Assembly: GCA_017404665.1 (NCBI GenBank)
Contig: JAFRBX010000076.1
Coordinates: 52,540-116,539, forward strand
From: Ruminococcus sp.
GTDB lineage: Bacteria; Bacillota; Clostridia; Oscillospirales; Acutalibacteraceae
Length of the DNA stretch: 64,000 nt
Direction of reading: 5' to 3'
In this document: positions 1-64,000 of the stretch, piece by piece
Layout: the number at the start of each line of letters is the position of its first letter
Numbering within the stretch: the first letter of the stretch is position 1
Made by a program: the position numbers and the translations under genes
The notes under the pieces: model-generated
The model's input: only the letters and a program-made list of their open reading frames with translations
What the model was told of the DNA's origin: nothing
Database searches by the model: none

Positions 1-1
1 C

Positions 2-1150
2 AAGGTTACCGGCTGGAATGCGGGCGACAATCCTGTCACTCCCGATCCGACTGAACCCGATAATCCCGATCCTACTACTCCTGATAACCCCGTACCCGCA
101 GGCTCCTTCCTGCTGACCGACAACTTCGGTTGGGGCACCGCATATGTTTACGCATGGGATGATAACGGCAACGAGTTGTACGGCGAGTGGCCCGGCGCGA
201 ATCAGGCTGAGACCCGCGTCAATGAGTACGGCGAGACCCAGTTTGTATGCGTTGTTCCCGAAGGCGCGACCGGCGTTATCCTGAATAACGGCGCAGGCGC
301 TCAGACAGAAGATATCACCGACTTCTCTTATGACGGCTACTGGATGGACGGCACCCAGAATGAGCTCGGTCACTACAAGGTTACCGGTTGGAACGCCGGC
401 GATACCCCTGTAACCCCCGATCCCACCGAGCCTGACACTCCCGATCCTACCGAGCCCGATAATCCTGTGATCGGCGGCGAAGGCGGCACCATCATCTTCA
501 CCAACAACAAGGGCTTCAGCACTGTTAACATCTATTATTGGTCCGATTCTTCAACACCTGTTGAATGGCCCGGCGTTGCGATGACCTCTATCGGTCAAAA
601 CGAGTACGGCGAGGAGCGCTTCACCTTCACGATGCCCGAGGGTATGACTAATTATATCATCACCGACGGCAGTCAGCAGACGGTCGATATCCCGTTCACC
701 GGTTCTACAGGCGTTTATATGCTGGATACTACTGATGCTCAGGGTCATTATAATGTTGACTTCTACGAGATCGATCCCGATAATCCTGTTACTCCTGTCA
801 CTCCCGATCCTACCGAGCCTGATAATCCGGATGAGCCTATTACTGATGAGGTAACATTCCTGCTCACCGATAACTTCGGTTGGGGCGCTGCATACGTGTA
901 CGCTTGGGATGCTGACGGCAATGCGATTAACGGCGAGTGGCCCGGCGCTGCTCAGGCTGAGACCGTCACCAACGATTACGGCGAGACACAGTTCAAATGC
1001 ACGGTTCCCGCAGGAGCTGTCGGCGTTATCCTCAATAACGGCAACGGCGCTCAGACCGAGGATATCACTGACTTTGGTACCTACACCGGTTACTGGATGG
1101 ACGGTTCCAAGAATGATCTCGGCCATTACAAGGTCACCGGCTGGAATTGA
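2..1150 (+). CDS. 3' part of a secreted multi-CBM26 starch-binding protein (amylosome-type), 5'-truncated by the window
   Basis: The frame is open from base 2. It shows repeated ~90-aa modules (FLLTDNFGWG.AYVYAW...GEWPG...GYWMDG...HYKVTGWN twice in full plus one tail, and one variant IIFTNNKGFSTVNIYYW...EWPG) separated by PTEPDNP linkers. Y-W and WPG motifs are typical of CBM26. Confidence 0.8.
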   Translation, partial: KVTGWNAGDNPVTPDPTEPDNPDPTTPDNPVPAGSFLLTDNFGWGTAYVYAWDDNGNELYGEWPGANQAETRVNEYGETQFVCVVPEGATGVILNNGAGAQTEDITDFSYDGYWMDGTQNELGHYKVTGWNAGDTPVTPDPTEPDTPDPTEPDNPVIGGEGGTIIFTNNKGFSTVNIYYWSDSSTPVEWPGVAMTSIGQNEYGEERFTFTMPEGMTNYIITDGSQQTVDIPFTGSTGVYMLDTTDAQGHYNVDFYEIDPDNPVTPVTPDPTEPDNPDEPITDEVTFLLTDNFGWGAAYVYAWDADGNAINGEWPGAAQAETVTNDYGETQFKCTVPAGAVGVILNNGNGAQTEDITDFGTYTGYWMDGSKNDLGHYKVTGWN

Positions 1151-1192
1151 TTATATCTCTTTCGTATCAGTTTAATAGTGATTAAATAATGA

Positions 1193-1218
1193 AGGGGACA
1201 GACTTCGGTCTGTCCCCT
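1193..1218 (+). terminator. Intrinsic terminator hairpin
   Basis: AGGGGACAGAC-TTCG-GTCTGTCCCCT, a perfect 11-bp stem after the CBM26 gene. Confidence 0.75.
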
Positions 1219-1241
1219 GATGTACTGTTGGAGGTTTCTCT

Positions 1242-1853
1242 ATGCATATCCCGTTATCCGATACCGTTGATATCGAAGTGCTGACCTTCGCTGACGCGAT
1301 GATCAGTACCAATGACGCATATGATAAAAGCCGCTGGCTGTATGTGCCGGATTTTTACAGCGAATACCGTTATATCCTCGGCACAAGAGGCGATAAACCG
1401 CTGATCTGCATCGGCGTCAATCCGTCTACCGCGGCACCCGATAATCTGGATAATACCCTTAAATCTGTCGAGCGAATCGCACATGCCAACGGCTATGACA
1501 GCTTCATCATGTTCAACGTTTACGCGCAGCGCGCGACGAATCCCGATGATATGGAGCAGGATTGTAACGTTTTGCTTCACAAAGAGAACATGAAGGCGTT
1601 TGATTATATTCTGGGACTGAGCGAGAAACCTTCGGTATGGGCGGCATGGGGCAATATCATCGAAAAGCGTCGGTATCTGCCCGACTGTGTCCGCTCTATG
1701 ATTGCGCTCGGCACAAAGCACCGCGCGAAGTGGTATTCCGCCGGCAAGATTTCAAAGAAAGGGCATCCTCATCACCCGCTCTATCTGAAGAAGGATACAC
1801 CGCTTGACCCTTTCGATGTGGCAGCATATATTGAAGTGATCAGTGGTCAGTGA
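1242..1853 (+). CDS. DUF1643 family protein
   Basis: Motifs YRYILG, IGVNPSTA, FIMFNVYAQRAT.P, WAAWG, GHPHHPLY. Confidence 0.8.
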   Translation: MHIPLSDTVDIEVLTFADAMISTNDAYDKSRWLYVPDFYSEYRYILGTRGDKPLICIGVNPSTAAPDNLDNTLKSVERIAHANGYDSFIMFNVYAQRATNPDDMEQDCNVLLHKENMKAFDYILGLSEKPSVWAAWGNIIEKRRYLPDCVRSMIALGTKHRAKWYSAGKISKKGHPHHPLYLKKDTPLDPFDVAAYIEVISGQ

Positions 1854-1901
1854 TTAGTGTTCGGTTGCCGGTGATCGTTATACCAATGATTATCATATAT
1901 C

Positions 1902-1932
1902 AAAAGCCCGTCTGATGATCAGGCGGGCTTTT
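1902..1932. terminator. Bidirectional intrinsic terminator
   Basis: AAAAGCCCG...CGGGCTTTT between convergent genes. Confidence 0.75.
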
Positions 1933-1954
1933 GTCATTGGGAGATATCAGCTTA

Positions 1955-2386
1955 TTACAGCTTTTCCATATCCTCTTCGGTAACCAGCTTGATGCCGTTT
2001 TCGACAAGGATCTTTTCGGTTTCCTCGTTGTTTTCTACACGAAGAACCACATATGCGAACTGCTTGCTGACAGTGATGAACGCATACATGTATTCAATGT
2101 TGATATTGTTGTCCGCAAGGGTCTTCACTACCTTGGCGAGGGAGCCGGGTTTGTCCTCCAAAGCGACTGCGACAACCTCGGTGATGGAAACAAAGGCGTT
2201 GGCTTCATCAAGCGCCTGCTTTGCTTTTACGGTATCGGTAACGATCAGGCGGAAAATGCCGAAATCGTTGGTATCGGCTACGCTCATCGCGCGGATATCG
2301 ACGCCTGCCTTAGCGATCGCGTCGGTGACGGTGACGAGGGTGCCTTCACGGTTTTCTACAAAGATGGATAATTGTTTGATAGCCAT
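1955..2386 (-). CDS. Tandem ACT-domain protein (amino-acid-binding, PaaK-associated)
   Basis: IKQLSIFVENREG...DKPGSLAKVV...NINIEYMYAF, the typical double ACT found next to paaK/ior. Confidence 0.85.
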   Translation of the reverse strand: MAIKQLSIFVENREGTLVTVTDAIAKAGVDIRAMSVADTNDFGIFRLIVTDTVKAKQALDEANAFVSITEVVAVALEDKPGSLAKVVKTLADNNINIEYMYAFITVSKQFAYVVLRVENNEETEKILVENGIKLVTEEDMEKL

Positions 2387-2479
2387 ATTCTTCTACTCCT
2401 TTACTTTATGTTGTGAAGCTCAACTGAGCTATGACGAGCTCAAGCTGAAAACAGTCAATGTAAGAAAAAGTCGCGCGTA

Positions 2480-3808
2480 TCAGATATTGATACCGATCTT
2501 TTTACGGTTGTCGATCACTCGGACAGCCTTGCCTTCGCTGCGGGTGATGGACTTGGGAGCGACGAGGCGGATCGTGGGATTGATGCCCAGCATTTCCTTC
2601 ATCGCCGACTGGATCTTCTTCTCTTTCTTTGTGATGACCTTCGGCGTGTCGGAGAAGTCCTCAGGCAGCATCTCGACCTGGATCTCAAAGGTATCGGTGT
2701 TGTTGACACGGTCGACAAGGATCAGATAGTTCGGCGCATAGCCGAGGTTCAGCAGAACAGCTTCGATCTGGCTCGGGAATACGTTGACGCCGCGGATGAT
2801 CATCATGTCGTCGCTCCGTCCCATCGGCTTCTTCATCTTGATGAAGGTTCTGCCGCAGGAGCACTTCTCGCGGGTGAGAATTGTGATATCACGGGTGCGG
2901 TAACGCAGCAGCGGGAAGGCTTCCTTATCGAGAGAGGTGAAGACCAGCTCGCCCTTTGAGCCTTCGGGCAGTACCTCGCCGGTATCGGGATCGATGATCT
3001 CAGCGTAGAAATGGTCCTCGTTGATGTGCATACCGGTCTGTTCTTCACATTCAAAGGATACGCCGGGACCGCTGGTTTCGGTCAGTCCGTAGATGTCATA
3101 CGCCTTAATGCCGAGGGATTTCTCGATATCCCTGCGCATTTCCTCTGTCCAAGGCTCCGCGCCGAAGATGCCCGCCTTGAGCTTGTTATCCTCCGGCTTG
3201 TAGCCCTTTTCCTTCAGGCTTTCGCCGATATAGGCGGCGTAGGAGGGAGTGCAGCAGAGGATGGTAGCATTCAGATCCATCATGAACTGGATCTGGCGGT
3301 TGGTGTTGCCGCTGGACATCGGAAGCGTCAGGCTGCCGACTTTATGAGAGCCGCCGTTGAGTCCCGGACCGCCGGTGAACAGACCGTAGCCGTAGCAGAC
3401 CTGTACGACGTCCTCGTTGCTGCCGCCCGCGGCGACGATCGCTCTGGCACAGCATTCCTCCCACATATCGATATCGTTCTGGGTATAGAACGCGACGACA
3501 CGTTTGCCGGTTGTGCCGGAGGTGGACTGGATGCGGACGCAGTTTTTGAGGTCGGTTGCGAGCATGCCGTAGGGATACGCTTCTCTCAGATCATCCTTAG
3601 TGAGGAAGGGCAGCTTGCTGATGTCGCTCAAACAGGTGATATCCTCGGGCTTGACGCCTCTTTCATCCATCAGGTCACGATAGTATTTGACATTGTCATA
3701 CACATACTTGACCTGCTTGATGAGCTTTTCTTCCTGCAGCTTTTTGATGTCTTCCACCTGCATCGTTTCCGCTTCGGGCTGATAATAGTTTTTCTGCATT
3801 TTTTTCAT
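2480..3808 (-). CDS. paaK: Phenylacetate-CoA ligase
   Basis: STSGTTGK P-loop, YGYGLFTGG, DIYGLTE, LLRYRTRD, GRSDDMMIIRGVNVFPSQIE. Confidence 0.9.
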   Translation of the reverse strand: MKKMQKNYYQPEAETMQVEDIKKLQEEKLIKQVKYVYDNVKYYRDLMDERGVKPEDITCLSDISKLPFLTKDDLREAYPYGMLATDLKNCVRIQSTSGTTGKRVVAFYTQNDIDMWEECCARAIVAAGGSNEDVVQVCYGYGLFTGGPGLNGGSHKVGSLTLPMSSGNTNRQIQFMMDLNATILCCTPSYAAYIGESLKEKGYKPEDNKLKAGIFGAEPWTEEMRRDIEKSLGIKAYDIYGLTETSGPGVSFECEEQTGMHINEDHFYAEIIDPDTGEVLPEGSKGELVFTSLDKEAFPLLRYRTRDITILTREKCSCGRTFIKMKKPMGRSDDMMIIRGVNVFPSQIEAVLLNLGYAPNYLILVDRVNNTDTFEIQVEMLPEDFSDTPKVITKKEKKIQSAMKEMLGINPTIRLVAPKSITRSEGKAVRVIDNRKKIGINI

Positions 3809-3843
3809 CCTTTCATTATTTTTTCATATACGCAAACTGTTGA

Positions 3844-4413
3844 TTAACAGTTGTATCCCAAATCAAATGCCTTTTTGTTGATCTCAACAAACTGAGGCTT
3901 GACGATCTTTTCAATCGCCGCAAGCCATTTTTCTTTCGGCATATCAAAGTATTTAGCAAGTCGACCCATCAGCACGATGTTGCACGCCTTGGAGGAGCCG
4001 GCTTCGTTTGCCAGCGCCAGCGCGTCGATGTCGTCCACATGGATGCCCTTGTCCTTCATTTCAGAGATGATATCTTCGGGATAGGTCGCCGCGCCGATGA
4101 TGACGGGCATGGGGTCGATCTGCTGGGTGTTGACGATGATCGTGCCGTCCTCTTTGAGGTTCTGCACATAACGCGCCGCCTCGATCTTCTCGAATGATAC
4201 GATGAAATCGGCTTCACCGTTTTCGATAACGGGGGAGTAGACCTTATCGCCGAAGCGGACATAAGTGACCACAGAACCGCCGCGCTGGCTCATACCGTGT
4301 ACTTCGCTGACTTTTACGTCATAGCCTTCGTCTACAAGCAGTCTGCCGAGCAGTTTGGAAGCGAGCAGAGAGCCCTGGCCGCCTACGCCGACGATCATGA
4401 TATTCTTAGTCAT
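3844..4413 (-). CDS. iorB: Indolepyruvate:ferredoxin oxidoreductase beta subunit
   Basis: IMIVGVGGQG, SEVHGMSQRGGSV; start placed at MTKNIMI. Confidence 0.9.
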   Translation of the reverse strand: MTKNIMIVGVGGQGSLLASKLLGRLLVDEGYDVKVSEVHGMSQRGGSVVTYVRFGDKVYSPVIENGEADFIVSFEKIEAARYVQNLKEDGTIIVNTQQIDPMPVIIGAATYPEDIISEMKDKGIHVDDIDALALANEAGSSKACNIVLMGRLAKYFDMPKEKWLAAIEKIVKPQFVEINKKAFDLGYNC

Positions 4414-6154
4414 TACAGGGCACCTCGCTTTCAAACGCGTCAAAGGGACAGAGCTGAGCGCATACGCCGCAGCCGACGCAAAGGGTTGTATCCACAACGG
4501 CGTGACCGTCGCGGAAGGAGATGGACGGACAGCCGAATTTCATGCATTTCTTGCAGCCGCGGCACTTTTCGGGATTGACCCACAACGGCTTTTTGGGTTT
4601 GACGTACTTTAAGAGTACGCAGGGACGGCGGGAGATGATGACGGAGGGCTCGTTTTTCGCAAGCTCTTCCTTGAGCACCTTCTCACATTCCTCCAGGTTA
4701 TAGGGATCGACAACTCTGACCGAGTTGATGCCGATGCTGTGGCACAGGGCTTCGAGATTTACCTTTCCCGCGGGATCGCCCTTGATATTGTAGCCAGTGG
4801 TGGGATTCTGCTGGTGACCGGTCATACCGGTGATGGAGTTATCGAGGATAATGACAGTGGAGTTGCTCCCATTGTACGCGATATTGACCAGACCCGTGAT
4901 GCCGGAGTGCATAAAGGTCGAGTCGCCGATCACACACACGGTTTTGCTTTCGGTTTCCGCGCCGCCGGCTTTGTTGTAGCCGTGCAGACCGGATACCGAC
5001 GCGCCCATGCAGAGCGTCATGTCCAGCGCGTTCAGCGGCGCTGCGGAGCCGAGCGTGTAACAGCCGATATCGCCGAGCACGGTGATCTTGTTCTTGGACA
5101 GAACGTAGAAGATACCGCGATGCGGGCAGCCGGAGCACATCATCGGAGGACGTACAGGGATGTCGGTGTCGAGACGGAACACGGTTTTATCCGCCAGATC
5201 GAATGCCTGCTCGATGCTCTTCTGGCTGAACTCGCCGAGGATGGAGAATTTGTCCTTCCCGATGACCTCGACGCCGATGTTTTTGCAGTGAGTCTCGATG
5301 ATCGGATCGAGTTCTTCAATGACGTATACCTTGCCGACCTTTGCGGCAAAGTCTTGGATGAGCTTGACAGGAAGAGGATTGATCATGCCGAGCTTGAGGA
5401 CGGAAACGCTGTCGCCGAACGTTTCTTTCACATACTGGTAGGAGGTGGAAGAGGTGATGATACCGAAATCGCGGTTCCCATCACCGTCTTCGATGCGATT
5501 GAGGGGAGAGGTCTCGGCGTATTCGGTCAGCTTCTTGGTGCGTTCCTCCACAAAGGGATGACGGCGGATCGCGTTAGCGGGCGCCATGATATACTTCTGC
5601 GGATTTTTGGAATATTCCTTGGTGACTTCTTTGCGTTCGCCGAGCTCCGCGATGCTTTGGGAGTGTGCGACGCGGGTACACATTTTCAGGAATACGGGGG
5701 TGTCATATTCCTCCGAGATCTCATAAGCGAGCTTGGCAAAATTCAACGCCTCCTGAGAGTCGGAGGGTTCGAGCATCGGGACCTTCGCGGCGATCGCGTA
5801 ATGACGCGAGTCCTGCTCGTTCTGGGAGCTGTGCATGCCGGGATCGTCGGCGACACAGATCACGATACCCGCGTTGACGCCGGTATAGGACATGGTGAAC
5901 AGCGGGTCGGCGGCGACGTTCAGACCGACGTGCTTCATACAGCACGCGGAGCGTTTGCCTCTGAGAGCGGCGCCGAAAGCCGCCTCCATTGCTACCTTTT
6001 CATTCGGCGCCCACTCGCAGTAGACGTCGTCGTATTTCGAAAAAAATTCGGTGATCTCTGTGCTGGGAGTGCCGGGATAACTGGAGATCACGGCGCAGCC
6101 CGCTTCATACAGTCCGCGGGCGATAGCCTTGTTACCAATCATGAGTTCTTTCAT
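4406..6154 (-). CDS. iorA: Indolepyruvate:ferredoxin oxidoreductase alpha subunit
   Basis: SYPGTPSTE, SQNEQDSR, RPPMMCSGCPHR, GDIGCYTL, IGDSTF TPP motif, C-terminal 2x[4Fe-4S] (CRGCKKC, CVGCGVC). Confidence 0.92.
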   Translation of the reverse strand: MKELMIGNKAIARGLYEAGCAVISSYPGTPSTEITEFFSKYDDVYCEWAPNEKVAMEAAFGAALRGKRSACCMKHVGLNVAADPLFTMSYTGVNAGIVICVADDPGMHSSQNEQDSRHYAIAAKVPMLEPSDSQEALNFAKLAYEISEEYDTPVFLKMCTRVAHSQSIAELGERKEVTKEYSKNPQKYIMAPANAIRRHPFVEERTKKLTEYAETSPLNRIEDGDGNRDFGIITSSTSYQYVKETFGDSVSVLKLGMINPLPVKLIQDFAAKVGKVYVIEELDPIIETHCKNIGVEVIGKDKFSILGEFSQKSIEQAFDLADKTVFRLDTDIPVRPPMMCSGCPHRGIFYVLSKNKITVLGDIGCYTLGSAAPLNALDMTLCMGASVSGLHGYNKAGGAETESKTVCVIGDSTFMHSGITGLVNIAYNGSNSTVIILDNSITGMTGHQQNPTTGYNIKGDPAGKVNLEALCHSIGINSVRVVDPYNLEECEKVLKEELAKNEPSVIISRRPCVLLKYVKPKKPLWVNPEKCRGCKKCMKFGCPSISFRDGHAVVDTTLCVGCGVCAQLCPFDAFESEVPCND

Positions 6155-6259
6155 TTTTTCACCTGTTTTGACATTTGATTCTTGTTTGTCCCGCCGTTGA
6201 TGTGCGTCAGTGACCTGAATACTTTTCAAAAGGCGGAACGGGGTGCAGCTTCAAGCTGC

Positions 6260-7561
6260 TTATTCGTTTCTTAAATCGACAATGCGCTTTGCTTTGCCTT
6301 GGAATCTTTCCAGTGTCTTAGGCGCAACCAAAGTTACTTTTGTTCTCAGACCGAGGATCGACTGCAGCTTCGCTTCGATGCTCTTCTTCAAGCCGTCGAG
6401 CATCTGATAGTTTTCGAGCAGCGCTTCGTTGATGACCTCGACCTTGATCTCTAAGCTGTCGCGGTAATTCTGACGGGTGATATACAGCATATAATGCGGC
6501 GCGATATCGGGGATGTTGATCAGGATGTTCTCGATCTGGGTAGGGAAGACATTGACGCCCTTGATGATCAGCATATCGTCGGTTCTGCCCATGGTCTTTG
6601 CCATTCTGCAGTGCGTTCTGCCGCAGGAGCAGGGCTGGTAGCTGAGCTTGGTGATATCCTTGGTGCGGTAACGGAGCACCGGCATGCCCCTGCGGGTCAG
6701 GGTGGTGACGACCAGCTCGCCGATCTCGCCTTCGCCCAGACGCTCACCGGTATCGGTGTTGATGATCTCAGGCAGGAAATGATCCTCGGCAAAGTGCATG
6801 CCGTCGCGCGCTTCACAGTCGCCGGAAACACCGGGACCGCCGAGCTCGGTCATGCCGTAGTTGTCGGATACGCGGATGTTGAAATTGCGCTCGATCTGTT
6901 CGCGCATGGACACAGTGCAGGGCTCGGAGCCTAAGATGCCCAGCCGCAGGCTGTAGTCAGAAAGCGGATAGCCTGCTTCTTTCACTGCCTCCGAGAGATA
7001 CAGCGCGTAGGAGGGAGTCGCGACCATGCCGGTTACGCCCCAGTCGCGCAGCATCATCAGCTGCTTTGGGGTGTTGCCCGAAGAAGCGGGGATGACGGTC
7101 GCGCCGAGCTTTTCCATACCGTAGTGCAGACCCAGAGCGCCGGTGAACAGACCGTAGCCGAAGCTGATCTGAATGATATCGTCGGGGGTAACGCCGCCCG
7201 CGCACGCGACTCGCGCCACACAGTCGGACCAGATATCGAGGTCTTCCTTGGTATATACGCCGGTGGTGGGTTTGCCGGTGGTGCCGGAGGAGGCGTGGAT
7301 ACGCACGATGTCCTTCATGTCGGCAGCCATCAGACCGAAGGGATAATTATCCCTGAAATCATCCTTCGTGGTGAAGGGGATATATTGGATGTCGGATAAT
7401 TCCTTGATCTTGGAGCCGTCGAGCACGCCGCAGTCCGTCAGACGCTGATGGTAGAGCGGTACGTTGTCATAGCAGTACTTGACCACCCATTTCAGCCTTT
7501 CGAGCTGGATCGCCTCGATTTCTTTTCTGGGCAGAGTTTCAATGTCTTTTTGAAAAATCAT
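6260..7561 (-). CDS. paaK: Phenylacetate-CoA ligase, second paralogue
   Basis: HASSGTTGKP, FGYGLFTG, DNYGMTE, YRTKD, GRTDDMLIIKGVNVFP. Confidence 0.9.
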   Translation of the reverse strand: MIFQKDIETLPRKEIEAIQLERLKWVVKYCYDNVPLYHQRLTDCGVLDGSKIKELSDIQYIPFTTKDDFRDNYPFGLMAADMKDIVRIHASSGTTGKPTTGVYTKEDLDIWSDCVARVACAGGVTPDDIIQISFGYGLFTGALGLHYGMEKLGATVIPASSGNTPKQLMMLRDWGVTGMVATPSYALYLSEAVKEAGYPLSDYSLRLGILGSEPCTVSMREQIERNFNIRVSDNYGMTELGGPGVSGDCEARDGMHFAEDHFLPEIINTDTGERLGEGEIGELVVTTLTRRGMPVLRYRTKDITKLSYQPCSCGRTHCRMAKTMGRTDDMLIIKGVNVFPTQIENILINIPDIAPHYMLYITRQNYRDSLEIKVEVINEALLENYQMLDGLKKSIEAKLQSILGLRTKVTLVAPKTLERFQGKAKRIVDLRNE

Positions 7562-7619
7562 TTCTATAATCCTCTTTTCATTTTCATACGCTATCAATTT
7601 AAAGCGTACATACAGATAT

Positions 7620-7648
7620 ATTATAGCGCAAAAGAAGTCTAAAGGCAA
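7620..7648 (-). promoter_or_regulatory. sigma-A promoter of the paaK-iorAB unit
   Basis: TTGCCT-N17-TATAAT on the minus strand. Confidence 0.6.
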
Positions 7649-7717
7649 TAGCCGATAGACTCCTTTTGTATTATTTTGTCGTTAATAATTGTGTAAGATT
7701 TCGGGTTCCCGATCCGG

Positions 7718-9295
7718 TTAATCCTCGTCGATAGAGTGCTTGGAGCTGACGATATGCGTCTTTTTATAGCACGAGAAGATGCCTTCGACTCGGTCTTTAT
7801 CCTTTGCGGGAGCGATCAGGGTGATGATCGGGGTGATGATGATGCCCAGCAGCATTGCCGCCATACCGGCGTTGATCGGAGACTGGAAGTAGCTCATGAA
7901 CGGACTGGTGAACTTCACGCATGCCATGTTGCAGATGAAGACAGCGAGAGAGATACCGACGCCCATGATGTAATTGATCCATACAGCGATCTTCGGAACA
8001 CGCTTCATATACAGACCGTACATGAACGGAGCGAGGAACGCGCCGGCGAGAGCGCCCCAGCTGATACCCATCATCTGGGCGATGAAGGTGACCTTTGACT
8101 TCGCCTGAATAATGGCGATGATAGCGGAAACAGCGATGAAGAAGACAATGAAGACGCGCATGATCAGGACCTTCTTTTTCTCATCCATGTTCTTCTTTTT
8201 ATAGATGATCGGGTCGATGAAGTCGATGGTCAGCACGGAGCTGGAGGTCAGCACGAGGCTCGACAGTGTGCTCATGGATGCGGATAGTACGAGGATGACC
8301 ACGATACCGATGAGAACAGGGGAGAGGTTTTCGAGCATAGACGGGATAATGGAGTCATAACCGCCCTCGGGCACGCCGCCTTCACCCGCTGTGCCGAACA
8401 GTCTTCCGAAGCCGCCGAGGAAGTAGCAGCCGCCCGCGACGATGATCGCGAAGATCGTGGATACGATGGTGCCGGTGCTGATGGATTTCTCAGATTTGAT
8501 GGCATAGAACTTCTGCACCATCTGGGGCAGACCCCATGTACCGAGAGAGGTCAGGATAACAACACCGATCAGACCGAAGATGTCAGGACCGAAGAAGGAG
8601 GTATAAGCGCCCTGCATGTCAGTTCCCTGCGCCTGAATCTGTGACAGCAGAGTGACGGTGGAGCCTAAGCCTCCGTTGATCCTCAGTACCGCCCAGATAA
8701 CCGCAACGATACCGACGAGCATAATAAGACCTTGGATAAAGTCGTTGATGGCGGTAGCCATGTAGCCGCCGAGCACAACATAAACCGCTGTCAGGACAGA
8801 CATCGCGATGACGCAGTAGGCATAGGGGATGCCGAACGCCATCTCGAAGAGTCTGGAAAGACCGTTGTACAGAGAAGCGGTGTAGGGAATCAGGAAGATG
8901 AAGATGATGACTGCCGCGGCGATCTTCAGCGCTTTGGAATCGTAGCGCTTCATGAAGAAGTCAGGCATGGTAGCGGAGTCAAGATGCTGTGTCATGACGC
9001 GGGTGCGTCTGCCGAGGATGTTCCATGCCAGCAGCGAGCCGATGAAGGCGTTGCCCAGACCGATCCAGGTGGAAGCCATACCGAACTTCCAGCCAAACTG
9101 ACCGGCGTAGCCGACAAAGATGACCGCCGAGAAGTACGAGGTGCCGAATGCGAAAGCGGTCAGCCACGGACCGACAGAGCGGTTGCCCAGTACAAAGCCG
9201 TTGACGTCTGTGCTTTGCTTTCTGCAGTATACGCCGACGCCGATCATGACGGCGAAGAAGATAACTAAGAAAGCGATTTTGATAAACATGTCCAT
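7718..9295 (-). CDS. Sodium:solute symporter (SSS family)
   Basis: ~13 hydrophobic segments; FVLGNRSVGPW, GTSYFSAVIFVGYAG, AINDFIQG, SMSTLSS. Confidence 0.9.
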   Translation of the reverse strand: MDMFIKIAFLVIFFAVMIGVGVYCRKQSTDVNGFVLGNRSVGPWLTAFAFGTSYFSAVIFVGYAGQFGWKFGMASTWIGLGNAFIGSLLAWNILGRRTRVMTQHLDSATMPDFFMKRYDSKALKIAAAVIIFIFLIPYTASLYNGLSRLFEMAFGIPYAYCVIAMSVLTAVYVVLGGYMATAINDFIQGLIMLVGIVAVIWAVLRINGGLGSTVTLLSQIQAQGTDMQGAYTSFFGPDIFGLIGVVILTSLGTWGLPQMVQKFYAIKSEKSISTGTIVSTIFAIIVAGGCYFLGGFGRLFGTAGEGGVPEGGYDSIIPSMLENLSPVLIGIVVILVLSASMSTLSSLVLTSSSVLTIDFIDPIIYKKKNMDEKKKVLIMRVFIVFFIAVSAIIAIIQAKSKVTFIAQMMGISWGALAGAFLAPFMYGLYMKRVPKIAVWINYIMGVGISLAVFICNMACVKFTSPFMSYFQSPINAGMAAMLLGIIITPIITLIAPAKDKDRVEGIFSCYKKTHIVSSKHSIDED

Positions 9296-9356
9296 TGTGT
9301 ATTTCTCCTTATAACCCTTACGGGATGATTGACGAAATAAGATATCAAAGGGGAGG

Positions 9357-10187
9357 CTAAAACCCCAACAATCGCTCTGCATTCCTGCCGAGGATCATTT
9401 CTTTTTCTGTATCGGACAGTCCTTTGAGCGCTTTGAAGCGTTCAATATAAGTATTTTGATCGTTCCACGGGCTGTCAGTCGCAAAGAGAATCTTGTCTGT
9501 TCCGTGATTTTTGATGATCCTGACGATCTGATCGTCGCCTGTTTCACAGAAATGACCAAGTTCGGCGAAGGAACAGCTGATATCGATATAGCAGTTTTGC
9601 CCGACGAGGTGCTTTTCAACGTCATCTGCCTGGCGGCTGCCGCCGAGATGGGCGAAAATCAGGAATGGTTCATCCGACGGGACAAGCTCCTGTACGCGGG
9701 TCATCATAAGCAGCGCTCTGTCGGGAGGACAGTGGATCTCACTGTAGGCGGGATCCTTTCCGGCATGAGTGAGTACCAGCAGTCCCAGTCGTTTCGCTTC
9801 GCTGATGATGCGGATATAGCGTTCATCGTCGATGTAGGTCTCGGTGTAGTCGGGATGGAGCTTGATCCCCTTGAAGCCGTTATCCTTCAGATATTGCAGC
9901 TTTTGAGGAACATCGTCGTCATCGGGATGGATACCGCCGAAGGAGATCAGGCTATCATACGTATCATTGATATGCTTTGCGAACCTCGTGATGGAGTCGA
10001 ATTGTCCCGCGCGGGTATTGACGGGCATGATGATGCTTTTGTCGACGCCGGAACGGCGCATGCTGCGGAGCAGACCCTGTACAGTACCGTCGGTATACGG
10101 TTTGACCTCTGCTGCTTTGCTCAGCGCTTTGAGGGTTTTTTCCGCGATTTTATCGGGAAAAACATGGGTGTGAAAATCTATGATCAT
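9357..10187 (-). CDS. Amidohydrolase_2 family metal-dependent hydrolase
   Basis: IIDFHTH, GIKLHP, HAG, AHLGG, ILFATDSPW. Confidence 0.88.
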   Translation of the reverse strand: MIIDFHTHVFPDKIAEKTLKALSKAAEVKPYTDGTVQGLLRSMRRSGVDKSIIMPVNTRAGQFDSITRFAKHINDTYDSLISFGGIHPDDDDVPQKLQYLKDNGFKGIKLHPDYTETYIDDERYIRIISEAKRLGLLVLTHAGKDPAYSEIHCPPDRALLMMTRVQELVPSDEPFLIFAHLGGSRQADDVEKHLVGQNCYIDISCSFAELGHFCETGDDQIVRIIKNHGTDKILFATDSPWNDQNTYIERFKALKGLSDTEKEMILGRNAERLLGF

Positions 10188-10224
10188 GAATTACCTTCCG
10201 TTTGCTTTTTCAGACAGCGTTATT

Positions 10225-10253
10225 ATCTTAACACTTTCGTGATTTAAAGTCAA
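10225..10253 (-). promoter_or_regulatory. sigma-A promoter of the amidohydrolase-symporter unit
   Basis: TTGACT-N17-TAAGAT with extended TG. Confidence 0.6.
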
Positions 10254-10418
10254 GAAGATTTAAAGAATTAAAGCAATAAATTTTGTTTTGTTTTATTTTC
10301 TATATCATTCGTTAAGAGAAAATAAACGGTAAAAATTCCCGTTTTCGTGTTGCATTTTTATGGGAATATGGTATCATAATATAGTAATTTGTTGCTGATT
10401 ATAAAGGAGTTGTGAACG

Positions 10419-11384
10419 ATGGCTGTAAATTCAAGAAAAGTTGCTATTGTAGGCTGTGGATTCGTCGGCTCGGCGACTGCGTTCGCGCTGATGCAGAGCG
10501 GAATGTTTTCTGAAATCGTGATGCTGGACGCCGATAGAGCGAAGGCTGAGGGCGAAGCGCTGGATATTTCTCACGGCGTGCCGTTCTCTCAGCCCTGCGA
10601 TATTCACGCGGGCGATTATGACGATATCGCGGACAGCGCGATCATCATTGTGACTGCCGGCGCCGCGCAGAAGCCCGGCGAGACGCGTCTTGACCTGATC
10701 AAAAAGAACGTCGGTATATTCAAATCGATCATCCCGGAGATCGCGAAACGCAATTTCAAGGGTATCCTGCTGATCGTGGCGAATCCCGTTGATATTCTGA
10801 CATACGCCGCGAAGGAGCTCTCCGGGCTCCCCGACAGCCGTGTGTTCGGTTCGGGCACCGTGCTGGATTCCGCGCGTCTGCGCTTCAATCTCAGCGAGCA
10901 TCTGGGCGTTGATCCGCGTTCGATCCACGCGTTCATCATCGGCGAGCACGGCGACAGCGAGTTTGCCGCATGGAGCAGCGCGAACGTTTCCGGTGTAGAG
11001 ATCAGCCGGTTCTGTGAGATGCGCGGCTATTATCACGACCATGATCTGGCGAAGGAGAATATCGCCGAGGAGGTCAAGAACGCCGCATATGATATCATCA
11101 GCAAGAAACGCGCCACCTACTACGGTATCGCGATGTCCGCCAAGCGCATCTGCGAGGCGATCGTCCGCGATGAAAAGAGCGTCCTGCCCGTATCGTCGAT
11201 CCAGCACGGACGCTTCGGGCTCAACGACGTAGCGCTGTCGATCCCCGTGATCGTCGGCAAGGACGGTATCGAAAGCGAGATTCCGTTCACACTCAACGAC
11301 GAGGAAATGCAAAAGCTGCGCGATTCTGCCAAAACCTTGCGCGATATGATCAAGTCGTGCGACCTGAGCGTCCCTGAAGAATAA
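10419..11384 (+). CDS. ldh: L-lactate dehydrogenase
   Basis: GCGFVG, GAAQKPGETRLDL (Gln specificity residue), VANPVD, GSGTVLDSAR, GEHGDS. Confidence 0.93.
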   Translation: MAVNSRKVAIVGCGFVGSATAFALMQSGMFSEIVMLDADRAKAEGEALDISHGVPFSQPCDIHAGDYDDIADSAIIIVTAGAAQKPGETRLDLIKKNVGIFKSIIPEIAKRNFKGILLIVANPVDILTYAAKELSGLPDSRVFGSGTVLDSARLRFNLSEHLGVDPRSIHAFIIGEHGDSEFAAWSSANVSGVEISRFCEMRGYYHDHDLAKENIAEEVKNAAYDIISKKRATYYGIAMSAKRICEAIVRDEKSVLPVSSIQHGRFGLNDVALSIPVIVGKDGIESEIPFTLNDEEMQKLRDSAKTLRDMIKSCDLSVPEE

Positions 11385-11436
11385 TTCTTGACTTAAGGTT
11401 ACGGAAGTTATAAAATAATGTTTGGAAGAATAATCG

Positions 11437-11480
11437 GTTGAGATTGCCGCGGAAAAAGACGCGCGCATCCTCGCAATGAC
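11437..11480 (-). repeat. REP-like palindrome, family A (GTCATTGCGA...GCGGCAATCTCAAC)
   Basis: Reverse complement reads GTCATTGCGAGGATGCGCGCGTC...CGCGGCAATCTCAAC. Confidence 0.8.
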
Positions 11481-11499
11481 GATTGATAAGGAGGCAACT

Positions 11500-11841
11500 A
11501 TGTCTGACTGTATTTTTTGTAAAATAGCGGCGGGTGAGATCCCGTCCAATAAGGTTTATGAGGATGACCGTATCATCGCGTTCCATGATATCTCTCCGCA
11601 GACGCCGGTGCATGTGCTGTTCGTTCCGAAGGAGCATATCTGCTGTGTGAACGCGATCAATGAAAGCAACTGCGATATCGTAGGGCATATCTTTTCGAAG
11701 ATTCCCGCTGTCGCGAAAGAGCTGGGACTTGAGAACGGCTACCGTGTAGTGACCAATTGCGGCGAGGACGGCTGTCAGAGCGTGATGCACATCCATTTTC
11801 ATTTGCTTGGCGGCAAAAAGCTCGGCGTTGAGATGGGTTGA
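11500..11841 (+). CDS. HIT (histidine triad) nucleotide-binding protein
   Basis: DCIFCKI, HIHFHLLGG; RBS AAGGAGG. Confidence 0.92.
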   Translation: MSDCIFCKIAAGEIPSNKVYEDDRIIAFHDISPQTPVHVLFVPKEHICCVNAINESNCDIVGHIFSKIPAVAKELGLENGYRVVTNCGEDGCQSVMHIHFHLLGGKKLGVEMG

Positions 11842-11879
11842 AGCGGTATAATAAAACATAAAATAAAGAAGGGTTTCAA

Positions 11880-12419
11880 ATGGCTAAAACATATAAAATG
11901 ACGATTGCCGGCTGTGAGCGCGAGCTGCCGCTGTGCGAGGTTGACGAGCATCTGGATATCGCCGCGTTTATCATGTTCGGCGATGTTGAGATCACCGAAA
12001 AGGCTGCAGCAGAGCTGCTGAAGGTCTCTCCCGAGCACGATATTTGCATTACCGCTGAGGCGAAGGGTATTCCGCTTTGCTATGAAATGGCGCGTCAGGG
12101 CTGCGGTCAGTACATCATCGCGCGCAAGGGCGTGAAGGTATATATGCCCGACCCGATCAGCGTGAATGTCCAGTCGATCACAACGCTCAGCCGCCAGACG
12201 CTGTATCTCGGCAGCGACGACGCCGAAGCGATGAAGGGCAAGCGTGTCCTGATTGTAGACGACGTGATTTCTACCGGTGAGAGTCTGAAGGCGCTCGAGG
12301 CGCTGGTCAGCAAAGCCGGCGGCGAGATTGTCGGCAAGGTCGCCGTGCTTGCCGAGGGCGACGCCGCCAATCGTGACGATATCATCTTTTTGGAGAAGCT
12401 GCCCGTATTTCCGAAGTAA
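11880..12419 (+). CDS. Type I phosphoribosyltransferase (APRT-like)
   Basis: AEAKGIP, ARKG, PRPP motif VLIVDDVISTGES. Confidence 0.85.
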   Translation: MAKTYKMTIAGCERELPLCEVDEHLDIAAFIMFGDVEITEKAAAELLKVSPEHDICITAEAKGIPLCYEMARQGCGQYIIARKGVKVYMPDPISVNVQSITTLSRQTLYLGSDDAEAMKGKRVLIVDDVISTGESLKALEALVSKAGGEIVGKVAVLAEGDAANRDDIIFLEKLPVFPK

Positions 12420-12439
12420 TGATTTGAAGAGGTAAGAGT

Positions 12440-14704
12440 ATGAAGCGGTTACTGGCACAGATTGGTATCACCTACTTTTCTGTGCTGGCGATCGCTTTTT
12501 ATTTGCAGGGATGGATCGTCATACTGGTCGGCGGTGTAGCGCTTCTGCTGACGGTATTATTCTTTATCCTGAAAAGAACGCGCAAAACTGTGTTCATTCC
12601 CGCCATGGCACTGACAGTCGTTATCGCGTGTGCCGTCAATATCGGCTATTCGGCGCTGTTCGTTCAGCCGGTCATTGATCGGTACGGTAATACGGAGCAT
12701 ACCGTGCGCGCGGTGATCACAGATGAAGAATACAAATCGTATTCCAAATACTATTACCGCTTGAAGGCTACCGAGATCGACGGCGAGAATGTCAGCATCA
12801 AGGTGCTGTTGAAAACGCCGCATATGCTGGATGCCGAGACTGATGATGTGCTGACCTTTACCTCTGTGCTGAAGGAAACAGAGAATAATTACTACCGTGC
12901 CAAGGGCTATTATCTTGTGTCTGACGACTATGATGCATATGTTGAGGAAGAGCCGGCATTCTCTCATACGCTTTATTATCGCGCGATACAGCTCAGGCGG
13001 TTGATGCGGCATACACTGGAATCCGTTCTCCCGTCCGACTGCGCCGCGCTTTGCAGAGCAGTATTAATCGGCGATAAGTACGCGCTGAGTCAAAACGTCA
13101 GAGATAATTTCCGCTATGCGGGAGCTTCCTATTTCATCGTGGTGTCCGGCATGCATTTCGCGGTGATATGCTTTCTGATACTGAAACTATTGAAGCGCGC
13201 AAAGTACATAAACCGCTGGGTACGGTTCGCGATAACCATGCTGTTTATCGTGCTGTATGCCGCTATCACCGGCTTTCAGCCGTCCGTCCTGCGCTCAGGC
13301 ATCATGATGGTGCTTTTGCTGCTGGGTGATACGATCCGCCGTCAAACGTATCCGCTGAATCACTTAGGGCTGGCAGGTATCATCATGCCCTTTATCGTAT
13401 CGCCTTACGGCGCGGGTGATATCGGGCTGATCCTGTCGTATTACGCGACCTTTGCAATCCTGCTGTGGGCGTCGCCGATCGCGCAGAAGCTGTACTTTAA
13501 GGATCGATACGGGAATATACTCGGATTCAACCTGAGCGCAAGGTGGAACGCGTTTACGGAACGCATCAAAGAGAAGCGGGATGGAGGCAAGCCGCGGAAG
13601 GATGACAACAAACAGCCTTTCACGGTGCGCGGTTTTTTATATAAGCTGTGGAACTGCGTCGCGTTGATGCTTTCTGTCAGTATCGCCGCGAATATCTTGG
13701 TGTTTCCGATCTCGGTATTTGTTTTCCGCGGGTTTTCATTAGTAACGCTGGTGTCTGCGCTGCTGCTGTACTGCGAAATCTATCTGATACTGATTTTCTC
13801 TTTTGTGATTTGTATCTTCTTCTGGTTCAAGCCGTTTATTGCGCTCTTAGCAGTTCCGCTGACATGGCTGTGCAGACTGGTGCTGTGGATCGTAGACGGT
13901 CTGGCTTCACTGCCGTTTGCGTACTGTCATGTGAGTCAGAGCTTTATTTTGGTATGGACGGCGGTGACGGTCGTTCTCGGTCTGATCGTGATCCTGTACC
14001 GCAACCATTACCGTTATCTGAAAACGGCGGCGTTATTCTCTGCCATCATCCTGCTGGCGGGTTGTCTGCTCCATGAAGTATTGCAGCTTCAGGTCCTTTC
14101 GCTGGAGGTGTACAATTGCGGCACCGGCGTCTGTGCCGGGATCAACAGCGGCGGTAATCTGCATTTGCTGAGCATGGACGCAAAATCAAAGGAGCTCTAT
14201 CCGATATGGTCCGATCTGTCCGAGCGCTACGGCGGCGCGGATACAGCACTGTGCAGCAGCGATAAAGATCTGCGCCGATACCGAATGTATCGCGATGATG
14301 AATTTGCAATTTCGACAATAATGCTGTATGATAAGTCTGACGATCATACAAATGAGGGCAATATCGTCGGCTTTGACGGTGATCGGACGTTCGTTCTGGA
14401 CGACGGGGTCATCATGGAGGTTTCCGTCGTCAACGATACCGTGGTTCCGTACATCACGGCGGGCGACAGAACGGTATTGGTGATCCCCGATGGCTGTACG
14501 ATTGAAGAGATACCCATCAAGCGCCGTCAGGCGGATGTGATTGTTCTCTCCGAAGCGTTCAGCGGGATGGAAGAGCTGCGGTGTGAATCGCTGATTCTCA
14601 GCACGGATGTTCCTACGGCGTTCCGGCTGGCTGATGCTATGAAAGACTGTTATCAACATGTGTATTTTACCGGTGAGGGCGATGTCCGCTGCCGGTTGAG
14701 GTGA
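12440..14704 (+). CDS. comEC: ComEC/Rec2 competence protein
   Basis: LIGDK, IVVSGMHF, GFQPSVLRSGIM, multiple TM helices, upstream of holA. Confidence 0.85.
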   Translation: MKRLLAQIGITYFSVLAIAFYLQGWIVILVGGVALLLTVLFFILKRTRKTVFIPAMALTVVIACAVNIGYSALFVQPVIDRYGNTEHTVRAVITDEEYKSYSKYYYRLKATEIDGENVSIKVLLKTPHMLDAETDDVLTFTSVLKETENNYYRAKGYYLVSDDYDAYVEEEPAFSHTLYYRAIQLRRLMRHTLESVLPSDCAALCRAVLIGDKYALSQNVRDNFRYAGASYFIVVSGMHFAVICFLILKLLKRAKYINRWVRFAITMLFIVLYAAITGFQPSVLRSGIMMVLLLLGDTIRRQTYPLNHLGLAGIIMPFIVSPYGAGDIGLILSYYATFAILLWASPIAQKLYFKDRYGNILGFNLSARWNAFTERIKEKRDGGKPRKDDNKQPFTVRGFLYKLWNCVALMLSVSIAANILVFPISVFVFRGFSLVTLVSALLLYCEIYLILIFSFVICIFFWFKPFIALLAVPLTWLCRLVLWIVDGLASLPFAYCHVSQSFILVWTAVTVVLGLIVILYRNHYRYLKTAALFSAIILLAGCLLHEVLQLQVLSLEVYNCGTGVCAGINSGGNLHLLSMDAKSKELYPIWSDLSERYGGADTALCSSDKDLRRYRMYRDDEFAISTIMLYDKSDDHTNEGNIVGFDGDRTFVLDDGVIMEVSVVNDTVVPYITAGDRTVLVIPDGCTIEEIPIKRRQADVIVLSEAFSGMEELRCESLILSTDVPTAFRLADAMKDCYQHVYFTGEGDVRCRLR

Positions 14705-14707
14705 TTT

Positions 14708-15754
14708 ATGTTTACGGAAAGCGAACTGAAGAAGCATTTGAATAGCGGACATTTCAGCAGCGTGTATCTTTGCTTCGGCGAAGAAAAGATGCTGGTGAAG
14801 CGTTCCGCTGAGCTGATCGAAAAGAAAATTACCGGCGGGGATATCAACGAGTTTAACTATCATGTGTTCGATAACGATTCACAGCTCTCGGATATTGCCT
14901 TTTGTGCCGATATGATACCGTTTATGGGTACATGGAATATCCTGCGCATCAACGATATGGATATTGACAAGTTGAAAAAGGATGATTGTGAAGCGCTGAT
15001 GAAGGTTCTTAAGAACGCTTCGGGACAGACCGTGATCATCATCGCAATGCCGACACTGGACGTCACATCTAAGACGGCTAAGGCGCAGATGAAGAAGCTG
15101 ATCGCCTTTGTCGATAAAAACGGCGTGTGTATCGAGCTGAGCCACCGCAGCGGATTGGCGCTGGAACGCGATCTGTGTAAGTGGGCAAAGGCGGGCGGAT
15201 GTACCATGAGTGAGCTGACGGCGCATCAGCTGATACAATTTGCGGGCGAGGATCTGAACCGTCTGAACGCTGAAATGAAGAAGCTGACTGCCTTCGCCGA
15301 CGGCGGTGAGATCACGCCGGAGATGATAGAGCTGCTGGTCTCAAAAACGGCTGAGGCAAGCGTATACGATCTGTTCGGCTTGATCGCGGAGGGGAAGATC
15401 GATAAAGCCCTATCAGCGATCGACACGCTGTTTTATCAGCAGATCAGCGGCGTCTATATCTGCACGGTGCTTTCAGGGGCGTATCTTGACGCGTACCGCG
15501 CGCGGGCAGGCGCAGAAGCGGGAAAGCCGACCGCCGTGATCGCGGAGGACTTCGGCTACAAAAACCGCAAGTGGGTGCTGGATAAGCTGTTACGGCAGAT
15601 CCGCCGTGTCACGACCACTGCACTGAGAAAAAGCATCGACGAGCTGCTCGAATTACAGACGCGCATGGTCACAGAGACAGTTGACGAACGCATGGAGATC
15701 GAGAGCCTGATATGCAGGCTTGTGCTGATCGCGGAGGATCGATCCGATGAATAA
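14708..15754 (+). CDS. holA: DNA polymerase III delta subunit
   Basis: VYLCFGEEK, FNYHVFD, EMKKL, SVYDL; comEC-holA synteny. Confidence 0.85.
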   Translation: MFTESELKKHLNSGHFSSVYLCFGEEKMLVKRSAELIEKKITGGDINEFNYHVFDNDSQLSDIAFCADMIPFMGTWNILRINDMDIDKLKKDDCEALMKVLKNASGQTVIIIAMPTLDVTSKTAKAQMKKLIAFVDKNGVCIELSHRSGLALERDLCKWAKAGGCTMSELTAHQLIQFAGEDLNRLNAEMKKLTAFADGGEITPEMIELLVSKTAEASVYDLFGLIAEGKIDKALSAIDTLFYQQISGVYICTVLSGAYLDAYRARAGAEAGKPTAVIAEDFGYKNRKWVLDKLLRQIRRVTTTALRKSIDELLELQTRMVTETVDERMEIESLICRLVLIAEDRSDE

Positions 15755-16601
15755 TAATAGTCATTGCGAGGAGCATAGGCTCCCTTTGGTAAAGGGAGCT
15801 GCTGAGCTAAGCGAAGCTGAGGGATTGCATGAATTGTCTGAGCATAAGCGAGTATCCAATTTGAAAATTGCATTAAAAGAAACCGTGATCGTTGAAGGCA
15901 GATATGACAGAATTAAACTCAGCGAGCTGATCGTAAGCCCGATCATCGAAACGGGCGGCTTTCGCGTGTTCAAGGATAAAGAAAAGCAGATTTTGATCCG
16001 CAAGATAGCGGAAAAGCGCGGGATACTGGTGATGACCGACATCGATTCGGCGGGCTTCGTGATCCGCAATTTCCTGCGCGGAATTGTGCCGGAGGATCGG
16101 ATCCTGCACGCGTATATCCCTACTGTGGAGGGAAAGGAGAAGCGCAAGCCTGAAACGTCTAAGGAAGGACTCCTCGGTGTGGAGGGGGTCGATCGTGAAG
16201 CACTGATCGAAGCGATCCTCAACAGCGGCGCGCATATCATAAATAGTCATTGCGAAGAGCAAAGGCTCCCTTTCCTAAGGGAGCTGTCTGCGCAGCAGAC
16301 TGAGGGTTCAGCGCGGCAATCTCAATCGCTTTCCAATAAAGACGTAGGGGAGGGACCTGCTCCTCCCGCAGCTGACGATGCGGATGTTCAAATAGAAGAA
16401 TCCTTTATCACAAAAACGGATTTCTTCGATTACGGTCTGACGGGACGCGAAAAATCCGCTGCGTATCGTGAAAAGGTGTTGGCTTCATTAGGCATGCCGC
16501 GATATCTGACGACCAACGCGATGATCGCCGCGATCAACTGTCTGTTTACCAAAGAAGAGTTTGAAAGCTTTCTGATACAACTGAATAAAGAAATAAAATA
16601 A
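15747..16601 (+). CDS. rnmV: Ribonuclease M5-like protein (Toprim + DUF4093) carrying REP-derived peptide segments
   Basis: VIVEGRYD, MTDIDSAGFVIR, GLLGVEG, ITKTDFFDYGLTG. GGAGG precedes ATG 15747; an alternative start is TTG 15861. Confidence 0.8.
   Translation: MNNNSHCEEHRLPLVKGAAELSEAEGLHELSEHKRVSNLKIALKETVIVEGRYDRIKLSELIVSPIIETGGFRVFKDKEKQILIRKIAEKRGILVMTDIDSAGFVIRNFLRGIVPEDRILHAYIPTVEGKEKRKPETSKEGLLGVEGVDREALIEAILNSGAHIINSHCEEQRLPFLRELSAQQTEGSARQSQSLSNKDVGEGPAPPAADDADVQIEESFITKTDFFDYGLTGREKSAAYREKVLASLGMPRYLTTNAMIAAINCLFTKEEFESFLIQLNKEIK
15760..15828 (+). repeat. REP family A left arm with nested family B
   Basis: GTCATTGCGAGGAGC-AT-AGGCTCCCTTTGGTAAAGGGAGCTG...CTGAGGGATTGC. Confidence 0.8.
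16246..16367 (+). repeat. Composite REP cluster inside the rnmV ORF (A with nested B, then a GTAG-type)
   Basis: GTCATTGCGAAG...[GGCTCCCTTTCCTAAGGGAGCTG...CTGAGGG]...GCGGCAATCTCAA, then GTAG-GGGAGG...CCTCCC at 16344-16367. Confidence 0.8.
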
Positions 16602-16631
16602 GGCTGTTCGCGTGTGTGCGTGAACAGCCTT
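16600..16631. terminator. Bidirectional terminator between rnmV and yebC
   Basis: AAGGCTGTTC...GAACAGCCTT. Confidence 0.7.
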
Positions 16632-16724
16632 TCTGCCAATATTATTAACCTTTTGTACGGTTGCAATTGCCGCGTGGCAGAACACGTGTGTTCGCCCTGC
16701 AATAACAATCATAATAAGAAAATC

Positions 16725-17459
16725 TTATTCAGCGTCTTCCCAGTTGTGCCATACATTCTGGATATCGTCGTTATCTTCGAACATATCCAGCATTTTCTGC
16801 ATCTGTACGCGTGTATCGGGATCGTCGATCTTAGTGTAGGTGGTGGGTACCTGTTCGACCTCGGCAGAGGCGAATTCATAGCCCTGCGCCTGCAGATCGT
16901 CGCGCACCGCACTGAAATCCTCGGGCTCTGTATAGACGGTGAAGATATCCTCGTCGGCTTCGAAATCGGACGCGCCTGCCTCCAGAGCGGCTTCCATAAC
17001 GGTGTCCTCGTCCTTTTCAAGATCCTCGCGCTCGATGATCAGAACGCCCTTTTTGTTGAACATGAAGCTGACGCAGCCGGGGGTGCCCATGTTGCCGCCG
17101 AACTTGTCAAAGTAATGTCTGACTTCGCCCGCGGTACGGTTGCGGTTGTCGGTCAGCGCTTCTACGATGACCGCGACGCCGCAGGGACCGTAGCCTTCAT
17201 AGGTGACAGCCTCATAGTCTGCGGTCTCGCCGCCCTGCGCCTTCTTGATGATGCGCTCGATGTTGTCGTTGGGAACGTTGGCGGCTTTCGCCTTGGCGAT
17301 GCAATCTCTGAGCTTAGAGTTAACGTTGGGGTCGGCGCTGCCGCCGTCGCGGATTGCGACCATCAGCTCTCTGCCGATTTTAGTGAATACCTTGGCGCGC
17401 GCGGCGTCATTCTTGCCCTTTTTCTGCTTGATGGTACTCCATTTATTATGTCCTGACAT
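16725..17459 (-). CDS. yebC: YebC/PmpR family protein
   Basis: [35 protein letters not shown]. Confidence 0.95.
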
Positions 17460-17605
17460 GGTTTTATCATTCCTTCTCTCTTTATTTAACCTATTAAATA
17501 TAGCATAGATAGCGTTATTTGCAAATAGTTGTTACAACTTTGTAACCAAACCCTTTACTTTTTGTCAGGGTTTGGTACAATAGTAGTATATGAAAAGGGG
17601 GAATC

Positions 17606-18487
17606 ATGATGATCATGTCGATGACCGGCTTCGGCAGAGCGGAGCTCTCTGTCGGAAACCGCGATATTATTGTCGAGATCAAAAGCGTCAATCATCGTTA
17701 CTATGAATTTTCCTGCCGTACAAGCAGAGGCTACAGCTTTTTGGAGGACAAGCTCAAAAAGTATGTCGGCGAACGCGTCAGCCGCGGAAAGGTGGATATG
17801 TACGTATCCGTGACTGACAACGACGATTCATCCGTCGAGGTGGAGCTGAATAAGCCGCTGGCAGCGGGTTATATCGACGCGATGCGGACGCTCGCGAATG
17901 AGTATAAGATTCGTGAGGATATCTCGGTATCCGTGCTGTCCCGCTTCAATGACATTTTCCAGATCACCCGTCCGCCCGCAGATGAAGACGCGGTTTTTGC
18001 TGACGTCAAGGTTGCGGTCGATCAGGCACTGGAGCATTTTCTCTCGATGCGCCAGGCGGAGGGCGAGAAGCTCAAGGCGGATATCCTCAGCCGCGCAGAG
18101 ACGATCATCGGTATCGTCGGCGAGATCGAGGAGCGTTCGCCCTTGACGGTGCAGGCGTATCGCGACAGACTGTACGCGAAGCTCAGCGAGGTGCTGCAGA
18201 GCGCCAACATTGACGACCAGCGCATCCTGACCGAGGCGGCGATCTTCGCCGATAAGGTCGCGGTGGATGAAGAGACCGTGCGGCTGCGCTCTCACTTTGA
18301 CCAGATGAAAAAGTTCCTCGATTCCTCGGAGCCTGTGGGCAGAAAGCTCGATTTTATCGTACAGGAAATGAACCGCGAGGCGAATACCATCGGTTCAAAG
18401 GTGAATGACTCCGCTTTAGCGCACAAGGTCGTGGATATCAAGGGTGAGATCGAGAAGATACGCGAGCAGGTACAGAACATCGAATAA
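17606..18487 (+). CDS. yicC: YicC/YloC family endoribonuclease
   Basis: SMTGFGR, KSVNHRY, GRKLDFIVQEMNREANTIGSK, REQVQNIE. Confidence 0.93.
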   Translation: MMIMSMTGFGRAELSVGNRDIIVEIKSVNHRYYEFSCRTSRGYSFLEDKLKKYVGERVSRGKVDMYVSVTDNDDSSVEVELNKPLAAGYIDAMRTLANEYKIREDISVSVLSRFNDIFQITRPPADEDAVFADVKVAVDQALEHFLSMRQAEGEKLKADILSRAETIIGIVGEIEERSPLTVQAYRDRLYAKLSEVLQSANIDDQRILTEAAIFADKVAVDEETVRLRSHFDQMKKFLDSSEPVGRKLDFIVQEMNREANTIGSKVNDSALAHKVVDIKGEIEKIREQVQNIE

Positions 18488-18498
18488 CGGAGGGGTAT

Positions 18499-18744
18499 AT
18501 GCGATTTGTGAATATCGGTTTCGGCAACGTGGTCAACATCAGCAAGATCGTGACCGTTGTCAGCCCCGAGTCTGCGCCGATCAAGCGCATCGTGCAGATG
18601 AGCAAGGCGGCTTCTACCCTGATCGACGCGACCTTCGGCAGAAAATGCAAGGCGGTTATCGTCACGGACAGCGATTATATCGTGCTGTCGGCGCTGACGA
18701 CGGAGACGATCGCCGCGAGGATGGAGGAAGCAAATGAAGAATAA
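18499..18744 (+). CDS. remA: DUF370 / RemA family regulator
   Basis: VNIGFGN, PESAPIKR, IDATFGRK. Confidence 0.9.
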   Translation: MRFVNIGFGNVVNISKIVTVVSPESAPIKRIVQMSKAASTLIDATFGRKCKAVIVTDSDYIVLSALTTETIAARMEEANEE

Positions 18745-19300
18745 AGGCATGCTGATCGTATATACCGGCTGTTCGGGCGTCGGTAAGGGCACTATCATGA
18801 AGGAGCTCCTCCCGAGAAATCCGAATCTTCGGCTGTCCGTTTCCGCTACCACCAGAGCGCCGCGCGCGGGAGAGGTCGACGGAAGGGAATACTACTTTGT
18901 GACGCCCGAACGGTTTGACGAGATGATCGCCGAGGGTGCTTTTCTGGAGTATGCGAAGTACGCGGGCGGCAGCTACGGTACGCCGAAGGAGCCCGTGTTT
19001 CGTATGCTGGACGAGGGATATGACGTAATCCTTGAGATAGAGGTCAAGGGATTTCTGCAGGTGAAGCAGGCGTGTCCCGACTGCCTGACGATCTTTATCG
19101 CGCCGCCGTCGTTTGAAGAGCTGGAGGCAAGGCTGCGCAAAAGAGGCACCGAAACGGAAGAGAAGATTGCCGAACGGCTGAAGATCGCCGAAAAAGAGCT
19201 GAAAAGTCAGGATCAGTTCGATCATGTGGTGGTCAACGATATAGCACAAAGAGCCGCTGATGAGGTGTTATCTATCATTGCGGCTGAAAAGAATAAATGA
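18734..19300 (+). CDS. gmk: Guanylate kinase
   Basis: GCSGVGKGT, SVSATTRAPRAGEVDGREYYF, YGTP. Confidence 0.95.
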   Translation: MKNKGMLIVYTGCSGVGKGTIMKELLPRNPNLRLSVSATTRAPRAGEVDGREYYFVTPERFDEMIAEGAFLEYAKYAGGSYGTPKEPVFRMLDEGYDVILEIEVKGFLQVKQACPDCLTIFIAPPSFEELEARLRKRGTETEEKIAERLKIAEKELKSQDQFDHVVVNDIAQRAADEVLSIIAAEKNK

Positions 19301-19311
19301 GGAGTAAAACT

Positions 19312-19515
19312 ATGAAAAGAGCATCTTTAGACGATATGTTGTCCGGTAAGGAAAGCCGCTACGCGCTGGTAATCGGCGTTGCAAAGCGCGCCAGAGAGAT
19401 CGCCGATAATTTTAAAGAAGAAGGCGTTATCACCGATGAAAAGCCCGTTCTTCTCGCGATCGAAGATTTCAAAAATCACAAATACAATATCCTCGAAGAG
19501 GATGACGAGGACTGA
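19312..19515 (+). CDS. rpoZ: RNA polymerase omega subunit
   Basis: SRYALVIGVAKRAREI, KPVLLAIED; follows gmk. Confidence 0.9.
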   Translation: MKRASLDDMLSGKESRYALVIGVAKRAREIADNFKEEGVITDEKPVLLAIEDFKNHKYNILEEDDED

Positions 19516-21950
19516 TGACCGAAATGGTTGCAACTGTCGCGGTCGAAAACGCGATATATCACTTTGATCATTTGTTCAGCTACCGGATCCCTCAAGGAAT
19601 GACGGTGCGTGCGGGGTGCCGTGTCGCGGTACCCTTCGGCAGAGGCAACGCGAAGCGTCAGGGCATCGTGTTCGGTTTTTCAAAGGAAGAAACAGACGAT
19701 CTGAAAACGATTTCGGAGGTACTTGACGCTGAGCCGGTGCTCAATGATGAAGCGCTGCAGATGTGCGCCTTCATGAAAAGCCGCTTCTACTGCACCTACT
19801 ATGACGCGGTGAAGGCGATACTCCCCGCCGGCATCACCTACCGTTTGTCGCCTGTATATTCGGTCAGCCCCGAACTCGGAGACCGTTTTTATGATTTGCC
19901 CGATGAGCAGCGCAGGATTGTTTCTATTATTCGTTCAAAGAATAATAGTTTTGAAAAGCATCAGCTCCTTCATGAGCTTGGTTATTCCGATTCAACTGTG
20001 TTGGATGACATGGTTGCCCAAGGCGTTCTGCTGAAAAACGACGCCGCCATGCGCCGCATCGGCGACAAGACGATCAAAATGATCCGCTTGAGCGACGACG
20101 CCGAGACCCTGCTGCAGGGCATGAAGCTCAGCCCTAAGCAGGAGAGCGTCATCGATCTGCTGAGTACGGTCGGTTCCGCGTCCGTCAAAGAGGTATGTTA
20201 CTATACCGGAGTGACGAGCTCCGTTCCCGATACGCTGGTGCGCAAGGGGATCGCCGTGTATTTTGACGATGAAGTGTTCCGTGTGCCGAAAGCCGCAGTA
20301 TCCGTTAAGCGCGATATTACGCTGACAGATGAACAGCGAAAGGCTTATGACGAGCTGTATGCGCTGTATGCATCTGATAAGCCCGAGGTTTCCCTGCTGT
20401 ACGGTATCACCGGTTCCGGAAAGACCTCCGTATTCTTCAAGCTGATCGAAAGCGCGGTTGCTGAAAATAAAGACGTCATTGTCATGGTACCCGAAATTGC
20501 GCTGACGCCGCAGATGATTGCGATATTCCGCGCGCATTTCGGCGATAAGGTCGCTGTTTTCCACAGCGCGCTGTCCTTGGGTGAACGGCTGGACGAGTAC
20601 AAGCGCGTCAGCCGCGGTATCGCGAAAATCGCGATCGGTACGCGATCGGCGGTATTCGCTCCTTTCAAAAACCTAGGTCTGATTATCATCGACGAGGAGC
20701 AGGAGCATACCTATAAGTCGGAGTCAAAGCCGCGGTTCAACGCCAAGGAGCTGGCGAAATTCCGCTGTCACTACCATCGGGCGTTACTGCTGCTGTCCTC
20801 TGCTACGCCGAGCGTAGAGACCTATTATTACGCGAACGAGGGCAGGTATCATAAGCATATCCTGACCAAACGCTACGGAGAAGCGACGCTGCCCGATGTG
20901 GTGATCGCTGACATGAATGAGGAGCTCGCGGTCGGCAACACCGGCGCTTACTCCAATATTCTTTTGCGGAATATTGAGGAGAACCTCAACACCGGCAAGC
21001 AAAGCATACTGTTATTAAATCGGCGCGGCTATAATTCCTACGTGACCTGTAATTCATGCCGCGAGCCGCTGACATGTCCGAACTGTTCGATCTCGCTGAC
21101 CTATCACAGCGCGAACAATCGCATGATGTGTCACTACTGCGGCTATTCTTTTGTCTATACCGCCAAATGCCCGACCTGCGGCAGCCACAATATGAGGCTG
21201 AGCGGTACGGGTACCCAGCGCGCCGAGGTGGAGATCGCCGAGATATTCCCGCAGGCGCGGATCCTGAGGATGGATACCGATACCACGATGACGCGGTCAT
21301 CCCACGAAAAGAAGCTGACCGCTTTTGCCAACGGCGAGTATGATATCCTCGTCGGGACCCAGATGGTCGCGAAGGGCTTGGATTTCCCGAACGTCACCTT
21401 GGTAGGCGTGCTGAACGCCGACCATATGCTGTATCTGGATGACTACCGCAGCTTTGAGAATACCTTCTCACTGCTGACGCAGGTCGTCGGACGTTCCGGC
21501 AGGGGGAAAGATAAAGGCAGAGCGATCATCCAGACCTACACGCCCGAAAATCCGATCATCACCCTGGCGGCAAGACAGGATTATGACGCATTTTATCAAG
21601 CGGAGATCGGGATCCGTCAAGCGATGCTGTACCCGCCGTTTGCAAGCATTTGCCTGATCGGTTTTGTCGGCGAGAACGCCGATTTGGTTCGGCGCGCGGC
21701 GTTCGCATTTACTGTGTTGCTGACAGAGCTGCTGAAATCCGATTATACCGATATCCCGCTCAGGGTCTTAGGTCCATCTCAGGCGGCGGTATTCAAGGTG
21801 AGTAATAAATACAGATATAAGTTGATATTGAAATGCCGCAACGACGGCCGTTTCCGCGAAATGCTGTCGCTGATGCTGACAAAATTTGCTTCGGTGCGGG
21901 AGTACGGCGGCGTAACGGCGTACGCGGATATGGATCCGTTATCACTGTAA
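19515..21950 (+). CDS. priA: Primosomal protein N'
   Basis: GITGSGKT, PEIALTPQ, DEEQE, CxxC...CxxC zinc motifs, GTQMVAKGLDF. Confidence 0.95.
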   Translation: MTEMVATVAVENAIYHFDHLFSYRIPQGMTVRAGCRVAVPFGRGNAKRQGIVFGFSKEETDDLKTISEVLDAEPVLNDEALQMCAFMKSRFYCTYYDAVKAILPAGITYRLSPVYSVSPELGDRFYDLPDEQRRIVSIIRSKNNSFEKHQLLHELGYSDSTVLDDMVAQGVLLKNDAAMRRIGDKTIKMIRLSDDAETLLQGMKLSPKQESVIDLLSTVGSASVKEVCYYTGVTSSVPDTLVRKGIAVYFDDEVFRVPKAAVSVKRDITLTDEQRKAYDELYALYASDKPEVSLLYGITGSGKTSVFFKLIESAVAENKDVIVMVPEIALTPQMIAIFRAHFGDKVAVFHSALSLGERLDEYKRVSRGIAKIAIGTRSAVFAPFKNLGLIIIDEEQEHTYKSESKPRFNAKELAKFRCHYHRALLLLSSATPSVETYYYANEGRYHKHILTKRYGEATLPDVVIADMNEELAVGNTGAYSNILLRNIEENLNTGKQSILLLNRRGYNSYVTCNSCREPLTCPNCSISLTYHSANNRMMCHYCGYSFVYTAKCPTCGSHNMRLSGTGTQRAEVEIAEIFPQARILRMDTDTTMTRSSHEKKLTAFANGEYDILVGTQMVAKGLDFPNVTLVGVLNADHMLYLDDYRSFENTFSLLTQVVGRSGRGKDKGRAIIQTYTPENPIITLAARQDYDAFYQAEIGIRQAMLYPPFASICLIGFVGENADLVRRAAFAFTVLLTELLKSDYTDIPLRVLGPSQAAVFKVSNKYRYKLILKCRNDGRFREMLSLMLTKFASVREYGGVTAYADMDPLSL

Positions 21951-21971
21951 GATAGTGAGGAGTGAAACACG

Positions 21972-22454
21972 ATGGCACTGCGTAAAATCGTGAAAGAGGG
22001 CGACCCGATCCTGTTGAAGAAATGCCGCCCCGTAGAAAAATTTGATCAAAAGCTGTGGGACCTGCTGGATGATATGGTCGAGACGCTCGCCGAATCCGGC
22101 GGAGTGGGTCTCGCCGCGCCGCAGGTCGGCATCATGCGCCGCCTCTGCGTGATCGACGTCGGCGGCGGCGCGATCGAGTTCGTCAATCCCGAGATCATCG
22201 AGACGGAGGGCGAGCAAAGGGTGCAGGAAGGCTGCCTGAGCTGCCCTGGTGAATTCGGCATCATCACCCGTCCCATGCATGTGAAGGCGCGTTTTCAGGA
22301 CAGGGAGGGCAACTTCTGCGAGCTGGAGGGCGACGAGCTGCTGGCACAGGCGATGTGTCATGAGTTCGACCACCTCGACGGGATCCTGTTCAAGACGAAG
22401 GTCGAGCGCATGCTGACCGAAGAAGAATTGCGCGAAATGAGAGAAGAAGAATGA
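21972..22454 (+). CDS. def: Peptide deformylase
   Basis: GVGLAAPQ, EGCLS, HEFDH. Confidence 0.95.
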   Translation: MALRKIVKEGDPILLKKCRPVEKFDQKLWDLLDDMVETLAESGGVGLAAPQVGIMRRLCVIDVGGGAIEFVNPEIIETEGEQRVQEGCLSCPGEFGIITRPMHVKARFQDREGNFCELEGDELLAQAMCHEFDHLDGILFKTKVERMLTEEELREMREEE

Positions 22455-23371
22455 GAATCATTTTTATGGGTACGCCCGACTTTGCCGTACCGTGTCTGAA
22501 AAGCCTCCTTGATGCGGGACATGATGTGGCGGCAGTGTTTACCCAGCCCGATAAGCCCCGCGGCAGGAAGATGATCATGACCCAGCCCGAGGTGAAGGTC
22601 TGCGCCTTAGAGCATGGCTTGACCGTGTATCAGCCGAAAACGCTGAGGGATGGCGAAGCGATGCGCATTATCACGGAGATCGAGCCCGAATGCATCGTGG
22701 TTGCCGCATACGGCAAGATCCTGCCGAAGGAAATGCTGGTCTTTCCGAAGTACGGCTGTATCAATGTGCACGGGTCGCTCCTGCCGAAATATCGCGGCTC
22801 CGCGCCGATCCAGTGGTCGGTCATCAACGGCGAAAAAGAGACCGGCGTGACCGTTATGCAGATGGCTCAGGGCGTTGATACGGGCGATATGCTGTATCAG
22901 AAGGCGATACCGATCAACATTGACGATACCGCCGAGAGTATGTTTGAGAAGCTCGCTGTTTTGGGCGGCGAGATGATCGTCGAGGCGCTTGATCTGTTGG
23001 AAAAAGGTGAACTGACCGCAGTCGCTCAGGATGAATCAAAAGCGACCCGCGCGCCGATGCTCAGCAAAGAAATCGCCGTGATCGACTGGCATAAATCCGC
23101 CTTTGAGGTGCATAATCTTGTCAGAGGGCTGTACAGCTGGCCGATCGCCCAGACGACGCTGGGCGGCAAGAAGCTGAAGATATACCGCACGACGCTCGGC
23201 AGAGGAAGCGGCGAGCCCGCTTCGGTGATCTGCACCGATCCGCTGACGGTCGCCTGCGGTGAAGGCGCGGTTGTGATCGAGGAGCTGCAGCTCGAAGGAA
23301 AAAAGCGAATGGACGCGAAAAGCTTTTTGATCGGTCATCCGCTGCAAATCAATGAGAAACTAGGTGAATGA
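22451..23371 (+). CDS. fmt: Methionyl-tRNA formyltransferase
   Basis: IFMGTPDFA, NVHGSLLPKYRGSAP. Confidence 0.95.
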   Translation: MRIIFMGTPDFAVPCLKSLLDAGHDVAAVFTQPDKPRGRKMIMTQPEVKVCALEHGLTVYQPKTLRDGEAMRIITEIEPECIVVAAYGKILPKEMLVFPKYGCINVHGSLLPKYRGSAPIQWSVINGEKETGVTVMQMAQGVDTGDMLYQKAIPINIDDTAESMFEKLAVLGGEMIVEALDLLEKGELTAVAQDESKATRAPMLSKEIAVIDWHKSAFEVHNLVRGLYSWPIAQTTLGGKKLKIYRTTLGRGSGEPASVICTDPLTVACGEGAVVIEELQLEGKKRMDAKSFLIGHPLQINEKLGE

Positions 23372-23372
23372 T

Positions 23373-24083
23373 ATGCGTTTAGCCGGGTTAGGTTTGATGT
23401 ATTATGATTGGACATATATCCTGTTTATGCTCCCTTGCTTGATTCTGTCGCTCATTTGCAGCGCGACTGTCAGATCGAGGTTCAGCAAGTATTCCAAAAT
23501 CCGCAGCTCGCGTGGGATCACCGGCGCGCAGGCGGCGCAGCAGGTGCTGATGGCGCACGGCGTGACCGGTGTGCGGATCGAGCCCGTCAAGGGCAATCTG
23601 ACCGATCATTTCGATCCGAGAACCAACGTGATCAGGCTGTCCGAGTCCGTCTATAACTCCGCGACGGTAGCGGCGGTCGGCGTCGCCTGCCACGAGGCGG
23701 GTCATGCGGTACAGCATGCCGAAGGATATGTGCCGAACAAGATCCGCTCCGCCATCGTGCCTGTCGCCAATATCGGCTCCCGGCTGAGCTGGATCGTGCT
23801 GGTGATCGGTATGCTGCTTCCGGTACAGTTCAACTTTGTGATCACGATCGGTATCGTGCTGTTTTCCGCGTCGGTTGCGTTCACACTGATCACACTGCCG
23901 GTCGAGTTCAACGCCTCCTCCCGCGCGCTGAAAACGATACATTCGACCGGGATGCTGAATGAAGAGGAGTACGGCGGCGCCAAAAAGGTGCTCAGCGCTG
24001 CGGCGATGACCTATGTAGCCGCTGCGGCGACGTCCATTATGCAGTTGTTGAGATTGCTGCTGATATTAAACCGCAGGAGATAA
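23373..24083 (+). CDS. Neutral zinc metallopeptidase (YugP-like membrane protein)
   Basis: LTDHFDP, HEAGHAVQH, TLPVEFNASSRA. Confidence 0.9.
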   Translation: MRLAGLGLMYYDWTYILFMLPCLILSLICSATVRSRFSKYSKIRSSRGITGAQAAQQVLMAHGVTGVRIEPVKGNLTDHFDPRTNVIRLSESVYNSATVAAVGVACHEAGHAVQHAEGYVPNKIRSAIVPVANIGSRLSWIVLVIGMLLPVQFNFVITIGIVLFSASVAFTLITLPVEFNASSRALKTIHSTGMLNEEEYGGAKKVLSAAAMTYVAAAATSIMQLLRLLLILNRRR

Positions 24084-24093
24084 ACTTCCGATC

Positions 24094-24217
24094 GTCATTG
24101 CGAGGAGTCGGCACTAAAGCCGACGACGCGGCAATCCCCTTATCATTACGACCGGATGCGTTTTTTTGTGGGATTCCCACGGGGATTGTGAAAAATACCT
24201 TCCCCTCAAGGGGAAGG
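24094..24217 (+). repeat. REP family A copy plus partial opposing arm and a family B hairpin
   Basis: GTCATTGCGAGG...GCGGCAATCCCC (24094-24139); TTGTGGGATTCCCACGG matches an arm of the 37363 element; CCTTCCCC-TCAA-GGGGAAGG at 24198-24217. Confidence 0.7.
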
Positions 24218-24331
24218 CTAATTTACCGCCATCTATTCATAACTTGAATAATAATGGACTATGAAAATCGAAACTACTCGAATCTTTTTTCACAGTCGCC
24301 ACGGAATGACCGGAAGAATAAAGGAACCATT

Positions 24332-25666
24332 ATGCCAAATGTCAGAAATATCGCATATAAGGTGCTGTACCGCGTGCTTTTCGAGGACGCGTATTCTGCC
24401 ATTGCCGTTAACAATGCCGTGCGCGAGGAAAACCTCGAAGGCGTGGACGTATCCTTTTTATCCGCGCTGGTATACGGCGTCTTAGAGCGCAAGATCACAC
24501 TCGAATATATCATTCGCCGTTATTCTTCTATCCGCATAAAAAAGATAGAGAAAAAGACGCTGATCATCCTGTATCTTGGGGTGTACCAGCTGCTCTATAT
24601 GGATAAGGTGCCCGACAGTGCGGCGGTCAACGAGAGCGTCAAGCTCTGTAAAAAACTCAGGCTGAATCACAGCGCCGGATTTGTCAACGCCCTCCTGCGC
24701 AGCTTTGTCCGCGCAGAAAAGCGATATGAGCTTCCCGATCGCTCCGATCTGCCGTGTTATCTCAGCGCTGCGTATTCCTGTCCCGAGGATATGGTCCGAG
24801 AGCTTCTTGAAACGTACGGTGCGGACAAAACGGAAACCATATTGAAAGGCTTTCTCGGCAGACCGCCTGTTACCGTGCGGGTGAACACACTCAAAACCAA
24901 TAAGGCGACACTCAGATACGAACTGGAGTTGCAGGGCGTCAAAGTGGATGATATTTCTTTTTTGGAAAATTCACTGCACCTGAGTCACACAGGCAGTCTG
25001 GAGAAGATACCGCAGTTCCTGCGGGGACAATTCTATGTGGAGGACGCCGCCTCGCAGCTGTGTGCCGAAATGCTCGGCGCGAGGCCCGGCGAACGCGTTG
25101 CGGACGTCTGCGCCGCGCCGGGCGGCAAATCGCTGTACATAGCGATGAAGATGGAGAACAGGGGAGAGGTATTCTCCTATGATATCCATGAGCATAAGAT
25201 CAAATTAATGAATGATAATGCCAAGCGGCTGGGCGTTTCGATCATGCATACCGCTCTGCGCGACGCGGCTTCCTCACAGGATATGCCCGAATGTGACAGG
25301 ATCCTATGCGACGTTCCGTGCTCGGGATGGGGCATTCTTCGCCGAAAGCCCGAAATTCGTTACAAAACAGACACAAATATTGACATCTTACCGAAGTTGC
25401 AATACAGTATATTGTGTATGAGTGCGGAACATCTGCGCCCGAGCGGAGTGCTGATCTACTCCACCTGTACGCTCAGAAAAGCGGAAAATCATGATGTGAT
25501 AAAGCGATTTTTAGCGGAGCATCCGGATTTCTCCGGTGAAGTGCTCGATCTGCCCGACATCGTCGGACGCTCGGTCGATGAAGAGCCGTATTGTCTGACT
25601 TTATTGCCGGGGGAATACGGCACGGACGGCTTTTTTATCGCGAAGCTCAGGAGGAAGCCTTCATGA
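24332..25666 (+). CDS. rsmB: 16S rRNA m5C967 methyltransferase
   Basis: NusB-like N-terminus, DVCAAPGGKS, DVPCSG, YSTCT, DGFFIA. Confidence 0.93.
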   Translation: MPNVRNIAYKVLYRVLFEDAYSAIAVNNAVREENLEGVDVSFLSALVYGVLERKITLEYIIRRYSSIRIKKIEKKTLIILYLGVYQLLYMDKVPDSAAVNESVKLCKKLRLNHSAGFVNALLRSFVRAEKRYELPDRSDLPCYLSAAYSCPEDMVRELLETYGADKTETILKGFLGRPPVTVRVNTLKTNKATLRYELELQGVKVDDISFLENSLHLSHTGSLEKIPQFLRGQFYVEDAASQLCAEMLGARPGERVADVCAAPGGKSLYIAMKMENRGEVFSYDIHEHKIKLMNDNAKRLGVSIMHTALRDAASSQDMPECDRILCDVPCSGWGILRRKPEIRYKTDTNIDILPKLQYSILCMSAEHLRPSGVLIYSTCTLRKAENHDVIKRFLAEHPDFSGEVLDLPDIVGRSVDEEPYCLTLLPGEYGTDGFFIAKLRRKPS

Positions 25667-26694
25667 CGGATATCAAGTCGATGAATCTTTCAGAGCTGAC
25701 GGCGTATCTTGTCGAGAATGGCTTTGAGAAATTCCGGGCGAAGCAGGTGCTCGGCTGGGTCAAGCAGGACGCCGCCGATTTTGACGCGATGAAGAATATC
25801 CCGCAGAAGCTGCGTGATTTTCTCAAGGATAATACCTATCTCGCTTGTGCGGAGATTGTCCGCATACAGCGTTCGAAGCTTGACGATACTGTCAAGTATC
25901 TGTTCCGTCTGTATGACGGTGAATATGTGGAAGGCGTTTTAATGCGCTATCACCACGGCAGAACGATCTGCATTTCTTCGCAGGTAGGCTGCAAGATGGG
26001 CTGTACCTTCTGCGCAACCGGAAAAAGCGGTTTTTCCCGCTCCCTGACCGCGTCGGAGATGATCGCCCAGATCCGATCTGCCGAGATCGACTGCGGAGAG
26101 CGTATCTCCAACGTCGTGATGATGGGCATGGGAGAGCCGTTCGATAATTATGACAACGTGATCCGCTTCCTCAGGCTGGTATCGAGCGAGGATTCGCTGT
26201 GTATCGGCATGCGGCATATCACGATATCCACCTGCGGCATCGTGCCCCGCATCAGAGATTTTGCGGATCTGAGGCTGCAGTGCGGGCTGTCGGTCTCGCT
26301 GCACGCGCCGCACGATGAACAGCGCTCGCGCACCATGCCTGTCAACCGCCGCTACCCGATCACCGAGCTGATGAACGCCGTGCGGTATTATATCGATAAA
26401 ACCAATCGCCGCGTGACCTTCGAGTACGCTTTGATTGACGGAGAGAACGATTCCGATGAATCTGCCGCGGCGTTAGCTCAGCTTTTGAAGGGCTTGCTGT
26501 GTCACGTCAACCTGATTCCGGTCAACAGCGTGACCGGAGCTGAATACCGAAAGAGTTCGATCAAAAGGCAGCAGGCATTTGTGAATATATTGTCCTCAGC
26601 AGGGATCAACGCTACGGTTCGCAGGAGTCTTGGAGCCGATATCGACGCTGCGTGCGGACAATTGAAACGAAACTATATGAAAGGGGATGTTTGA
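25663..26694 (+). CDS. rlmN: Dual-specificity RNA methyltransferase (radical SAM)
   Basis: CISSQVGCKMGCTFC, MGMGEP, DIDAACGQL. Confidence 0.95.
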   Translation: MTDIKSMNLSELTAYLVENGFEKFRAKQVLGWVKQDAADFDAMKNIPQKLRDFLKDNTYLACAEIVRIQRSKLDDTVKYLFRLYDGEYVEGVLMRYHHGRTICISSQVGCKMGCTFCATGKSGFSRSLTASEMIAQIRSAEIDCGERISNVVMMGMGEPFDNYDNVIRFLRLVSSEDSLCIGMRHITISTCGIVPRIRDFADLRLQCGLSVSLHAPHDEQRSRTMPVNRRYPITELMNAVRYYIDKTNRRVTFEYALIDGENDSDESAAALAQLLKGLLCHVNLIPVNSVTGAEYRKSSIKRQQAFVNILSSAGINATVRRSLGADIDAACGQLKRNYMKGDV

Positions 26695-27421
26695 CTTGGA
26701 AGTGTTTTCTAAAACCGATATCGGGCTGGTCCGAAGCGAGAACCAGGACAGCTCGGCTTATTCTGTCATATCCTCAGACTGCGCTTGGGCAGTGATCTGC
26801 GACGGTATGGGAGGCGTTAACGGCGGCAAAATCGCTTCCTGCGCTGCAGTCAACTATATCTCCGAATATATCAGCCGCGAATATCGTGACAGCATGGATG
26901 ACGAGGCTTTGTCTCAGATGCTGACCTCGGCTGTCGACGGCGCAAACCTTGCGGTGTATAAGCTGGCAATGGAGGATTACGAGCTTGCCGGTATGGGCAC
27001 GACCTGCGATCTGGTCTTTGTCCGCGGCGAAATCGCCCATGTCGTCCATGTCGGCGACAGCCGCACCTATTCGATACGCGACGGAAAAATACTGCAGATC
27101 ACCGAGGATCATTCCTTGGTTCAGGAGCTGGTTCGCTGCGGCGAGCTGACGCCGGATCAGGCGATGCGCCATCCTAATAAGAATTTGATCACCCGTGCGC
27201 TGGGCGTTTCGCATGACGTTCACATCGATTATATCGAGGCTGAATTCTGCGAGGGCGATACGCTGCTGATATGTTCGGACGGCTTATCGAATTTCGTCAG
27301 CAAAGCGGATATGGTTCGCACCGTACAGGAAAACAGAGGCGCGCTTCTGATAGATACCCTCGTTGAAATCGCTAAACGCCACGGCGGTCACGACAACATC
27401 ACCGTGACGGTCATCTACTGA
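26687..27421 (+). CDS. stp: PP2C-type Ser/Thr phosphatase
   Basis: TDIGLVRSENQD, CDGMGG, HVGDSR, CSDGL, DNIT. Confidence 0.93.
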   Translation: MFDLEVFSKTDIGLVRSENQDSSAYSVISSDCAWAVICDGMGGVNGGKIASCAAVNYISEYISREYRDSMDDEALSQMLTSAVDGANLAVYKLAMEDYELAGMGTTCDLVFVRGEIAHVVHVGDSRTYSIRDGKILQITEDHSLVQELVRCGELTPDQAMRHPNKNLITRALGVSHDVHIDYIEAEFCEGDTLLICSDGLSNFVSKADMVRTVQENRGALLIDTLVEIAKRHGGHDNITVTVIY

Positions 27422-27437
27422 GACAGGAGTGATTGAT

Positions 27438-29480
27438 ATGGATAAATATACCGGAAAAAAACTGGACGGAAGATATGAGATCCGCGAGCTGATCGGCGTA
27501 GGCGGTATGGCGAATGTTTATCACTGCTATGATACGATCGACGCGCGCGAGGTTGCGATCAAAATTTTAAAGGATGAGTATCTGGATAATCAGGATTTCA
27601 TCCGCCGCTTCAAGAATGAGAGCAAGGCGATCGCCGTACTGAATCATCCGAACATCGTGCGTGTTTATGACGTCAGCTTCGGCGATATGATCCAGTATAT
27701 CGTGATGGAGTACATCGACGGCATCACCTTAAAGGAATATATCGATATGCAGCGTGTACTGGACTGGAAAGAAACCGTACATCTTACCACGCAGATATTG
27801 AAGGCGCTGCAGCACGCGCATGAGAACGGTATTGTTCACCGCGATATCAAGCCGCATAATATTATGCTGCTGCAGGACGGCACCATCAAGGTCACCGACT
27901 TCGGCATCGCGCGCTTCTCTTCCAACGCCACCCGCACCATGACGGAGCAGGCGATCGGTTCGGTGCACTATATCGCTCCCGAGCAGGCACGCGGCGAAGC
28001 GACCGACGGCAAGACAGATATCTATTCTGTTGGCGTGATGATGTATGAGATGCTTACCGGTACCCTGCCCTTTGACGGCGATTCTGCCGTTTCCGTCGCG
28101 CTGATGCAGCTGCAGGCAAAGGCAAAGCGTCCGCGTGAGATCAATCCCGATATCCCCGAGGGTCTGGAAGAGATCACCATCAAGGCGATGCAGAAGAATC
28201 CTGATGATCGTTATCATTCCGCGGTCGAAATGCTCAGCGATATCGAACGTTTTCGTTTGAATCCCAGCATCGTGTTCAACTATCGTTATTCTGACGAGAA
28301 GCCCCCCGTCGAGGAAAACGTTACCGTTAAGAAAAAGAAAGAAAAGCCGCAGTATGAGGAGCCCGTGGAAGAGCCGGAGGAAGACTACTACGAAGAAGAC
28401 GTTCCGGTTCGCAGTCCCGTTCTTTCCGCTATCAAGGGCGTGATTATCGCGGCGGTCATCTCCCTGATCATTTTCGGCGGCGTAGCAGCCTATCAGGGCT
28501 ACATCTCCGCACAGCCTAAGGAGATCGAGGTGCCGAATTTTGTCGGCATGACGCTCAGCGAAGCGAATGCCGTCAATAACGGAAGGTTCAACTTCACTTA
28601 TGTCAGCCGCTACAGCGACGATATTCCCGTAGACTCTATCATTGAACAGAGCCCCGCGGGCGGTTCCAAGAAAATGAAGGAAGGCTCCACGATCGAGCTG
28701 ATCGTCAATTCTGCCGATACGACTGTGACCGTTCCTTATATCAGCGGTTCTATCGGAAGCGAAGAGATCATCCAGCGCATTGAAGCTGCCAATCTGGTGC
28801 CGAAGGTGCTGTATGTCGAAAGCGATCAGACCTCTCAGAAGGTTGACGCGGTATATCCTCCGGTCGGTACCGACGTCAAGATCGGCTCGAACGTTTATGT
28901 TTTCGTTTCAAAGGGCGTCACCAAAACGATGCTCAAGATGCCTTCCATCAAGGGCTATAATGCTGAGGAGGCTGTCGCTGAGCTGAAGGAAGCCGGTTTT
29001 ACCTCTTATAAGGTAGAATATGATGAAAATATCGAAGCGGGCAAGGATGAAGTGGTTCGTCAGAATCCGCTTCAGGGCAGTGAGATCCCTTCCGACTATG
29101 AGATCGTTGTCGTATGCTCCAAGGGTGAGAATAAGGAAAAGACCGTAAACATCGAGGTTGATCTGCCGTCTGACGTCACCTCGGACGTCAAGCTGACGGT
29201 TTTGGTTGACGGCGCGATCGATACCGACAGCAGCAAAACGGTCATTCCCGCCTACAGTCCTTACTATACCGTAAGCGTTAAGGTCAAGAACGATGCGAAT
29301 ATTGTTGTCCTGCTGAACGACGAAAAGTATCGGGAGTATAAGGTGAGCTACGATAACAATTCGGTTGAATTGGTGAACTCGTATACCTTTACGGATACGG
29401 CTACCGAAGCGCCTCAAACGGAAGCTCCCTATGAAGAACCGGAGACTGAGGCGCCTCTTGAAGAGACTTCGGAAGAATAA
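27438..29480 (+). CDS. prkC: Hanks-type Ser/Thr kinase with PASTA domains
   Basis: GVGGMA, VAIK, HRDIKPHN, DFGIAR, APE, one TM helix, three PASTA-like repeats. Confidence 0.95.
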   Translation: MDKYTGKKLDGRYEIRELIGVGGMANVYHCYDTIDAREVAIKILKDEYLDNQDFIRRFKNESKAIAVLNHPNIVRVYDVSFGDMIQYIVMEYIDGITLKEYIDMQRVLDWKETVHLTTQILKALQHAHENGIVHRDIKPHNIMLLQDGTIKVTDFGIARFSSNATRTMTEQAIGSVHYIAPEQARGEATDGKTDIYSVGVMMYEMLTGTLPFDGDSAVSVALMQLQAKAKRPREINPDIPEGLEEITIKAMQKNPDDRYHSAVEMLSDIERFRLNPSIVFNYRYSDEKPPVEENVTVKKKKEKPQYEEPVEEPEEDYYEEDVPVRSPVLSAIKGVIIAAVISLIIFGGVAAYQGYISAQPKEIEVPNFVGMTLSEANAVNNGRFNFTYVSRYSDDIPVDSIIEQSPAGGSKKMKEGSTIELIVNSADTTVTVPYISGSIGSEEIIQRIEAANLVPKVLYVESDQTSQKVDAVYPPVGTDVKIGSNVYVFVSKGVTKTMLKMPSIKGYNAEEAVAELKEAGFTSYKVEYDENIEAGKDEVVRQNPLQGSEIPSDYEIVVVCSKGENKEKTVNIEVDLPSDVTSDVKLTVLVDGAIDTDSSKTVIPAYSPYYTVSVKVKNDANIVVLLNDEKYREYKVSYDNNSVELVNSYTFTDTATEAPQTEAPYEEPETEAPLEETSEE

Positions 29481-29483
29481 CGC

Positions 29484-30377
29484 ATGAAACAATCAACAGG
29501 TATCATTATGAAAATCACAGGCGGCTTCTATTATGTGGAAGCCGCCGAAAGTGTATATGAGTGCAAAGCGCGCGGCGTATTCAGAAAACGCGGTATGACG
29601 CCGCTGGTGGGAGATATTGTTGACATTACGATCCCCGAGGACGGTTACTGTTCGATCGACCGGATCCAAGACCGCCGCAACGCTTTGGTGCGTCCGGCGC
29701 TTGCCAATCTGGATAATCTGATGATCATCAGCTCCGTCAAAGAGCCGGACGTCAATCTTTATCTGATCGACAAAATGACTGCTGCGGCGGTGAATAAGGG
29801 CATCACGCCGATCGTTGTATTTACCAAAAGCGATCTGGCGCCGGTCGATGACCTTGTTGACATCTATCGCAGCGTCAATATCCCCGCCTTTGAGTTTTCG
29901 ACGGTCGATAATCGGGGGTTGGAGGATATCAAAGCTGTATTAAAGGATAAGGTGACAGCGTTCTGCGGCAATTCGGGAGTCGGCAAAAGCTCGCTGCTCA
30001 ATGCTTTGTTCCCTGAGCTCGGGCTTCAGACCGGCATGATCAGTGAAAAGCTCGGCAGAGGCAGACATACGACCCGTACCGTTGAGCTGTTCAAAAAGCA
30101 CGGCGGTTATATCGCCGATACACCCGGCTTTTCCACGGTTGATATCGAACGCTTTGAGCTGATCCGAAAGGATGAGCTGAAATTTGCCTTTCCGGAGTTT
30201 GACGAATACTTCGGTACCTGTCAGTTCAATTCCTGCAACCATGTGTGCGAGAAGGGCTGCCGGGTATTGAAAGCCGTCAGCGACGGCGTGCTCCCGCAAT
30301 CCCGCCATGACAGCTACGTGCGGATGTACAACGAGGTCAAGGACATCAAAGAATGGCAGATCAACAGCACCAAATAA
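29484..30377 (+). CDS. rsgA: Ribosome small-subunit-dependent GTPase A
   Basis: TKSD, GNSGVGKSS, GRHTT, DTPGF, CQFNSCNH...GC. Confidence 0.95.
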   Translation: MKQSTGIIMKITGGFYYVEAAESVYECKARGVFRKRGMTPLVGDIVDITIPEDGYCSIDRIQDRRNALVRPALANLDNLMIISSVKEPDVNLYLIDKMTAAAVNKGITPIVVFTKSDLAPVDDLVDIYRSVNIPAFEFSTVDNRGLEDIKAVLKDKVTAFCGNSGVGKSSLLNALFPELGLQTGMISEKLGRGRHTTRTVELFKKHGGYIADTPGFSTVDIERFELIRKDELKFAFPEFDEYFGTCQFNSCNHVCEKGCRVLKAVSDGVLPQSRHDSYVRMYNEVKDIKEWQINSTK

Positions 30378-30381
30378 AGAT

Positions 30382-30414
30382 ACCTCGTGCTCAAAACAAG
30401 AGTACGAGGTTTTT
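30382..30414 (+). terminator. Intrinsic terminator after rsgA
   Basis: ACCTCGTGCTC...GAGTACGAGGT followed by a T run. Confidence 0.7.
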
Positions 30415-30454
30415 ATTAATTCTATTAGTCATTTTGAGGGGCACAAAAGATAAG

Positions 30455-30527
30455 GTTGAGATTGCCGCGTCTGAACCATGTTCCTCCTCGCAATGACGAT
30501 CTGAAATGCGCCCGCGGCAATCTCAAC
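30455..30527. repeat. REP family A cluster (minus copy plus extra right arm)
   Basis: GTTGAGATTGCCGCG...CCTCGCAATGAC, then CGCGGCAATCTCAAC. Confidence 0.8.
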
Positions 30528-30656
30528 CGATAAAAAGGGTCAAATATCCCGCTGCTTGCATCGATAGAGCCCGCAGAGGAGGCGTTACTCACTTTGGCTG
30601 AAAATTTGTCTGTGATGCAGCGATGACGCTGCAAACCGCTCTCCTGCAAGAGGTGT

Positions 30657-31232
30657 TTATCCGTCATACACCTCCGGGCAAATCTCTTTTATTTTCTCTC
30701 TGAGAATTAAAAAGTCATTGAACGCTCCTTCCATCTGGCTTTGGTTTCTCAGCAACGCTGCCGGATGGAGCATCGGCATCATATAGATCCCCTTGCGCAC
30801 GATAAACGTGCCGTGCTCGCGGGTGATGCGCAGGTCGGGTTTGATCAGCTTCATGCCCGCGATCCTGCCGAGAGTGACGATGATCTTCGGGCGGATCAGC
30901 CGCGTCTGCTCCCTGAGATACCCGATGCAGGCGTCCTGCTCGTCCTCCTGAGGGTCGCGGTTGCGCGGCGGGCGGCATTTGACGATGTTGGTGATGTAGA
31001 CGTTCCGGTGACGGTCGAGATCAACGGCATAGAGCATTTTATCCAATAATTGTCCCGCTCTGCCGACGAACGGCTCGCCCTGTATATCCTCCTGCTCGCC
31101 CGGTCCCTCGCCGATGAACAGGATGCGCGCATCCCGTTTTCCTACTCCGAATACCACGTTATGCCTGCTTTCACAAAGACGACAGTTGTGACAATTCAGA
31201 CATTTGTGTTCAATTTCCTGCCAAGTGCTCAA
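30657..31232 (-). CDS. Family 4 uracil-DNA glycosylase (Fe-S)
   Basis: CHNCRLC, IGEGPG, GEPFVG, VKCRPP, HPAALL. Confidence 0.92.
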
Positions 31233-31260
31233 ATTAATTCACCTTTATTTCTGTTAGATG

Positions 31261-31289
31261 TTGAAATCTGGTTGATGATGTTGTAAAAT
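31261..31289 (+). promoter_or_regulatory. sigma-A promoter of pduL
   Basis: TTGAAA-N17-TAAAAT. Confidence 0.55.
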
Positions 31290-31333
31290 AGTGGTATCCA
31301 AATGGAATACTATTATGTTAGGTGGTAATGATT

Positions 31334-31906
31334 ATGAAAACAACCATTATGGTAGAGACCTCCGCTCACCATCTCCATGTGACTGCCGAGACCTTCGCGA
31401 CCCTTTACGGCGAGGGCAAGACCCTGACCAACAAGAAGGATCTTTCTCAGCCCGGTCAGTTTGCCTGCGCAGAGAAGGTGACCGTCGTCGGTCCCAAGGG
31501 TGAGATCACCATGTCCATCTTAGGACCCTTCCGTCCCGAGGATCAGGTGGAGATCTCCATGACCGAGACGCGTAAGCTCGGCGTTGTCGGCGTCATCCGC
31601 GAATCCGGTGATCTTGCCGGTACCCCCGGCTGCATCCTGCGCGGACCCGAGGGCGAGGTCGAAATCGATCACGGCGTCATCGTTGCGAAGCGTCATATCC
31701 ATATGACTCCCGAAAGCGCCGCCGAGTACGGTGTTGAGGATAAGCAGATCGTGAAGGTCGCTGTCGGCGACAACGGCAGAAAGGTCATCTTTGACGACTG
31801 CATCGTTCGCGTATCGCCCAAGTATTTCCCCGCTGTTCACCTCGATACCGATGAAGCGAACGCGGCAGGCTTGATGGGTACCGTTGACGGTGAGATTATC
31901 CTGTAA
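31334..31906 (+). CDS. pduL: PduL-type phosphate acyltransferase
   Basis: LSQPGQFA, LGPFRPEDQVEIS, GVIVAKRHIHM, HLDTDEANAAG. Confidence 0.9.
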   Translation: MKTTIMVETSAHHLHVTAETFATLYGEGKTLTNKKDLSQPGQFACAEKVTVVGPKGEITMSILGPFRPEDQVEISMTETRKLGVVGVIRESGDLAGTPGCILRGPEGEVEIDHGVIVAKRHIHMTPESAAEYGVEDKQIVKVAVGDNGRKVIFDDCIVRVSPKYFPAVHLDTDEANAAGLMGTVDGEIIL

Positions 31907-31970
31907 AAAATCAAGCAAACGTTTATCACGCCCCCTCGTCAGAGGGGGCTCATTCAGTTGATCAGTGAAT

Positions 31971-33854
31971 CTATCCGATATACTCCACATCCTCCATATC
32001 CAGCTCGCTTGTATTCCTCGCGGGCTTTGCGAGGGGGATAGGGGACTTCGCGAAAAATACGACGTCGCCGAGCGGAACGGAAACATAGTGCCAGCCTTTG
32101 CATAATTCTACTGTGGAAATACCCCCGCCGTGCATGCGTATCTGCGTCATCTTCTCCGGCAGATAAACATTCCGCGCATCCGCGTTCTGTCGATAGATCG
32201 GAGCAATCATTACGCTCTCGCCGACCATCAGCTGATCCTCGATCCGAGCGGCAGTTTCGTCATCCTCATAGTCGAATACAAGCGGACGGAAGAACATCGC
32301 GTCATTTTCGACCGCTTTGAGGAACTCGCTATACAGATAGGGGATCAGGCGGTATCTCAGCCCAATAATATGGCGGAACACCTCGGTATCGCCGAACGCG
32401 AACGCCTCCTGACTGCGCGTGCCGAAGGCGGAGTGGTCGCGCATCAGCGGTGTGAACACAGCGAAGCTCATCCAGCGGATCAGCAGATCGCGCGTACAGT
32501 TGCCGTTGAAGCCGCCGATATCGCTGCCGCTGTACAGAAAGCCGCACATATTCAGCCCGGGCATTTGCTGCAGGCTCTGCAGAATATGGCTCCACCATGC
32601 GTGATTGTCGCCCGTCCATACGCCGCCGTACCGGTGCGCGCCGATGTACGACGCACGCGAGAATAGCAGCGGCGGCTCATCCCTCAGCTCACACAGCGCT
32701 TCATAGGCACTCTGCGTCATCTTGCAGCCGTACAGGTTATGGACGTCATAGTGCCTGAACCGTCCCTCGGGCGTATTGTGGTAAAAGCTTTTGTAGTCAT
32801 CCGGCGCGTTTTGCAGACGCGCAAAGGTATCTCTCGCGCCGAAAAAGCTCAGCGCGTCAAGACGCGAGCCGTCCATTTCTTGGACGGAATGGATCGCGTG
32901 ATCAAGACCCTTTTCGCTGTAGAACAGAGCGGGCTCGTTCATATCGTTCCAGAAGCCCTCGATACCGAGATCGGTCAGGGCTTTATACTGCATGCCGAAC
33001 CAGCGTGACGCTTCGGAATTGAGAAAGTCAGGCAGGACGCTTTTGCCCGGCCATACGCCGACGACATAGTCATTACCGTTCTCATCCTTGCAGAAATATC
33101 CCTTTTCAAGCCCCTCGTCGTAAACGGCATAGCCTTTTTCCTTTTTGACGGCTGCGTCGATGATCGGGATCAGACGTATCCCGCGGTCTTTCATCTTTAG
33201 TGCAAAGCCCTTGAGGTCGGGAAAACGCTCGGGGTGGACGGAAAAGTCCTTGAAGCTGTCCATGTAGTCGATATCCAGATAGATCATATCGATGGGGATG
33301 CCGGCTTGCTGATAGCTGTCGGCGCAGCTTTCGATGTCGTTCTGACACGCGTAGCCCCAGCGGCTCTGACCGAAACCGAACGCCCACAGCGGCGGGATAT
33401 AGCTTTTGCCGATCAAGGAGCGGAATTCGCCGACGATCTCCTTCAGGCTGTCGCCCGTGATGATATACAGATCGAGTGCAAAACGCTCGGGTGTGATCAC
33501 GATCTTGTCGCTGTCGGTATAGCCGAGGTCAAAGGTGATCCTGCCCGGAAGATCAAAGAACGCGCCGAAGCGTTCTTTACCGTCCACGAGGATGAAGTTA
33601 TGCGCACCGTAGACAGAGCGCTTGTCCTCGGTGTGAAAGGGCTCGTCGGTGCAGAAGCTCTCATAGATCCAGCCGCGCTTGTTGATGCCGCGCACGGTCT
33701 CTCCGAGACCGAACACGCGTGTTTCTTTATCCATCTTCAAGGTGAATGACTGTTCAAAAAGCGCAAAGGGCAGGGGAGTCCCTTCGGTTGCCGGCAGCTC
33801 TTTGACGACCGCTCCTGTGTGGATAAAAGGGGAAAAATCGTACCGTTTTATCAT
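31971..33854 (-). CDS. GH31 alpha-glucosidase
   Basis: PPLWAFGFGQSRWGY, LDIDYM, GFWNDMNEP nucleophile, WTGDN, GSDIGGF. Confidence 0.92.
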   Translation of the reverse strand: MIKRYDFSPFIHTGAVVKELPATEGTPLPFALFEQSFTLKMDKETRVFGLGETVRGINKRGWIYESFCTDEPFHTEDKRSVYGAHNFILVDGKERFGAFFDLPGRITFDLGYTDSDKIVITPERFALDLYIITGDSLKEIVGEFRSLIGKSYIPPLWAFGFGQSRWGYACQNDIESCADSYQQAGIPIDMIYLDIDYMDSFKDFSVHPERFPDLKGFALKMKDRGIRLIPIIDAAVKKEKGYAVYDEGLEKGYFCKDENGNDYVVGVWPGKSVLPDFLNSEASRWFGMQYKALTDLGIEGFWNDMNEPALFYSEKGLDHAIHSVQEMDGSRLDALSFFGARDTFARLQNAPDDYKSFYHNTPEGRFRHYDVHNLYGCKMTQSAYEALCELRDEPPLLFSRASYIGAHRYGGVWTGDNHAWWSHILQSLQQMPGLNMCGFLYSGSDIGGFNGNCTRDLLIRWMSFAVFTPLMRDHSAFGTRSQEAFAFGDTEVFRHIIGLRYRLIPYLYSEFLKAVENDAMFFRPLVFDYEDDETAARIEDQLMVGESVMIAPIYRQNADARNVYLPEKMTQIRMHGGGISTVELCKGWHYVSVPLGDVVFFAKSPIPLAKPARNTSELDMEDVEYIG

Positions 33855-34034
33855 ATGATTACCTCGCACTTGATTTTTTTTGCAGATAGTGTATAATATA
33901 TTAGTTAGCGGAGAATGAATTTGCGGTTCCGCACAGCGATCCGTGATTTCTTTGATTAAAGTATATCATTCTTTCACGGGACTTACAATCTTTATTTTGC
34001 GGATTTTGTTGAAATACCGCACCGGAGGCAGAAC

Positions 34035-34895
34035 ATGAGCAACAAGGTTATCATCACATCGGATATCTCCTGCGATCTGAACTGGGATCTGGAGCAGCGC
34101 TACGGCGTCACTACTATCCCGCTCCATATCGTGATCGGCGGCAAAAGCTATGAGGATTGGGTCAATATTACGCCCGAGGAGCTGTACAAGATCTTCTACA
34201 AGACTAAGGAGCTGCCGCACACCACAGCCGGCAGCGTCGGTGAATACACCGATTTTTTCAAGCAGTTCACCGATAAGGGCTATGACGTGGTGCATCTGAG
34301 CCTCGGCTCCAAGCTGAGCGTCACCCATCAGAGCAGCGTTCTTGCCTCTCAGGAATTCCCCGGCAGAGTCTTTTCTGTCGACACCCAGAACCTCAGCTCC
34401 GGTTCGGGTCTGCTGGTCATCAAGGCTTGCGAGCTGCGTGATGAAGGACTGAGCGCAAAGGAGATTGCCGAGAAGGTCACCGCTATGGTGCCGCAGGCGC
34501 ATGCCTCGTTCGTGCTTGACCGTCTCGATTTCATGCACGCGGGCGGCAGATGCTCCGCGATCGCCATGCTGGGGGCGAACCTTTTAAGCCTCAAGCCCTC
34601 GATCGAGGTACATAACGATGACGGCGGTTCGATGGGCGTCGGCAAGAAGTACCGCGGCAAGTATGATAAGGTGCTGCTCCAGTATATGGAGGATACCCTC
34701 AATAAGTATGACAACATCGACACCGACCGTGTATTCATCACCCATGCCGGCGCCAATAAGGAATATGTCGACGCGGTGTACGCGGCGCTGAAGGCGAAGA
34801 ATATCTTCAAGGAGATCCACATCACCCGCGCGTCCTGCACGATCTCCAGCCATTGCGGACCCAATACCCTCGGCGTCCTGTTCATGACAAAATAA
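34035..34895 (+). CDS. DegV family fatty-acid-binding protein
   Basis: TSDISCD, TTAGS, LGSKLS, GGRC, LSLKP, ISSHCGPNTLG. Confidence 0.9.
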   Translation: MSNKVIITSDISCDLNWDLEQRYGVTTIPLHIVIGGKSYEDWVNITPEELYKIFYKTKELPHTTAGSVGEYTDFFKQFTDKGYDVVHLSLGSKLSVTHQSSVLASQEFPGRVFSVDTQNLSSGSGLLVIKACELRDEGLSAKEIAEKVTAMVPQAHASFVLDRLDFMHAGGRCSAIAMLGANLLSLKPSIEVHNDDGGSMGVGKKYRGKYDKVLLQYMEDTLNKYDNIDTDRVFITHAGANKEYVDAVYAALKAKNIFKEIHITRASCTISSHCGPNTLGVLFMTK

Positions 34896-34968
34896 GGACA
34901 CGTGTGCCTTTTTCTTGATCAATAAAACAGTATAGTGAGGACATGATCTTGCTGTTAGCAGTATAGCA

Positions 34969-35004
34969 AACCACCTGTCAGTACCGATGTACCGACAGGT
35001 GGTT
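34969..35004. terminator. Terminator between convergent degV and RAYT
   Basis: AACCACCTGTC...GACAGGTGGTT. Confidence 0.65.
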
Positions 35005-35190
35005 GTTTGATTTCATATCATATAGTATTTATCCTCCGCCCAGCGAGCAGGGTTGTTGTCGATGTATTGGTATATTTCGCGGTAGTCGCGTTCAGATCGG
35101 ATAACACGATCATAAAAGCGCGGGTGCCAAACAGAATGACCGATACGTTTTGAGATCGTGCCTTTTAGTTGTTGGATAATACGCGATATC

Positions 35191-35213
35191 GTAGGGACGA
35201 GCATTGCTCGTCC
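35191..35213 (+). repeat. GTAG-type REP inside the RAYT ORF
   Basis: GTAG-GGACGAGC-ATT-GCTCGTCC. Confidence 0.8.
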
Positions 35214-35358
35214 GTCGTCGCAGTAAAGAAAAAGCAAAAGATGAATATGGTTGGGCATGATGACGAAGTTGTCTATATGAACCGATGGAGATACAATTTC
35301 AATGTTACGGATGGCGTCCTCTGTGATACGTCCGTATTTTGTCAATATGACATCAGGC

Positions 35359-35381
35359 GGACGACCGATGGTCGTCCCTAC
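35359..35381 (-). repeat. GTAG-type REP inside the RAYT ORF, inverted relative to the first
   Basis: Minus strand GTAG-GGACGACC-ATC-GGTCGTCC. Confidence 0.8.
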
Positions 35382-35502
35382 GGAAATCTTAGATAATAAC
35401 GGTTTCCTGTTCTTGGTACATATCGTGATAAAATACGCCCCATTTGAGTTGTAATCATACTCCGGCATCCGAATTTGCTTTCTTATCTTGTATTCGTTTT
35501 TA

Positions 35503-36216
35503 TTATCCATATATCTTCTCATATATCGTCGTGACCGCCTCGTCGGATATGGTACATCCCAGCCGATACATCGGGACGGTCTCCACCAGTCTGCCGAGCA
35601 TATCGAGCAGCTTTGACAGCTGCGCTTTGTCGGAGGGGAGAACGGTTTGCTGCAGGATCAGCGTCAGCGCTTCGATCGGCGTGACGGCTTTTGCTTTGTT
35701 CTCGGGCGCCTGCGAGAGGAAGACGATCGCTCTGACGGGCGCACAGGTGTTGCAGCCGATGCCGTGCTTGCCGTTCCACGGCGAGCCGTAGATGACGAAT
35801 CTGCCGTCCTTTTCGCGCACCAGCGGCTTGTCGTCGTTGATCATCACGACTTCATCCCCGAAGTGCTTGCGCCACAGGGACGCGTGGGTGCTCTTGCCTG
35901 TGCCCGAAGGCGCGGTGAAGATGATCGCCTCATCCCTGAATCTCAGGCACGAGCAGTGCAGGAAGAAGCCACCTCTGTCGATGATGTAATCGCAGATGAC
36001 GCGCAGGATGGCGACACACTCGCAGATGTACATACTGCTCTGATAACCGTGGATCTCTTCGCCCAGCTCCAGCTCATGACGTATCATTTCCTCCGTCGGC
36101 TCGATGTACAGCTCATATTCCTCGCTGTCGGTCAGATAATCCTGCATATAACGATAAGTTTCTTCATAGCGCGCCTGTACGGCGATATTCATTTCAGCGA
36201 TGCGATAGATGTTCAT
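35503..36216 (-). CDS. HPr-kinase-like P-loop protein (ScmC-like; type usually found with PqqD cassettes)
   Basis: FLHCSCL, FTAPSGTGKSTH, INDDKP, YGSPWNG, AIVFLSQ. Confidence 0.7.
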   Translation of the reverse strand: MNIYRIAEMNIAVQARYEETYRYMQDYLTDSEEYELYIEPTEEMIRHELELGEEIHGYQSSMYICECVAILRVICDYIIDRGGFFLHCSCLRFRDEAIIFTAPSGTGKSTHASLWRKHFGDEVVMINDDKPLVREKDGRFVIYGSPWNGKHGIGCNTCAPVRAIVFLSQAPENKAKAVTPIEALTLILQQTVLPSDKAQLSKLLDMLGRLVETVPMYRLGCTISDEAVTTIYEKIYG

Positions 36217-36235
36217 GAATTTGTCTCCGATTACA

Positions 36236-36907
36236 TTATTTCTTCTTAATTATAACATAAGAATAAATAGTTGCAACCGTTAAAGATACAATCAACGAAA
36301 TAATCATGCCGAAAAGGTAGGCGCTGCTGCGGAATACCAGACCGCATATAACGGTCACGACGCCTGACAGCACCATCGCAATCCCGCCGGCGCGGTTGGC
36401 GATGTACCAGTGCTCGTCGGTATCCATGCTCCAGCTCAGACGCATGCCGACAAAGGAATTTGGCTTTGTTTTCGGCATGATGTTGCCGATGACGATGAAC
36501 ATGATCCCGATGATCGTCGCGATGATGGGGAAGATGACGTTTTCCGTATTCTTCATCATTTCGGGATTTTTCATCAGGAACAGCACCATCACGCACAGCG
36601 CGTTGTATAGGACAAGCATCGACAGGAGAACAGTGTCGATGATATCGAAGTTCCGCTCGGTGCGGCTGTTTTCGTCGGTAGAGGAACGCAATGCGAATTT
36701 TCTGATGCATACATATACAAGATAAACGACCAGACAGAATGCCGGAAGGAGAAAGGCTTCATACTTGGAGCCGTAGCGATTGGGTGTTCCGTCAGCGCCG
36801 AAATGTGCCGCCACGGTGTCGGGCAGGAAGAAGAATACGGCGATGGATGTGTAGACGACGGGCAATACTGCCGCGAGAAATATCAAGATTTGCTTGAATC
36901 TTTTCAT
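36236..36907 (-). CDS. sdpI: SdpI/DUF1648 family membrane immunity protein
   Basis: LPDTVAAHFGADGTPNRYGSK, GNIMPKTKPNSFVGMR...W..AN. Confidence 0.8.
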   Translation of the reverse strand: MKRFKQILIFLAAVLPVVYTSIAVFFFLPDTVAAHFGADGTPNRYGSKYEAFLLPAFCLVVYLVYVCIRKFALRSSTDENSRTERNFDIIDTVLLSMLVLYNALCVMVLFLMKNPEMMKNTENVIFPIIATIIGIMFIVIGNIMPKTKPNSFVGMRLSWSMDTDEHWYIANRAGGIAMVLSGVVTVICGLVFRSSAYLFGMIISLIVSLTVATIYSYVIIKKK

Positions 36908-36988
36908 AATAATACAATACCTCCTATTAACATTATCTGAAAGAATAAAATTTGTTTGAGTTTATGAGAAAGAAATAGGCACACGTGC

Positions 36989-37246
36989 CTAAAATTGCTT
37001 GAGCCACAGGATCAGTTCGTCAAATAATGAAGCGTTGAGCTCATAGTAGACAAAGTTCTTTTCCTTGCTTTCTATCAGCAGATCGCTCTCCTTGAGCAGC
37101 TTCAGGTGATAGCTCAGCTTCTGCGGTGAAATGCCCAGCGCTTCGGCGATCTCACCCGCAGACATGCGGTAATTCTTCTTGATCAGCGTCAGGATATCTC
37201 TGCGCTGTGGGTCGGACAGGGTCTTCAAGGTTTTACCCAATGACAT
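36989..37246 (-). CDS. sdpR: ArsR/SdpR family autorepressor
   Basis: LKTLSDPQRRDIL, MSAGEIA, LSYHLKLLK, KEKNFVYYELN; directly upstream of sdpI. Confidence 0.8.
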   Translation of the reverse strand: MSLGKTLKTLSDPQRRDILTLIKKNYRMSAGEIAEALGISPQKLSYHLKLLKESDLLIESKEKNFVYYELNASLFDELILWLKQF

Positions 37247-37257
37247 AACCTCACCTC

Positions 37258-37348
37258 TATTTCAAAAAGTTTTTAAATAGCTATTTGTCCGTATTATAAT
37301 ACCCACCATTCGATTTGTCAACAGGTATTTCAAAAATATTTTAAATAG
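37258..37348 (-). promoter_or_regulatory. sdpR promoter flanked by two operator-like quasi-palindromes
   Basis: TTGACA(37321-37316)-N17-TATAAT(37298-37293); TATTTCAAAAAGTTTTTAAATAG at 37258-37280 and TATTTCAAAAATATTTTAAATAG at 37326-37348. Confidence 0.75.
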
Positions 37349-37362
37349 ATTTATAAATTTTT

Positions 37363-37469
37363 GTCATTCCGAGGCTCACTATGTGAGCCGTGGGAATCCC
37401 ACAAGGATGAGAAGAAACGTAGGATGATCGCTTTGTGGGATTACCACGGGCTAAAGCCCTCGCAATGAC
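37363..37469. repeat. REP family A inverted doublet
   Basis: GTCATTCCGAGG...CCGTGGGAATCCCACAA // TTGTGGGATTACCACGG...CTCGCAATGAC. Confidence 0.8.
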
Positions 37470-37494
37470 ATGTGATTAGTCAGTGTTTCGTTTT

Positions 37495-38574
37495 CTAATA
37501 CGGTACCAGAATATTGACCGCGACCGCCGCCGCCAGTATCAGGCAGTCCATCACGATACAGGGGATTAGCGGCAGCTTGTTGATCAAAGCCTGCAGTTTG
37601 TTCAGCGGCAGGCTGAAGACCCTCAGTGCCAGCAAAAAGGCGGCGATGACCGCGATCGTGATGACCGTGAACTTCCACAGCGGATCGCCCAGCGGCAGCA
37701 GCAGATCGAATGCGCCGACGTGCCACAGCAGCAGCACCAGCGGATAATGCCAGAACAGCACGCCCAGCGTGTTGCGGCCCATGTGTGTGAGGATGGGCAC
37801 CTTGCGGTTGGGGATGCAGGCGATCACCGAGATGATCATGACCGCGGAAATACCGTAGCACAGCATGCGGTGATAGAAGGTGCAGCCCTCGATCGGGACG
37901 ATGCTGTAGGGATTGCGCCCCGTGAACAGCATGCGCAGGGGATAGATAATCTCTCTTTCCCGAAAGCACAGTACAAAGTAGACGAGCAGGAACGCCGCAC
38001 CCGCTAATTTGACGTTGACCTTGTGCGAGAATTTGCGCACTCTGGCAGGCGTCAGGTAGTACCCCGCCGCGTAGAACGGCAGGAACACAAAGTAGCGCAT
38101 GAGGTAAAACTCGTCGCCCAGTGGCAGAAAGCCCGCAGCGACGCCCAATATCACCGAACCGATCAGCACGATATAGCGGTGAACACCCCTGAGCAGATAC
38201 AGCGTGACGGTAAACATTACGATCACAAAGAAGTACCATTCGATAGTAGCGCCGCCGAACATATCCAGTCCGACGTCCTCGCCGTTCCACCGCCGCAGCA
38301 GAAAGATGGCGAGCTTCAGGATGTATCCGAGTATCAGATAACAGCTGATCTTGTGCAAATCGGGGCGCTGATCCTTATGGAATTCCTTGTGGAACAGACC
38401 GCTGAGAAAAATGTACAGCGGAGCCGTAAAGGAGTTGACGAAAATAAACCACGAGCGGAACATATCGCTGCGGTCAGTGAACTCCTCCGCGAAGCTGCCG
38501 ACCACCACCAGTGTGACGACAAGCAGCTTCACCGTATCATATTTGAAGATGCGCGGTCTGTCCAGTTCGTTCAT
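37495..38574 (-). CDS. Acyltransferase family 3 (O-acyltransferase) membrane protein
   Basis: R..KYDTVK..LVV.G, F.APLYIFLSGLF, EWYFF, MGRNTLGV..WH; highly hydrophobic. Confidence 0.8.
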   Translation of the reverse strand: MNELDRPRIFKYDTVKLLVVTLVVVGSFAEEFTDRSDMFRSWFIFVNSFTAPLYIFLSGLFHKEFHKDQRPDLHKISCYLILGYILKLAIFLLRRWNGEDVGLDMFGGATIEWYFFVIVMFTVTLYLLRGVHRYIVLIGSVILGVAAGFLPLGDEFYLMRYFVFLPFYAAGYYLTPARVRKFSHKVNVKLAGAAFLLVYFVLCFREREIIYPLRMLFTGRNPYSIVPIEGCTFYHRMLCYGISAVMIISVIACIPNRKVPILTHMGRNTLGVLFWHYPLVLLLWHVGAFDLLLPLGDPLWKFTVITIAVIAAFLLALRVFSLPLNKLQALINKLPLIPCIVMDCLILAAAVAVNILVPY

Positions 38575-38721
38575 CTTTTTCTCCGTTAACTGTCACAATG
38601 ATACATCGGAATATGCTGATACTTCCATGTATATGAACCTTCTATTCGGATTATACTGAACTTGTCGGAAAAAGTCAATAATAACGCGCGCGTCCGGCGT
38701 GCCGGTTTTCTTTTACCGATA

Positions 38722-38770
38722 GTCATTGCGAAGCCCGAAAACGCGTTTTCGGGGCTGTGGCAATCACAAC
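38722..38770 (+). repeat. REP family A copy
   Basis: GTCATTGCGAAGCCCGAAAACGCGTTTTCGGGGCTGTGGCAATCACAAC. Confidence 0.8.
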
Positions 38771-38859
38771 TGATAAAACCGCACACGTCAATCTGATCCT
38801 GAAAAAGAAATGTAACACATATAACAAAGCAGTATTAATAATTCAAAAGAAACGTAAAG

Positions 38860-38990
38860 TCTCCCCTGCGTAAGGAAAGATACAGAGGGGTCGCCCCGGC
38901 AGAATCGAATCATGTCAGATGATTTCTATTCGTTCCTGCCATGTCGACCCTCCCGGTGCTTCGCACCACCCTCCCTTACGCAGGGAGGAC
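38860..38990. repeat. Composite inverted element of REP family B
   Basis: Left TCCCCTGCGTAAGG...GAGGGGTCG; right CGACCCTCCCGGTGCTTCGCACCACCCTCCCTTACGCAGGGAGG; inner arms GGCAG...CTGCC. Confidence 0.65.
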
Positions 38991-39061
38991 TGTAACTGCT
39001 CCTTTATAAGTTACAATAAGATTACTAAATTAGATTCACGTGTAAAACCGCATTTCCGTTA

Positions 39062-39090
39062 TTGACTTCCCGTTCTGACTGTGATACACT
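39062..39090 (+). promoter_or_regulatory. sigma-A promoter upstream of TM1266-hydG-hydF
   Basis: TTGACT-N17-TACACT with extended TG. Confidence 0.65.
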
Positions 39091-39095
39091 GAAGC

Positions 39096-39211
39096 TATAC
39101 AGATGACCTGACACAAAGGATCGGTTCCTGACTGAAAGGCGCTGACAATACGCGTTCTCTTTTAACGGGATGATTGTATCTGCCGCGCCTTTGTGCGCGG
39201 TTTTCTCTTTT
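39096..39211 (+). ncRNA. Candidate cis-regulatory leader or sRNA ending in an intrinsic terminator
   Basis: Promoter immediately upstream; terminator CCGCGC-CTTTGT-GCGCGG-TTTTCTCTTTT at 39183-39211. Confidence 0.4.
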
Positions 39212-39309
39212 AACAGGAGCAAAACTATGTAACGCTTGAAGCAAAACTATGCAACTTTTCGGTTTTGTGCTCAAGCATGCGTTTGCATGCTCAAGCATGC
39301 GTTTCGTGC

Positions 39310-39393
39310 CAATACAAAGACGAAGACAAAGACAAAGACAAAGATGAAGACAAATACGAAGACGAAGAAAAATACAAATACCAATACGAAGAA
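39310..39393 (+). repeat. Degenerate hexamer tandem array (14 units, consensus VAAKAC)
   Basis: caatac aaagac gaagac aaagac aaagac aaagat gaagac aaatac gaagac gaagaa aaatac aaatac caatac gaagaa. Confidence 0.85.
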
Positions 39394-39438
39394 GAAGCGC
39401 TCCGCGCGGCTCCTTCGCGGAAGGAGGAAAGAATCGTT

Positions 39439-39684
39439 TTGGATACCAGAGTAGCTGTGATCAGCATCATCGTGGAGGATGATAATTCTACAACGGAATT
39501 AAACGAATTGCTGTCAAGCTTTTCGGAATATGTCATCGGGCGTATGGGCGTTCCATATAAGGAGCGCGGCGTGCGGCTGATCAGCGTAGCGGTCGACGCG
39601 CCGCAGGACAAGATCGCCGCCTTGAGCGGACGCATCGGCTCTCTGCCGGGCGTGTCTGTAAAAACTGCTTACGCTTCGATTTAA
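39439..39684 (+). CDS. TM1266 family iron-only hydrogenase system regulator
   Basis: TTG start after AAGGAGG; TRVAVISIIVE, IGRMGVPY, LSGRIGSL.GVSVKT. Confidence 0.85.
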   Translation: MDTRVAVISIIVEDDNSTTELNELLSSFSEYVIGRMGVPYKERGVRLISVAVDAPQDKIAALSGRIGSLPGVSVKTAYASI

Positions 39685-39772
39685 TGAGGAGTTAGGAATG
39701 AGGAATTGGAAATCGGGTGAGGGCGAAGCCCTCCTGATTTAACTATTCACTAGTCACTAACCACTTATCACT
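39685..39772. repeat. Heptamer tandem repeats (STRR-like) around a small hairpin
   Basis: tgaggag ttaggaa tgaggaa ttggaaa; AGGGCGAAGCCCT; actattc actagtc actaacc acttatc. Confidence 0.6.
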
Positions 39773-39829
39773 GTTTATTGTGAGAATAATACCCTGATAT
39801 ATCAAATGCTTTATGGAGGAAAACATACC

Positions 39830-41278
39830 ATGGCTATCTACAACCCCGCTTCATTACACGCGGAAGAATTTATCAACGACGAAGAGATTCGTGAAACACT
39901 GGCGTATGCCGAGAAAAACAAGAACAACATGACGCTGATCAACGAGATCCTTGAGAAGGCGCGTCCCATCCCGACCGCCGGCGGCTGCCGCTGCAACGGG
40001 CTCAGTCACCGCGAGGCGTCCGTCCTGCTCGCCTGCGACGACCCTGAGGTCACCAAGCGCATCTATGAGATCGCCGAGGAGATCAAGCTCGCCTTTTACG
40101 GCAACCGGATCGTCATCTTCGCGCCGCTGTACCTGAGCAACTACTGTGTCAACGGCTGCCTGTACTGCCCCTATCACCTCAAGAACAAGACCATCCCGCG
40201 CAAAAAGCTGACGCAGGAGGAGGTCAAAGCTGAGGTCATCGCTCTGCAGGATATGGGACATAAGCGCCTTGCCATCGAAAGCGGTGAGGATCCCGTGATG
40301 AACCCTATCGAGTATATCCTCGAATGCATCGACACCATCTACAGCATCAAGCATAAGAACGGCGCCATCCGCCGCGTCAACGTCAATATCGCTGCGACCA
40401 CCGTTGAGAATTATCGCAAGCTCAAGGACGCGGGTATCGGCACCTATATCCTGTTTCAGGAAACCTATCATAAGGAGAGCTACTTAAAGCTCCATCCCAC
40501 AGGACCCAAGCATAATTACGATTATCATACCGAGGCGATGGACCGCGCGATGGAAGGCGGTATCGACGACGTCGGCTTAGGCGTTCTGTTCGGACTGGAG
40601 CTGTACAAATATGAGTTTGCGGGTCTGATCATGCACGCCGAGCATCTGGAGGCTGTCCACGGCGTGGGTCCGCATACGATCTCCGTGCCCCGCGTCAAGC
40701 GCGCCGATGATATCGACCCCGATGAGTTCGACGGCGGCATTGACGACGAGACCTTTGAAAAAATCACCGCCTGCATCCGACTGGCAGTGCCCTATACCGG
40801 TATGATCATCTCGACCCGTGAGAGTGAAGAGGTTCGTTCAAAGCTCCTGCGGCTGGGCGTCTCTCAGGTATCGGGCGGCTCCCGCACCTCTGTCGGCGGC
40901 TATGCCGAAGCGGAGCGTCCGCATGATACCGAGCAGTTCAACGTCAGTGACCAGCGTACGCTTGACGAAGTCGTCGCGTGGCTGATGAAGAGCGGTCACA
41001 TTCCGTCCTTCTGTACCGCCTGCTATCGCGAGGGCAGGACCGGCGACCGCTTCATGTCACTGTGCAAGAGCGGTCAGATCCTCAACTGCTGCCATCCGAA
41101 CGCGCTGATGACGCTCGCGGAGTATCTGGTGGACTACGCGTCGCCCGAGACCAAGGCGATTGGCTTCGATATGATCGCGAAGGAGCTGAAGCGCATCCCC
41201 AAGGATAAGGTGCGCGCTATCGCCGCGCAGAACATCGAGGATATCAAGAGCTCGAACAGGAGAGATTTCAGATTTTAA
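39830..41278 (+). CDS. hydG: [FeFe]-hydrogenase maturase, radical SAM
   Basis: FAPLYLSNYCVNGCLYC, LFQETYH, HTISVPR, C-terminal PSFCTACYR...C. Confidence 0.95.
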   Translation: MAIYNPASLHAEEFINDEEIRETLAYAEKNKNNMTLINEILEKARPIPTAGGCRCNGLSHREASVLLACDDPEVTKRIYEIAEEIKLAFYGNRIVIFAPLYLSNYCVNGCLYCPYHLKNKTIPRKKLTQEEVKAEVIALQDMGHKRLAIESGEDPVMNPIEYILECIDTIYSIKHKNGAIRRVNVNIAATTVENYRKLKDAGIGTYILFQETYHKESYLKLHPTGPKHNYDYHTEAMDRAMEGGIDDVGLGVLFGLELYKYEFAGLIMHAEHLEAVHGVGPHTISVPRVKRADDIDPDEFDGGIDDETFEKITACIRLAVPYTGMIISTRESEEVRSKLLRLGVSQVSGGSRTSVGGYAEAERPHDTEQFNVSDQRTLDEVVAWLMKSGHIPSFCTACYREGRTGDRFMSLCKSGQILNCCHPNALMTLAEYLVDYASPETKAIGFDMIAKELKRIPKDKVRAIAAQNIEDIKSSNRRDFRF

Positions 41279-41279
41279 A

Positions 41280-41307
41280 AGATAATAGATAACAGATAAT
41301 AGATAAC
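41280..41307 (+). repeat. Heptamer tandem repeat
   Basis: agataat agataac agataat agataac directly after the hydG stop. Confidence 0.75.
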
Positions 41308-41412
41308 AGTTTTGGCATCTCACTTCGTTTGGTCATTTGATATATGAATCAAAAACGCGAAGCGTTTCCCTTCACGGTTATCTGTTCGATTCTATTTTTC
41401 GGAGGAAAAACC

Positions 41413-42594
41413 ATGTCCCTCAATTCTACCGTTTCCGCGCTGCGTCCGCATATCGCCTTTTTCGGACGCCGCAACGCGGGCAAATCGAGCGTGGTCAACG
41501 CTGTTACCAACCAGAGAGTATCCGTGGTCTCCGAAACCCTCGGCACCACTACCGATCCCGTTAAAAAAGCGATGGAGCTTTTGCCGCTGGGTCCCGTTGT
41601 GATCATTGACACTCCCGGCTTTGACGACGAAGGCGCCTTGGGAGAGCTGCGCGTCGAACGGACCCGCGAGGTGCTCCGCAAAACCGATATCGCCGTGCTG
41701 GTTGTAGACGCGACAGTAGGTTTGACCGAAGCAGACAGCGCGCTTCTCTCGGAGTTTGAGTCAAGAAAGCTGCCGTATCTGATCGCGATGAATAAGATCG
41801 ATCTCACTGAACAACCCCCGCAGGGGGATGAACACACCGCGTGTGTCAGCGCGCTGACAGGAGAGGGAATAGGGGAGCTCAAGGAGAGGCTTGCCCATAT
41901 CATCCGCTCCGATACAAAAGAGAAGCGCATTGTCGCCGACCTTGTCAACACGGGAGATACGGTCATATTGGTCATCCCGATCGACGAGTCCGCGCCCAAG
42001 GGACGCATCATCCTGCCCCAGCAGCAGGTGCTGCGTGAGCTTTTAGATCATCACTGCACCGTGCTGTGCTGTCAGGACATCGAGCTGAAAGCGACTATAT
42101 CAAAGCTGAAAGATCCCCCCGCGCTGGTCATCACCGACTCGCAGGCGTTCAAAAAGGTCGCGGCGGATACCCCCGAGGACGTCCCCATGACCTCGTTCTC
42201 CATCCTCTTTGCCCGCTACAAGGGCAATCTGGATCACCTGATCCAAGGCGCTGATATGCTGAAAACCCTGCAAAACGGCGATAAGGTGCTCATCAGCGAG
42301 GGCTGTACCCACCACCGTCAGTGCGGCGATATCGGTACAGTCAAGCTGCCTGCGTGGATCAGAGCGTACTGCGGCTCAGAGCCTGACTTTTCCTTTACCT
42401 CCGGCGGCTCCTTTCCTGATGATCTGTCGCCGTACAAGGTGATTGTCCACTGCGGCGGTTGTATGCTTAACGAAAAGGAAATGCAGTACCGTCAGCAGGC
42501 GGCAAATGCTGCAGGTGTGCCCATGGTCAACTATGGAATCGCCATCGCCGCGATGAACGGCATACTTGACAGAGCGCTAAAGAATGTTGTATGA
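41413..42594 (+). CDS. hydF: [FeFe]-hydrogenase maturation GTPase
   Basis: GRRNAGKSS, GTTTDPV, DTPG, NKID, EGCTHHRQCGDIG, HCGGC. Confidence 0.95.
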   Translation: MSLNSTVSALRPHIAFFGRRNAGKSSVVNAVTNQRVSVVSETLGTTTDPVKKAMELLPLGPVVIIDTPGFDDEGALGELRVERTREVLRKTDIAVLVVDATVGLTEADSALLSEFESRKLPYLIAMNKIDLTEQPPQGDEHTACVSALTGEGIGELKERLAHIIRSDTKEKRIVADLVNTGDTVILVIPIDESAPKGRIILPQQQVLRELLDHHCTVLCCQDIELKATISKLKDPPALVITDSQAFKKVAADTPEDVPMTSFSILFARYKGNLDHLIQGADMLKTLQNGDKVLISEGCTHHRQCGDIGTVKLPAWIRAYCGSEPDFSFTSGGSFPDDLSPYKVIVHCGGCMLNEKEMQYRQQAANAAGVPMVNYGIAIAAMNGILDRALKNVV

Positions 42595-42784
42595 GAACAG
42601 TTACAACAGTGTTGAGTGGCTATCAAAAGATGACGCGGCACAGGCTTGCTGCCCTGAAAAACACTGCACCGGATTATGCTCACACGATCCGGTGCAGTGA
42701 TTCTTTTCTTCACGTTTTCATTTTGTCGGCTTCACCTCGCGCTGAAGAAGCGGGGTGGTATTTCATCATTGTATCATTTCGTTA

Positions 42785-43720
42785 TCACAGGGCTGAGGTA
42801 TTTGTGATGAATTGCCTTATGACGTCTTCGTATCGATCGGGATAGTAATAATAGCACAAGCCGTGACCCGCTTCGGGAAAAGTGCGTCTTTCGATCATAG
42901 AAGGATTGGAAACAGCGACCTCATTGCTCATCTCAGGCGGCACAAAATCATCGCCTTCGCCGTGGATGATCAGTATCGGCACCTTTGTATTTTTTGCTTC
43001 CTGAGCGGCGGTAGTCGCGCTGATATTGAATCGTCCGTAAATCAGCCCCGAAAGCCAAACTATAGGCCAGCATAAATCGGGATTCAGATTGATCTTGCGG
43101 CAAACATGCCGGATGATGTCCTTAGGGGAGTTAAACGGACAGTCGGCGACGATACCCTTAACGTTTTTCGGCAGCTCCTGTCCCGATGCCATCAGCACAG
43201 TGCCCCCGCCGAGCGAGATGCCGAAGAGATATATGGACGTTTCCTTTCCGAACCGTCTGTCGGCATATCTGATCCATGACAAAGCATCATAGCGTTCTTT
43301 GATTCCGAAGGTGATGGTATGTCCTTGGGAGCGCCAGTGTGCTCTTTGATCGACGAGCAGGACGCTGTATCCTTCACGTATCAAAAACAGACCGATCCCC
43401 GAAAAGTCGCGGATTGCCGAACCGCGGTATCCGTGAAAACAAATACAAAGCGGCTTGCTGCTCTTTCCCTGATAGTATCTCGCGCTGAGCTTCAGCCCGT
43501 CATAGGAGCGTGTTCTGACATATTCGCAGGGAATTCTGCTGAGCTCCTCGGTTTTTTGACGAGCCGCGTCGCTGAAAGGATGATTGGAAATCGACGGAGG
43601 ACTCTCCGTTTCGGACATATCCTTTGTTGGCGAATAGAACACCTTATGATACGCGGTGTACAGTCCGGCGAAAAAGAACAGAATAACTGCGGAGAGAAAA
43701 AGAATGATTACGATCGTCAT
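42785..43720 (-). CDS. Alpha/beta hydrolase with N-terminal membrane anchor
   Basis: CFHGY, DQRAH, GISLGG nucleophile elbow, IHGEGDDFVP, AGHG. Confidence 0.88.
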   Translation of the reverse strand: MTIVIILFLSAVILFFFAGLYTAYHKVFYSPTKDMSETESPPSISNHPFSDAARQKTEELSRIPCEYVRTRSYDGLKLSARYYQGKSSKPLCICFHGYRGSAIRDFSGIGLFLIREGYSVLLVDQRAHWRSQGHTITFGIKERYDALSWIRYADRRFGKETSIYLFGISLGGGTVLMASGQELPKNVKGIVADCPFNSPKDIIRHVCRKINLNPDLCWPIVWLSGLIYGRFNISATTAAQEAKNTKVPILIIHGEGDDFVPPEMSNEVAVSNPSMIERRTFPEAGHGLCYYYYPDRYEDVIRQFITNTSAL

Positions 43721-43910
43721 AGTACATCCCCCGTGAAAATACTTCTTTATCCGTATCAGGTTTTTATCATTCCTATTGTAACATACAGTCTGTCGATTTG
43801 CAATCGTGCATTGTTTTTTCGAATGAATCGATTTCTTGAAAAAAAGTAGTGATTTTTGTTTTTGTTTATGATATAATTGAAAAGATAATAAAACTATTGA
43901 AGGAGTTTTT

Positions 43911-44210
43911 ATGATGACAATCAATAAAAAATCTGAAGGTTCAAAGCTGCTGGTCAAAATCGAAGGCCGTTTGGATACCAATACTACTCCCGATGCGGAA
44001 AAGGAATTGATGAACGGCTTGGAAAATATCACGGAGCTGACGCTGGATTTTGCTGAACTCGACTATATTTCATCCGCCGGTCTCAGACTTCTTTTATCCT
44101 TGCAGAAGAGAATGAATGTTTGCGGCTCCATGAAGATTCTGAACGCCAACGAGATCGTGAAGGAAATCTTCGAGGTGACAGGCTTTTCGGATATCCTGAC
44201 CGTTGAATAA
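43911..44210 (+). CDS. STAS-domain anti-sigma-factor antagonist
   Basis: GRLDTNT, LDYISSAGLRLLL, IFEVTGF. Confidence 0.9.
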   Translation: MMTINKKSEGSKLLVKIEGRLDTNTTPDAEKELMNGLENITELTLDFAELDYISSAGLRLLLSLQKRMNVCGSMKILNANEIVKEIFEVTGFSDILTVE

Positions 44211-44236
44211 GGGACGATTCCCGGGAGAAAAAGGTA

Positions 44237-45907
44237 ATGGCTGAACTGAAAAAAAGCGAATTGATTCGCGCGTCATACGGCATCAACCTGCCGCTCGAAG
44301 GAGAGGTGCTGTCGTCTTCTGCCGCAGTATGCCGCAACGGCACATTTGTAGGCAAGACAACCGGCGACATCCTCGCGTTTCGCGGAATCCCTTACGCCAA
44401 GCCGCCTGTCGGCGAGCGCCGCTGGAAGCGTCCCGTTCCCGTTGACACCGACTCCGGCGTATATGAAGCTTATTACAACGGTAAAAGCCCGATCCAGACC
44501 GAGTGGGAGACTGAGCAGGCGTCCTATTATCCGCAGGGTGAGGACTGTCTGTATCTCAATATATGGCTCAATAAAAGCTGCTCTGAAACCGATAAGCCCG
44601 TTATCGTCTTTCTGCACGGCGGTGCATACGGCTGGGGCGGTACCGCCGATCCGCTGTATGACGGCGCGAATTTTGTGCGGCATAATCCCGATATCGTTCT
44701 GGTTACCGTCGGTTATCGCACGGGGCTGATGGGCTTTGTCGATCTATCCTATCTTAAGGGCGGCGAATTTTATCCGGACGCGCCTAATCTCGGATTGCTC
44801 GACCAGATCGAAGCATTACGCTGGGTTCAAAAGAATATAGCGGCATTCGGCGGAGATCCCGACAACGTTACCATATGCGGCGAATCGGCGGGCGGCGGCA
44901 GTGTTTCTCTGTTTCCGATTATCGGCGAGGCGAAGGGCTTGTTCCGGCGCGTGATAGCAGAAAGCGGTTCGGTCGCGCTGACGTTTTCAAAAGAGCAGTG
45001 CAAAGCGTTCACCAAGCGTCTGATGCGTGAAAGCGGACTCAAAACGATGGACGAGCTGACGGCGCTGTCGGAGGATGATCTGAAGCGGCTGAATAAAAAG
45101 CTGAATTATTACAATAACTTCCCGCAGCGTGACGGCATGCTGATCCCTCTTGATCCCTATCGTCCTTATGAGATCGGCGCCACATCGGATATCGATATCC
45201 TCATCGGTACCAACAGCGACGAAGCAAACTACTGGGTGGGGGAGATCGGCGGCATCGTACCCTACCGTTTCAGTATTCCCGTCAAATATGAAAATGATTT
45301 AAAAACACTCACCCTCACCGATCGAAAGCGCGTCAAAAGCTTTATGAGCAGCCTTTCGGGTCACAGCATCTGGCGCATGTCGGAGTTTTACGATGAAATG
45401 ATGTTCCGTCTGCCGGCAATCAAACAGGCGCAGAGTCACGTGCAGAACGGGGGAAAGGTCTTTATGTACTATTGGACCCAGCCTTCATCGGTAAAATACC
45501 GCGGCGCCTGTCACGCGGTGGAGCTTGCCTATGTTTTCGGCAATCTGGATGAGACCATCTTCACCGGCGAGCGCGGCAGTGAAGAGCTGTCCCGTACCGT
45601 GATGACGATGTGGGCGAACTTCGCCCGTACCGGCGACCCTTCTGCGGAGGGGCTTGCATGGCTCCCTTATGATGCCGACCGCCGTTCAACGATGGTGATA
45701 TCCGCCGAACCGGAAATGTACGATGATGTGTTGTCCGAACAGAGAAAACTGCTGTTTCCGCTGCTGCGCTACATGATCAACCCCTCCTATGCCGAATTGG
45801 ATTATAACGTACCTTTTGTCAGAAAGACAGCAGGGCTTACCGCCGCTGCTGCGGTATCGGCAGTTGCTCTTGTTATCGGCATCGTGAAGCTGTTCAAGGA
45901 CGATTGA
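44237..45907 (+). CDS. Type-B carboxylesterase/lipase with C-terminal membrane anchor
   Basis: FRGIPYA, EDCLYLNIW, HGGAY, GESAGG, HAVEL. Confidence 0.9.
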   Translation: MAELKKSELIRASYGINLPLEGEVLSSSAAVCRNGTFVGKTTGDILAFRGIPYAKPPVGERRWKRPVPVDTDSGVYEAYYNGKSPIQTEWETEQASYYPQGEDCLYLNIWLNKSCSETDKPVIVFLHGGAYGWGGTADPLYDGANFVRHNPDIVLVTVGYRTGLMGFVDLSYLKGGEFYPDAPNLGLLDQIEALRWVQKNIAAFGGDPDNVTICGESAGGGSVSLFPIIGEAKGLFRRVIAESGSVALTFSKEQCKAFTKRLMRESGLKTMDELTALSEDDLKRLNKKLNYYNNFPQRDGMLIPLDPYRPYEIGATSDIDILIGTNSDEANYWVGEIGGIVPYRFSIPVKYENDLKTLTLTDRKRVKSFMSSLSGHSIWRMSEFYDEMMFRLPAIKQAQSHVQNGGKVFMYYWTQPSSVKYRGACHAVELAYVFGNLDETIFTGERGSEELSRTVMTMWANFARTGDPSAEGLAWLPYDADRRSTMVISAEPEMYDDVLSEQRKLLFPLLRYMINPSYAELDYNVPFVRKTAGLTAAAAVSAVALVIGIVKLFKDD

Positions 45908-45934
45908 CAGTAAAGTGTTTTGATAACTAGTAAA

Positions 45935-45970
45935 CCGCGTACAGTCGAGGATGATTGTACGCGGCTTCTT
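45935..45970 (+). terminator. Terminator after the carboxylesterase
   Basis: CCGCGTACA...TGTACGCGG-CTTCTT. Confidence 0.65.
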
Positions 45971-45980
45971 ATTAGTATTA

Positions 45981-46020
45981 GTCATTGCGCAGCCCTTTTT
46001 AGGGCTGCGGCAATCTCAAC
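45981..46020 (+). repeat. REP family A copy
   Basis: GTCATTGCGCAGCCCTTTTTAGGGCTGCGGCAATCTCAAC. Confidence 0.8.
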
Positions 46021-46099
46021 CGATTATATCGGAATCATTCTTCATATAAAATAGTATAGTTAACCATAATATGTCATCGTAAAGTCATGTCAAATTTCC

Positions 46100-46128
46100 T
46101 TGCTTTTTAGCGGTAATTGTGGTAAGAT
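46100..46128 (+). promoter_or_regulatory. sigma-A promoter of the acyl-ligase operon
   Basis: TTGCTT-N17-TAAGAT with extended TG. Confidence 0.55.
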
Positions 46129-46192
46129 ACATCTTGTTAATGCTATAAAGGAGAGTTTCGGCTTTTTCGAAAAACGCCGTTCACGATTGCAT

Positions 46193-48118
46193 ATGGGCGA
46201 CATCGGTCTCGGAAAATATAAGAGCATCAAGGATTATGTAGAGTCCAAGCTGCGCGAGTTTGAATCGCGCGGTCTGACGATGTCTGTGCTTTTTTCACTG
46301 ATGTTTCAGGAAAAAGACAATATCATGTATGAGCGCAGCCGCGGATATCGGATCGAAACCTTTACCTACGGCGAGGTAGAGGATCGGATACTGTCCAGAT
46401 CCCTTTCGCTGCAGAAGCTGCTTTCTGACATTCCTTCGGGTTCCGTCGTCGGTCTGTCGATGGAGAACTCGCTCGACTGGATCGAGAACTTCTGGGCGAT
46501 TCTCCTGTGCGGCTTTACGCCGCTGTTGATCAATCTGCGTTTGTCGCAGGAGATGGTCGAGGGAGCGATCCGCGACAGTCAATGTAAAGCGGTCGTTTCC
46601 GACAAACGGACCTATTCAGTCAAAACTGTCATGAACAGTGATATCCGATATATCGACAGCCGTATGAAGCCTGATGTTTTCGGCGAAGAGATATTGGTCA
46701 TGACCTCCGGCACCTCTCGTCATGTCAAGCTCTGCGCATATTCTGCACAGGAGCTTTTCTATCAGATCAAGGGCAGCTACGGTATTATCCGCGAATGCGA
46801 TCTGATCAAGCGTCATTATCAGGATCGGCTCAAGCTGCTGACCTTCCTGCCTTTTTATCACGCTTTCGGTTTGGTGGCTGTTTATATCTGGTTTTCTTTC
46901 TTTTCGCGAACCTTTGTCGAGCTGAAGGACCTGATGCCCGATACCATCACCGGTACCGTGCGCCGTCATCATGTCACACACATCTTTGCCGTACCGCTGT
47001 TCTGGGAAACAGTATACGAGCAGGCGATGAAAACCATTCGTCTGCGCGGTGAGGAGACGGAGCGCAAGTTCAAAAAGGCGATGGAGCTTAGATATAAGCT
47101 CGGCGATTCCGTCTTAGGTGAATTGTTCTCGAAGCTCGCGTTCAGAGAGGTGCGCGAAAACCTCTTCGGCGACAGCATCCGGTTCATGATCACAGGCGGA
47201 TCCTCGATCTCCACAGACGCGATGCGCTTTTTCAACGGTATCGGCTACCATATCGCCGACGGCTACGGAATGAGTGAGATCGGCATCACCTCGGTCGAGC
47301 TCTCCAAAAAGCCGAGCATCCTCAATGCCTGCTTCATCGGCAAGCCGATGGACGGTATGGAATACCGCATCAACGCTGACGGCGAGCTGGAGGTCAAGGG
47401 CAGGGCGATCGCCCGCTATATCATCGAGGACGGTGAGCGCAGGATTATCAATACCGGCTTCTTTCAGACCCACGATCTGGCAGTCTGCGAGAACGGTCAT
47501 TATAAGATACTCGGCAGAAAAGACGATCTGGTCATCGGCTATTCGGGTGAAAACCTCAATCCGAATCTGATCGAACCCGCGCTGAAGCTGGAGAATGTCA
47601 ACGAGGTGTGTCTGATCGGCGCGCGCGAAGGCTCTCAGGTCGTACCGACGCTGGTTCTTTCTGTCAATCGCTATATCTCAGCCGAAAAGCTTGAAGCGCT
47701 GGATCGTGCCGTCAAGAAAAAGCTCGAAGAAATGCATCTGAGTTCTGAAATACGAAAGCTGCTATACGTCAGCGACAGACTGATCGTCGACGACGAGTAT
47801 AAGCTTAACCGTATCCGGCTGCGTCAGCAGCTGGAGGACAACCGCTTTACAGAGATTCATCCGATCGGCGCCGATGAAGGCTTGCAGGATGAGCTCGCAC
47901 AGCGCATCAGAGAATTCTTTGCCGCCGCGCTGAGTCTCAAAACGGGGGATATCTCCGACAAAGCTGATTTCTTCCTCGATCTGGGCGGATCGTCGCTCGA
48001 CTATTTCGGAATGATCTCCGCGCTTGAGGGCGAGTTTTCGGTCAAGATCCCCGTGGAGCAGAGTTCGTCGCTCTCGACCGTCGCTGCTTTCCACGCATTC
48101 TTATCCGAAAGGCTATAG
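46193..48118 (+). CDS. Acyl-adenylating enzyme fused to a C-terminal phosphopantetheine carrier domain
   Basis: MTSGTS, LPFYHAFG, GYGMSE, FQTHD, GRKDD; carrier motif DFFLDLGGSSL. Start uncertain. Confidence 0.85.
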   Translation: MGDIGLGKYKSIKDYVESKLREFESRGLTMSVLFSLMFQEKDNIMYERSRGYRIETFTYGEVEDRILSRSLSLQKLLSDIPSGSVVGLSMENSLDWIENFWAILLCGFTPLLINLRLSQEMVEGAIRDSQCKAVVSDKRTYSVKTVMNSDIRYIDSRMKPDVFGEEILVMTSGTSRHVKLCAYSAQELFYQIKGSYGIIRECDLIKRHYQDRLKLLTFLPFYHAFGLVAVYIWFSFFSRTFVELKDLMPDTITGTVRRHHVTHIFAVPLFWETVYEQAMKTIRLRGEETERKFKKAMELRYKLGDSVLGELFSKLAFREVRENLFGDSIRFMITGGSSISTDAMRFFNGIGYHIADGYGMSEIGITSVELSKKPSILNACFIGKPMDGMEYRINADGELEVKGRAIARYIIEDGERRIINTGFFQTHDLAVCENGHYKILGRKDDLVIGYSGENLNPNLIEPALKLENVNEVCLIGAREGSQVVPTLVLSVNRYISAEKLEALDRAVKKKLEEMHLSSEIRKLLYVSDRLIVDDEYKLNRIRLRQQLEDNRFTEIHPIGADEGLQDELAQRIREFFAAALSLKTGDISDKADFFLDLGGSSLDYFGMISALEGEFSVKIPVEQSSSLSTVAAFHAFLSERL

Positions 48119-48131
48119 ATTTCGATTCATT

Positions 48132-48773
48132 ATGTTTTATTGTTTCTTCAACTGGTTTGCGAAGGTCACCGGCTGGCTCATCCAGCTTGTATGCTTCCGC
48201 ACAAAAATATATTATGAAGACAAATCGCTTCAAAATCGCCGTATTCGAGGCAAGGCAATCTTGATCTCCAACCATACATCTGTTTTCGATTACCCTGTCA
48301 CGATATTTGTATTTTGGACACGCACACTGCGCTTTCAGATGTCGGAGCTTGTGATGAACAAGCCTGTGCTGGGCGTGCTGCTGCGGATGCTCGGCGGGAT
48401 CTTTGTCGACCGCACGACGCATGATTACGGCTATATGGCGAAGAGCGAACGAATCCTTGATAAAGGAGGCGTCGTGGGTATCTGCCCCGAGGGCAGGATA
48501 CCGCTCAAGGGCGAAGAGCGGCCGCTTCCGTTCAAGTCGGGCGCTGCATATCTGGCGCTGACTACCGACACGACCATCATCCCGATGTTTACGAACGGAT
48601 CGTATTTCAATTTGAAAAAACGAGCCCGCGTGATGATCGGAATGCCGATCATTCCTTCACAGGTCGCCGATCCCTCTCTTTCCGATAAAGAGAATATCGA
48701 AAAGCTCAACCGCGTCATGCGGGAAAAAATCATTTCCTTAGGACAAATGCTGCATGAAAGAACCAAAGAATAA
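48132..48773 (+). CDS. PlsC-like lysophospholipid acyltransferase 1
   Basis: NHTSVFD (HxxxxD), GGIFVDR, PEGR, FKSG. Confidence 0.88.
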   Translation: MFYCFFNWFAKVTGWLIQLVCFRTKIYYEDKSLQNRRIRGKAILISNHTSVFDYPVTIFVFWTRTLRFQMSELVMNKPVLGVLLRMLGGIFVDRTTHDYGYMAKSERILDKGGVVGICPEGRIPLKGEERPLPFKSGAAYLALTTDTTIIPMFTNGSYFNLKKRARVMIGMPIIPSQVADPSLSDKENIEKLNRVMREKIISLGQMLHERTKE

Positions 48774-49413
48774 GGCGAAGCTGTTTTCCCTGAAATATCT
48801 GTTTGTCGATTTTGTCAGGATAACAGGCGCGCTGCCGACGTACATCTGGTACCGTCCCCAAATAGTGTATGAGAACAGAGCCGCTCGGCAAAGGATTCGC
48901 GGCGGCGCATTACTGATTTCCAATCACAACTGTTTTTTTGACCCGATCTATATCATGATCGCCCTGTGGTACCGACGTCATCATATCGTCTGCAATCAGG
49001 AGTTTTACAATACCAAGGCGCGCTGGTTTTTAGAGCACGTATTATGTATCCCGATCGATATCGACAACATCGGTTTCAATACGATGAAAGAGATCAACGA
49101 CCATTTGACTGCCGGCGAGCTGGTGTCGATGTTTCCCGAGGGTCACGTCAACGACGGCTCCGGCGAAATGCGCAGCTTTAAAAGCGGCATGGTGCTGATG
49201 GCGATGCGCGCAAAGGTGCCGATCGTTCCGATTTATGTCAAGGAACATAAACCCCGCAGCAGCCGCTTGAAGGTTGTTGTCGGCGAAGCGATCGACGTCA
49301 ATCAACTGTTCGGTTCCCGTCCGACGATGACGGATATCGAAAATGTCACAGAAAAGCTATTTCAAAAAGAAAATGAACTCAAGGAGATCGCCTTCGGGCG
49401 ACGCTCCCGATGA
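48754..49413 (+). CDS. PlsC-like lysophospholipid acyltransferase 2
   Basis: NHNCFFD, FPEGH, FKSG, PIVPIY. Confidence 0.88.
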   Translation: MKEPKNKAKLFSLKYLFVDFVRITGALPTYIWYRPQIVYENRAARQRIRGGALLISNHNCFFDPIYIMIALWYRRHHIVCNQEFYNTKARWFLEHVLCIPIDIDNIGFNTMKEINDHLTAGELVSMFPEGHVNDGSGEMRSFKSGMVLMAMRAKVPIVPIYVKEHKPRSSRLKVVVGEAIDVNQLFGSRPTMTDIENVTEKLFQKENELKEIAFGRRSR

Positions 49414-49430
49414 CACGGAGGATGAATGCA

Positions 49431-50942
49431 ATGATGACAACCAAAGAAGTTTTCAGACCCTATACCGATCCCGAACAGTTTGACCGCATCGTGGAGATGG
49501 ACAGCGTTTCCGAGATGTGGCGTCATTCGGTGCAGAATTATCCCGAAGCGGTCGCAATATCGGATAACGGGAAGGATCATACATATGCCGCAATCGACGC
49601 TGACGTCAGCCGATTTCGCTCGCTGATACGCTGTGACGGTGAAAAGCCGCGCATAGGCGTCTACTGCCCGAATTCCTATGATTTTGTCCGCGCTTATCTG
49701 GCGGTCGTCACCCTCGGCTGTACCGCGGTGATCCTTCCGCCTCAACTCGACAAAATGACGGTTTTCGGCTGTGTGATGAAGTTCGGTATCAGCAAGCTGA
49801 TCTGCCATCCTTCTTTAGTAGAAAATACAGAGATTTTGGCGGCAAAGCGCCCCGACGTCCCGATTGTTTTGTCCGATGCCGTGTGTGATGAAATCACAGA
49901 TGCCGTGTATCCCGCAGCCGACGATCCCTGCGTGATCATGTTTACGGGCGGTACTACCGGCAAGAGCAAGGGAGCGCTGCTTTCTAACGGCGCTGTGATG
50001 CAGGGCACCGTCAACGGCTGCTACGGTTATCGGGATGTATTCTCTCAGCGCTATCTGCTGATCCTGCCGCTGACGCATGTGTTCGGTCTGATCCGCAATC
50101 TGATGACCTCTCTGTATACCGGCTCTGCTTTGTATATCTGCCGCAACAATAAAGATATGTTCCGCGATATCGCTGTGTTCCGTCCGACGATTCTGGTAGC
50201 TGTTCCTGCGCTCGCGGAAATGGCGCTGAATCTCTCCAAAAAATTCGGCAAAAACATGCTCGGCGATTCGCTGAAAGCCATTATTTGCGGCGCTGCGGCG
50301 GTGCCGCCGTATCTGATCCATGAGTATAAAAAGGTATTCGGTATCACGCTTTTTCCCGGCTACGGTCTGACCGAAAGCGCCAATCTGGTTTCCGGAAATC
50401 CCGAAAATGACAAAAAGCCCGAGTCTGTCGGACTGCTATATCCGAATCAGGAGGTTAAGGTTGTTGACGGCGAGCTCCGCATCAAGGGCAAGAACATGAT
50501 GATCTGTTATATCGGTGAGGAAGAAGATGGCGTCTATGATGAAGATGGCTACTTCCGCACCGGCGATCTGGTTCGCTTTGACGAGGACGGTTTCCTTTAT
50601 ATCACCGGCAGGATCAAGGAGATCATCGTTCTGCCTACCGGCGAGAACATCTCTCCCGCTGAGCTGGAGGTCCGCTTTCTGGCGCTCGATCTCATTCAGG
50701 ACGCGCAGGTCTATGAGGATGTTTCCGAGGACGGCAGTCATTTTCTGGCGCTGGAGGTCGTTCCGCGCGCACCCGAGGTCGCGAAGCTCGGTGATGCGGA
50801 TGCGGCAGCTGTGATCACCGGAGAACTGGAAAAGATCAATGATACCCTGCCCACCGAACAGCGGGTGTCGCGCATCATCGTTCGTGATTCCGACTTTGAG
50901 CGCACGCCCAGTATGAAGATCAAGAGGTATAAAAAATGCTGA
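49431..50942 (+). CDS. Long-chain acyl-CoA/ACP ligase (AMP-binding)
   Basis: FTGGTTGKSKG, LPLTHVFG, GYGLTE, YFRTGDL, GRIKE. Confidence 0.9.
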   Translation: MMTTKEVFRPYTDPEQFDRIVEMDSVSEMWRHSVQNYPEAVAISDNGKDHTYAAIDADVSRFRSLIRCDGEKPRIGVYCPNSYDFVRAYLAVVTLGCTAVILPPQLDKMTVFGCVMKFGISKLICHPSLVENTEILAAKRPDVPIVLSDAVCDEITDAVYPAADDPCVIMFTGGTTGKSKGALLSNGAVMQGTVNGCYGYRDVFSQRYLLILPLTHVFGLIRNLMTSLYTGSALYICRNNKDMFRDIAVFRPTILVAVPALAEMALNLSKKFGKNMLGDSLKAIICGAAAVPPYLIHEYKKVFGITLFPGYGLTESANLVSGNPENDKKPESVGLLYPNQEVKVVDGELRIKGKNMMICYIGEEEDGVYDEDGYFRTGDLVRFDEDGFLYITGRIKEIIVLPTGENISPAELEVRFLALDLIQDAQVYEDVSEDGSHFLALEVVPRAPEVAKLGDADAAAVITGELEKINDTLPTEQRVSRIIVRDSDFERTPSMKIKRYKKC

Positions 50943-51190
50943 CGAGAACTGAGATTTTTGAAAAGCTGAAAGAGATTCTGCTTTTTGCCGATCCGAAAAA
51001 CCGTGAAATGATCGAAAAAAGCGATGAGAACACCAAGCTCGTTGCCGATCTCGGCTTTACGTCTGTTTCTGTACTGTATATGGTCATCGCGATCGAAGAG
51101 AGCTTCGGCTTTGTTTTCGGCGACGTTTCGATGAACGACTTTCCGACGATCGGCGCCGTCATCGATTACATCGAGGCGCAGCTCAAATGA
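50936..51190 (+). CDS. Stand-alone acyl carrier protein
   Basis: Small acidic protein, LVADLGFTSV carrier-Ser motif, IEESFG, TIGAVIDYI. Confidence 0.8.
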   Translation: MLTRTEIFEKLKEILLFADPKNREMIEKSDENTKLVADLGFTSVSVLYMVIAIEESFGFVFGDVSMNDFPTIGAVIDYIEAQLK

Positions 51191-51606
51191 AATGGATATA
51201 TGAGCCCTGCCGCTTCGGCGATATCATTCGCGTAAAGATCGGTTCCGTATACCATTACGGGATCTTTGTCAGCGAGGATGAGGTCATCGCGTTCGGACTC
51301 CCTCCTACAGCGGAAAACCTGAAAGAACCGCAGAAGATTAAAGTGCTTGCCACGAATATCGATACATTTTCCTGCGGTAATCTCGTTGCGGCAGCTCAAT
51401 TGAGCTTTGCGGAAAAGCGCCGGCGCAAAAGCCCCGAGAAGACAGTTGCCGAAGCCAGAGCGCGTATCGGCGAGGTCGGCTATAACATCATCCACAATAA
51501 CTGCGAGCACTTTGTGAACGAGATCGTTTTCGGTGAAAAGGTCTCGCAGCAGGAAAGAGCTGTCCGGGAAAAGTGGCAGCGCTTCCATTCGAACAAATCA
51601 CCGTAA
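51187..51606 (+). CDS. LRAT-family (permuted NlpC/P60) acyltransferase/phospholipase
   Basis: HYGIF and YNIIHNNCEHF, the hallmark LRAT motifs. Confidence 0.85.
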   Translation: MKWIYEPCRFGDIIRVKIGSVYHYGIFVSEDEVIAFGLPPTAENLKEPQKIKVLATNIDTFSCGNLVAAAQLSFAEKRRRKSPEKTVAEARARIGEVGYNIIHNNCEHFVNEIVFGEKVSQQERAVREKWQRFHSNKSP

Positions 51607-51630
51607 AGAAGATGTGTTTTATTTCAAATA

Positions 51631-51692
51631 GCCATTGCGAAGCTCCTTGAACACGTGTGGAAAACGCGTTTTCGGGGCTGAGGCAATCTCAA
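51631..51692 (+). repeat. REP family A copy
   Basis: GCCATTGCGAAGC...GAAAACGCGTTTTCGGGGCTGAGGCAATCTCAA. Confidence 0.75.
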
Positions 51693-51725
51693 AAGATCTA
51701 TGGGTGTTTTACCTTTCGATTCAAC

Positions 51726-52664
51726 ATGCTCTACCTTATTATCCTGCTTCTGATTATTCTGTTTCTTATCATTTTCCTGATCGCGCCGGCAGTAGTTATC
51801 TACCGGTCTGTTTTCGGTCGCCGCAAAGTATTGCCGCTGGATGATCCGAAGCTGTATAAGCCGGCAATCGAACCGTTCAGGGAACGTATGCTTTCGGATT
51901 GGAATGATCTGAAAGAAAAGGGCTTTGACCGTGTGACTGTAAAAGCTCGTGACGACGTGACGCTATGCGCTGATTATTATGACAGAGGCGTCAAAAGGAC
52001 GGTGATCATGTCTCACGGCTATAACGCTGACCCATACGTTAATTTGGTATCGCCCGCAAAGTGGTTTTACGATAACGGCTTTAATGTTCTCATCATCTAC
52101 CACCGCGCTCACGGCTGCAGCGGGGGAAAACGCAGCGGTATGGGAATGATCGAAAAGAACGATATCCTGACGTGGATCGATTTCATTCTGAAAAAGGACG
52201 GTTCACAGAGGATCCTTCTGTACGGGATCTCGATGGGCGGCACGACGCTGGCTTATCTCAGCGATACGCTGAGAGAGGAGCGTATCCCCTGCATGGTGAT
52301 CGACTGCGGCTTTATTTCGACCGAAAATCAGCTCCGGCATGACGCGAAACGGATGCGTATGCCGCCGCTTCTGATCCCTTTCCTCAGGCTGCTGTGCCGA
52401 TGGGATCAGCATATCGATATCCGTGAGCGTACCACGGATCATCTGAAAAACGCAAAAAAACCGATACTGTTTATCCACGGTACTGCCGATCTGACCGTGC
52501 CGTTTGAAGAGGGCATAGCGAATTATGACGCCTGTTCATCCGAAAAACGGATGGTCATCGTTGAAGGCGCAGGTCATACGACAGCGTTTTTGACCGATGA
52601 AAAGCAGGTTGCCGACGCTATGAAGGATTATATTGATACTTATTTTAAGGAGATATTCACATGA
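51726..52664 (+). CDS. Alpha/beta hydrolase with N-terminal membrane anchor
   Basis: SHGY, HRAHG, GISMGG, IHGTAD, GAGH. The ORF-track start at 51657 lies inside the REP, so 51726 is preferred. Confidence 0.88.
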   Translation: MLYLIILLLIILFLIIFLIAPAVVIYRSVFGRRKVLPLDDPKLYKPAIEPFRERMLSDWNDLKEKGFDRVTVKARDDVTLCADYYDRGVKRTVIMSHGYNADPYVNLVSPAKWFYDNGFNVLIIYHRAHGCSGGKRSGMGMIEKNDILTWIDFILKKDGSQRILLYGISMGGTTLAYLSDTLREERIPCMVIDCGFISTENQLRHDAKRMRMPPLLIPFLRLLCRWDQHIDIRERTTDHLKNAKKPILFIHGTADLTVPFEEGIANYDACSSEKRMVIVEGAGHTTAFLTDEKQVADAMKDYIDTYFKEIFT

Positions 52665-53596
52665 ACGATTTTATTTTGATGGCTGACGCGGGCTGTGACT
52701 TATCCGCGAAATTGCAGGAACAGTATGACATCAAGGTGATCAACGGTCATCTGGTGCTGCCCGGCAAGGGCGACGTTCCTTCCTTTATGAAGTGGGAGGA
52801 TGTTACCAGAGAACAGTTCTACACCGAGCTCAAAAAGAATCCTTCCGATTACGCTACCGCGCCTGCAAACCTGACAGAGTATGAAAACGCATTTACTTCT
52901 TTTGTCAAAGAGGGCAAGGCTGTCATCTGTGTGACAATTTCCAGCGCGATCTCCGGTTCTCTTGATTTTGCGACTGCCGCTCGCAAGAATGTATTGCAGA
53001 ATTATCCCGACGCTAAGATCGAGCTGATCGATTCTCTGCGCTTCGGTCCCGGCTTCGGACTGATGCTGGTGCACGCCTCCATCCTCCGCTCCGAGGGCAA
53101 AACCTTTGAAGAGGTTTCGGATTATCTGGTCAAGAACCGCAACCGTTTCCATCAGGCGGGCTGGCTGGACGATCTCAGCTTTGTCGCCAAAAAGGGCAGG
53201 ATCACCCATCCGAAGGCGTTCTTCGGCACGCTTGCGGGCATCAAGCCCATCGGCGAATTCGACTCAGGAGGTCTGACCACCGTGCTCGGCAAGGCTAAGG
53301 GCGCCAAGGCTGCCTACGCTGTTTTGATGAAGTATATCGAAGCGACCATCGAGGATCCCGAGGATCAGTATATCTTTATCGCTCAGACCAACCGCTATCC
53401 GCAGGCTGAGGTCTACAAGAAGATGATCGAAGAGAAATTCAAGCCCAAAGCGGTATTCATTAACGATGTATTCCCGTTCTGCGGCATCAACATCGGTCCC
53501 GGACTGATGGCGGCATACTATATGGGCAAGCCGATCTCGGATGATCTGAGCACCGAGCGCGCTCTGATCGAAAAATTCATCGCAGAGGCAAAATAA
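52661..53596 (+). CDS. DegV family fatty-acid-binding protein (FakB-like)
   Basis: ADAGCD, TAPAN, ISSAISGS, GRI, GIKP, NIGPG. Confidence 0.85.
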   Translation: MNDFILMADAGCDLSAKLQEQYDIKVINGHLVLPGKGDVPSFMKWEDVTREQFYTELKKNPSDYATAPANLTEYENAFTSFVKEGKAVICVTISSAISGSLDFATAARKNVLQNYPDAKIELIDSLRFGPGFGLMLVHASILRSEGKTFEEVSDYLVKNRNRFHQAGWLDDLSFVAKKGRITHPKAFFGTLAGIKPIGEFDSGGLTTVLGKAKGAKAAYAVLMKYIEATIEDPEDQYIFIAQTNRYPQAEVYKKMIEEKFKPKAVFINDVFPFCGINIGPGLMAAYYMGKPISDDLSTERALIEKFIAEAK

Positions 53597-53598
53597 TA

Positions 53599-55242
53599 AT
53601 GTCTACCAAAAGAATCAACGGAATCCATCTTGAAAAGATGATCAAAAACGGGCTTGCTTTTCTTCAGCAGCACGAAGAAGAGGTCAACCGACTGAATGTC
53701 TTTCCCGTACCCGACGGCGATACCGGCACCAACATGGTGCTGACGCTCGGCAACGGCGTGCGCTTCGCAAAATCCGGCGAGGACGCCGGCGCGTATCTGC
53801 GCAGTCTTTCCGACGGCATGCTGCTGGGCGCCCGCGGCAATTCCGGCGTTATCCTGTCTCAATTTTTTCGCGGCTTTGCGGTGGAAATGGCGCGCTGTCC
53901 CGTAATCGGACCGGGAGAACTGCGAAACGGTCTGATCCGCGGTTATCGCACGGCTTATGAAGCGGTTGTACATCCTGTGGAAGGTACGATCCTCTCCGTT
54001 ACCCGCGAGGGCATCGAGCATATCCGTTCCCAGATTACCCGTAACTCGTCCATCGAGAGCATCCTTTCCATGTATATCGCCGAAATGCGCAAGACTTTGT
54101 CCTTTACGCCCGAAATGCTCAGCGTGCTGAAGGAAGCTGGTGTTGTCGACAGCGGAGCCTACGGTATTATTCTGATCTTTGAGGGTATGCTCAAGTGCTT
54201 GTACGGTGAAGTGATTGATCCGGTCGAGCGCCCCCAAGCGCCTTCCGAAACGCCGCTGATCGATTTGTCGCTTTTTAATGAAAATTCCGAGTTTTCCGAC
54301 GGTTACTGTACTGAATTCATCCTGCAGCGTCTTGTCAATTCTCGCTATCAGCAGGAGTTCAATAGGGATAATTTTATTTCCGAGCTGCGCTTTTTCGGCA
54401 ATTCGATCGCTGTTGTGGTTGACGGTATGCGCGTCAAGGTACATATCCATACGCTTTATCCGTCCAAGGTGATCGCGTTCGCGCAGCAGTACGGCGAATT
54501 CCTGACCTTCAAGATGGAAAACATGCAGGTGCAGCACAACGAGCACGACCGCATCATCGGAACGAAAAAAGCACATAAACCGCTGGCAGTGATCGCTGTT
54601 GTCAACGGCGAGGGCATGCGCTCGCTGTTTGAAAGCTTCGGATGTGATATCGTGATCGACGGCGGCACTACGATGAACACCTCCTCTGCGGAGTTTTTGG
54701 AGGCATTCGATCATGTCGACGCCGACGCGGTCGTTATCCTCCCGAATAATCCCAATATCATTTTGGCGGCGAATCAGGCAGTCCAGCTCTCCAAGCGCCG
54801 CGATATTACGGTTATCGAGTCCAGGAGCGTCGCGCAGGGATACTTTGCGATGGCGATGGATATTCCGGACAGCGGCGACGTCAAATACCGCATCTCACAG
54901 ATGCAGAGCGGCATCGAGAATATCGCGACAGTCAGCCAGACGGTCGCGTCACGCGGCTACAGCTATCATGAGATCAGCTGCCGCAAGGGCGACGAGATCG
55001 CCCTGCTCGACGGAGAGATCGTCAGTGTCGGTTCCGACTATGCAAAAACGATCGCTGATACACTCTCCGCGATACCGGATATCGACGATAAGGAAACCTG
55101 CGTCGTTTTCCGGGGAGCGAATGTTCCTGCAGAAAGGGAAGAGGAGCTTTACGAGCTTTTGTCAGCACGTTATCCGTTGATGGATTTCGAGTTTATCAAC
55201 GGCGGTCAGGAGATTTACCACTGGATCATCGGTATCGCCTGA
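53599..55242 (+). CDS. fakA: DAK2-domain fatty-acid kinase (FakA/YloV-like)
   Basis: NRLNVFPVPDGDTGTNM, GARGNSG, VEGTIL, VDSGA, YCTEF, KVHIH, GGTTMN, GGQEIY. Confidence 0.88.
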   Translation: MSTKRINGIHLEKMIKNGLAFLQQHEEEVNRLNVFPVPDGDTGTNMVLTLGNGVRFAKSGEDAGAYLRSLSDGMLLGARGNSGVILSQFFRGFAVEMARCPVIGPGELRNGLIRGYRTAYEAVVHPVEGTILSVTREGIEHIRSQITRNSSIESILSMYIAEMRKTLSFTPEMLSVLKEAGVVDSGAYGIILIFEGMLKCLYGEVIDPVERPQAPSETPLIDLSLFNENSEFSDGYCTEFILQRLVNSRYQQEFNRDNFISELRFFGNSIAVVVDGMRVKVHIHTLYPSKVIAFAQQYGEFLTFKMENMQVQHNEHDRIIGTKKAHKPLAVIAVVNGEGMRSLFESFGCDIVIDGGTTMNTSSAEFLEAFDHVDADAVVILPNNPNIILAANQAVQLSKRRDITVIESRSVAQGYFAMAMDIPDSGDVKYRISQMQSGIENIATVSQTVASRGYSYHEISCRKGDEIALLDGEIVSVGSDYAKTIADTLSAIPDIDDKETCVVFRGANVPAEREEELYELLSARYPLMDFEFINGGQEIYHWIIGIA

Positions 55243-55262
55243 TGGAATATGTTATTTAAATA

Positions 55263-55325
55263 GTCATTGCGAAGCCCCTTGAACACGCGTGGAAAACCCG
55301 TTTTCAGGGTTGCGGCAATCTCAAC
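55263..55325 (+). repeat. REP family A copy
   Basis: GTCATTGCGAAGCCCC...GGGTTGCGGCAATCTCAAC. Confidence 0.8.
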
Positions 55326-55375
55326 CGATTCAATCAGGTTGAATCCTCGCCCGCAATGTACTGTAAGGAGTTTCT

Positions 55376-56311
55376 ATGCCTTTTTGGATCTGGATCATTA
55401 TCATCGCCGTCATCGTGTTCGGCATATTGCCGCTGCCTGTTCTCGGGTTTTATCTTTATTCCGTTCTTCTGGTGCGGACCTCTCCCAAGAAATGGGGCAG
55501 GGAGTGCAGTATCCCCGATGATGAGGAATACAAGCGAATGTTCGATATCGGTATCGAATGGGAGAAGAAATATTCTTCTCATAAACAGCCTGTCGAGATC
55601 GTCAGCGACGGTTTTCGTCTGGTCGGCGAATTTTTTGATTTCGGCTCCGATACCTCAGTGATCATCATCGCCGGCCGCATGGAGTCCCTGCTCTATTCCT
55701 ATTATTTTGCCGAGCCTTACCGCCGTCTCGGATACAATATCCTTGTCATCGATAACCGTGCTCACGGTTTGTCCGAGGGAAAGTTCCTGTCGCTGGGCTT
55801 CAAGGAATATCGCGATATCCTTCGGTGGGGCGAGCTGCTGCACGACAGCTTTCATCAGAAAAGCATTGTGATCCACGGTATCTGCATCGGTTCCAGCGTC
55901 GGCTTGTTCGCGCTCTGCGCGCCGGAGTGTCCCGATTATTTCAGGGCGATCGTCGCCGAGGGTATGTACACCTGTTTTAAGGATTCTTTTGTCAATCACC
56001 TGATCGACGGACACCATTCCGTTCAGCCCGCGACCTTTTTTGTCATGCTCTATCTTCGCATATTCGCCGGAGCGGATGCGTCTGACGGCCCCGTCAACCG
56101 GATCGATCAGCTCAAAAAACCGATCCTTTTTATTCACAGCAAAGAGGATGTATTTTCACTGCCGAGCGAGGTACAGCAGGTTTATGACCGCTGTCGGAGC
56201 GAAAAAAAGCTGGTTTGGTTCGATAAGGGCGCTCATTCCCGCGTAAGGATCAATGCTCCCGAAAGATATGACGAAACTGTAATTGACTTTTTATCCCGTT
56301 TAGTTGTATAA
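55376..56311 (+). CDS. Alpha/beta hydrolase-fold protein with Cys at the nucleophile elbow
   Basis: DNRAHG, GICIGS, IHSKED, KGAH; N-terminal TM. Confidence 0.82.
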   Translation: MPFWIWIIIIAVIVFGILPLPVLGFYLYSVLLVRTSPKKWGRECSIPDDEEYKRMFDIGIEWEKKYSSHKQPVEIVSDGFRLVGEFFDFGSDTSVIIIAGRMESLLYSYYFAEPYRRLGYNILVIDNRAHGLSEGKFLSLGFKEYRDILRWGELLHDSFHQKSIVIHGICIGSSVGLFALCAPECPDYFRAIVAEGMYTCFKDSFVNHLIDGHHSVQPATFFVMLYLRIFAGADASDGPVNRIDQLKKPILFIHSKEDVFSLPSEVQQVYDRCRSEKKLVWFDKGAHSRVRINAPERYDETVIDFLSRLVV

Positions 56312-56403
56312 TATACACAGAGTATCCGCATCTATCTGAATGAGCGGGTATTTGAATACTTCCGGTTTTCCGGTCAATATCACTTTACAGGAGGATATTA
56401 CAT

Positions 56404-57000
56404 ATGATTTGTAAACAATGTGGCAACGAAGTTCCCAATGATGCAAAGTTCTGCGGTGTTTGCGGCACACCCAACGAAGCATACGGCATGCCCGCGGAGC
56501 AGCCCGTGTACGCTCAGCCTGCAGACAACCAGTATGCTCAGCCTGCTGATAATCAGTATGCTCAGCCCGCTTACGGCCAGCCGCAGTATGCGCAGCCTGC
56601 CGAGCCCCAGTACAACCAGCCTCAGTATGGTCAGCAGTACGGTCAGCCGCAATACGGTCAGCCTGCATACAGCGCTCCCGCGGCTGAGGATCCCACAGAG
56701 CGCAGTCTTGCCAAATCCACGCTGATTTTCGGTATTCTCGGCATTGCGTTTCCCTGCACCTTCTACCTTGCATTCTTAGGTATTATTTTCGGCATTATCG
56801 CTATGAGTAAAGCGAAGAAGTATGTTGCATCCGGCTATGTTCTGACAGGTAAAGCCAAGGTAGGCAAAATCCTCGGTACCGTCGGCATGATTCTCGGCAT
56901 TGTTTTGACAGTCATCCTGGTCTTTATTATTATCGCTGCAATTGTTGCCGCTACCACTTCCAGTAATTACTACAGCAGTTACGGCGGCTATTATTATTGA
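56404..57000 (+). CDS. Zinc-ribbon + Q/P/Y-rich linker + DUF4190-like membrane protein
   Basis: CKQCG...FCGVCG, YAQPADNQ and QPQY repeats, two TM helices. Confidence 0.75.
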   Translation: MICKQCGNEVPNDAKFCGVCGTPNEAYGMPAEQPVYAQPADNQYAQPADNQYAQPAYGQPQYAQPAEPQYNQPQYGQQYGQPQYGQPAYSAPAAEDPTERSLAKSTLIFGILGIAFPCTFYLAFLGIIFGIIAMSKAKKYVASGYVLTGKAKVGKILGTVGMILGIVLTVILVFIIIAAIVAATTSSNYYSSYGGYYY

Positions 57001-57023
57001 TCTGTCATCAACGCAACACCATT

Positions 57024-57049
57024 CGGAGCTGTCCTCTGCGGCAGCTCCG
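57024..57049 (+). terminator. Terminator hairpin
   Basis: CGGAGCTG...CAGCTCCG-TTTCT. Confidence 0.6.
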
Positions 57050-57058
57050 TTTCTGTAA

Positions 57059-57110
57059 GGCTCCCTTTGGTAAAGGGAGCTGTCACGGCATCAAGCCGTG
57101 ACTGAGGGAT
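57059..57110 (+). repeat. REP family B copy
   Basis: GGCTCCCTTTGGTAAAGGGAGCTG-TCACGGC ATCAA GCCGTGA-CTGAGGG; first 24 nt identical to the copy at 15779. Confidence 0.8.
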
Positions 57111-57212
57111 GGCATTATTTGTTTGACCGCAGGCAGTTCGAAGCCTGTATACTTTTGTTTCAACGTATAATCTCAACAAATCGACTTATCATAACAAAGG
57201 AGGCGCCTACAT

Positions 57213-58184
57213 ATGAAAACAAGTAAAAATACGAAACGGGTGCTTCATGTTCTTTTGATAGTTGTTTTGGTTTTTGTTATGATCTCGATGGCGGTCACGA
57301 TGATTTTTTATCAGACGGCTTTTCCCCGGAGCGATGTACTTTCCGACTTTTCTCTCAGCTATTCGGATATTGACGCCTCCTTATATCCATGCAGACAGAT
57401 CAATTTTTCTTCCGGTTCCAACACGCTGTCCGGTTATTGCTATACCTGTCCTCAGCCCTCGGCGCTGGTGGTGACCGCGGCGGGCTTTCGCGACAGCGGC
57501 GCTTCCTATCTGCCAGAGATGACCTACATGGTCGATAACGGCTTCGATGTGTTCTGCTATGACGCGACCGGCGTAGGGGAGAGTGAAGGTGTTTCCGCTG
57601 TCGGTTTATCCCAGCCATCCCTTGATCTTCGGGCGGCGCTGTCGTATATTGCGAACGATCCCGAACTCTGTGAGCTCCCGATACTGCTCTACGGCTATTC
57701 AGCGGGCGGCTACGCTGCGGCTCGCTGTGCAGGATGCGACAACGTCAAAGCGGCTGTTATTATCTCGGGTTTTGAGTCTCCGACGCAGCTGATGCGCGAG
57801 ACGGCGCGCTCCTATGTCGGAATCTTTGCGGATATCGAATATCCATTCATGAATCTCGGCAATGCCCTCACCTTTGGAACCGACGCCGATAACAGCGCTT
57901 CTGCATCTATCGCCGAAGCGAAAATCCCAATCGCGGTTTACGAGGGTGCAGATGATGAGCGTGTTCCGGCGTCATGCCGCCTGAGCGCGTATCTCGATGC
58001 GTCGGACGACAACCTGACGCTCACGGTCAGCGATATCCCCGGTCACAGCGGACACAGCGACCTGTGGCTGTCCGAATCGGCTGTCGCAGCCCGAGAGAGC
58101 AGCTCTGCAGATCCATTTGCCGCCAACGAGCCCGATCCCGTGTTTATCCGCAGCGTGATCCGGTTTTTAAAAGCGGCCCTATAA
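57213..58184 (+). CDS. Secreted/anchored alpha/beta hydrolase
   Basis: N-terminal TM, YDATGVGES, GYSAGG, EGADD, GHSD. Confidence 0.82.
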   Translation: MKTSKNTKRVLHVLLIVVLVFVMISMAVTMIFYQTAFPRSDVLSDFSLSYSDIDASLYPCRQINFSSGSNTLSGYCYTCPQPSALVVTAAGFRDSGASYLPEMTYMVDNGFDVFCYDATGVGESEGVSAVGLSQPSLDLRAALSYIANDPELCELPILLYGYSAGGYAAARCAGCDNVKAAVIISGFESPTQLMRETARSYVGIFADIEYPFMNLGNALTFGTDADNSASASIAEAKIPIAVYEGADDERVPASCRLSAYLDASDDNLTLTVSDIPGHSGHSDLWLSESAVAARESSSADPFAANEPDPVFIRSVIRFLKAAL

Positions 58185-58207
58185 TCTGCATGCATAGAAA
58201 AATAACG

Positions 58208-58232
58208 AGGAGGGTGATCGACCCTCCTTTTG
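58208..58232 (+). terminator. Intrinsic terminator
   Basis: AGGAGGGT-GATCG-ACCCTCCT-TTTG. Confidence 0.7.
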
Positions 58233-58256
58233 TTATATTACAAACCTTCATTATTG

Positions 58257-58324
58257 ATTTAGCAAAATCTTCATTCTTTATTTAGCAAAAGAGTATTGCA
58301 CAGAACAGAGAATTATGGTATTCT
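58257..58324 (+). promoter_or_regulatory. Promoter with upstream direct repeats
   Basis: ATTTAGCAAAA at 58257 and 58280; TTGCAC(58296)-N17-TATTCT(58319) with extended TG. Confidence 0.55.
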
Positions 58325-58410
58325 TAATCAGTATGGATTCGTAATTATATCTTTCTGAAGCTTGCAGCTGCATTTTGCAGTAATAAATCATTATTCTTGG
58401 ATGTGATAAT

Positions 58411-58671
58411 ATGAAATTGAACGAGGAATTTATTCTCCATAGTCTTGACGAAGAGACTCTGCTCGTACCCACCGGCAACGCGGTATTTCACGGTCTGATA
58501 CAGGGCAATAAGACCGTGGACGTTATCCTGCACTGCCTGTTGAAGGATGCTACGGAGGACGATATCCTCGCGGTATTAAAAGAAAAATTCGTCGGCAACG
58601 AAGATGATATGCGCGCTGATATTCGTGAAGTTATCACAAAGCTCCGCGCGATAGGTGCAATCGATGATTAA
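58411..58671 (+). CDS. PqqD-family (RiPP recognition element) protein
   Basis: MKLNEEFILHSLDEETLLVP..., L.EKF..., DI..VI.KL..IGAI; 86 aa. Confidence 0.8.
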   Translation: MKLNEEFILHSLDEETLLVPTGNAVFHGLIQGNKTVDVILHCLLKDATEDDILAVLKEKFVGNEDDMRADIREVITKLRAIGAIDD

Positions 58672-59092
58672 ATCAACATTTGAACAGGTGATTGAAGAGG
58701 ACGGCGTTTTGGTCTATACCAACGTCGGCGACAGCATGTATCCGCTGATCAAACCTCGCGATCTGCTGGTTATCAAAAAGCCTGTATTGCCGCTTAAGCG
58801 CTTGGATATTCCCTTATACAAGCGTGATAACGGACAGTATGTGCTGCACCGTATCGTCAGGATACGCGGAAACGAGTATCAGATGTGCGGCGATAATCGT
58901 GTCGGGATCGAGCGGGGTATCACCGATAAGCATATCATCGGCGTTTTGACAGATATCATACGCGGCGACCAAACGCTTTCTGTTTACAGCTTCAAGAAGC
59001 GCGTGTATGCGCATCTGTGGTCGGATTTCAGACCGATCAAGTATGTTATTTTCCGTATTATAAGGCTGTACAGGTCATGGAAAAAAAGATAA
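58664..59092 (+). CDS. S24/S26 family peptidase
   Basis: GDSMYPLI, YVLHRIV, GDNR; overlaps the PqqD stop. Confidence 0.82.
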   Translation: MIKSTFEQVIEEDGVLVYTNVGDSMYPLIKPRDLLVIKKPVLPLKRLDIPLYKRDNGQYVLHRIVRIRGNEYQMCGDNRVGIERGITDKHIIGVLTDIIRGDQTLSVYSFKKRVYAHLWSDFRPIKYVIFRIIRLYRSWKKR

Positions 59093-59183
59093 ATATTGCT
59101 GCATTTTGCAACCTTTTGGCTTCTTGAAGTGTGTATCATATAGAGGCGTGCTTCGCCTACTACTTTGAAAAGTGAGATGTATT

Positions 59184-60780
59184 ATGTTGAAGAAAATCTT
59201 ATCACTGTTCTTATGCTTGATCATTGCCGTATCTGTATCGGCGATGGCATTCGAGGTTTCCGCTGAAACATATACGGAGCCTGATTTACCGGCGGAAGCG
59301 GATTTGTTGATGGATGAAGCTGAGTTATCTGACGAAAGCTACGCGTCGACCGGCGTCAGTCTCAACGATTCGTTGATTGTTCCGCGTATTGTTATTACCA
59401 CCGAAGACGGTAACGGGACCTCCCTGCAGAAGACCGACGGATACGTGAAGGCCGCCATATCAATAACCGATGTTGACGGTTCATCGCTCAGCGAGGAGTG
59501 TGACTGACTTTAAGGTCAGGGGAAACACCACCGCGATGACCTTCATCGAGAAGAAGGCTTATACCTTTAAATTTGCCAAGAAGAAGGACGTTCTCGGCAT
59601 GGGCAAGGGCAAAAAGTGGGCGCTGCTCGCCAACGCCTTTGATCCGACTATGCTGCGCAATTATACTGCTTTCGAGTTAGCCAATGAACTCGGCTTGTCC
59701 TATACCTCCAACCATCGCTTTGTCGAGGTGTTCCTCGACGGCTCCTACCGCGGCTGCTATGAGCTGGCGGAGCCGGTGCAGGAGGGCAAGGACAGGGTCA
59801 ATATCGATATCGATTCAAACGACGGGAAAAAGGATTTTCTGATCGAGTACGAAGCGCAGCGCGAAGAAGAGGATACCACCTATTTTACCGTAGACGGGCT
59901 GCGCTTTATCGCGAGCGATCCTGATGAGCCTGACGACGATCAGCTGGCGTATATCATCGATACGATGAACAGCATCATTGATGTTCTCAAGACCGGTGAC
60001 CGCCAAGAGATCGAAAAGGTGATCGACGTTCCGTCTTTCGTTGCTTTTTATCTCTTGAACGAGTATCTCAAGACCTTTGACTTTGATATGAGCTCAGTCT
60101 TCTTCTATTATCAGGACGGCAGGCTCTATGCCGGTCCTGCGTGGGATTACGATCTCTCGACCGGCAATATCAGTGATCAGCTGACGAATTCACGCGCGAA
60201 GAATACCAGAGATCCTGATGGCATCCTGCAGAAGAATAAGAACCTCTATAAATACCTCGGCAAGCTGACATGGTTTATGGATGAAGTCATCAAGTTGTAT
60301 GAAGAGCATTATGACTATATGGTCAATATCTTTGCCGACGGCGGTCAGCTCGATACCCTCAGCGAACAGTACAGTGAGCTTTTTGAGCGCAACGCGACGG
60401 TTTGGCGAGTATCAAAATGGCTGTATAACTATCAGAGAAAGCCGCTTGCGACCTATCAGGAAAATCTGGATTACTTAAAGAACTGGCTGAGCGAGCGCAA
60501 TGCATGGCTGTATGATGAATGGGATCTTTTCGGTTATGAATATCTCCGCGGAGACGCCGACGGCAACGGAAAAGTTGAAGTGATCGACGTTACCGCCATT
60601 CAGCGAACGCTGGTTAATTTGAACACAGCTGACGACGACGGTCATATGGATCTGAGAACTGCTGTGACCGGCGAGACGCTTTCAATCACTGACGCTACCG
60701 TCCTTCAGCGCTATCTTGCCGGAATGGGAAATCCGTATGAGCTGGATACTAATGTGAAAACAAAATTGAGAGAGAAATAA
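59184..60780 (+). pseudogene. Secreted CotH-family kinase with C-terminal dockerin, frameshifted at 59501-59508
   Basis: Signal peptide; KVRGN, KKAYTFKF, KKWALLAN, GPAWDYDLS; dockerin GDADGNGKVEVIDVTAIQR...ITDATVLQRYLA. A TGAC duplication makes a TGA stop and shifts the frame. Confidence 0.8.
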
Positions 60781-60783
60781 CAG

Positions 60784-60811
60784 AATCCCGCCGTTGTTCG
60801 GCGGGATTTTT
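60784..60811. terminator. Bidirectional terminator
   Basis: AATCCCGCCG-TTGTT-CGGCGGGATT-TTT. Confidence 0.75.
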
Positions 60812-60826
60812 CGATGCTTATTCTGA

Positions 60827-62023
60827 TTACAGTGTTTCTCTCTTTAAACGGAATGCTACGGAACGCTTGAGATATTTCAGATAGTCCGCGTCGTGGCACA
60901 TACTCTTCTCGGGATTATCACTGAGCTTGGCAACGGGTTTGTCGTTGACATACTGGAGCTTGATGACGATGTTCAGCGGATCGACACAGGTATCGTTGGA
61001 GCAGAAGGTGCCGATGCCGAACGCGACCTTTGCTCTGTCCTTGAAGTAGTCAAAGAGCTTCTGTGCGCGGTCAAAGTCCAGACTGTCGGAGAAGAGCAGC
61101 TGTTTGGTGCGCGGGTCTACGCCGTAGCTTTCGTAATGCTTGATGATCTTTTCGCCCCATTCGTAAGGGTCGCCGGAGTCGTGACGCACGCCGTTATAGT
61201 TGTTGACATTGGAACGGTTGAAGTCGAGCAGAAAGAGATCGGTCGTGATGGTGTCGGTGAGGGCTGTGCCGTTGTCGCCGTCATACTCGTCGTACCAGTC
61301 GCGCATTGCGTAATGGTTGGTATAGGCAAGGGGATAGCGGTCAATGCCCTGATACATCTGCACGAACTCGTGCGCGTAGGTTCCGATGGGGGTCAGGTTG
61401 TACTTCATCGCGAGATAGACGTTGGAGGTTCCGATGCACTTGTCGGTCTCGGTGGACATACGGCGCACGACAACATCCTCCCACTCGCGCGACAGCCTGC
61501 GGCGGCATCCGAATTCGGCAAATTTAAAGGTATAAGTTCCATCGTTAAGCGCTTCGATTTTTTTGTTGAGCTTTTCCTCTGCTGATTTCAGGAGCTTATC
61601 ATAGTCGTAGGACATGCGGAAGTAGACCTCGTTGACGATCTCCAGCAGATGGATTTCAAACTGCATTGCCGAGAAGAGCGGTCCGTCGACGATGATGGAC
61701 AGCTCGCCGTCCTTGCTCAGCGAAGTAGAAACATATTCGCGGATCGGACGCCACAGCCGCAAAAATTCAACGTAGTCGTTTTTGATAAAGCGGATGGAGC
61801 GCAGATAATTCAGCTCATCCTTGCGAAAGCGCAGGGTGCAGAGATGGTCGATCTGGGCGTTGATCTCCTCCAGCATTTCGGGCGTAAATCTGACGCCCTC
61901 GTTGCGGCATTTAAAATAGTACTTTCCGCACAGGTCGGTGTGCTTGTGAAAAATCACCTGATCCATGTTGAATTTGTATAGATCAGTGTCTAACAGCGAT
62001 ATAACGATTGGGTCGAGCTTCAT
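60827..62023 (-). CDS. pncB: Nicotinate phosphoribosyltransferase
   Basis: SLLDTDLYK, AEFGCRRR, GTYAHE, RHDSGDP, FSDSL, FGIGT, KLSD. Confidence 0.93.
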   Translation of the reverse strand: MKLDPIVISLLDTDLYKFNMDQVIFHKHTDLCGKYYFKCRNEGVRFTPEMLEEINAQIDHLCTLRFRKDELNYLRSIRFIKNDYVEFLRLWRPIREYVSTSLSKDGELSIIVDGPLFSAMQFEIHLLEIVNEVYFRMSYDYDKLLKSAEEKLNKKIEALNDGTYTFKFAEFGCRRRLSREWEDVVVRRMSTETDKCIGTSNVYLAMKYNLTPIGTYAHEFVQMYQGIDRYPLAYTNHYAMRDWYDEYDGDNGTALTDTITTDLFLLDFNRSNVNNYNGVRHDSGDPYEWGEKIIKHYESYGVDPRTKQLLFSDSLDFDRAQKLFDYFKDRAKVAFGIGTFCSNDTCVDPLNIVIKLQYVNDKPVAKLSDNPEKSMCHDADYLKYLKRSVAFRLKRETL

Positions 62024-62061
62024 AGCAATCATTCCTTTCATACCTTTCAGTATTCCCATAC

Positions 62062-62090
62062 ATCTTAATACTTTATGCAGAAGAAGTCAA
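62062..62090 (-). promoter_or_regulatory. sigma-A promoter of pncB
   Basis: TTGACT-N17-TAAGAT on the minus strand. Confidence 0.55.
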
Positions 62091-62148
62091 GCCATTATCC
62101 CTGACATATTTCCGGAAAAGAAAAAAGGCTGCGAAAACAGCCTTTCTG

Positions 62149-62967
62149 TTACTGTGCGATATGGACGTCGAGCTGGTTAAAGGGAATTGTGACGTTGTTA
62201 TCATCCAGCGCTTCCTTGATGTGTTCTGTCAGACCGTAATACACCGTCCAGTAATCCTTGAAATCGCAGTAGCACCTGACGCTGAATTCCAGCGCGCTGT
62301 CGCCGTATTTTTCGATTTGTACCGAGTCGCGGTGCTTTTCGTCGCGTACCAGCAGATCGGTGTGCTTCATCACGTCGAACAGGATCGCTTTGACCTTTTT
62401 GATGTCTGCATCATAAGGGATCGGGACGTCCACCTGTACTCTGACCACCGGCTCGGCGGTATGGTTGTTGACCTCCGCGTTAGAGATCACAGAGTTCGGG
62501 ATGATCACGTTGGTGCCGTCGTAGGTGAGAATATCGGTATGCATGATGTCGATCTTCTGTACAAAGCCCTTGTAATGAGAGAATTCGATAAAATCACCTG
62601 TGACAAAGGGCTTGGTAAACAGGATCACGATCCCGCTGGCGATATCGTTGAGACGATCTTTGAGGGCGAGAGCGATCGCTGCGGCTGCCGCTGAAAAGAA
62701 CGCGACGATAGCGGTGATGGATATACCCATTGACGAAAGCGCTGCCAGTAAGGTGAAGACATACAGCACGATCCTCACGGCGCGGCAGACAAAGGCGCTG
62801 AGCGAGGGATCGACCTTGCGGCGTTCCAGCGCTTTACGCGTGATATGTATGATCAGTGCCGTAATCAGTATGCCGAGGACGGCGATGATGACCGCGCTCA
62901 ATAGGTTAGGGGTGTTCTGGATGACGGCGTCTTTGATTTTATTCCATAATTCTTCGATACGTTTCAA
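62149..62967 (-). CDS. mscS: Small-conductance mechanosensitive channel
   Basis: ALALKD.L.DIASGIVIL..KPFVTGDFI, VIIPNS, TIPFNQLDVH. Confidence 0.9.
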   Translation of the reverse strand: MKRIEELWNKIKDAVIQNTPNLLSAVIIAVLGILITALIIHITRKALERRKVDPSLSAFVCRAVRIVLYVFTLLAALSSMGISITAIVAFFSAAAAAIALALKDRLNDIASGIVILFTKPFVTGDFIEFSHYKGFVQKIDIMHTDILTYDGTNVIIPNSVISNAEVNNHTAEPVVRVQVDVPIPYDADIKKVKAILFDVMKHTDLLVRDEKHRDSVQIEKYGDSALEFSVRCYCDFKDYWTVYYGLTEHIKEALDDNNVTIPFNQLDVHIAQ

Positions 62968-63072
62968 AATACCAGCTCCCTTTTCGTGTTAGATAATATT
63001 CTATAGGAAAGGATTGACAAAAGCAAGTGATAAGTTGTAAACTTTTAGACATATTATAAACGAGGTGTTAGC

Positions 63073-63831
63073 ATGAAAGCATTGATCACAGGTGCGTCCT
63101 CGGGAATCGGACGCGACATGGCAAGAGTATTGGCGGCAAAGGGGTGGGACTTGATACTGGTCGCGCGCAGAGAAAACAGGATCAAAGAGCTCAAGGACGA
63201 GCTCGGTCAGGTGAACGTGCGCTGTATCACCGTCGACGTCGGCAAAACGGAGGATTGTCATGCGTTATATGACATGGTCAAGGACGAGCAGGTCGATATG
63301 CTCATCAACAACGCCGGCTTCGGCTTGGCGGGTGAATTCACTAAAACGGATCTGGATACAGAGCTGAACATGATCGACGTCAATGTCCGCGCGGTGCATA
63401 TCCTGACAAAGCTGTTTTTGCGCGATTTTATCGCACGAGACAGCGGTATCATTTTAAATGTCGCGTCTTCGGCGGGTTTTATGCCCGGACCGCTGCTGTC
63501 AACCTACTACGCGACGAAGAATTACGTCCTGCGGCTGTCCGAATCGATTTATGAGGAACTGCGCCGCAAGGGCAGTCATGTGAAGATTTCCGTATTGTGT
63601 CCCGGTCCCGTCAATACTGAGTTCAATCAGGTCGCAAAGGTGAAGTTCGCCGTTGACGGCATTTCTTCCGAGATGTGCGCAAGGATCGCGATCGACGGCG
63701 CTCTCAAAGGAAAACTGATCATAATTCCCGGCGGGATGATGAAGGTCGGGCTGTTCTTCCGCCGGTTCGTGCCCGAAAAGGCGCTCTTGAAGCTCGCTTA
63801 TGGATTTCAAAAAAGAAAAAATGACAGATGA
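63073..63831 (+). CDS. Short-chain dehydrogenase/reductase
   Basis: TGASSGIG, NNAGFG, YYATK, LCPGPV. Confidence 0.92.
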   Translation: MKALITGASSGIGRDMARVLAAKGWDLILVARRENRIKELKDELGQVNVRCITVDVGKTEDCHALYDMVKDEQVDMLINNAGFGLAGEFTKTDLDTELNMIDVNVRAVHILTKLFLRDFIARDSGIILNVASSAGFMPGPLLSTYYATKNYVLRLSESIYEELRRKGSHVKISVLCPGPVNTEFNQVAKVKFAVDGISSEMCARIAIDGALKGKLIIIPGGMMKVGLFFRRFVPEKALLKLAYGFQKRKNDR

Positions 63832-63861
63832 ACAATGCCCGTCGTGATCGGCGGGCATTGT
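63832..63861. terminator. Bidirectional terminator
   Basis: ACAATGCCCGTCG-TGAT-CGGCGGGCATTGT. Confidence 0.7.
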
Positions 63862-63887
63862 TGTATACAGTTTTATTGCAGTTCAAA

Positions 63888-63999
63888 TTAATATACTGTC
63901 ATCAACGGGTTCAGCGTAGAGCGCTGCGCCTCGGCTTCTTCAATGAATTTGGTTGCCTTGAAGCATCCCGCTACAACACAGTCGGAGGGGTTCTTTGCG
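63888..63999 (-). CDS. 3' end of a gene entering from beyond the window, possibly MreB/actin-like
   Basis: Minus frame RKEPSDCVVAGCFKATKFIEEAEAQRSTLNPLMTVY*; weak resemblance to the MreB C-terminal EDPLTCVA.G motif. Confidence 0.3.
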   Translation of the reverse strand, partial: AKNPSDCVVAGCFKATKFIEEAEAQRSTLNPLMTVY

Positions 64000-64000
64000 A

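Follow-up and report, generated by a model that had tools for sequence, protein, structure and literature searches.

Palindromic repeats inserted in frame into bacterial genes are already documented, and the case described here adds a member to that set, not a phenomenon. Di Nocera, De Gregorio and Rocco (2013, PMC3733652) described GTAG- and CGTC-tagged REPs within genes, in linker and N-terminal positions. The CGTC-tagged superfamily includes the Rickettsia elements RPE-4 and RPE-6. It was reported from five phyla, with Firmicutes neither among them nor mentioned in the text, and no dedicated transposase gene adjoins its copies (PMC3733652). In Coxiella burnetii, MITEs (small non-autonomous repeats) have been tied to protein evolution (PMC5896051).

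The locus examined here is the rnmV gene of a rumen Ruminococcus. The gene lies in a window of 64,000 nucleotides, the whole stretch of DNA that was analysed. Small palindromic repeats have probably been inserted into this gene repeatedly, filtered by the reading frame, with the peptides that they encode arising as by-products.

The rnmV gene and its product

The product of the open reading frame at 15747..16601 (+ strand) is an RNase M5 (RnmV) homologue, of 284 amino acids if the ancestral ATG is used. An initial annotation had placed a GGAGG motif and an ATG at 15747 over the end of holA. Both are present: the Shine-Dalgarno sequence GGAGGA (15733..15738, +) lies inside the holA end at 9-nt spacing, and the ATG overlaps the holA stop (ATGAATAA). 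This strong motif and the overlap suggest translational coupling, and the junction (...CGGAGGATCGnTCCGATG, with the ribosome-binding site and an ATG overlapping the holA stop) is common to all orthologous loci.

The protein comprises a Toprim domain (approximately residues 40-164) and a C-terminal DUF4093 domain (residues 217-284). Pfam PF13331 (DUF4093) matches residues 217-275 with E = 2.7e-15, covering profile positions 27-85 only. The NCBIfam model for ribonuclease M5, TIGR00334, aligns with residues 43-162, that is, with the Toprim part only, and at 48.8 bits the protein does not reach the equivalog cut-off of 110.65 bits. The protein belongs to a divergent clostridial branch, and the model is interrupted by the insert. 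The conserved Glu and DxD residues of the Toprim domain (E50, D98 and D100) are invariant across 80 homologues. Sequence search matched the RNase M5 entries 6tg6 and 6tpq in the PDB, and the best structural matches were RNase M5 structures 6z2b, 6tg6 and 6tpq (fold match to 6z2b/6tg6, TM 0.74). The protein would presumably function in 5S maturation.

Two repeat composites in one gene

The interdomain linker contains a composite, all on the + strand, in which a family-A 5' arm (16242..16262) is followed by a family-B core nested in the family-A loop (16263..16308), the family-A 3' arm (CAGCGCGGCAATCTCAATCG; 16309..16328) and a GTAG-tagged REP hairpin (CGTAGGGGAGGGACCTGCTCCTCCCG; 16343..16368) that reads VGEGPAPP. 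The order is the one first described, family A with nested family B and then a GTAG REP, and both repeat peptides read stop-free as originally translated. The A(B) nesting recurs in L011, P0050 and P0019, and the orthologous linker GTAG REP is found in L001, L002, L004, L005, L011 and L081-L083.

The N-terminal composite begins 9-10 nt past ATG 15747, behind the ancestral start. It consists of a CGTC-type family-A 5' arm (AATAGTCATTGCGAGGAGCAT; 15756..15776, +), which reads NSHCEEH, and a long form of family B (15777..15857, +), which reads RLPLVKGAAELSEAEGLHELSEHKRVS. The long form has a core with two hairpins (15777-15827) and a tail (15828-15857), and occurs at the identical site in L001, L003, L004, L005, L009, L204 and L205. 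This composite had been described as a translated REP A/B unit; the family-A 5' arm and the long family-B element are there, while a family-A 3' arm is not clear and translation is uncertain. Positions 15756-15795 and 16242-16281 form a 40-nt direct repeat, 88% identical.

Of the three sense frames, only the one in use is open through each composite. From the open frame and the conservation of the domains we infer translation across either composite; the linker composite must be translated.

Repeat families and their distribution

Family A is an NGTC-tagged hairpin in which the ATTGC/GCAAT pairs are conserved and the inner stem is variable, with compensating changes. Family B, an element of two hairpins, often lies inside family A. 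The 17-nt head of family A matches the window seven times, where 0.43 matches would be expected. Single intergenic copies of family A lie at 11430..11487 (-), 24093..24136 (+), 38715..38777 (+), 45974..46027 (+; folding at -22 kcal/mol, z = -5), 51624..51700 (+; with a long inner stem) and 55256..55332 (+; 87% identical to the 51624 copy). More complex intergenic arrangements include a family-A copy whose loop holds another family-A copy in inverted orientation (30421..30534, +), the same composite being found in L002 and L018, and two family-A variants that form an inverted pair (GTCATTCCGAGG... / ...CCTCGCAATGAC) at 37363..37469. An intergenic family-B core lies at 57059..57113 (+). A degenerate family-A copy occupies 16659..16710 (-), just 3' of rnmV, and family-A copies also follow rnmV in L002, L004, L005, L006, L009 and L018.

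Outside rnmV, all repeat copies found in approximately 190 kb from element-carrying genomes are intergenic, apart from a single in-CDS pair in a RAYT-like gene; this coding-to-intergenic ratio describes a sample made up of 64 kb of the present genome and of related loci picked around rnmV. The rnmV repeat element also occurs in frame in an unrelated protein, a DegT aminotransferase encoded on metagenome contig L110. A 38-nt core of family A recurs without a single change in metagenome contigs whose G+C content spans 34-61%. Viral contigs contained no copies of this core, and a phage origin was therefore dropped.

Rfam contains no family that matches the elements, either at gathering scores or at E <= 1, and a literature search with the repeat sequence returned coincidental primer matches only. 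For the 45-aa linker peptide, a word-indexed database yielded no candidate among other host proteins, and a representative library gave one chance match, to a HEAT-repeat protein. The flanks of family-A copies were screened for long open reading frames, and we know of no enzyme for families A and B.

The GTAG REP of the linker belongs to a different type of element. Its tag and G+C-rich hairpin at 16343-16368 are confirmed, and it has orthologous and intergenic copies in related loci; the 64-kb window contains only one other GTAG REP. Approximately 19 kb away, still inside the window, lies a RAYT-like gene for a Y1 (IS200-type) transposase (35013..35522, -). Its open reading frame has the HUH motif MPNHIHLL, a Pfam Y1_Tnp match below cut-off (E = 6e-4) and 1408 homologues, some named transposase or RayT. 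No REPs flank this gene; instead, its coding sequence holds two inverted in-frame GTAG hairpins (35190-35214 and 35358-35382) that encode conserved residues. These hairpins are of another GTAG sequence type, with stems unlike that of the rnmV REP. The RAYT-like protein is a candidate mobiliser of the GTAG REP.

Linker length and recent insertion

The linker, taken from SGAxI to ITKxDF, spans 67 amino acids in the window protein versus 21-22 in L007 and L013-L080, a baseline of about 70 other Ruminococcus species. As had been proposed, orthologues without the repeat DNA are shorter, lacking approximately 46 linker and 36 N-terminal residues. Expanded linkers built from repeats are confined to the closest relatives (within L001-L011), and those genomes hold repeats elsewhere too. 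In L008, L010 and L012, linkers of 34-42 amino acids contain no recognisable element.

The make-up of the expanded linkers varies between species: GTAG only, A+GTAG, A+A+B, A+B, long B, or GTAG+GTAG+A(B). Variation extends to strains. Over 3.4 kb, L081 and L082 share 98.8% identity, yet differ by a net 54-nt in-frame family-A element in the linker, which implies that the insertion is recent. No target-site duplication or clean empty-filled junction was found in this pair. Six nucleotides are replaced in the filled allele, with further changes beside the insert, so recombination or gene conversion, not transposition, could be the route. The ends of family A are imperfect inverted repeats. The suggestion that interspersed palindromic repeats had entered the gene with its frame kept is borne out, and the linker does take repeated and nested insertions, both across species and in presence or absence between strains.

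Conservation independent of the reading frame

A 24-nt stretch over the first hairpin of family B is 100% identical in six species, whether in frame or not, whereas third codon positions in the adjacent Toprim domain are 53-62% identical to those of the window. Intergenic copies and unrelated metagenome copies show equal nucleotide conservation, which is therefore a property of the element, not of rnmV. In the structural model, pLDDT stays mostly below 50 in residues 1-36 and 169-216 and is high in both domains, and the inserted segments are predicted to be disordered. The peptides look like by-products because the element is conserved regardless of frame and the inserts are predicted to be disordered. 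The initial view of a peptide-creating repeat system fails on these two grounds and on the intergenic position of the other copies in the approximately 190 kb sampled.

The coding copies show no significant gain in folding stability over shuffled sequence (z = -1.6 and -0.4), and folding energy was rejected as evidence of structure in them.

Proposed explanation and alternatives

This Ruminococcus and its closest relatives have genomes that harbour three families of small, non-autonomous palindromic repeats. Two permissive sites in rnmV would have been hit repeatedly: one directly behind the start codon, the other in the flexible linker between the Toprim and C-terminal domains. Selection on RNase M5 would retain only inserts that are divisible by three in length and stop-free in the frame used. 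The extra residues would stand in the enzyme because selection spared only such inserts: approximately 46 in the linker, probably disordered, and possibly approximately 36 at the N-terminus. The repeat peptides would then be by-products of DNA elements, not evolved protein modules. The mechanism of insertion is putative, and the neutrality of the peptides is presumed.

How many repeat peptides the protein contains depends on the start codon, which we infer from its sequence context and from related loci. Translation might begin at an alternative in-frame TTG (15861..15863, +) directly 3' of the N-terminal element, leaving one repeat peptide instead of two and making the N-terminal composite a 5' leader or intergenic element. 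We give this slightly less than an even chance. P0001 (246 aa), the public gene call on this exact sequence, starts at that TTG, and sister species have an ATG that precedes the equivalent position by one codon. In the four sister species L003, L004, L005 and L009, the element at this site is out of frame or contains stops, and is followed at once by a new ATG. A hairpin 9-10 nt past ATG 15747 could hinder initiation, and many N-terminal 'intragenic' REPs are annotation artefacts according to Di Nocera et al. (PMC3733652). Against this, it is ATG 15747 that has the strong GGAGGA at 9-nt spacing and the holA overlap, while TTG 15861 has no clear Shine-Dalgarno sequence, and the one open frame of the N-terminal composite is the frame used. 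Moreover, L204 has no ATG, GTG or TTG from the element to the first Toprim strand, and the sole start codon over the same interval in L001, a GTG, falls within the strand itself. In these two, translation must therefore cover the element at least in part. Of the two related peptides initially proposed for one protein, then, the linker peptide must be translated and the N-terminal one need not be.

Another reading turns on function. The linker might have been co-opted, its length tuning the contact of the two domains with the 5S precursor on the ribosome, or else the hairpins might serve as signals for processing, stability or translation of the holA-rnmV mRNA. The closest relatives except L007 (21 aa) keep expanded linkers despite turnover of their content, so some benefit is possible; several species carry repeats at the holA-rnmV junction and directly 3' of rnmV, and nucleotide conservation of the element exceeds neutral expectation. 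Co-option is nonetheless unlikely, given that linker content and length vary widely (34-67 aa), that one species is polymorphic for a unit, that the inserts are predicted to be disordered, that 21-22 amino acids suffice in the baseline species, and that intergenic and unrelated metagenome copies are conserved to the same degree. Similarly improbable is a broader version, in which the rnmV junction and linker are preferred landing or recombination sites of CGTC- and GTAG-type repeats, with hairpins or linker length setting RNase M5 expression or ribosome reach, or in which a conserved protein recognises the family-A core. Identity of the 38-nt core across contigs of such different G+C content does suggest a conserved cellular or mobile recognition protein. 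Far less credible than any of these is an artefact, whether repeats misplaced in a metagenome assembly or an rnmV pseudogene. Misassembly is known to arise from repeats, and the exact window protein is recorded from one contig only, but similar inserts have been assembled independently in different projects (P0004 in 8 contigs, P0035 in 4 and P0036 in 31). The gene lacks stops and frameshifts, its catalytic residues are invariant, both domains are modelled confidently, and the chance that both inserts would keep frame and stay open without selection is approximately 1%. Both the assembly-error and the pseudogene readings were rejected on the independent assemblies, the intact frame and the catalytic residues.

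Repeated insertion of repeats, filtered by the reading frame, offers a datable example of selfish palindromic repeats lengthening a protein linker, in which empty, single, tandem and nested states survive among close relatives and even strains. It extends the host range of CGTC-type and GTAG-type REPs, and of their in-frame insertion, to gut Firmicutes. There is also a caution for annotation: in clostridial proteins, peptides such as SHCEE...RQSQP, PPFPKGGGAERRRV and VGEGLAPP derive from repeats, and start codons beside such repeats are unreliable. The general understanding of RNase M5 and of REPs is unchanged.

Comparison with known systems

The MITEs of Coxiella burnetii are reportedly inserted in frame in genes; they are longer, of the terminal-inverted-repeat type, and belong to another phylum than the Ruminococcus repeats. 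Parallels exist with GTAG REP/RAYT systems (REPtrons and REPINs), with which the locus shares the GTAG tag and G+C-rich hairpin and a RAYT-like Y1 gene in the window. Unlike in REPtrons, REPs do not border that gene.

The comparison with Rickettsia RPEs made at the outset is apt. In both systems, palindromic repeats lie in frame in a conserved, apparently functional housekeeping protein, with more than one insert and an N-terminal site among them. Family A also has the tag-plus-hairpin design of the CGTC superfamily, and the link to RPEs runs through this classification, not through RPE sequences (PMC3733652). In contrast to RPEs, sampled copies outside rnmV are intergenic, rnmV being the exception, and a free-living Firmicute of the gut takes the place of an obligate intracellular alphaproteobacterium as host.

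Family A also resembles the CGTC REPs themselves, CGTC-3 in particular. It shares with them an unpaired (C/T)GTC tag, an A-T/T-A stem start and the presence of some units within genes. Back-translation of VIAGLDPAIH and MAGPSPAMT, peptides listed for CGTC-3 (PMC3733652), gives GTCATTGC...GCAATC ends, which are the ends of family A. Family A itself reads VIAR...AIST and LLAMT. Differences remain in the details. The tags of family A are C, T or A followed by GTC, TGTC being dominant in metagenome copies; the family is often AGTC-tagged, and the AGTC tag of both rnmV copies falls outside the CGTC REP variants listed in PMC3733652, such as TGTC and CCTC. Where CGTC REPs have a stem of 8-9 bp and a loop of 4-5 nt, the longer family-A stem opens with 5 bp (ATTGC/GCAAT) and is interrupted by a bulge and purine-purine mismatches before a variable inner stem follows, and its loops range from 3 to more than 40 nt, with other elements nested in them. 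The conserved 3' tail is CTC followed by AACC in family A, and the short unpaired tail of CGTC REPs has the consensus CCA.

The rnmV Locus and Its Product

The open reading frame at 15747–16601 (+) encodes a 284-aa RNase M5 homologue. It follows comEC (12440–14704) and holA (14708–15754) and converges with a yebC-type gene (16725–17459, minus strand), a gene order also found on one related contig. Its start codon, ATG 15747, overlaps the holA stop (ATGAATAA), and GGAGGA lies nine bases 5' of the ATG. In both sequence and fold, the product best matches the RNase M5 Toprim domain of known structure, and the Glu and DxD residues of this domain do not vary among the homologues compared. Residues 217–275 match DUF4093 (Pfam, E = 2.7e-15), while residues 43–162 match the NCBIfam ribonuclease M5 model at 48.8 bits, under its cut-off of 110.65. 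In the AlphaFold prediction, both domains have high confidence, and pLDDT is below 50 over most of residues 1–36 and 169–216.

Repeat Families and Composites

The main observation of the initial annotation, that REP composites are read in frame within rnmV, is real, and both repeat peptides translate exactly as described there. Positions 15756–15795 and 16242–16281 are 88% identical, and the 17-nt head of the repeat is matched seven times in the window, where 0.43 matches would be expected. In each composite a single sense frame of the three is open, and this is the frame that rnmV uses.

Family A has the layout (A/C/T)GTC-ATTGC-GA(A/G)G, followed by an inner stem-loop and G(T/C)G-GCAAT-CTCAACC. 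A bulge, the tail and the outer ATTGC/GCAAT pairs are the same in all copies; the inner stem varies between copies, with pairing kept in all (GGAAC/GTTCC, GCCC/GGGC, GGTGAC/GTCACC and others). Family B consists of AGGCTCCCTTT..TAAAGGGAGCTG, a second variable hairpin and CTGAGGGATTG, to which its long form adds a 30-nt tail. The linker composite runs from the A 5' arm through B, the A 3' arm and a short spacer to a GTAG REP (16343–16368, CGTAGGGGAGGGACCTGCTCCTCCCG), and the N-terminal composite joins an A 5' arm to a long B.

The window holds about eleven copies of family A. Nine are intergenic, including a degenerate copy directly downstream of rnmV (16659–16710), a copy whose loop harbours a second, inverted one (30421–30534) and an inverted pair (37363–37469). 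The nested arrangement recurs at unrelated sites in three species (window 30421–30534, L002 279–393 and L018 6650–6895, the latter two being orthologous rnmV loci), which suggests that composites spread as whole units. In the rnmV–yebC spacer, Rfam gives a sub-threshold match to the FuFi-1 RNA (16598–16764, minus strand; 29.6 bits, gathering score 59.6, E = 0.016), which overlaps the degenerate copy and is probably noise.

The window also contains repeats of other kinds. Coding tandem repeats of 375/750 nt, rich in Pro-Asp-Pro-Thr-Glu codons, occupy 1–1150, and five coding tandem 24-nt units reading YAQPADNQ lie at 56508–56675; both probably belong to surface or secreted proteins. Blocks at 2744–3498 and 6512–7266 share 71–73% identity at a constant spacing of 3768 nt and fall in two ORFs on the minus strand (442 and 462 aa), which look like a paralogous gene pair.

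A Linker That Changes between Species

A database search returned 3553 homologues, the best 120 of which have at least 55% identity and lengths of 197–266 aa. Eighty orthologous loci (L001–L080) were taken from species-representative genomes, all of them Ruminococcus-like gut or rumen assemblies; one is from an isolate and the other 79 are metagenome-assembled genomes, and the top identity is only 66%. As the initial annotation had predicted, orthologues have a shorter linker: from SGAxI to ITKxDF there are 67 residues in the window and 21–22 in L007 and L013–L080. Long linkers built from repeats occur only in the closest relatives (within L001–L011); the linkers of L008, L010 and L012 (34–42 aa) have no recognisable element. 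Repeat patterns are essentially limited to the window, L001–L006, L009, L011 and L018, with scattered single matches elsewhere.

The linker DNA is a mosaic that changes between species. It comprises a GTAG REP alone in L002, L004 and L005, an A remnant with GTAG in L001, two tandem A units with B in L003, A with B in L006, a long B alone in L009, and two GTAG REPs with an A(B) composite in L011. At a finer scale, the contigs encoding P0006 (locus L081) and P0010 (L082, L083) are 98.8% identical across 3.4 kb and differ in the linker by one family-A unit (net 54 nt, read as INSHCEGVSLWQSQPKSEDN) immediately 5' of the GTAG REP. This difference is a recent event. A target duplication was looked for at the insert and none was seen; a few substitutions are grouped next to it, so that recombination and transposition are indistinguishable here.

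The N-Terminal Copy and the Start Codon

The junction ...CGGAGGATCGnTCCGATG is common to all rnmV orthologues, which shows that ATG 15747 is the ancestral start and that the N-terminal element lies within the ancestral coding sequence, after codon 3. The same long-B element occupies the equivalent site in frame in L001 and in two further rnmV loci, L204 and L205. In L003, L004, L005 and L009 the long B at this site has another second hairpin and breaks the frame: the ORF from the ancestral ATG has just 3 or 16 codons and ends inside the repeat, and directly 3' of the repeat lies a new ATG that has no obvious Shine-Dalgarno sequence (L003 about 5905–6000, and the corresponding region of the others). 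In these species the insertion seems to have moved the start codon.

The prediction of two repeat peptides in one protein stands in that both frames are open, but the N-terminal peptide may be untranslated, given these out-of-frame sister copies and the public gene call (P0001, 246 aa), which starts at TTG 15861, one codon 3' of the position equivalent to the new ATG of the sister species. Conversely, L204 lacks any start codon in the stretch separating the element from the Toprim strand, and the sole one in L001 is a GTG within that strand, so translation in both has to cover the element at least partly. For the window, the chances that the full N-terminal extension is made are about even.

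Conservation and Genomic Distribution

A 24-nt stretch spanning B hairpin 1 shows no difference among six species, in frame or not; in the adjacent Toprim domain, third codon positions have only 53–62% identity to the window. Family-A ends are identical between species and across more than 120 metagenome contigs of 34 to 61% G+C (for example, L084–L163), in which the core TGTCATTGCGAGGAGCGAAGCGACGTGGCAATCTCAACC recurs letter for letter, as it does in window copies such as 45974–46027. A scan of 2.9 million viral contigs found no family-A core. Identity that is independent of frame and extends across metagenome contigs argues that conservation belongs to the DNA element, not to the peptide, and the repeat peptides look incidental. 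The conservation of the core is unusually strong for a ‘selfish’ repeat.

In approximately 190 kb from repeat-carrying genomes, a sample biased by the choice of related loci around rnmV, all other copies found were in spacers, often including the one just downstream of rnmV. Metagenome contigs did yield in-frame insertions in other proteins. In L110, a canonical family-A unit (1143–1180, CHCEERSDVAISTN) lies in frame in a DegT/DnrJ/EryC1 aminotransferase (Pfam match 1e-72) with about 34 extra residues, and L128 (minus strand) carries several in-frame SHCEE units in a 622-aa membrane ORF, for which a Pfam search gave no match.

Relation to Known REP Systems

A RAYT-like transposase gene with an HUH motif, some homologues of which are named RayT, lies at 35013–35522 (minus strand). 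In the classical arrangement REPs flank the RAYT gene, whereas here two inverted GTAG-REP hairpins (35190–35214 and 35358–35382) lie inside the frame. They encode SVGTTIGRPP and DGRAMLVPT, one palindrome type read in opposite directions, and these motifs are kept in homologues down to 50% identity, with V, G, R, P and G, R, P, T invariant.

REPs have been divided by tag into two superfamilies, GTAG and CGTC (Di Nocera et al., PMC3733652). The likening of the rnmV repeats to Rickettsia palindromic elements in the initial annotation is fair, as RPE-4 and RPE-6 are assigned to the CGTC group. The CGTC-3 peptides VIAGLDPAIH and MAGPSPAMT imply GTCATTGC...GCAATC ends, which match those of family A. 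The text of that study does not mention Firmicutes, which are not among its five CGTC phyla. It lists many intragenic REP units, with clusters encoding up to 43–82 residues, argues that such inserts occupy linkers or loops, and warns that N-terminal cases are often annotation errors (PMC3733652). In-frame REP insertion itself has thus already been described, and rnmV is a further instance of it.

Follow-up and report, generated by a model that had tools for sequence, protein, structure and literature searches.

In a gut Clostridium, a gene for a RAYT, a TnpAREP-like HUH/Tyr enzyme, carries two GTAG-tagged palindromes of the REP kind inside its own open reading frame, inverted relative to each other and in frame. 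The gene lies within the 64-kb stretch of DNA that we analyzed (the window). This in-frame pair is real, and it is conserved at the level of the DNA. Among homologous genes, constraint acts on the DNA of both hairpins, their position is conserved, and the two arms of the doublet evolve in concert. The hairpin of the window's gene is identical in sequence to a family of REPs that is dispersed outside of genes. Our preferred reading, which we consider quite probable, is that the enzyme is a domesticated endonuclease for single-stranded DNA (ssDNA), of the RAYT/TnpAREP kind, whose cognate REP pair has been internalized in frame.

Table 1. The RAYT gene, its internal REPs, and a nearby palindrome (positions in the window).
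Feature	Position	Strand	Details
RAYT / TnpAREP-like HUH-Y1 gene	35013..35510	-	165 aa from the ATG at 35510
REP 1 (hp1)	35359..35381	-	coding strand GTAG-GGACGACC-ATC-GGTCGTCC; translated VGTTIGRP (V48-P55)
Spacer of the inverted doublet, 145 nt	35214..35358	-	codes for P56-D103, including the HUH strand; single-copy depth in metagenomes
HUH codons H92-I93-H94	35241..35249	-	coding strand CATATTCAT; from the sequence and ORF translation
REP 2 (hp2)	35191..35213	+	template strand GTAG-GGACGAGC-ATT-GCTCGTCC; translated GRAMLVPT (G104-T111)
Presumed catalytic Tyr codon, Y153 in YIDNNP	35064..35066	-	aligned to YIYINP of 4ER8
16-bp palindrome, terminator-like, between the convergent DegV and RAYT genes	34969..35004	.	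repeat search

The initial annotation had identified the gene as a RAYT, and fold and motifs agree, with curated profiles scoring slightly under their cut-offs. NCBIfam NF047646 (REP_Tyr_transpos) is the best family by far (68 bits with E 7.6e-19, where the cut-off is 80; IS200 has 16 bits). Pfam PF01797 (Y1_Tnp) gives 20.4 bits, against a gathering cut-off of 23, and several homologues have a precomputed match to it. The best relative in PDB by profile is 4ER8, the E. coli TnpAREP bound to a REP (E 2.4e-9). Foldseek with the AF2 model of the window protein (pLDDT 78) also found 4ER8 (E 3.6e-8, TM 0.61), as well as the TnpA proteins of ISDra2, IS608, and IS200 (E 1e-6 to 1e-4). In an alignment of 30 homologues, H92-I-H94, which lies within PNHIH and on strand 92-99 of the model, is invariant or nearly so. 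Y153 (in helix 144-156) is invariant and is predicted to be the catalytic tyrosine. Its context, YIDNNP, contains the Y---NP motif that the motif table of PMC6006769 gives for class 2 TnpAY1. Overall, the classification as a HUH/Tyr enzyme holds, with the RAYT label resting on fold and motifs.

The motifs of the protein match those of subclass 2.4 (Quentin et al. 2018; group 4 of Bertels). Of the signature NH[IFV]H, WQ, YIxNNP, both NHIH and YIDNNP are present, with WH rather than WQ in the window protein and in its orthologue at locus L201. Nearly all of the homologues, and E. coli, have W-Q; this site is a GTAG-contacting position.

Taken at its longest, the ORF would begin at 35522 (169 aa; 35013..35522, minus strand), and the start at 35510 is likelier; the protein P0001 has 165 aa. 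The 5' end of the gene overlaps the stop (35503) of an upstream ScmC-like ORF. The gene order HTH-SdpI-ScmC-RAYT-DegV-GH31 is shared with L201 (72% identity), and ScmC-RAYT-DegV is shared with L206. In metagenomes, the gene has the depth of a single-copy gene. By synteny and depth, then, it is single-copy, vertically inherited, and housekeeping-like. The terminator-like palindrome in Table 1 lacks GTAG and is not a REP.

Each internal hairpin consists of a GTAG tag, an 8-bp stem, and a 3-nt loop. The sequence at 35191-35213 of the plus strand is GTAGGGACGAGCATTGCTCGTCC; at 35359-35381 it is GGACGACCGATGGTCGTCCCTAC, with the reverse complement GTAGGGACGACCATCGGTCGTCC. (The REP of the window's gene is of the GTAGGGACGA type.) On the coding strand, hp1 starts 123 nt 5' of the M-P-N-H-I-H codons, and hp2 reads as a hairpin and then CTAC. 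The initial annotation had described this inverted pair with its gap of 145 nt. The pair is evident in the sequence itself and in a repeat search, which gave 25-nt inverted arms (35190-35214 and 35358-35382) that are 88% complementary. Translation of the ORF bore out that the two peptides flank the HUH motif. The window has exactly two instances of GTAG with a perfect 8-bp stem, and both are within the RAYT gene. The chance expectation for 64 kb is a mean of 0.04, and none of 300 first-order Markov simulations had two or more. Because there are no further GTAG-REPs elsewhere in the 64-kb window, the gene's flanks included, the annotation was also right that the gene lacks flanking copies.

In the model, the hp1 peptide forms the tip of a beta-hairpin whose strands are 44-47 and 57-60. 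The hp2 peptide is the loop between the HUH strand and helix 112-127, and it aligns with a 6-residue gap in E. coli TnpAREP. Both are loops of lower confidence. Folded as ssRNA or ssDNA, hp1 is predicted to pair with hp2 around the spacer.

Of 74 homologous genes, drawn from 80 genome loci, at least 51 have the pair at the same two protein loops. This is a lower bound because our regular expressions for HUH and beta1 fail at about 10 of the 80 loci, and several of these have the pair (L014, L033, L038, L044, and L064). In these homologues, the GTAG-hairpin is at about -123 nt from the HUH codons, and the end of the hairpin-CTAC is at about +62 to +98 nt. The position and frame of hp1 are the same in 50 of the 51 genes, while the hp2 loop varies in offset and length. 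There are 40 distinct stems among the 51 genes; they vary widely from gene to gene, but the two stems of one gene are almost the same. The distance between hp1 and hp2 averages 1.4 within a gene, as against 8.7 between genes (0 of 10000 permutations were as low). For example, both REPs of the L201 orthologue have changed in concert to GTAGGGACGACCAATGGTCGTCC, which is read as VGTTNGRP and GRPLVVPT. REP sequence also tracks the divergence of the proteins (Mantel r 0.19, which none of 2000 permutations reached).

The initial annotation had proposed a check for compensatory changes that keep the hairpins despite variation in the peptides, and the result among the homologues was strongly positive. 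Of the stem positions, 95% are paired, versus 49% when codons are resampled synonymously (P<0.01 for 90% of 102 hairpins). Between the window gene and L001 (62% amino acid identity), third codon positions are identical at 12 of 13 sites in the hairpins and at 30 of 81 elsewhere (p=2e-4). Some genes read the same DNA in other frames (hp1 in 1 of 51, the 3' CTAC in 5 of 51). Eight residues are nearly invariant in the protein alignment (V48, G49, R54, P55, G104, R105, P110, and T111), and these are precisely what GTAGG, CG.CC, and CCTAC encode. The other residues of the hairpin peptides covary as base pairing demands (A/L to P/V, S/T). Since pairing is kept at synonymous sites and in other frames, and the amino acids covary, the constraint is on the DNA. 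Where the stems of hp1 and hp2 differ, the differences are compensated inside each hairpin. Both-sided changes were seen in 6 of 8 stem pairs, in hairpin sets that were chosen by a hairpin detector, which inflates their value of "100% paired." Such individual compensation points to selection on each hairpin rather than to simple copying.

The exact REP is also dispersed outside of genes: all 104 of its metagenome matches lay outside RAYT ORFs. Many of these matches form +/- doublets (median gap of 29 nt), the commonest polarity among extragenic doublets. In the same metagenome samples, segments with the REP have 4-9 times the depth of the RAYT gene. L201, the syntenic orthologue, has extragenic copies flanking the gene, and L202 also has extragenic copies. 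In homologues without internal REPs, the same pair flanks the gene, and we found intermediates between the two arrangements. (We scanned the flanks with a general GTAGG-plus-hairpin pattern; a gene's own pattern with at most one mismatch undercounts.) "Double-foot" REPs are present at L080 and L049. The homologues have a scattered distribution that includes Cyanobacteria, Bacteroidetes, and Chloroflexi (L076, L079, L067, and L080). The gene is thus tied to a cognate family of GTAG-tagged REPs, with extragenic copies in metagenomes and in close relatives and none in the 64-kb window.

We propose that both hairpins are the enzyme's cognate REPs. Each is a short perfect palindrome with a GTAG tag, of the type that is recognized as folded ssDNA in a strand-specific manner. 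RAYT genes normally have such a REP pair on their flanks (a "REPtron"), and here it sits inside the ORF, in frame. It occupies two loops that are shorter in E. coli TnpAREP, one at the beta-hairpin tip that follows beta1 and the other behind the HUH strand. On this reading, VGTTIGRP and GRAMLVPT are passengers, and conservation is of the DNA, namely of GTAG and a pairing stem, on the coding strand for hp1 and on the template strand for hp2. By analogy with the enzymes of E. coli, S. maltophilia, and Marinomonas, which belong to other groups, the enzyme may bind, and possibly nick, the coding strand of hp1 and the template strand of hp2 when these are single-stranded. The initial annotation's suggestion of self-binding is reasonable on this analogy, and self-regulation, which it had also raised, is plausible. 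Keeping the cognate pair within the gene would hold the enzyme's specificity and the REP family together.

The pair might have no function in cis at all. REPs could have entered two permissive loops of an ancestral gene on a single occasion and stayed as passive hitch-hikers, homogenized with each other and with genomic REPs by gene conversion or REP turnover. We consider this possible but doubtful. Quentin et al. read in-frame REPs as insertions in peripheral extensions with little effect on the protein (PMC6006769). Homologues without REPs have short turns at the same two sites, REPs have undergone in-frame tandem duplication (L004, L048, and L060), and an orthologous intergenic site varies in whether it has a REP. 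Also, 19 of the 51 pairs are identical including the loop bases, which are not needed for pairing; gene conversion without a selected function in cis could be the source of this concerted evolution, loops included. However, loop bases of small perfect REPs can be essential for recognition (PMC8266576). The pair lies at the same codons in genes down to about 35% identity, and the genome of the window has no other REP within 64 kb to act as a conversion donor, yet it retained the pair. The individual compensation of the hp1 and hp2 stems is also contrary to passive copying.

Conversely, the internal doublet might be a functional cis-element on which the enzyme acts, making the gene a minimal, self-contained REPtron with an enzyme that would bind or nick the DNA that encodes it. 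It could serve autoregulation, or it could be a protected source copy that re-seeds and homogenizes the extragenic doublets. We offer this only tentatively and think it rather unlikely. If true, it would explain how the pair persists with no further REP close by. It would also mean that the enzyme's own DNA substrate writes two of its loops, and the protein, hp1, hp2, and the genomic REPs would co-evolve as one unit of specificity.

An action through RNA is improbable. Here, the hairpins, or a long duplex of hp1 with hp2, would control the translation or decay of the RAYT mRNA (e.g., through RNase III or ribosome stalling) and so keep the enzyme scarce. In IS200, an mRNA hairpin keeps the enzyme scarce. 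The RNA of 35180-35392 (minus strand) does fold with hp1 paired to hp2 (-58.7 kcal/mol, z = -2.9), and Di Nocera et al. argue that many REPs work as RNA. But GTAG is conserved on opposite strands for hp1 and hp2. All 12 G.T wobbles are on the GTAG strand (6 per hairpin), so those of hp2 would be A.C mismatches in the mRNA. The differences between hp1 and hp2 keep the local hairpins and break the long duplex, and we rejected the duplex as the selected structure because these differences are compensated inside each hairpin. Furthermore, in some homologues this REP pair is not within the ORF, and copies of the same sequence are scattered between genes in both orientations. None of the RNA runs that we searched contained the gene.

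The initial annotation had also suggested that the HUH-coding segment might be excised. The enzyme would cut at both REPs and remove or circularize a 191-bp unit, which would inactivate the gene (a phase switch) or launch a REPIN-like element. The inverted polarity is that of the commonest extragenic doublets, and a REPIN-type fold is predicted for the ssDNA. We searched Logan contigs of four metagenome runs (X1-X4) and found no REP-to-REP deletion or circle junction in these assembled contigs, which are blind to rare events. The spacer has the same depth as the gene, so the unit is not amplified. Its length of 191 bp is not divisible by 3, which would make the loss irreversible, yet the intact gene is conserved in synteny. 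Some apparent skips of about 142 nt resembled excisions. Where the intervening letters are available, these joints have 19-28 unrelated nt between the REPs, in short contigs of other depths, and they are therefore REP doublets at other loci. The only variant without HUH that we found (P0035, at L205) is not bounded by REPs: it has an internal deletion of 34 nt with hp1 intact and hp2 decayed, so we rejected it as a natural excision product. (That deletion may be an assembly error.) Overall, excision is very unlikely. Finally, we rejected the reading in which the two peptides are functional loops with incidental palindromes, or in which the palindromes arose by chance. The eight nearly invariant residues would favor it, but they simply translate the conserved DNA, and synonymous resampling, the frame changes, the covariation of the other residues, the third-position comparison with L001, and the chance expectation all contradict it.

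Genes of this clade carry the sequence of their own substrate (the predicted cognate REPs), so hundreds of homologues yield matched enzyme/REP pairs in about 0.5 kb each. The 40 stems in 51 genes are a ready data set for the recognition code between RAYTs and REPs and for choosing pairs for work in vitro. They also show cleanly, in a natural setting, how a constraint on DNA structure can dictate protein sequence. The resulting covariation, both from A/L to P/V and of two distant loops with each other, is unrelated to contacts in three dimensions, which is a caveat for coevolution-based contact prediction. Moreover, gut and rumen Clostridia abound in GTAG-REP/RAYT systems, which have mostly been studied in Proteobacteria.

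Among known systems, IS200/IS605 elements share the catalytic fold, and their TnpA recognizes folded ssDNA hairpins that border the gene. However, the ends of these elements are on one strand and outside the ORF, and the elements are mobile and multicopy, whereas the gene described here is syntenic and single-copy. The best match in sequence and fold is the E. coli REPtron (TnpAREP, also RayT or YafM, with its REP/BIME; 4ER8), which shares HUH, one catalytic Tyr, Y---NP, GTAG at the 5' foot of the hairpin, and inverted REPs around the gene. In contrast, the palindromes of the E. coli REPs are long and bulged and lie outside the ORF, and E. coli TnpAREP belongs to subclass 2.2 and has neither loop insertion. 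Strand-specific recognition of REPs as ssDNA and the co-evolution of TnpAREP with REP have been published, with strand-specific binding and cleavage shown for group 2 and 3 enzymes only (PMC8266576).

In the REPIN-RAYT systems of Pseudomonas and Enterobacteria (groups 2 and 3; Bertels & Rainey 2011), the REPs are also inverted and are predicted to form a single long hairpin as a single strand, and the cognate RAYT is likewise single-copy and vertically inherited. According to Bertels and Rainey, no RAYT groups other than 2 and 3 have an association with REPINs. REPINs are extragenic, with short non-coding spacers and tens to hundreds of copies, whereas the doublet in the window is a single-copy unit whose two REPs are separated by 145 nt of coding sequence. 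The initial annotation's REPIN-like unit thus stands as a geometry (an inverted doublet around the HUH codons that can fold into a long hairpin) but not as a REPIN. Palindromic repeats that are tolerated in frame in protein loops are also known from REPs in other proteins (Di Nocera et al. 2013, PMC3733652) and from Rickettsia palindromic elements (RPEs). Those are scattered in unrelated genes, whereas here the host gene appears to encode the recognizing enzyme and the sites are conserved across the family.

In-frame REPs in tnpAREP genes of subclass 2.4 have already been described by Quentin, Siguier, Chandler & Fichant 2018, BMC Genomics 19:475 (PMC6006769). As presented there, subclass 2.4 resembles our genes in its signature, in GTAG REPs inside the ORF that leave the frame intact, in the variable insertion that follows HUH in the beta3-alphaC loop (where hp2 lies), and in "double-foot" REPs in some members, low copy number, and scattered phyla. 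Here and in most of the Clostridia relatives, by comparison with that account, there is a fixed inverted pair, one REP at the tip of a beta-hairpin before HUH and one after it; the two REPs evolve in concert, and the window lacks flanking REPs. The pair, its covariation, and the constraint at synonymous sites are not described in the main text of PMC6006769, and relative to that text, a conserved pair around HUH that evolves in concert, in Clostridia, may be the new element.

The RAYT protein of the window carries, besides its HUH and YIDNNP motifs, a beta1-like YFITICT segment and a conserved tryptophan (W132). It scores just below the cut-offs of two curated profiles (NCBIfam REP_Tyr_transpos, 68 bits against 80, E 7.6e-19; Pfam Y1_Tnp, 20.4 against 23), which nevertheless point to one family. 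The sole PDB sequence matched by a profile of 30 homologues was E. coli TnpAREP bound to REP (4ER8, E 2.4e-9). Foldseek with the AlphaFold model (pLDDT 78, pTM 0.73) also gave 4ER8 as the best hit (E 3.6e-8, TM 0.61), ahead of the transposases of ISDra2, IS608 and IS200. The window protein and its orthologue at locus L201 have W-H (H133 codon, 35127-35129) in place of the W-Q shared by the family and E. coli TnpAREP; in the E. coli enzyme, that Gln touches GTAG.

Features of the RAYT locus (window coordinates unless a homologous locus is named)
Feature	Position	Strand	Remarks
Conserved RAYT neighbourhood	35503-37246 and 31971-34895; L201 1561-6944; L206	- (35503-37246)	gene order
16-bp palindrome AACCACCTGTCAGTAC/GTACCGACAGGTGGTT, then TTTG	34969-35004		between convergent DegV and RAYT; not a REP
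RAYT ORF	35013-35522	-	169 aa, longest ORF
P0001, database protein of the window RAYT	starts at ATG 35510	-	165 aa
YIDNNP motif with Y153	35064-35066 (Y153 codon)	-	in RAYT ORF
REP 2	35191-35213	+	GTAGGGACGAGCATTGCTCGTCC; translated G104-T111 (GRAMLVPT), after HUH
HUH motif PNHIH, H92/H94	35241-35249	-	in RAYT ORF
REP 1	35359-35381	-	reverse complement GTAGGGACGACCATCGGTCGTCC; translated V48-P55 (VGTTIGRP), before HUH

The initial annotation held that this gene contains an inverted pair of GTAG-tagged hairpins, translated on either side of the HUH motif, and that none flank it. Sequence and translation confirm the pair, 145 nt apart. In each, GTAG precedes a hairpin with a perfect 8-bp stem and a loop of 3 nt, and the one position at which the stems differ is compensated in both. 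There are exactly two GTAG-plus-8-bp hairpins in the 64-kb window, both within the RAYT gene (Markov-1 simulations gave a mean of 0.04, and 0 of 300 reached two), and no further GTAG-REP occurs elsewhere in the window, even with loose matches included. The annotation's interpretation is supported in part: the two hairpins are REPs of the enzyme itself, with the geometry of a REPIN-like unit. The enzyme may bind them within its own gene, while self-excision is without support.

With one genome scanned per species, 80 loci with homologues were obtained (34-63% identity), mostly in MAGs of Oscillospiraceae, Acutalibacteraceae and other Clostridia, with a few Chloroflexi, one Synergistaceae, one Microcoleus and one Flavobacterium. 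The window-type arrangement is present in 51 of the 74 homologous genes recognised by motif search: a GTAG-hairpin lies 5' of the HUH codons (modal offset -123 nt) and a hairpin-CTAC lies 3' of them, with its end at +62 to +98 nt in the majority. In 50 of the 51 genes the GTAG of REP 1 is translated in the frame GTA-GGN (Val-Gly); for the CTAC of REP 2, 46 genes use ..CCT-ACN (Pro-Thr) and five use another frame (..PPLQ). For example, REP 2 of L036, L042 and L043 gives ..PPLQ instead of ..PT from the same REP DNA, and L055 (10124) and L070 (10134) have other-frame readings at the same protein site, such as RRGAQCAP rather than VGA..RP. Stems are very unlike between genes (40 distinct 5' arms; stem/loop geometries of 8/3, 9/4, 8/4, 8/6 and 7/8). 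The two hairpins of a single gene, however, are almost alike: the mean sequence distance between REP 1 and REP 2 is 1.4 within genes versus 8.7 between genes (0 of 10,000 permutations were as low), and 19 pairs are identical.

In homologues without internal REPs, the gene is often flanked by the same pair (L051, L061, L077, L078). There are also intermediates, with the 5' REP just before the start and the 3' REP internal (L067, L074, L009, L007) or the 5' REP internal and the 3' REP just past the stop (L018, L073). The conserved feature is therefore a pair of inverted REPs that encloses the catalytic core, whether from within the ORF or from outside it. Both peptides fall in lower-confidence regions of the model: V48-P55 forms the tip of a beta-hairpin after beta1 (strands 44-47 and 57-60), and G104-T111 lies in the coil joining the HUH strand (92-99) to helix 112-127. 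The first site is a turn of 2-4 residues in REP-less homologues and the second aligns to a 6-residue gap in E. coli TnpAREP; relative to these proteins, the REPs are loop insertions. In-frame tandem duplications of intragenic REPs (L004 10205-10744, L048 8586-8644, L060 3207-3601; such as GRPPEIGRPPEI and GRAMHAPTGRAMRAPT, or a doubled REP 1 with 33 nt between the copies) suggest slippage or REP-mediated duplication within the ORF. Five loci (L013, L025, L028, L073, L078) have two RAYT paralogues 1-5 kb apart whose REP type is different or absent, which fits one REP family per enzyme.

Four tests indicate that the constraint on the hairpins acts on DNA rather than on protein. When synonymous codons were resampled with the peptides kept, 49% of stem positions were paired versus 95% observed (P < 0.01 for 90% of 102 hairpins). 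Between the window gene and its L001 homologue (62% amino acid identity), residues that are identical also share their third codon base in 12 of 13 cases within hairpins versus 30 of 81 outside (Fisher p = 2e-4). In a set of 29 distinct 8/3 hairpins, changes on both sides were seen at six of the eight stem pairs (55 cells) and the covariation score is 0.72 versus 0.17 when shuffled; these were chosen by a hairpin detector, so that "100% paired" is partly by construction. In the protein alignment, GRAMLVPT, GRPMVAPT, GRAMPAPT, GRSMTVPT and GRPLVVPT are translations of different stems, all of which pair. The compensatory change despite peptide variation that the initial annotation had proposed looking for is thus present: stems and peptides differ and pairing is kept.

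Closer relatives place the gene in a conserved setting. Syntenic orthologues are found at L201 (P0018, 72% identity), with the window's order of HTH, SdpI, ScmC-like, RAYT, DegV and GH31 genes, and at L206 (P0010), with ScmC, RAYT and DegV; therefore, the RAYT gene is a stable resident of the chromosome. The upstream neighbours are an ArsR-like HTH protein, an SdpI-DUF1648 membrane protein and a ScmC-like P-loop ORF (PF27840 matches its orthologue; our Pfam scan gave none). Because the start of RAYT and the stop of the ScmC-like ORF overlap, the genes are probably co-transcribed, and the palindrome beyond the RAYT stop is probably a bidirectional terminator. When the DNA of five genes is aligned, the first REP stands out as an invariant island while the gene around it diverges. 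Both REPs of L201 read GTAGGGACGACCAATGGTCGTCC, with both arms, loop included, altered in concert relative to the window; the second REP stem of L202 is GGACGGTC/GACCGTCC, and the second REP of L206 has a G.T wobble on its GTAG strand, an A.C mismatch in the mRNA.

Fold predictions for a 213-nt segment, both as RNA and as DNA, join REP 1 to REP 2 and enclose the HUH-coding spacer (z -2.9 and -2.6). In genes whose REP stems differ, 5'-arm and 3'-arm changes are matched in number (3/3, 6/5, 2/2, 2/2, 6/6); each hairpin remains paired, whereas the long duplex would break. These comparative data favour local hairpins over the long duplex. G.T wobbles fall on the GTAG-bearing strand in 12 of 12 cases, six per hairpin though the strands are opposite; therefore, REP 2 has A.C mismatches in the mRNA. 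The wobbles share a position within each REP type and are not independent events. TnpAREP enzymes of other groups recognize folded ssDNA in a strand-specific manner (PMC8266576), with which local pairing and GTAG-strand wobbles agree; an mRNA element fits less well.

Excision of the HUH segment as a REPIN-like unit, also raised by the initial annotation, has a low probability: in contigs from four gut-metagenome runs, which cannot show rare events, spacer depth equals gene depth, and all REP-to-REP joints with printed intervening letters (not given for three) contain 19-28 unrelated nt, so those joints belong to another locus. The only HUH-less homologue, L205 (3001-3456, P0035), has an internal deletion of ~34 nt and a degenerated second REP, and is a pseudogene unless its long-read contig was misassembled; we rejected it as an excision product because the deletion is not REP-bounded.

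The window hairpins belong to a dispersed REP family. The exact pattern occurs in at least 120 stretches of metagenome contigs. Among the 80 metagenome loci listed, all 104 REP matches lie outside RAYT ORFs; the listed matches are rarer in long ORFs (60% versus 86% for random positions), and many are arranged as +/- doublets with a spacing of 30-130 nt, frequently beside other REP variants. In the four runs, word depth over the two REPs is 4-9 times that over the rest of the gene, and many short contigs match REPs only. Gene contigs of two runs (X2, X3) break exactly at both REPs (window 35182-35386), which shows that the intragenic REPs behave like repeats in metagenome assembly graphs. When all loci are taken together, the density of REPs within RAYT ORFs is at least 8-fold that found elsewhere, and extragenic neighbours mostly have the +/- polarity of the intragenic pair (median gap 29 nt). 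Extragenic copies lie within a few kb in L201 and L202. Between HTH and SdpI, L201 has a REP doublet (1819-1948; about 64 extra nt or more) and the window has none (36908-36988), a REP presence/absence polymorphism between related species. A Synergistaceae contig has a dense array (L026 2466-5504; 17 REPs over 20 kb, some of them in a series with a 136-nt period), and L021 (2752-2853) and L115 (1450-1550) have REP triplets with a 39-40-nt period.

Quentin, Siguier, Chandler and Fichant (2018) recognise several subclasses of TnpAY1 proteins. One of these, subclass 2.4, corresponds to Bertels' group 4; it is marked by NH[IFV]H, WQ and YIxNNP and is spread over "Cyanobacteria, Bacteroidetes and various phyla." For this subclass the paper already describes REPs inserted in frame in the gene, and long and "double foot" REPs are on record too (PMC6006769). 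In the text of that paper (Fig. S10 apart), and in Bertels et al. 2017, Di Nocera et al. 2013, Corneloup et al. 2021 and later Bertels and Rainey, we found no mention of a further REP that precedes HUH at a fixed beta-hairpin tip, of the geometry of an inverted pair, of two arms evolving in concert, of synonymous-site and frame evidence, or of the system being abundant in Clostridia. Some architectural detail of the window gene is possibly new. The window protein shares the subclass 2.4 signature, except that WH replaces WQ, and L080 and L049 also have double-foot REPs; therefore, the core of the finding is already published (PMC6006769).

Follow-up and report, generated by a model that had tools for sequence, protein, structure and literature searches.

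A conserved operon of Ruminococcus with ligases, carriers, acyltransferases and a fatty acid kinase, possibly involved in membrane lipid re-acylation

Positions 46193-57000 of a stretch of Ruminococcus sp. DNA of 64,000 nucleotides, here called the window, contain an operon which, judging from its predicted proteins, most likely activates free fatty acids and then re-acylates or edits membrane lipids. The cluster is strongly conserved in Ruminococcus of the rumen and gut and is apparently undescribed, as no paper describing it was found in the literature, in agreement with the original prediction that knew of no cluster with such a composition. We give a probability of about one half to the reading that the operon, together with the hydrolase gene hyd3 behind it, carries out an Aas/LplT-like de-acylation, transacylation and re-acylation of membrane lipids, coupled to salvage by a fatty acid kinase. 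The genes, identified by Pfam matches above the gathering cut-offs, and the other features of the locus are:

42785..43720, minus strand: hyd0, alpha/beta hydrolase with an N-terminal TM segment (Hydrolase_4/Abhydrolase_1)
43911..44210, plus strand: STAS-domain protein, 99 aa, directly 5' of the carboxylesterase (PF01740, E 1.9e-13)
44237..45907, plus strand: type-B carboxylesterase (COesterase, PF00135, E 9e-95)
45935-45964: terminator-like hairpin downstream of the carboxylesterase
46193..48118, plus strand: LigACP, first operon gene, ANL adenylate-forming ligase fused to a C-terminal carrier domain (PF00501 + PF00550)
48132..48773, plus strand: PlsC1, PlsC-family acyltransferase, motifs NHTSVFD and PEG (PF01553, E 1.5e-20)
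48754..49413, plus strand: PlsC2, second PlsC-family acyltransferase, motifs NHNCFFD and FPEG (PF01553, E 6.7e-22)
49410..50942, plus strand: Lig2, stand-alone ANL ligase (PF00501, E 1.6e-59)
50936..51190, plus strand: ACP2, free carrier protein, motif DLGFTS (PF00550)
51187..51606, plus strand: LRAT/PLAAT-fold Cys-His acyltransferase, 139 aa (PF04970, 62.8 bits)
51630..51695, plus strand: repeated intergenic hairpin element, copy between LRAT and hyd1
51726..52664, plus strand: hyd1, alpha/beta serine hydrolase with an N-terminal TM anchor (Hydrolase_4/Abhydrolase_1)
52661..53596, plus strand: DegV-family fatty-acid-binding protein, FakB-like (PF02645, E 1e-47)
53599..55242, plus strand: FakA-type fatty acid kinase catalytic subunit (Dak2 + FakA_M + FakA_C)
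55262..55328, plus strand: repeated hairpin element, copy between FakA and hyd2
55376..56311, plus strand: hyd2, alpha/beta serine hydrolase with an N-terminal TM anchor (Pfam)
56404..57000, plus strand: zinc-ribbon protein, 198 aa, with a Q/P-rich linker and a DUF4190 two-TM domain (Pfam)
57024-57049: terminator after the zinc-ribbon/DUF4190 gene
57213..58184, plus strand: hyd3, alpha/beta hydrolase with a signal-anchor (Pfam)
58207-58229: hyd3's own terminator

Every gene that had been listed by the original prediction was found in place, and the overlapping or abutting run it had seen is a real cluster. Eleven genes follow each other in the order LigACP-PlsC1-PlsC2-Lig2-ACP2-LRAT-hyd1-DegV-FakA-hyd2-zinc-ribbon membrane protein, with hyd3 coming after them. 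Overlaps amount to 20, 4, 7, 4 and 4 nt and the other junctions are gapped by 2-14 nt, apart from two wider gaps of about 120-130 nt, each with one copy of the repeated hairpin. Since the genes overlap or abut and a terminator scan found no strong terminator within 46193-57000, this run is a single transcription unit. The zinc-ribbon/DUF4190 gene, last before the terminator at 57024-57049 and not mentioned previously, is a recurring member of the cluster (40 loci). As predicted, no ketosynthase or fab domain was found in any ORF scanned across the region; plsX and plsY were absent from the operon and its vicinity. With regard to gene starts, public gene calls give an alternative start of Lig2 at 49431 (product 503 aa), the ORF of hyd1 opens upstream at 51657, and the listed ORF of hyd0 runs to 44032 and so into the STAS gene; Met105 at 43720 is the likely start instead, which yields 311 aa.

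Relatives occur in 328 of 185,579 species-level genomes, a restricted distribution. Among the best 80 genome loci from these 328, essentially all keep the order from LigACP to hyd2, which rejects the possibility that gene order is conserved nowhere; the sub-order PlsC1-PlsC2-Lig2-ACP2-LRAT was found in 115 loci overall. Gene order is kept down to 50% LRAT identity and also in many metagenome contigs, and the best genomes (about 80) are Ruminococcus and Oscillospiraceae of rumen and hindgut. Catalytic motifs are retained in nearly all orthologs, and the most conserved members, FakA, DegV and hyd2, are translationally coupled to the remaining genes. The predicted flanking genes are indeed present, but carboxylesterase, STAS protein and hyd0 lie outside the conserved unit and are limited to the closest relatives, hyd0 (a paralog of hyd1 with 28% identity) being present in only 3 of 80 related loci. 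By hydropathy, the carboxylesterase ends in a hydrophobic tail (residues 532-550), a TM segment, and it has no N-terminal signal peptide. An A-T-C protein upstream of the cluster was seen only in the R. difficilis locus.

The claim of a complete pathway is not supported, as the operon in the window is a reduced form: most relatives add a PPTase fused to LRAT and many add an MFS_2 transporter. The LRAT-PPTase fusion predominates, with 115 of the best 150 representatives having it, the PPTase, of Sfp type, being either fused to LRAT or encoded beside the cluster; this domain is missing from the LRAT in the window. The MFS_2 gene lies between DegV and FakA in 28 of 71 genome loci and directly after LigACP in 11 metagenome loci, and is absent from the window. 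The module also occurs in minimal and duplicated forms in varying genomic contexts; there are minimal variants without Fak genes and hydrolases, and one locus (L066) has the block from ligase to hyd1 without DegV or FakA.

Both ligases are of the generic ANL type, the closest structures being MenE, oxalate/malonyl-CoA ligases, FadD13 and A-PCP didomains. The AF2 model of LigACP (pLDDT 80) matched A-PCP didomains and MenE in Foldseek; its carrier domain has the motif GGSSLD, and GYGxSE is found in 69/69 and GGxS in 66/69 orthologs. Lig2 orthologs conserve the P-loop and GYGxTE motifs, and ACP2 orthologs GxxS (82/84). As no FAAL or AasS signature was seen in either ligase, their acids might be non-fatty, which speaks against re-acylation. 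In contrast, the closest model for both PlsC proteins, which share 30% identity, is the Aas-type PRK08633 (acyl-[ACP]--phospholipid O-acyltransferase), the best NCBIfam match for PlsC2 (E 7e-21) and a near-best one for PlsC1, suggesting a re-acylating function, although neither reaches a curated NCBIfam cut-off, including the PlsC equivalog and TIGR00530. HX4D is kept in 76 of 78 PlsC1 orthologs and NHX4D in 78 of 80 PlsC2 orthologs.

The LRAT protein has neither a TM segment nor a signal peptide and is predicted to be soluble and cytoplasmic. H23 and C106 are invariant, NNCEHF is present in 86/87 orthologs, and the model (pLDDT 86.9) matched PLAAT2/3/4 in Foldseek with TM scores of 0.70-0.79; this PLAAT fold with its His/Cys dyad, for which LnsA offers a bacterial precedent (PMC13559823), would fit a transacylase in the pathway. 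The stop codon of ACP2 overlaps the start of LRAT, with a median gap of -1 in 84 loci, by which the two genes are translationally coupled. In a single protein (P0589), encoded on a distant contig within a minimal cluster LigACP-PlsC-PlsC::LRAT, a domain homologous to PlsC2 is fused to LRAT. This fusion, the LRAT-PPTase fusions and the ACP2-LRAT coupling argue for the re-acylation reading.

Stripping of host or diet lipids, as the original prediction had it, fits hyd3 at best, since the catalytic domains of the two core hydrolases, hyd1 and hyd2, are predicted to lie in the cytoplasm. By the positive-inside rule, the sole basis for these topologies, K/R residues come after the TM segment in 74/79 hyd1 and 64/64 hyd2 orthologs but before it in 44/45 hyd3 orthologs, placing only the catalytic domain of hyd3 outside the cell. 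GxSxG is present in 80/80 hyd1 orthologs, the esterase 5G59 is the closest solved structure of hyd1 and matches hyd2 with E 2.8e-16, and hyd2 equals FakA in conservation, with 82-87% identity in close relatives. The operon DegV (TIGR00762, 180.6 bits against a cut-off of 99.7) and FakA (TIGR03599, 498.6 against 396.1) are well above the TIGR cut-offs. A second, stand-alone DegV at 34035-34895 is 26% identical to the operon DegV, showing that the latter is a dedicated paralog. Together with the cytoplasmic hydrolases this points to coupling with re-acylation, and the two predicted activation routes, FakA/FakB and ligase/carrier, are combined with PlsC and LRAT acyltransferases as far as domains go.

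The genes present, their arrangement in an operon, their conservation, the intact catalytic motifs and the fused domains are all observed. From these we infer a cycle, including its substrates, the acceptor lipid and the direction of the LRAT step, in which membrane glycerolipids would have their acyl chains exchanged on the cytoplasmic side; it would correspond to the LplT/Aas cycle, but in a Gram-positive host and with several separate proteins. At the expense of ATP, the two ligases would attach carboxylic acids (most probably long-chain fatty acids) to a pair of dedicated phosphopantetheinyl carriers, the fused domain of LigACP and free ACP2, from which the Aas-like PlsC enzymes would hand them to lysolipid acceptors. 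LRAT may transacylate within the same pathway via an acyl-Cys106 intermediate; by homology its donor would be a phospholipid, leaving a lysolipid for repair by PlsC, or alternatively acyl-ACP2. Membrane-tethered hyd1 and hyd2, facing the cytoplasm, would take off acyl chains, and hyd3 may free fatty acids extracellularly. Fatty acids that have been released or imported could be bound by the dedicated FakB and phosphorylated by FakA for re-entry into lipid synthesis. The minimal variants lacking both Fak genes and hydrolases suggest that these may be a separable add-on and not part of a single cycle.

A possible but rather doubtful alternative is a specialised acylated product, in which two ligase/carrier pairs provide two specific acyl groups, PlsC and LRAT transfer these to one specific scaffold, such as an N-acyl or O-acyl headgroup lipid (N-acyl-PE, acyl-PG), an acylated glycolipid or a small amine, and Fak proteins and hydrolases only feed precursors. 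Dedicated carriers, one of the A-T didomain type labelled NRPS in the NCBI annotation, and a PPTase of its own are a combination seen more in specialised-product pathways than in the upkeep of bulk lipids. The restricted distribution fits as well, mammalian PLAATs make N-acyl-PE, and a divergent GT2 glycosyltransferase adjoins the minimal variants L095 and L099. However, this association is confined to two loci, the PlsC proteins are most Aas-like, FakA, DegV and hyd2 are the most conserved and coupled members, and the conserved unit lacks genes for making a scaffold or headgroup as well as condensation domains and tailoring enzymes. Nothing in the analysis shows the specialised or N-acyl product originally envisaged.

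Exogenous fatty acid incorporation in rumen bacteria is described as largely unexplored in a 2025 paper (PMC12394162). Every organism with the cluster lives in a herbivore or gut habitat rich in fatty acids, and two capture routes run in parallel. Unsaturated rumen fatty acids entering the membrane could be caught by FakB and by the ligases, and lipids formed from them by esterification could act as a sink. Gram-positive cellulolytic rumen bacteria are sensitive to such acids. Efflux pump, hydratase and regulator genes are all absent, however, and nothing in the sequence bears on toxicity, which makes buffering against toxic fatty acids improbable; it is a variant of the re-acylation reading with another physiological purpose, inseparable from it by sequence alone.

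Even less credible is housekeeping phosphatidic acid synthesis from exogenous fatty acids in a lineage without FASII, with PlsC1/PlsC2 as main sn-1/sn-2 acyltransferases and the carriers as the only ACPs. The duplicate ligases, carriers and PlsC proteins in a region without fab genes would agree with it, as would the sole FakA of the window being the operon copy and the absence of yloU/yloV after the region at 19.5-30.4 kb that matches the B. subtilis 'ylo' cluster (priA to rsgA). But the PlsC equivalog and TIGR00530 cut-offs are missed, plsX and plsY are lacking, the module is minimal or duplicated in some loci, L066 does without DegV/FakA, and ruminococci elongate branched-chain primers, implying FASII. 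Finally, chance juxtaposition of unrelated lipid genes without joint function, for which nothing more than domain heterogeneity speaks, is effectively refuted by synteny over hundreds of loci, overlapping stop/start codons and domain fusions.

Turning from these alternatives to known systems, FakA/FakB is the fatty acid kinase of Firmicutes (PMC10848957, PMC5539427), and here likewise a DegV protein adjoins a Dak2/FakA_M/FakA_C kinase, the two passing TIGR00762 and TIGR03599. In contrast, this pair lies inside a ligase/carrier/PlsC/LRAT operon without nearby plsX/plsY, is often split in relatives by an MFS gene that separates fakB from fakA, and misses the staphylococcal equivalog cut-offs NF038248 and NF038249.

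The LRAT shares the permuted NlpC/P60 fold, His/Cys dyad and NCEHF motif with vertebrate LRAT/PLAAT (HRASLS) proteins, but His35 of PLAAT is replaced by Ala or Gln; such a third polar residue is dispensable in LRAT and in S. aureus LnsA, an LRAT-like protein transferring the sn-1 chain of PG to an acceptor (PMC13559823). Unlike PLAAT and LnsA, it has no membrane anchor or signal peptide, is coupled to a carrier and in relatives mostly fused to a PPTase (once to PlsC), and an LnsB-like partner is lacking.

In the NRPS-like fatty acid amide pathway of gut Clostridia (OaaC), an AMP ligase loads fatty acids onto a carrier protein, as predicted here, whereas the amides are made by a free-standing condensation domain (PMC13310621), for which the operon would use PlsC and LRAT enzymes.

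In Gram-negative bacteria, the LplT/Aas system transports and re-acylates lysophospholipids (PMC11416262); its logic of transporter, ligase, carrier and PlsC is reproduced where relatives add MFS_2. This transporter is of the GPH/MelB and not the LplT type, without a solved relative, which together with its absence from the window counts against the analogy. In contrast to Aas, the components are separate proteins and not one polypeptide, and the carriers are dedicated, one being ligase-fused, where Aas uses the housekeeping ACP; ligases, carriers and PlsC proteins are all duplicated, and LRAT, PPTase, Fak and three hydrolases are added in a Gram-positive host. The AasC/LpaT pair of Chlamydia is a further close system. 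Common to LplT/Aas and, by prediction, to the operon are an ANL ligase making an acyl-carrier thioester from free fatty acid and ATP, and a PlsC-family domain that acylates a lysolipid at the cytoplasmic membrane face.

ORF listing together with Pfam and NCBIfam scans bore out the gene list of the original prediction, and the region contains the following features:

start revised to 43720, minus strand: hyd0, an alpha/beta hydrolase upstream of the operon
43911-44210: STAS protein of 99 aa upstream of the operon, seen on scanning small ORFs
upstream of the operon: tail-anchored carboxylesterase
46193-57000, plus strand: the operon, with LigACP (an ANL ligase fused to a carrier domain, motif GGSSLD) as its first gene
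true start 48132, plus strand: PlsC1, second gene
after PlsC1, plus strand, in this order: PlsC2, Lig2 (stand-alone ANL ligase) and ACP2 (free carrier)
after ACP2, plus strand: LRAT-family protein of 139 aa
after LRAT, plus strand, in this order: hyd1 (alpha/beta hydrolase), DegV (FakB), FakA and hyd2 (alpha/beta hydrolase)
end 57000, plus strand: zinc-ribbon/DUF4190 membrane protein, last gene of the run
57213-58184: hyd3, an alpha/beta hydrolase after the zinc-ribbon/DUF4190 gene

A 198-aa ORF at 56404 was considered as the predicted STAS protein and dropped, the true STAS gene being the one at 43911-44210. Genes of the operon are joined by overlaps of 4-20 nt or separated by gaps of 2-14 nt, with the exception of two gaps of about 120-130 nt. 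As strong terminator-like hairpins are found only at 45935, 57024 and 58207, LigACP through the zinc-ribbon gene most likely form a single transcript, with hyd3 as a unit of its own. The absence of fab and ketosynthase genes, as originally predicted, holds for every ORF scanned in 42785-58184, and a type II FAS/PKS cluster was rejected for this reason.

A different intergenic hairpin of ~55-75 nt is repeated on the plus strand at ~30470-30530, 38722-38775, 45975-46025, 51630-51695 and 55262-55328 (consensus ...AGTCATTGCGAAGCCC..GAAAACGCGTTTTC..GGGCTGCGGCAATCTCAACCGAT), with five matches in the window against 0.04 expected by chance; scanning the complete window against Rfam gave no family that fitted it. 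The operon contains two of the copies, which cut it into three blocks. The repeat may be a signal for the processing or stability of the mRNA, or a REP-like element.

The LRAT protein matches PF04970 with 62.8 bits (Pfam gathering cut-off 24.3) and carries its catalytic pair in the permuted order His...Cys, with H23 and C106 invariant in 13 sequences and the motif NNCEHF present in 86 of 87 orthologs. H23 aligns with His23 of PLAAT2, and the position of the third triad residue, His35 of PLAAT3, is taken by Ala35 in the window protein and by Gln in its relatives. This third residue has been reported to be non-essential in LRAT and in LnsA, the bacterial LRAT-like enzyme of S. aureus (PMC13559823). 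The structure model (pLDDT 86.9) has a PLAAT-like fold, and its top seven matches in the PDB are PLAAT2, 3 and 4 (E 2e-6 to 1.5e-4, TM 0.67-0.79). Neither a hydrophobic segment nor a signal peptide, and thus no membrane anchor, was found in the 139 aa. A secreted toxin, comparable to the lipid-targeting T6SS effectors treated in PMC12994826, was rejected because both a secretion signal and an immunity-gene context are missing. Among the LRAT relatives listed there is also a 1125-aa protein (P0463) with nine tandem PLAAT-like repeats (YQHWAVYIG...NCEHFA), which looks eukaryote-like and without relation to the operon.

Both PlsC proteins have the expected HX4D and (F)PEG motifs (NHTSVFD and PEG in PlsC1, NHNCFFD and FPEG in PlsC2), which are kept in the orthologs. 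They are nearest to an Aas-type model yet stay far under any curated NCBIfam cut-off: 73.7 and 52.5 bits against 1221 for PRK08633 and ~22 against 886 for PRK08043, both models covering multi-domain fusion proteins. The partner of Aas is an MFS lysolipid transporter, and no MFS gene is present in the window. The MFS proteins of related loci are of the MFS_2/GPH type and not of the LplT type. They gave weak GPH/MelB matches only in NCBIfam and nothing usable in the PDB, whether a single sequence or a 15-sequence profile was used (best match SUC1 at E 0.064), leaving a relationship to LplT or MFSD2A unsupported.

Sequence and fold searches place both ligases among generic ANL enzymes; PDB sequence searches and Foldseek with the LigACP model returned generic ANL and A-PCP relatives only and gave no sign of FAAL or AasS. 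The amino-acid adenylation model TIGR01733 scored 37.6 on LigACP (cut-off 317), and a condensation domain (PF00668) was not found in the region; an NRPS or NRPS-like fatty acid amide pathway was rejected for want of the latter. In R. difficilis (locus L001, 1-3693), an NRPS-like A-T-C protein (AMP-binding, PP-binding, Condensation) that is absent from the window lies directly upstream of the carboxylesterase ortholog. Elsewhere in the window, at 2480-10187 on the minus strand, two PaaK-type ligases (AMP-binding_C_2) stand on either side of a TPP/ferredoxin 2-oxoacid oxidoreductase; next come a sodium:solute symporter and an amidohydrolase. The group resembles a cluster for activating aryl or branched-chain acids.

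For FakA, Pfam found the Dak2, middle and C-terminal domains, and the YloV subfamily model TIGR03599 scored 498.6 (cut-off 396.1); DegV scored 180.6 with TIGR00762 (cut-off 99.7), as expected of a DegV-family binding subunit. Neither protein reached the equivalog level (377.6 against 975 for FakA_VfrB, 92.4 against 350 for FakB1). Based on the positive-inside rule, the catalytic domain is predicted to be cytoplasmic in 74 of 79 orthologs of hyd1 and in all 64 of hyd2, and to be external in 44 of 45 orthologs of hyd3. A second, stand-alone FakB-like DegV protein of 286 aa is encoded at 34035-34895 (plus strand), with a Pfam score above that of the operon DegV and an identity to it of only 26%. 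The genes at 19515-30377 (plus strand; priA-def-fmt-Zn peptidase-rsmB-rlmN-PP2C-PASTA kinase-rsgA) are the counterpart of the 'ylo' region of B. subtilis, in which yloV (fakA) follows a few genes beyond this stretch. In the window yloU and yloV do not follow it, and the sole FakA is that of the operon, on the same strand 23 kb further downstream.

Conservation of the gene order, proposed in the original prediction as a check, was found for LRAT homologs at 74%, 62% and 55% identity. With one genome per species, our scan detected relatives in 328 species-level genomes. The best 80 of these are all Clostridia of rumen or hindgut; most are MAGs of Ruminococcus or Oscillospiraceae, and the isolate Ruminococcaceae bacterium P7 is among them. 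Besides P7, cultured carriers include Ruminococcus sp. JL13D9 (WP_407725272.1) and R. difficilis (GCA_016680995.1), and the operon also occurs in many metagenome contigs from rumen and human gut. A CBM26 starch-binding protein at the start of the window (176-1150, plus strand) suggests that the host, a Ruminococcus represented by metagenome assemblies, is amylolytic. According to tblastn of the window proteins against the best 80 loci, the order LigACP-PlsC1-PlsC2-Lig2-ACP2-LRAT-hyd1-DegV-FakA-hyd2(-ZnR, the zinc-ribbon protein)-hyd3 is kept wherever the contig is long enough, FakA, DegV and hyd2 being the most conserved members. Nearly all orthologs retain the HX4D motif of both PlsC proteins, NNCEHF, the carrier serines, the ANL core and the GxSxG motif of the three hydrolases. 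The carboxylesterase and hyd0 are confined to the closest relatives, and clustering of flanking ORFs gave only the zinc-ribbon protein and the MFS transporter as recurrent neighbours.

Upstream of the region (39265-42594, plus strand) lie [FeFe]-hydrogenase maturation genes for a TM1266-like regulator, a radical-SAM/BATS protein, which from its domains looks like HydG, and HydF. Directly downstream (58411-60780, plus strand) are genes for a small PqqD-like protein, a protein resembling S24 peptidases and a CotH kinase-family protein with a weak dockerin match, a trio which also follows the operon in R. difficilis (L001, 18603-20423).

An Sfp-type PPTase domain, full or degenerate, is situated between LRAT and hyd1 and fused in frame to LRAT in 41 of 80 genome loci. 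Among the best 150 LRAT relatives (50%-identity representatives), 115 are 251-400 aa long, and those scanned contain PF04970 plus PF01648; the stand-alone 139-aa LRAT of the window is therefore a minority, reduced form. Of 71 genome loci, 28 have an MFS_2 transporter between DegV and FakA; in metagenome contigs the transporter directly follows LigACP in 11 cases, and no Fak or hydrolase genes were detected on these contigs. The fusion protein P0589 joins a PlsC half, 30% identical to PlsC2, to LRAT within a minimal LigACP-PlsC-PlsC::LRAT cluster. In the metagenome scan the lone fusion gave nothing as a query, an alignment-based query gave matches, and human-gut contigs contain similar minimal clusters. 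A few loci have PlsC2-ACP2-LRAT without Lig2, L066 keeps the block from LigACP to hyd1 and lacks both DegV and FakA within 9 kb, and L101-L104 and L112 have additional LigACP and PlsC copies. Judging from the minimal clusters and the loci without Lig2 or without Fak and hydrolase genes, the evolutionary core is LigACP, two PlsC and LRAT, to which Lig2-ACP2, the PPTase and MFS are frequent additions and the Fak genes and hydrolases a Ruminococcus-type extension. Two minimal LigACP-PlsC-PlsC-LRAT clusters (L095, 1544-2599; L099, 3618-5262) have a GT2 glycosyltransferase gene transcribed divergently beside them, and L099 has a divergent stand-alone Sfp-type PPTase as well; at these two loci only, the GT2 may point to a glycolipid link.

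We consider the operon, with a probability of about 0.5, to be a system for salvaging and remodelling the acyl chains of membrane lipids; all its substrates, the acceptor and the direction in which LRAT works are inferred by us. This reading is favoured because of the logic shared with LplT/Aas, the precedent of the LRAT family, the PlsC-LRAT fusion and the topology of the hydrolases beside FakB/FakA. Enzymes of the LRAT family, LnsA among them, use a phospholipid as the source of the acyl chain and turn it into a lysolipid (PMC13559823), as the LRAT of the operon would do on this reading. The PlsC-LRAT fusion fits a transacylate-and-repair arrangement, and the predicted cytoplasm-facing hydrolases beside a dedicated FakB/FakA pair agree with a removal of acyl chains after which the fatty acid is captured again.

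A pathway dedicated to a specialised lipid is the next candidate, possible although clearly less probable. Somewhat more doubtful still is a new bacterial carrier-linked acyl-transfer route, in which the cytoplasmic LRAT/PLAAT-fold enzyme would either exchange acyl chains directly between phospholipid and phosphopantetheinyl carrier or form an N-/O-acyl lipid, in the way PLAAT forms N-acyl-PE, from phospholipid or acyl-ACP donors. Direct exchange would allow ACP to be loaded or unloaded without ATP; in the other case the ligases, carriers and PlsC proteins would regenerate the donor lipid, with abundant gut and rumen Ruminococcus as hosts. On this reading, the fusions of LRAT with PPTase and with PlsC would mark an enzyme system not recognised before. 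Fatty-acid detoxification as the purpose of the operon is unlikely, and housekeeping phosphatidic acid synthesis by its PlsC proteins very much so.

All domain families involved are already known, and it is their combination which appears to be new. Our literature searches found no description of this gene combination or of the LRAT-PPTase fusion, nor an account of the cluster under LRAT with ACP/PlsC, phosphopantetheinyl or Ruminococcus, or under Ruminococcus fatty acid kinase; in public records the proteins go under generic names ('AMP-binding protein', 'NRPS', 'LRAT family protein'). How Gram-positive degraders of fibre and starch in rumen and gut deal with exogenous fatty acids was called 'largely unexplored' in 2025 (PMC12394162), and one transcription unit here would unite two of the three items named in that passage with lysolipid-type acyltransferases. 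Since the operon is widespread, it could affect membrane composition, dietary-fat tolerance and possibly bioactive lipid output in abundant gut bacteria. It would give a cytoplasmic bacterial LRAT/PLAAT enzyme its first pathway context, and both fusions as well as the natural minimal variants are ready-made constructs for biochemistry.

The known system to which it compares is LplT/Aas, described as a Gram-negative one (PMC11416262), whose logic of transporter, ligase, carrier and PlsC is mirrored by the cluster as known here from its domain content; the operon could be a Gram-positive analogue of LplT/Aas.
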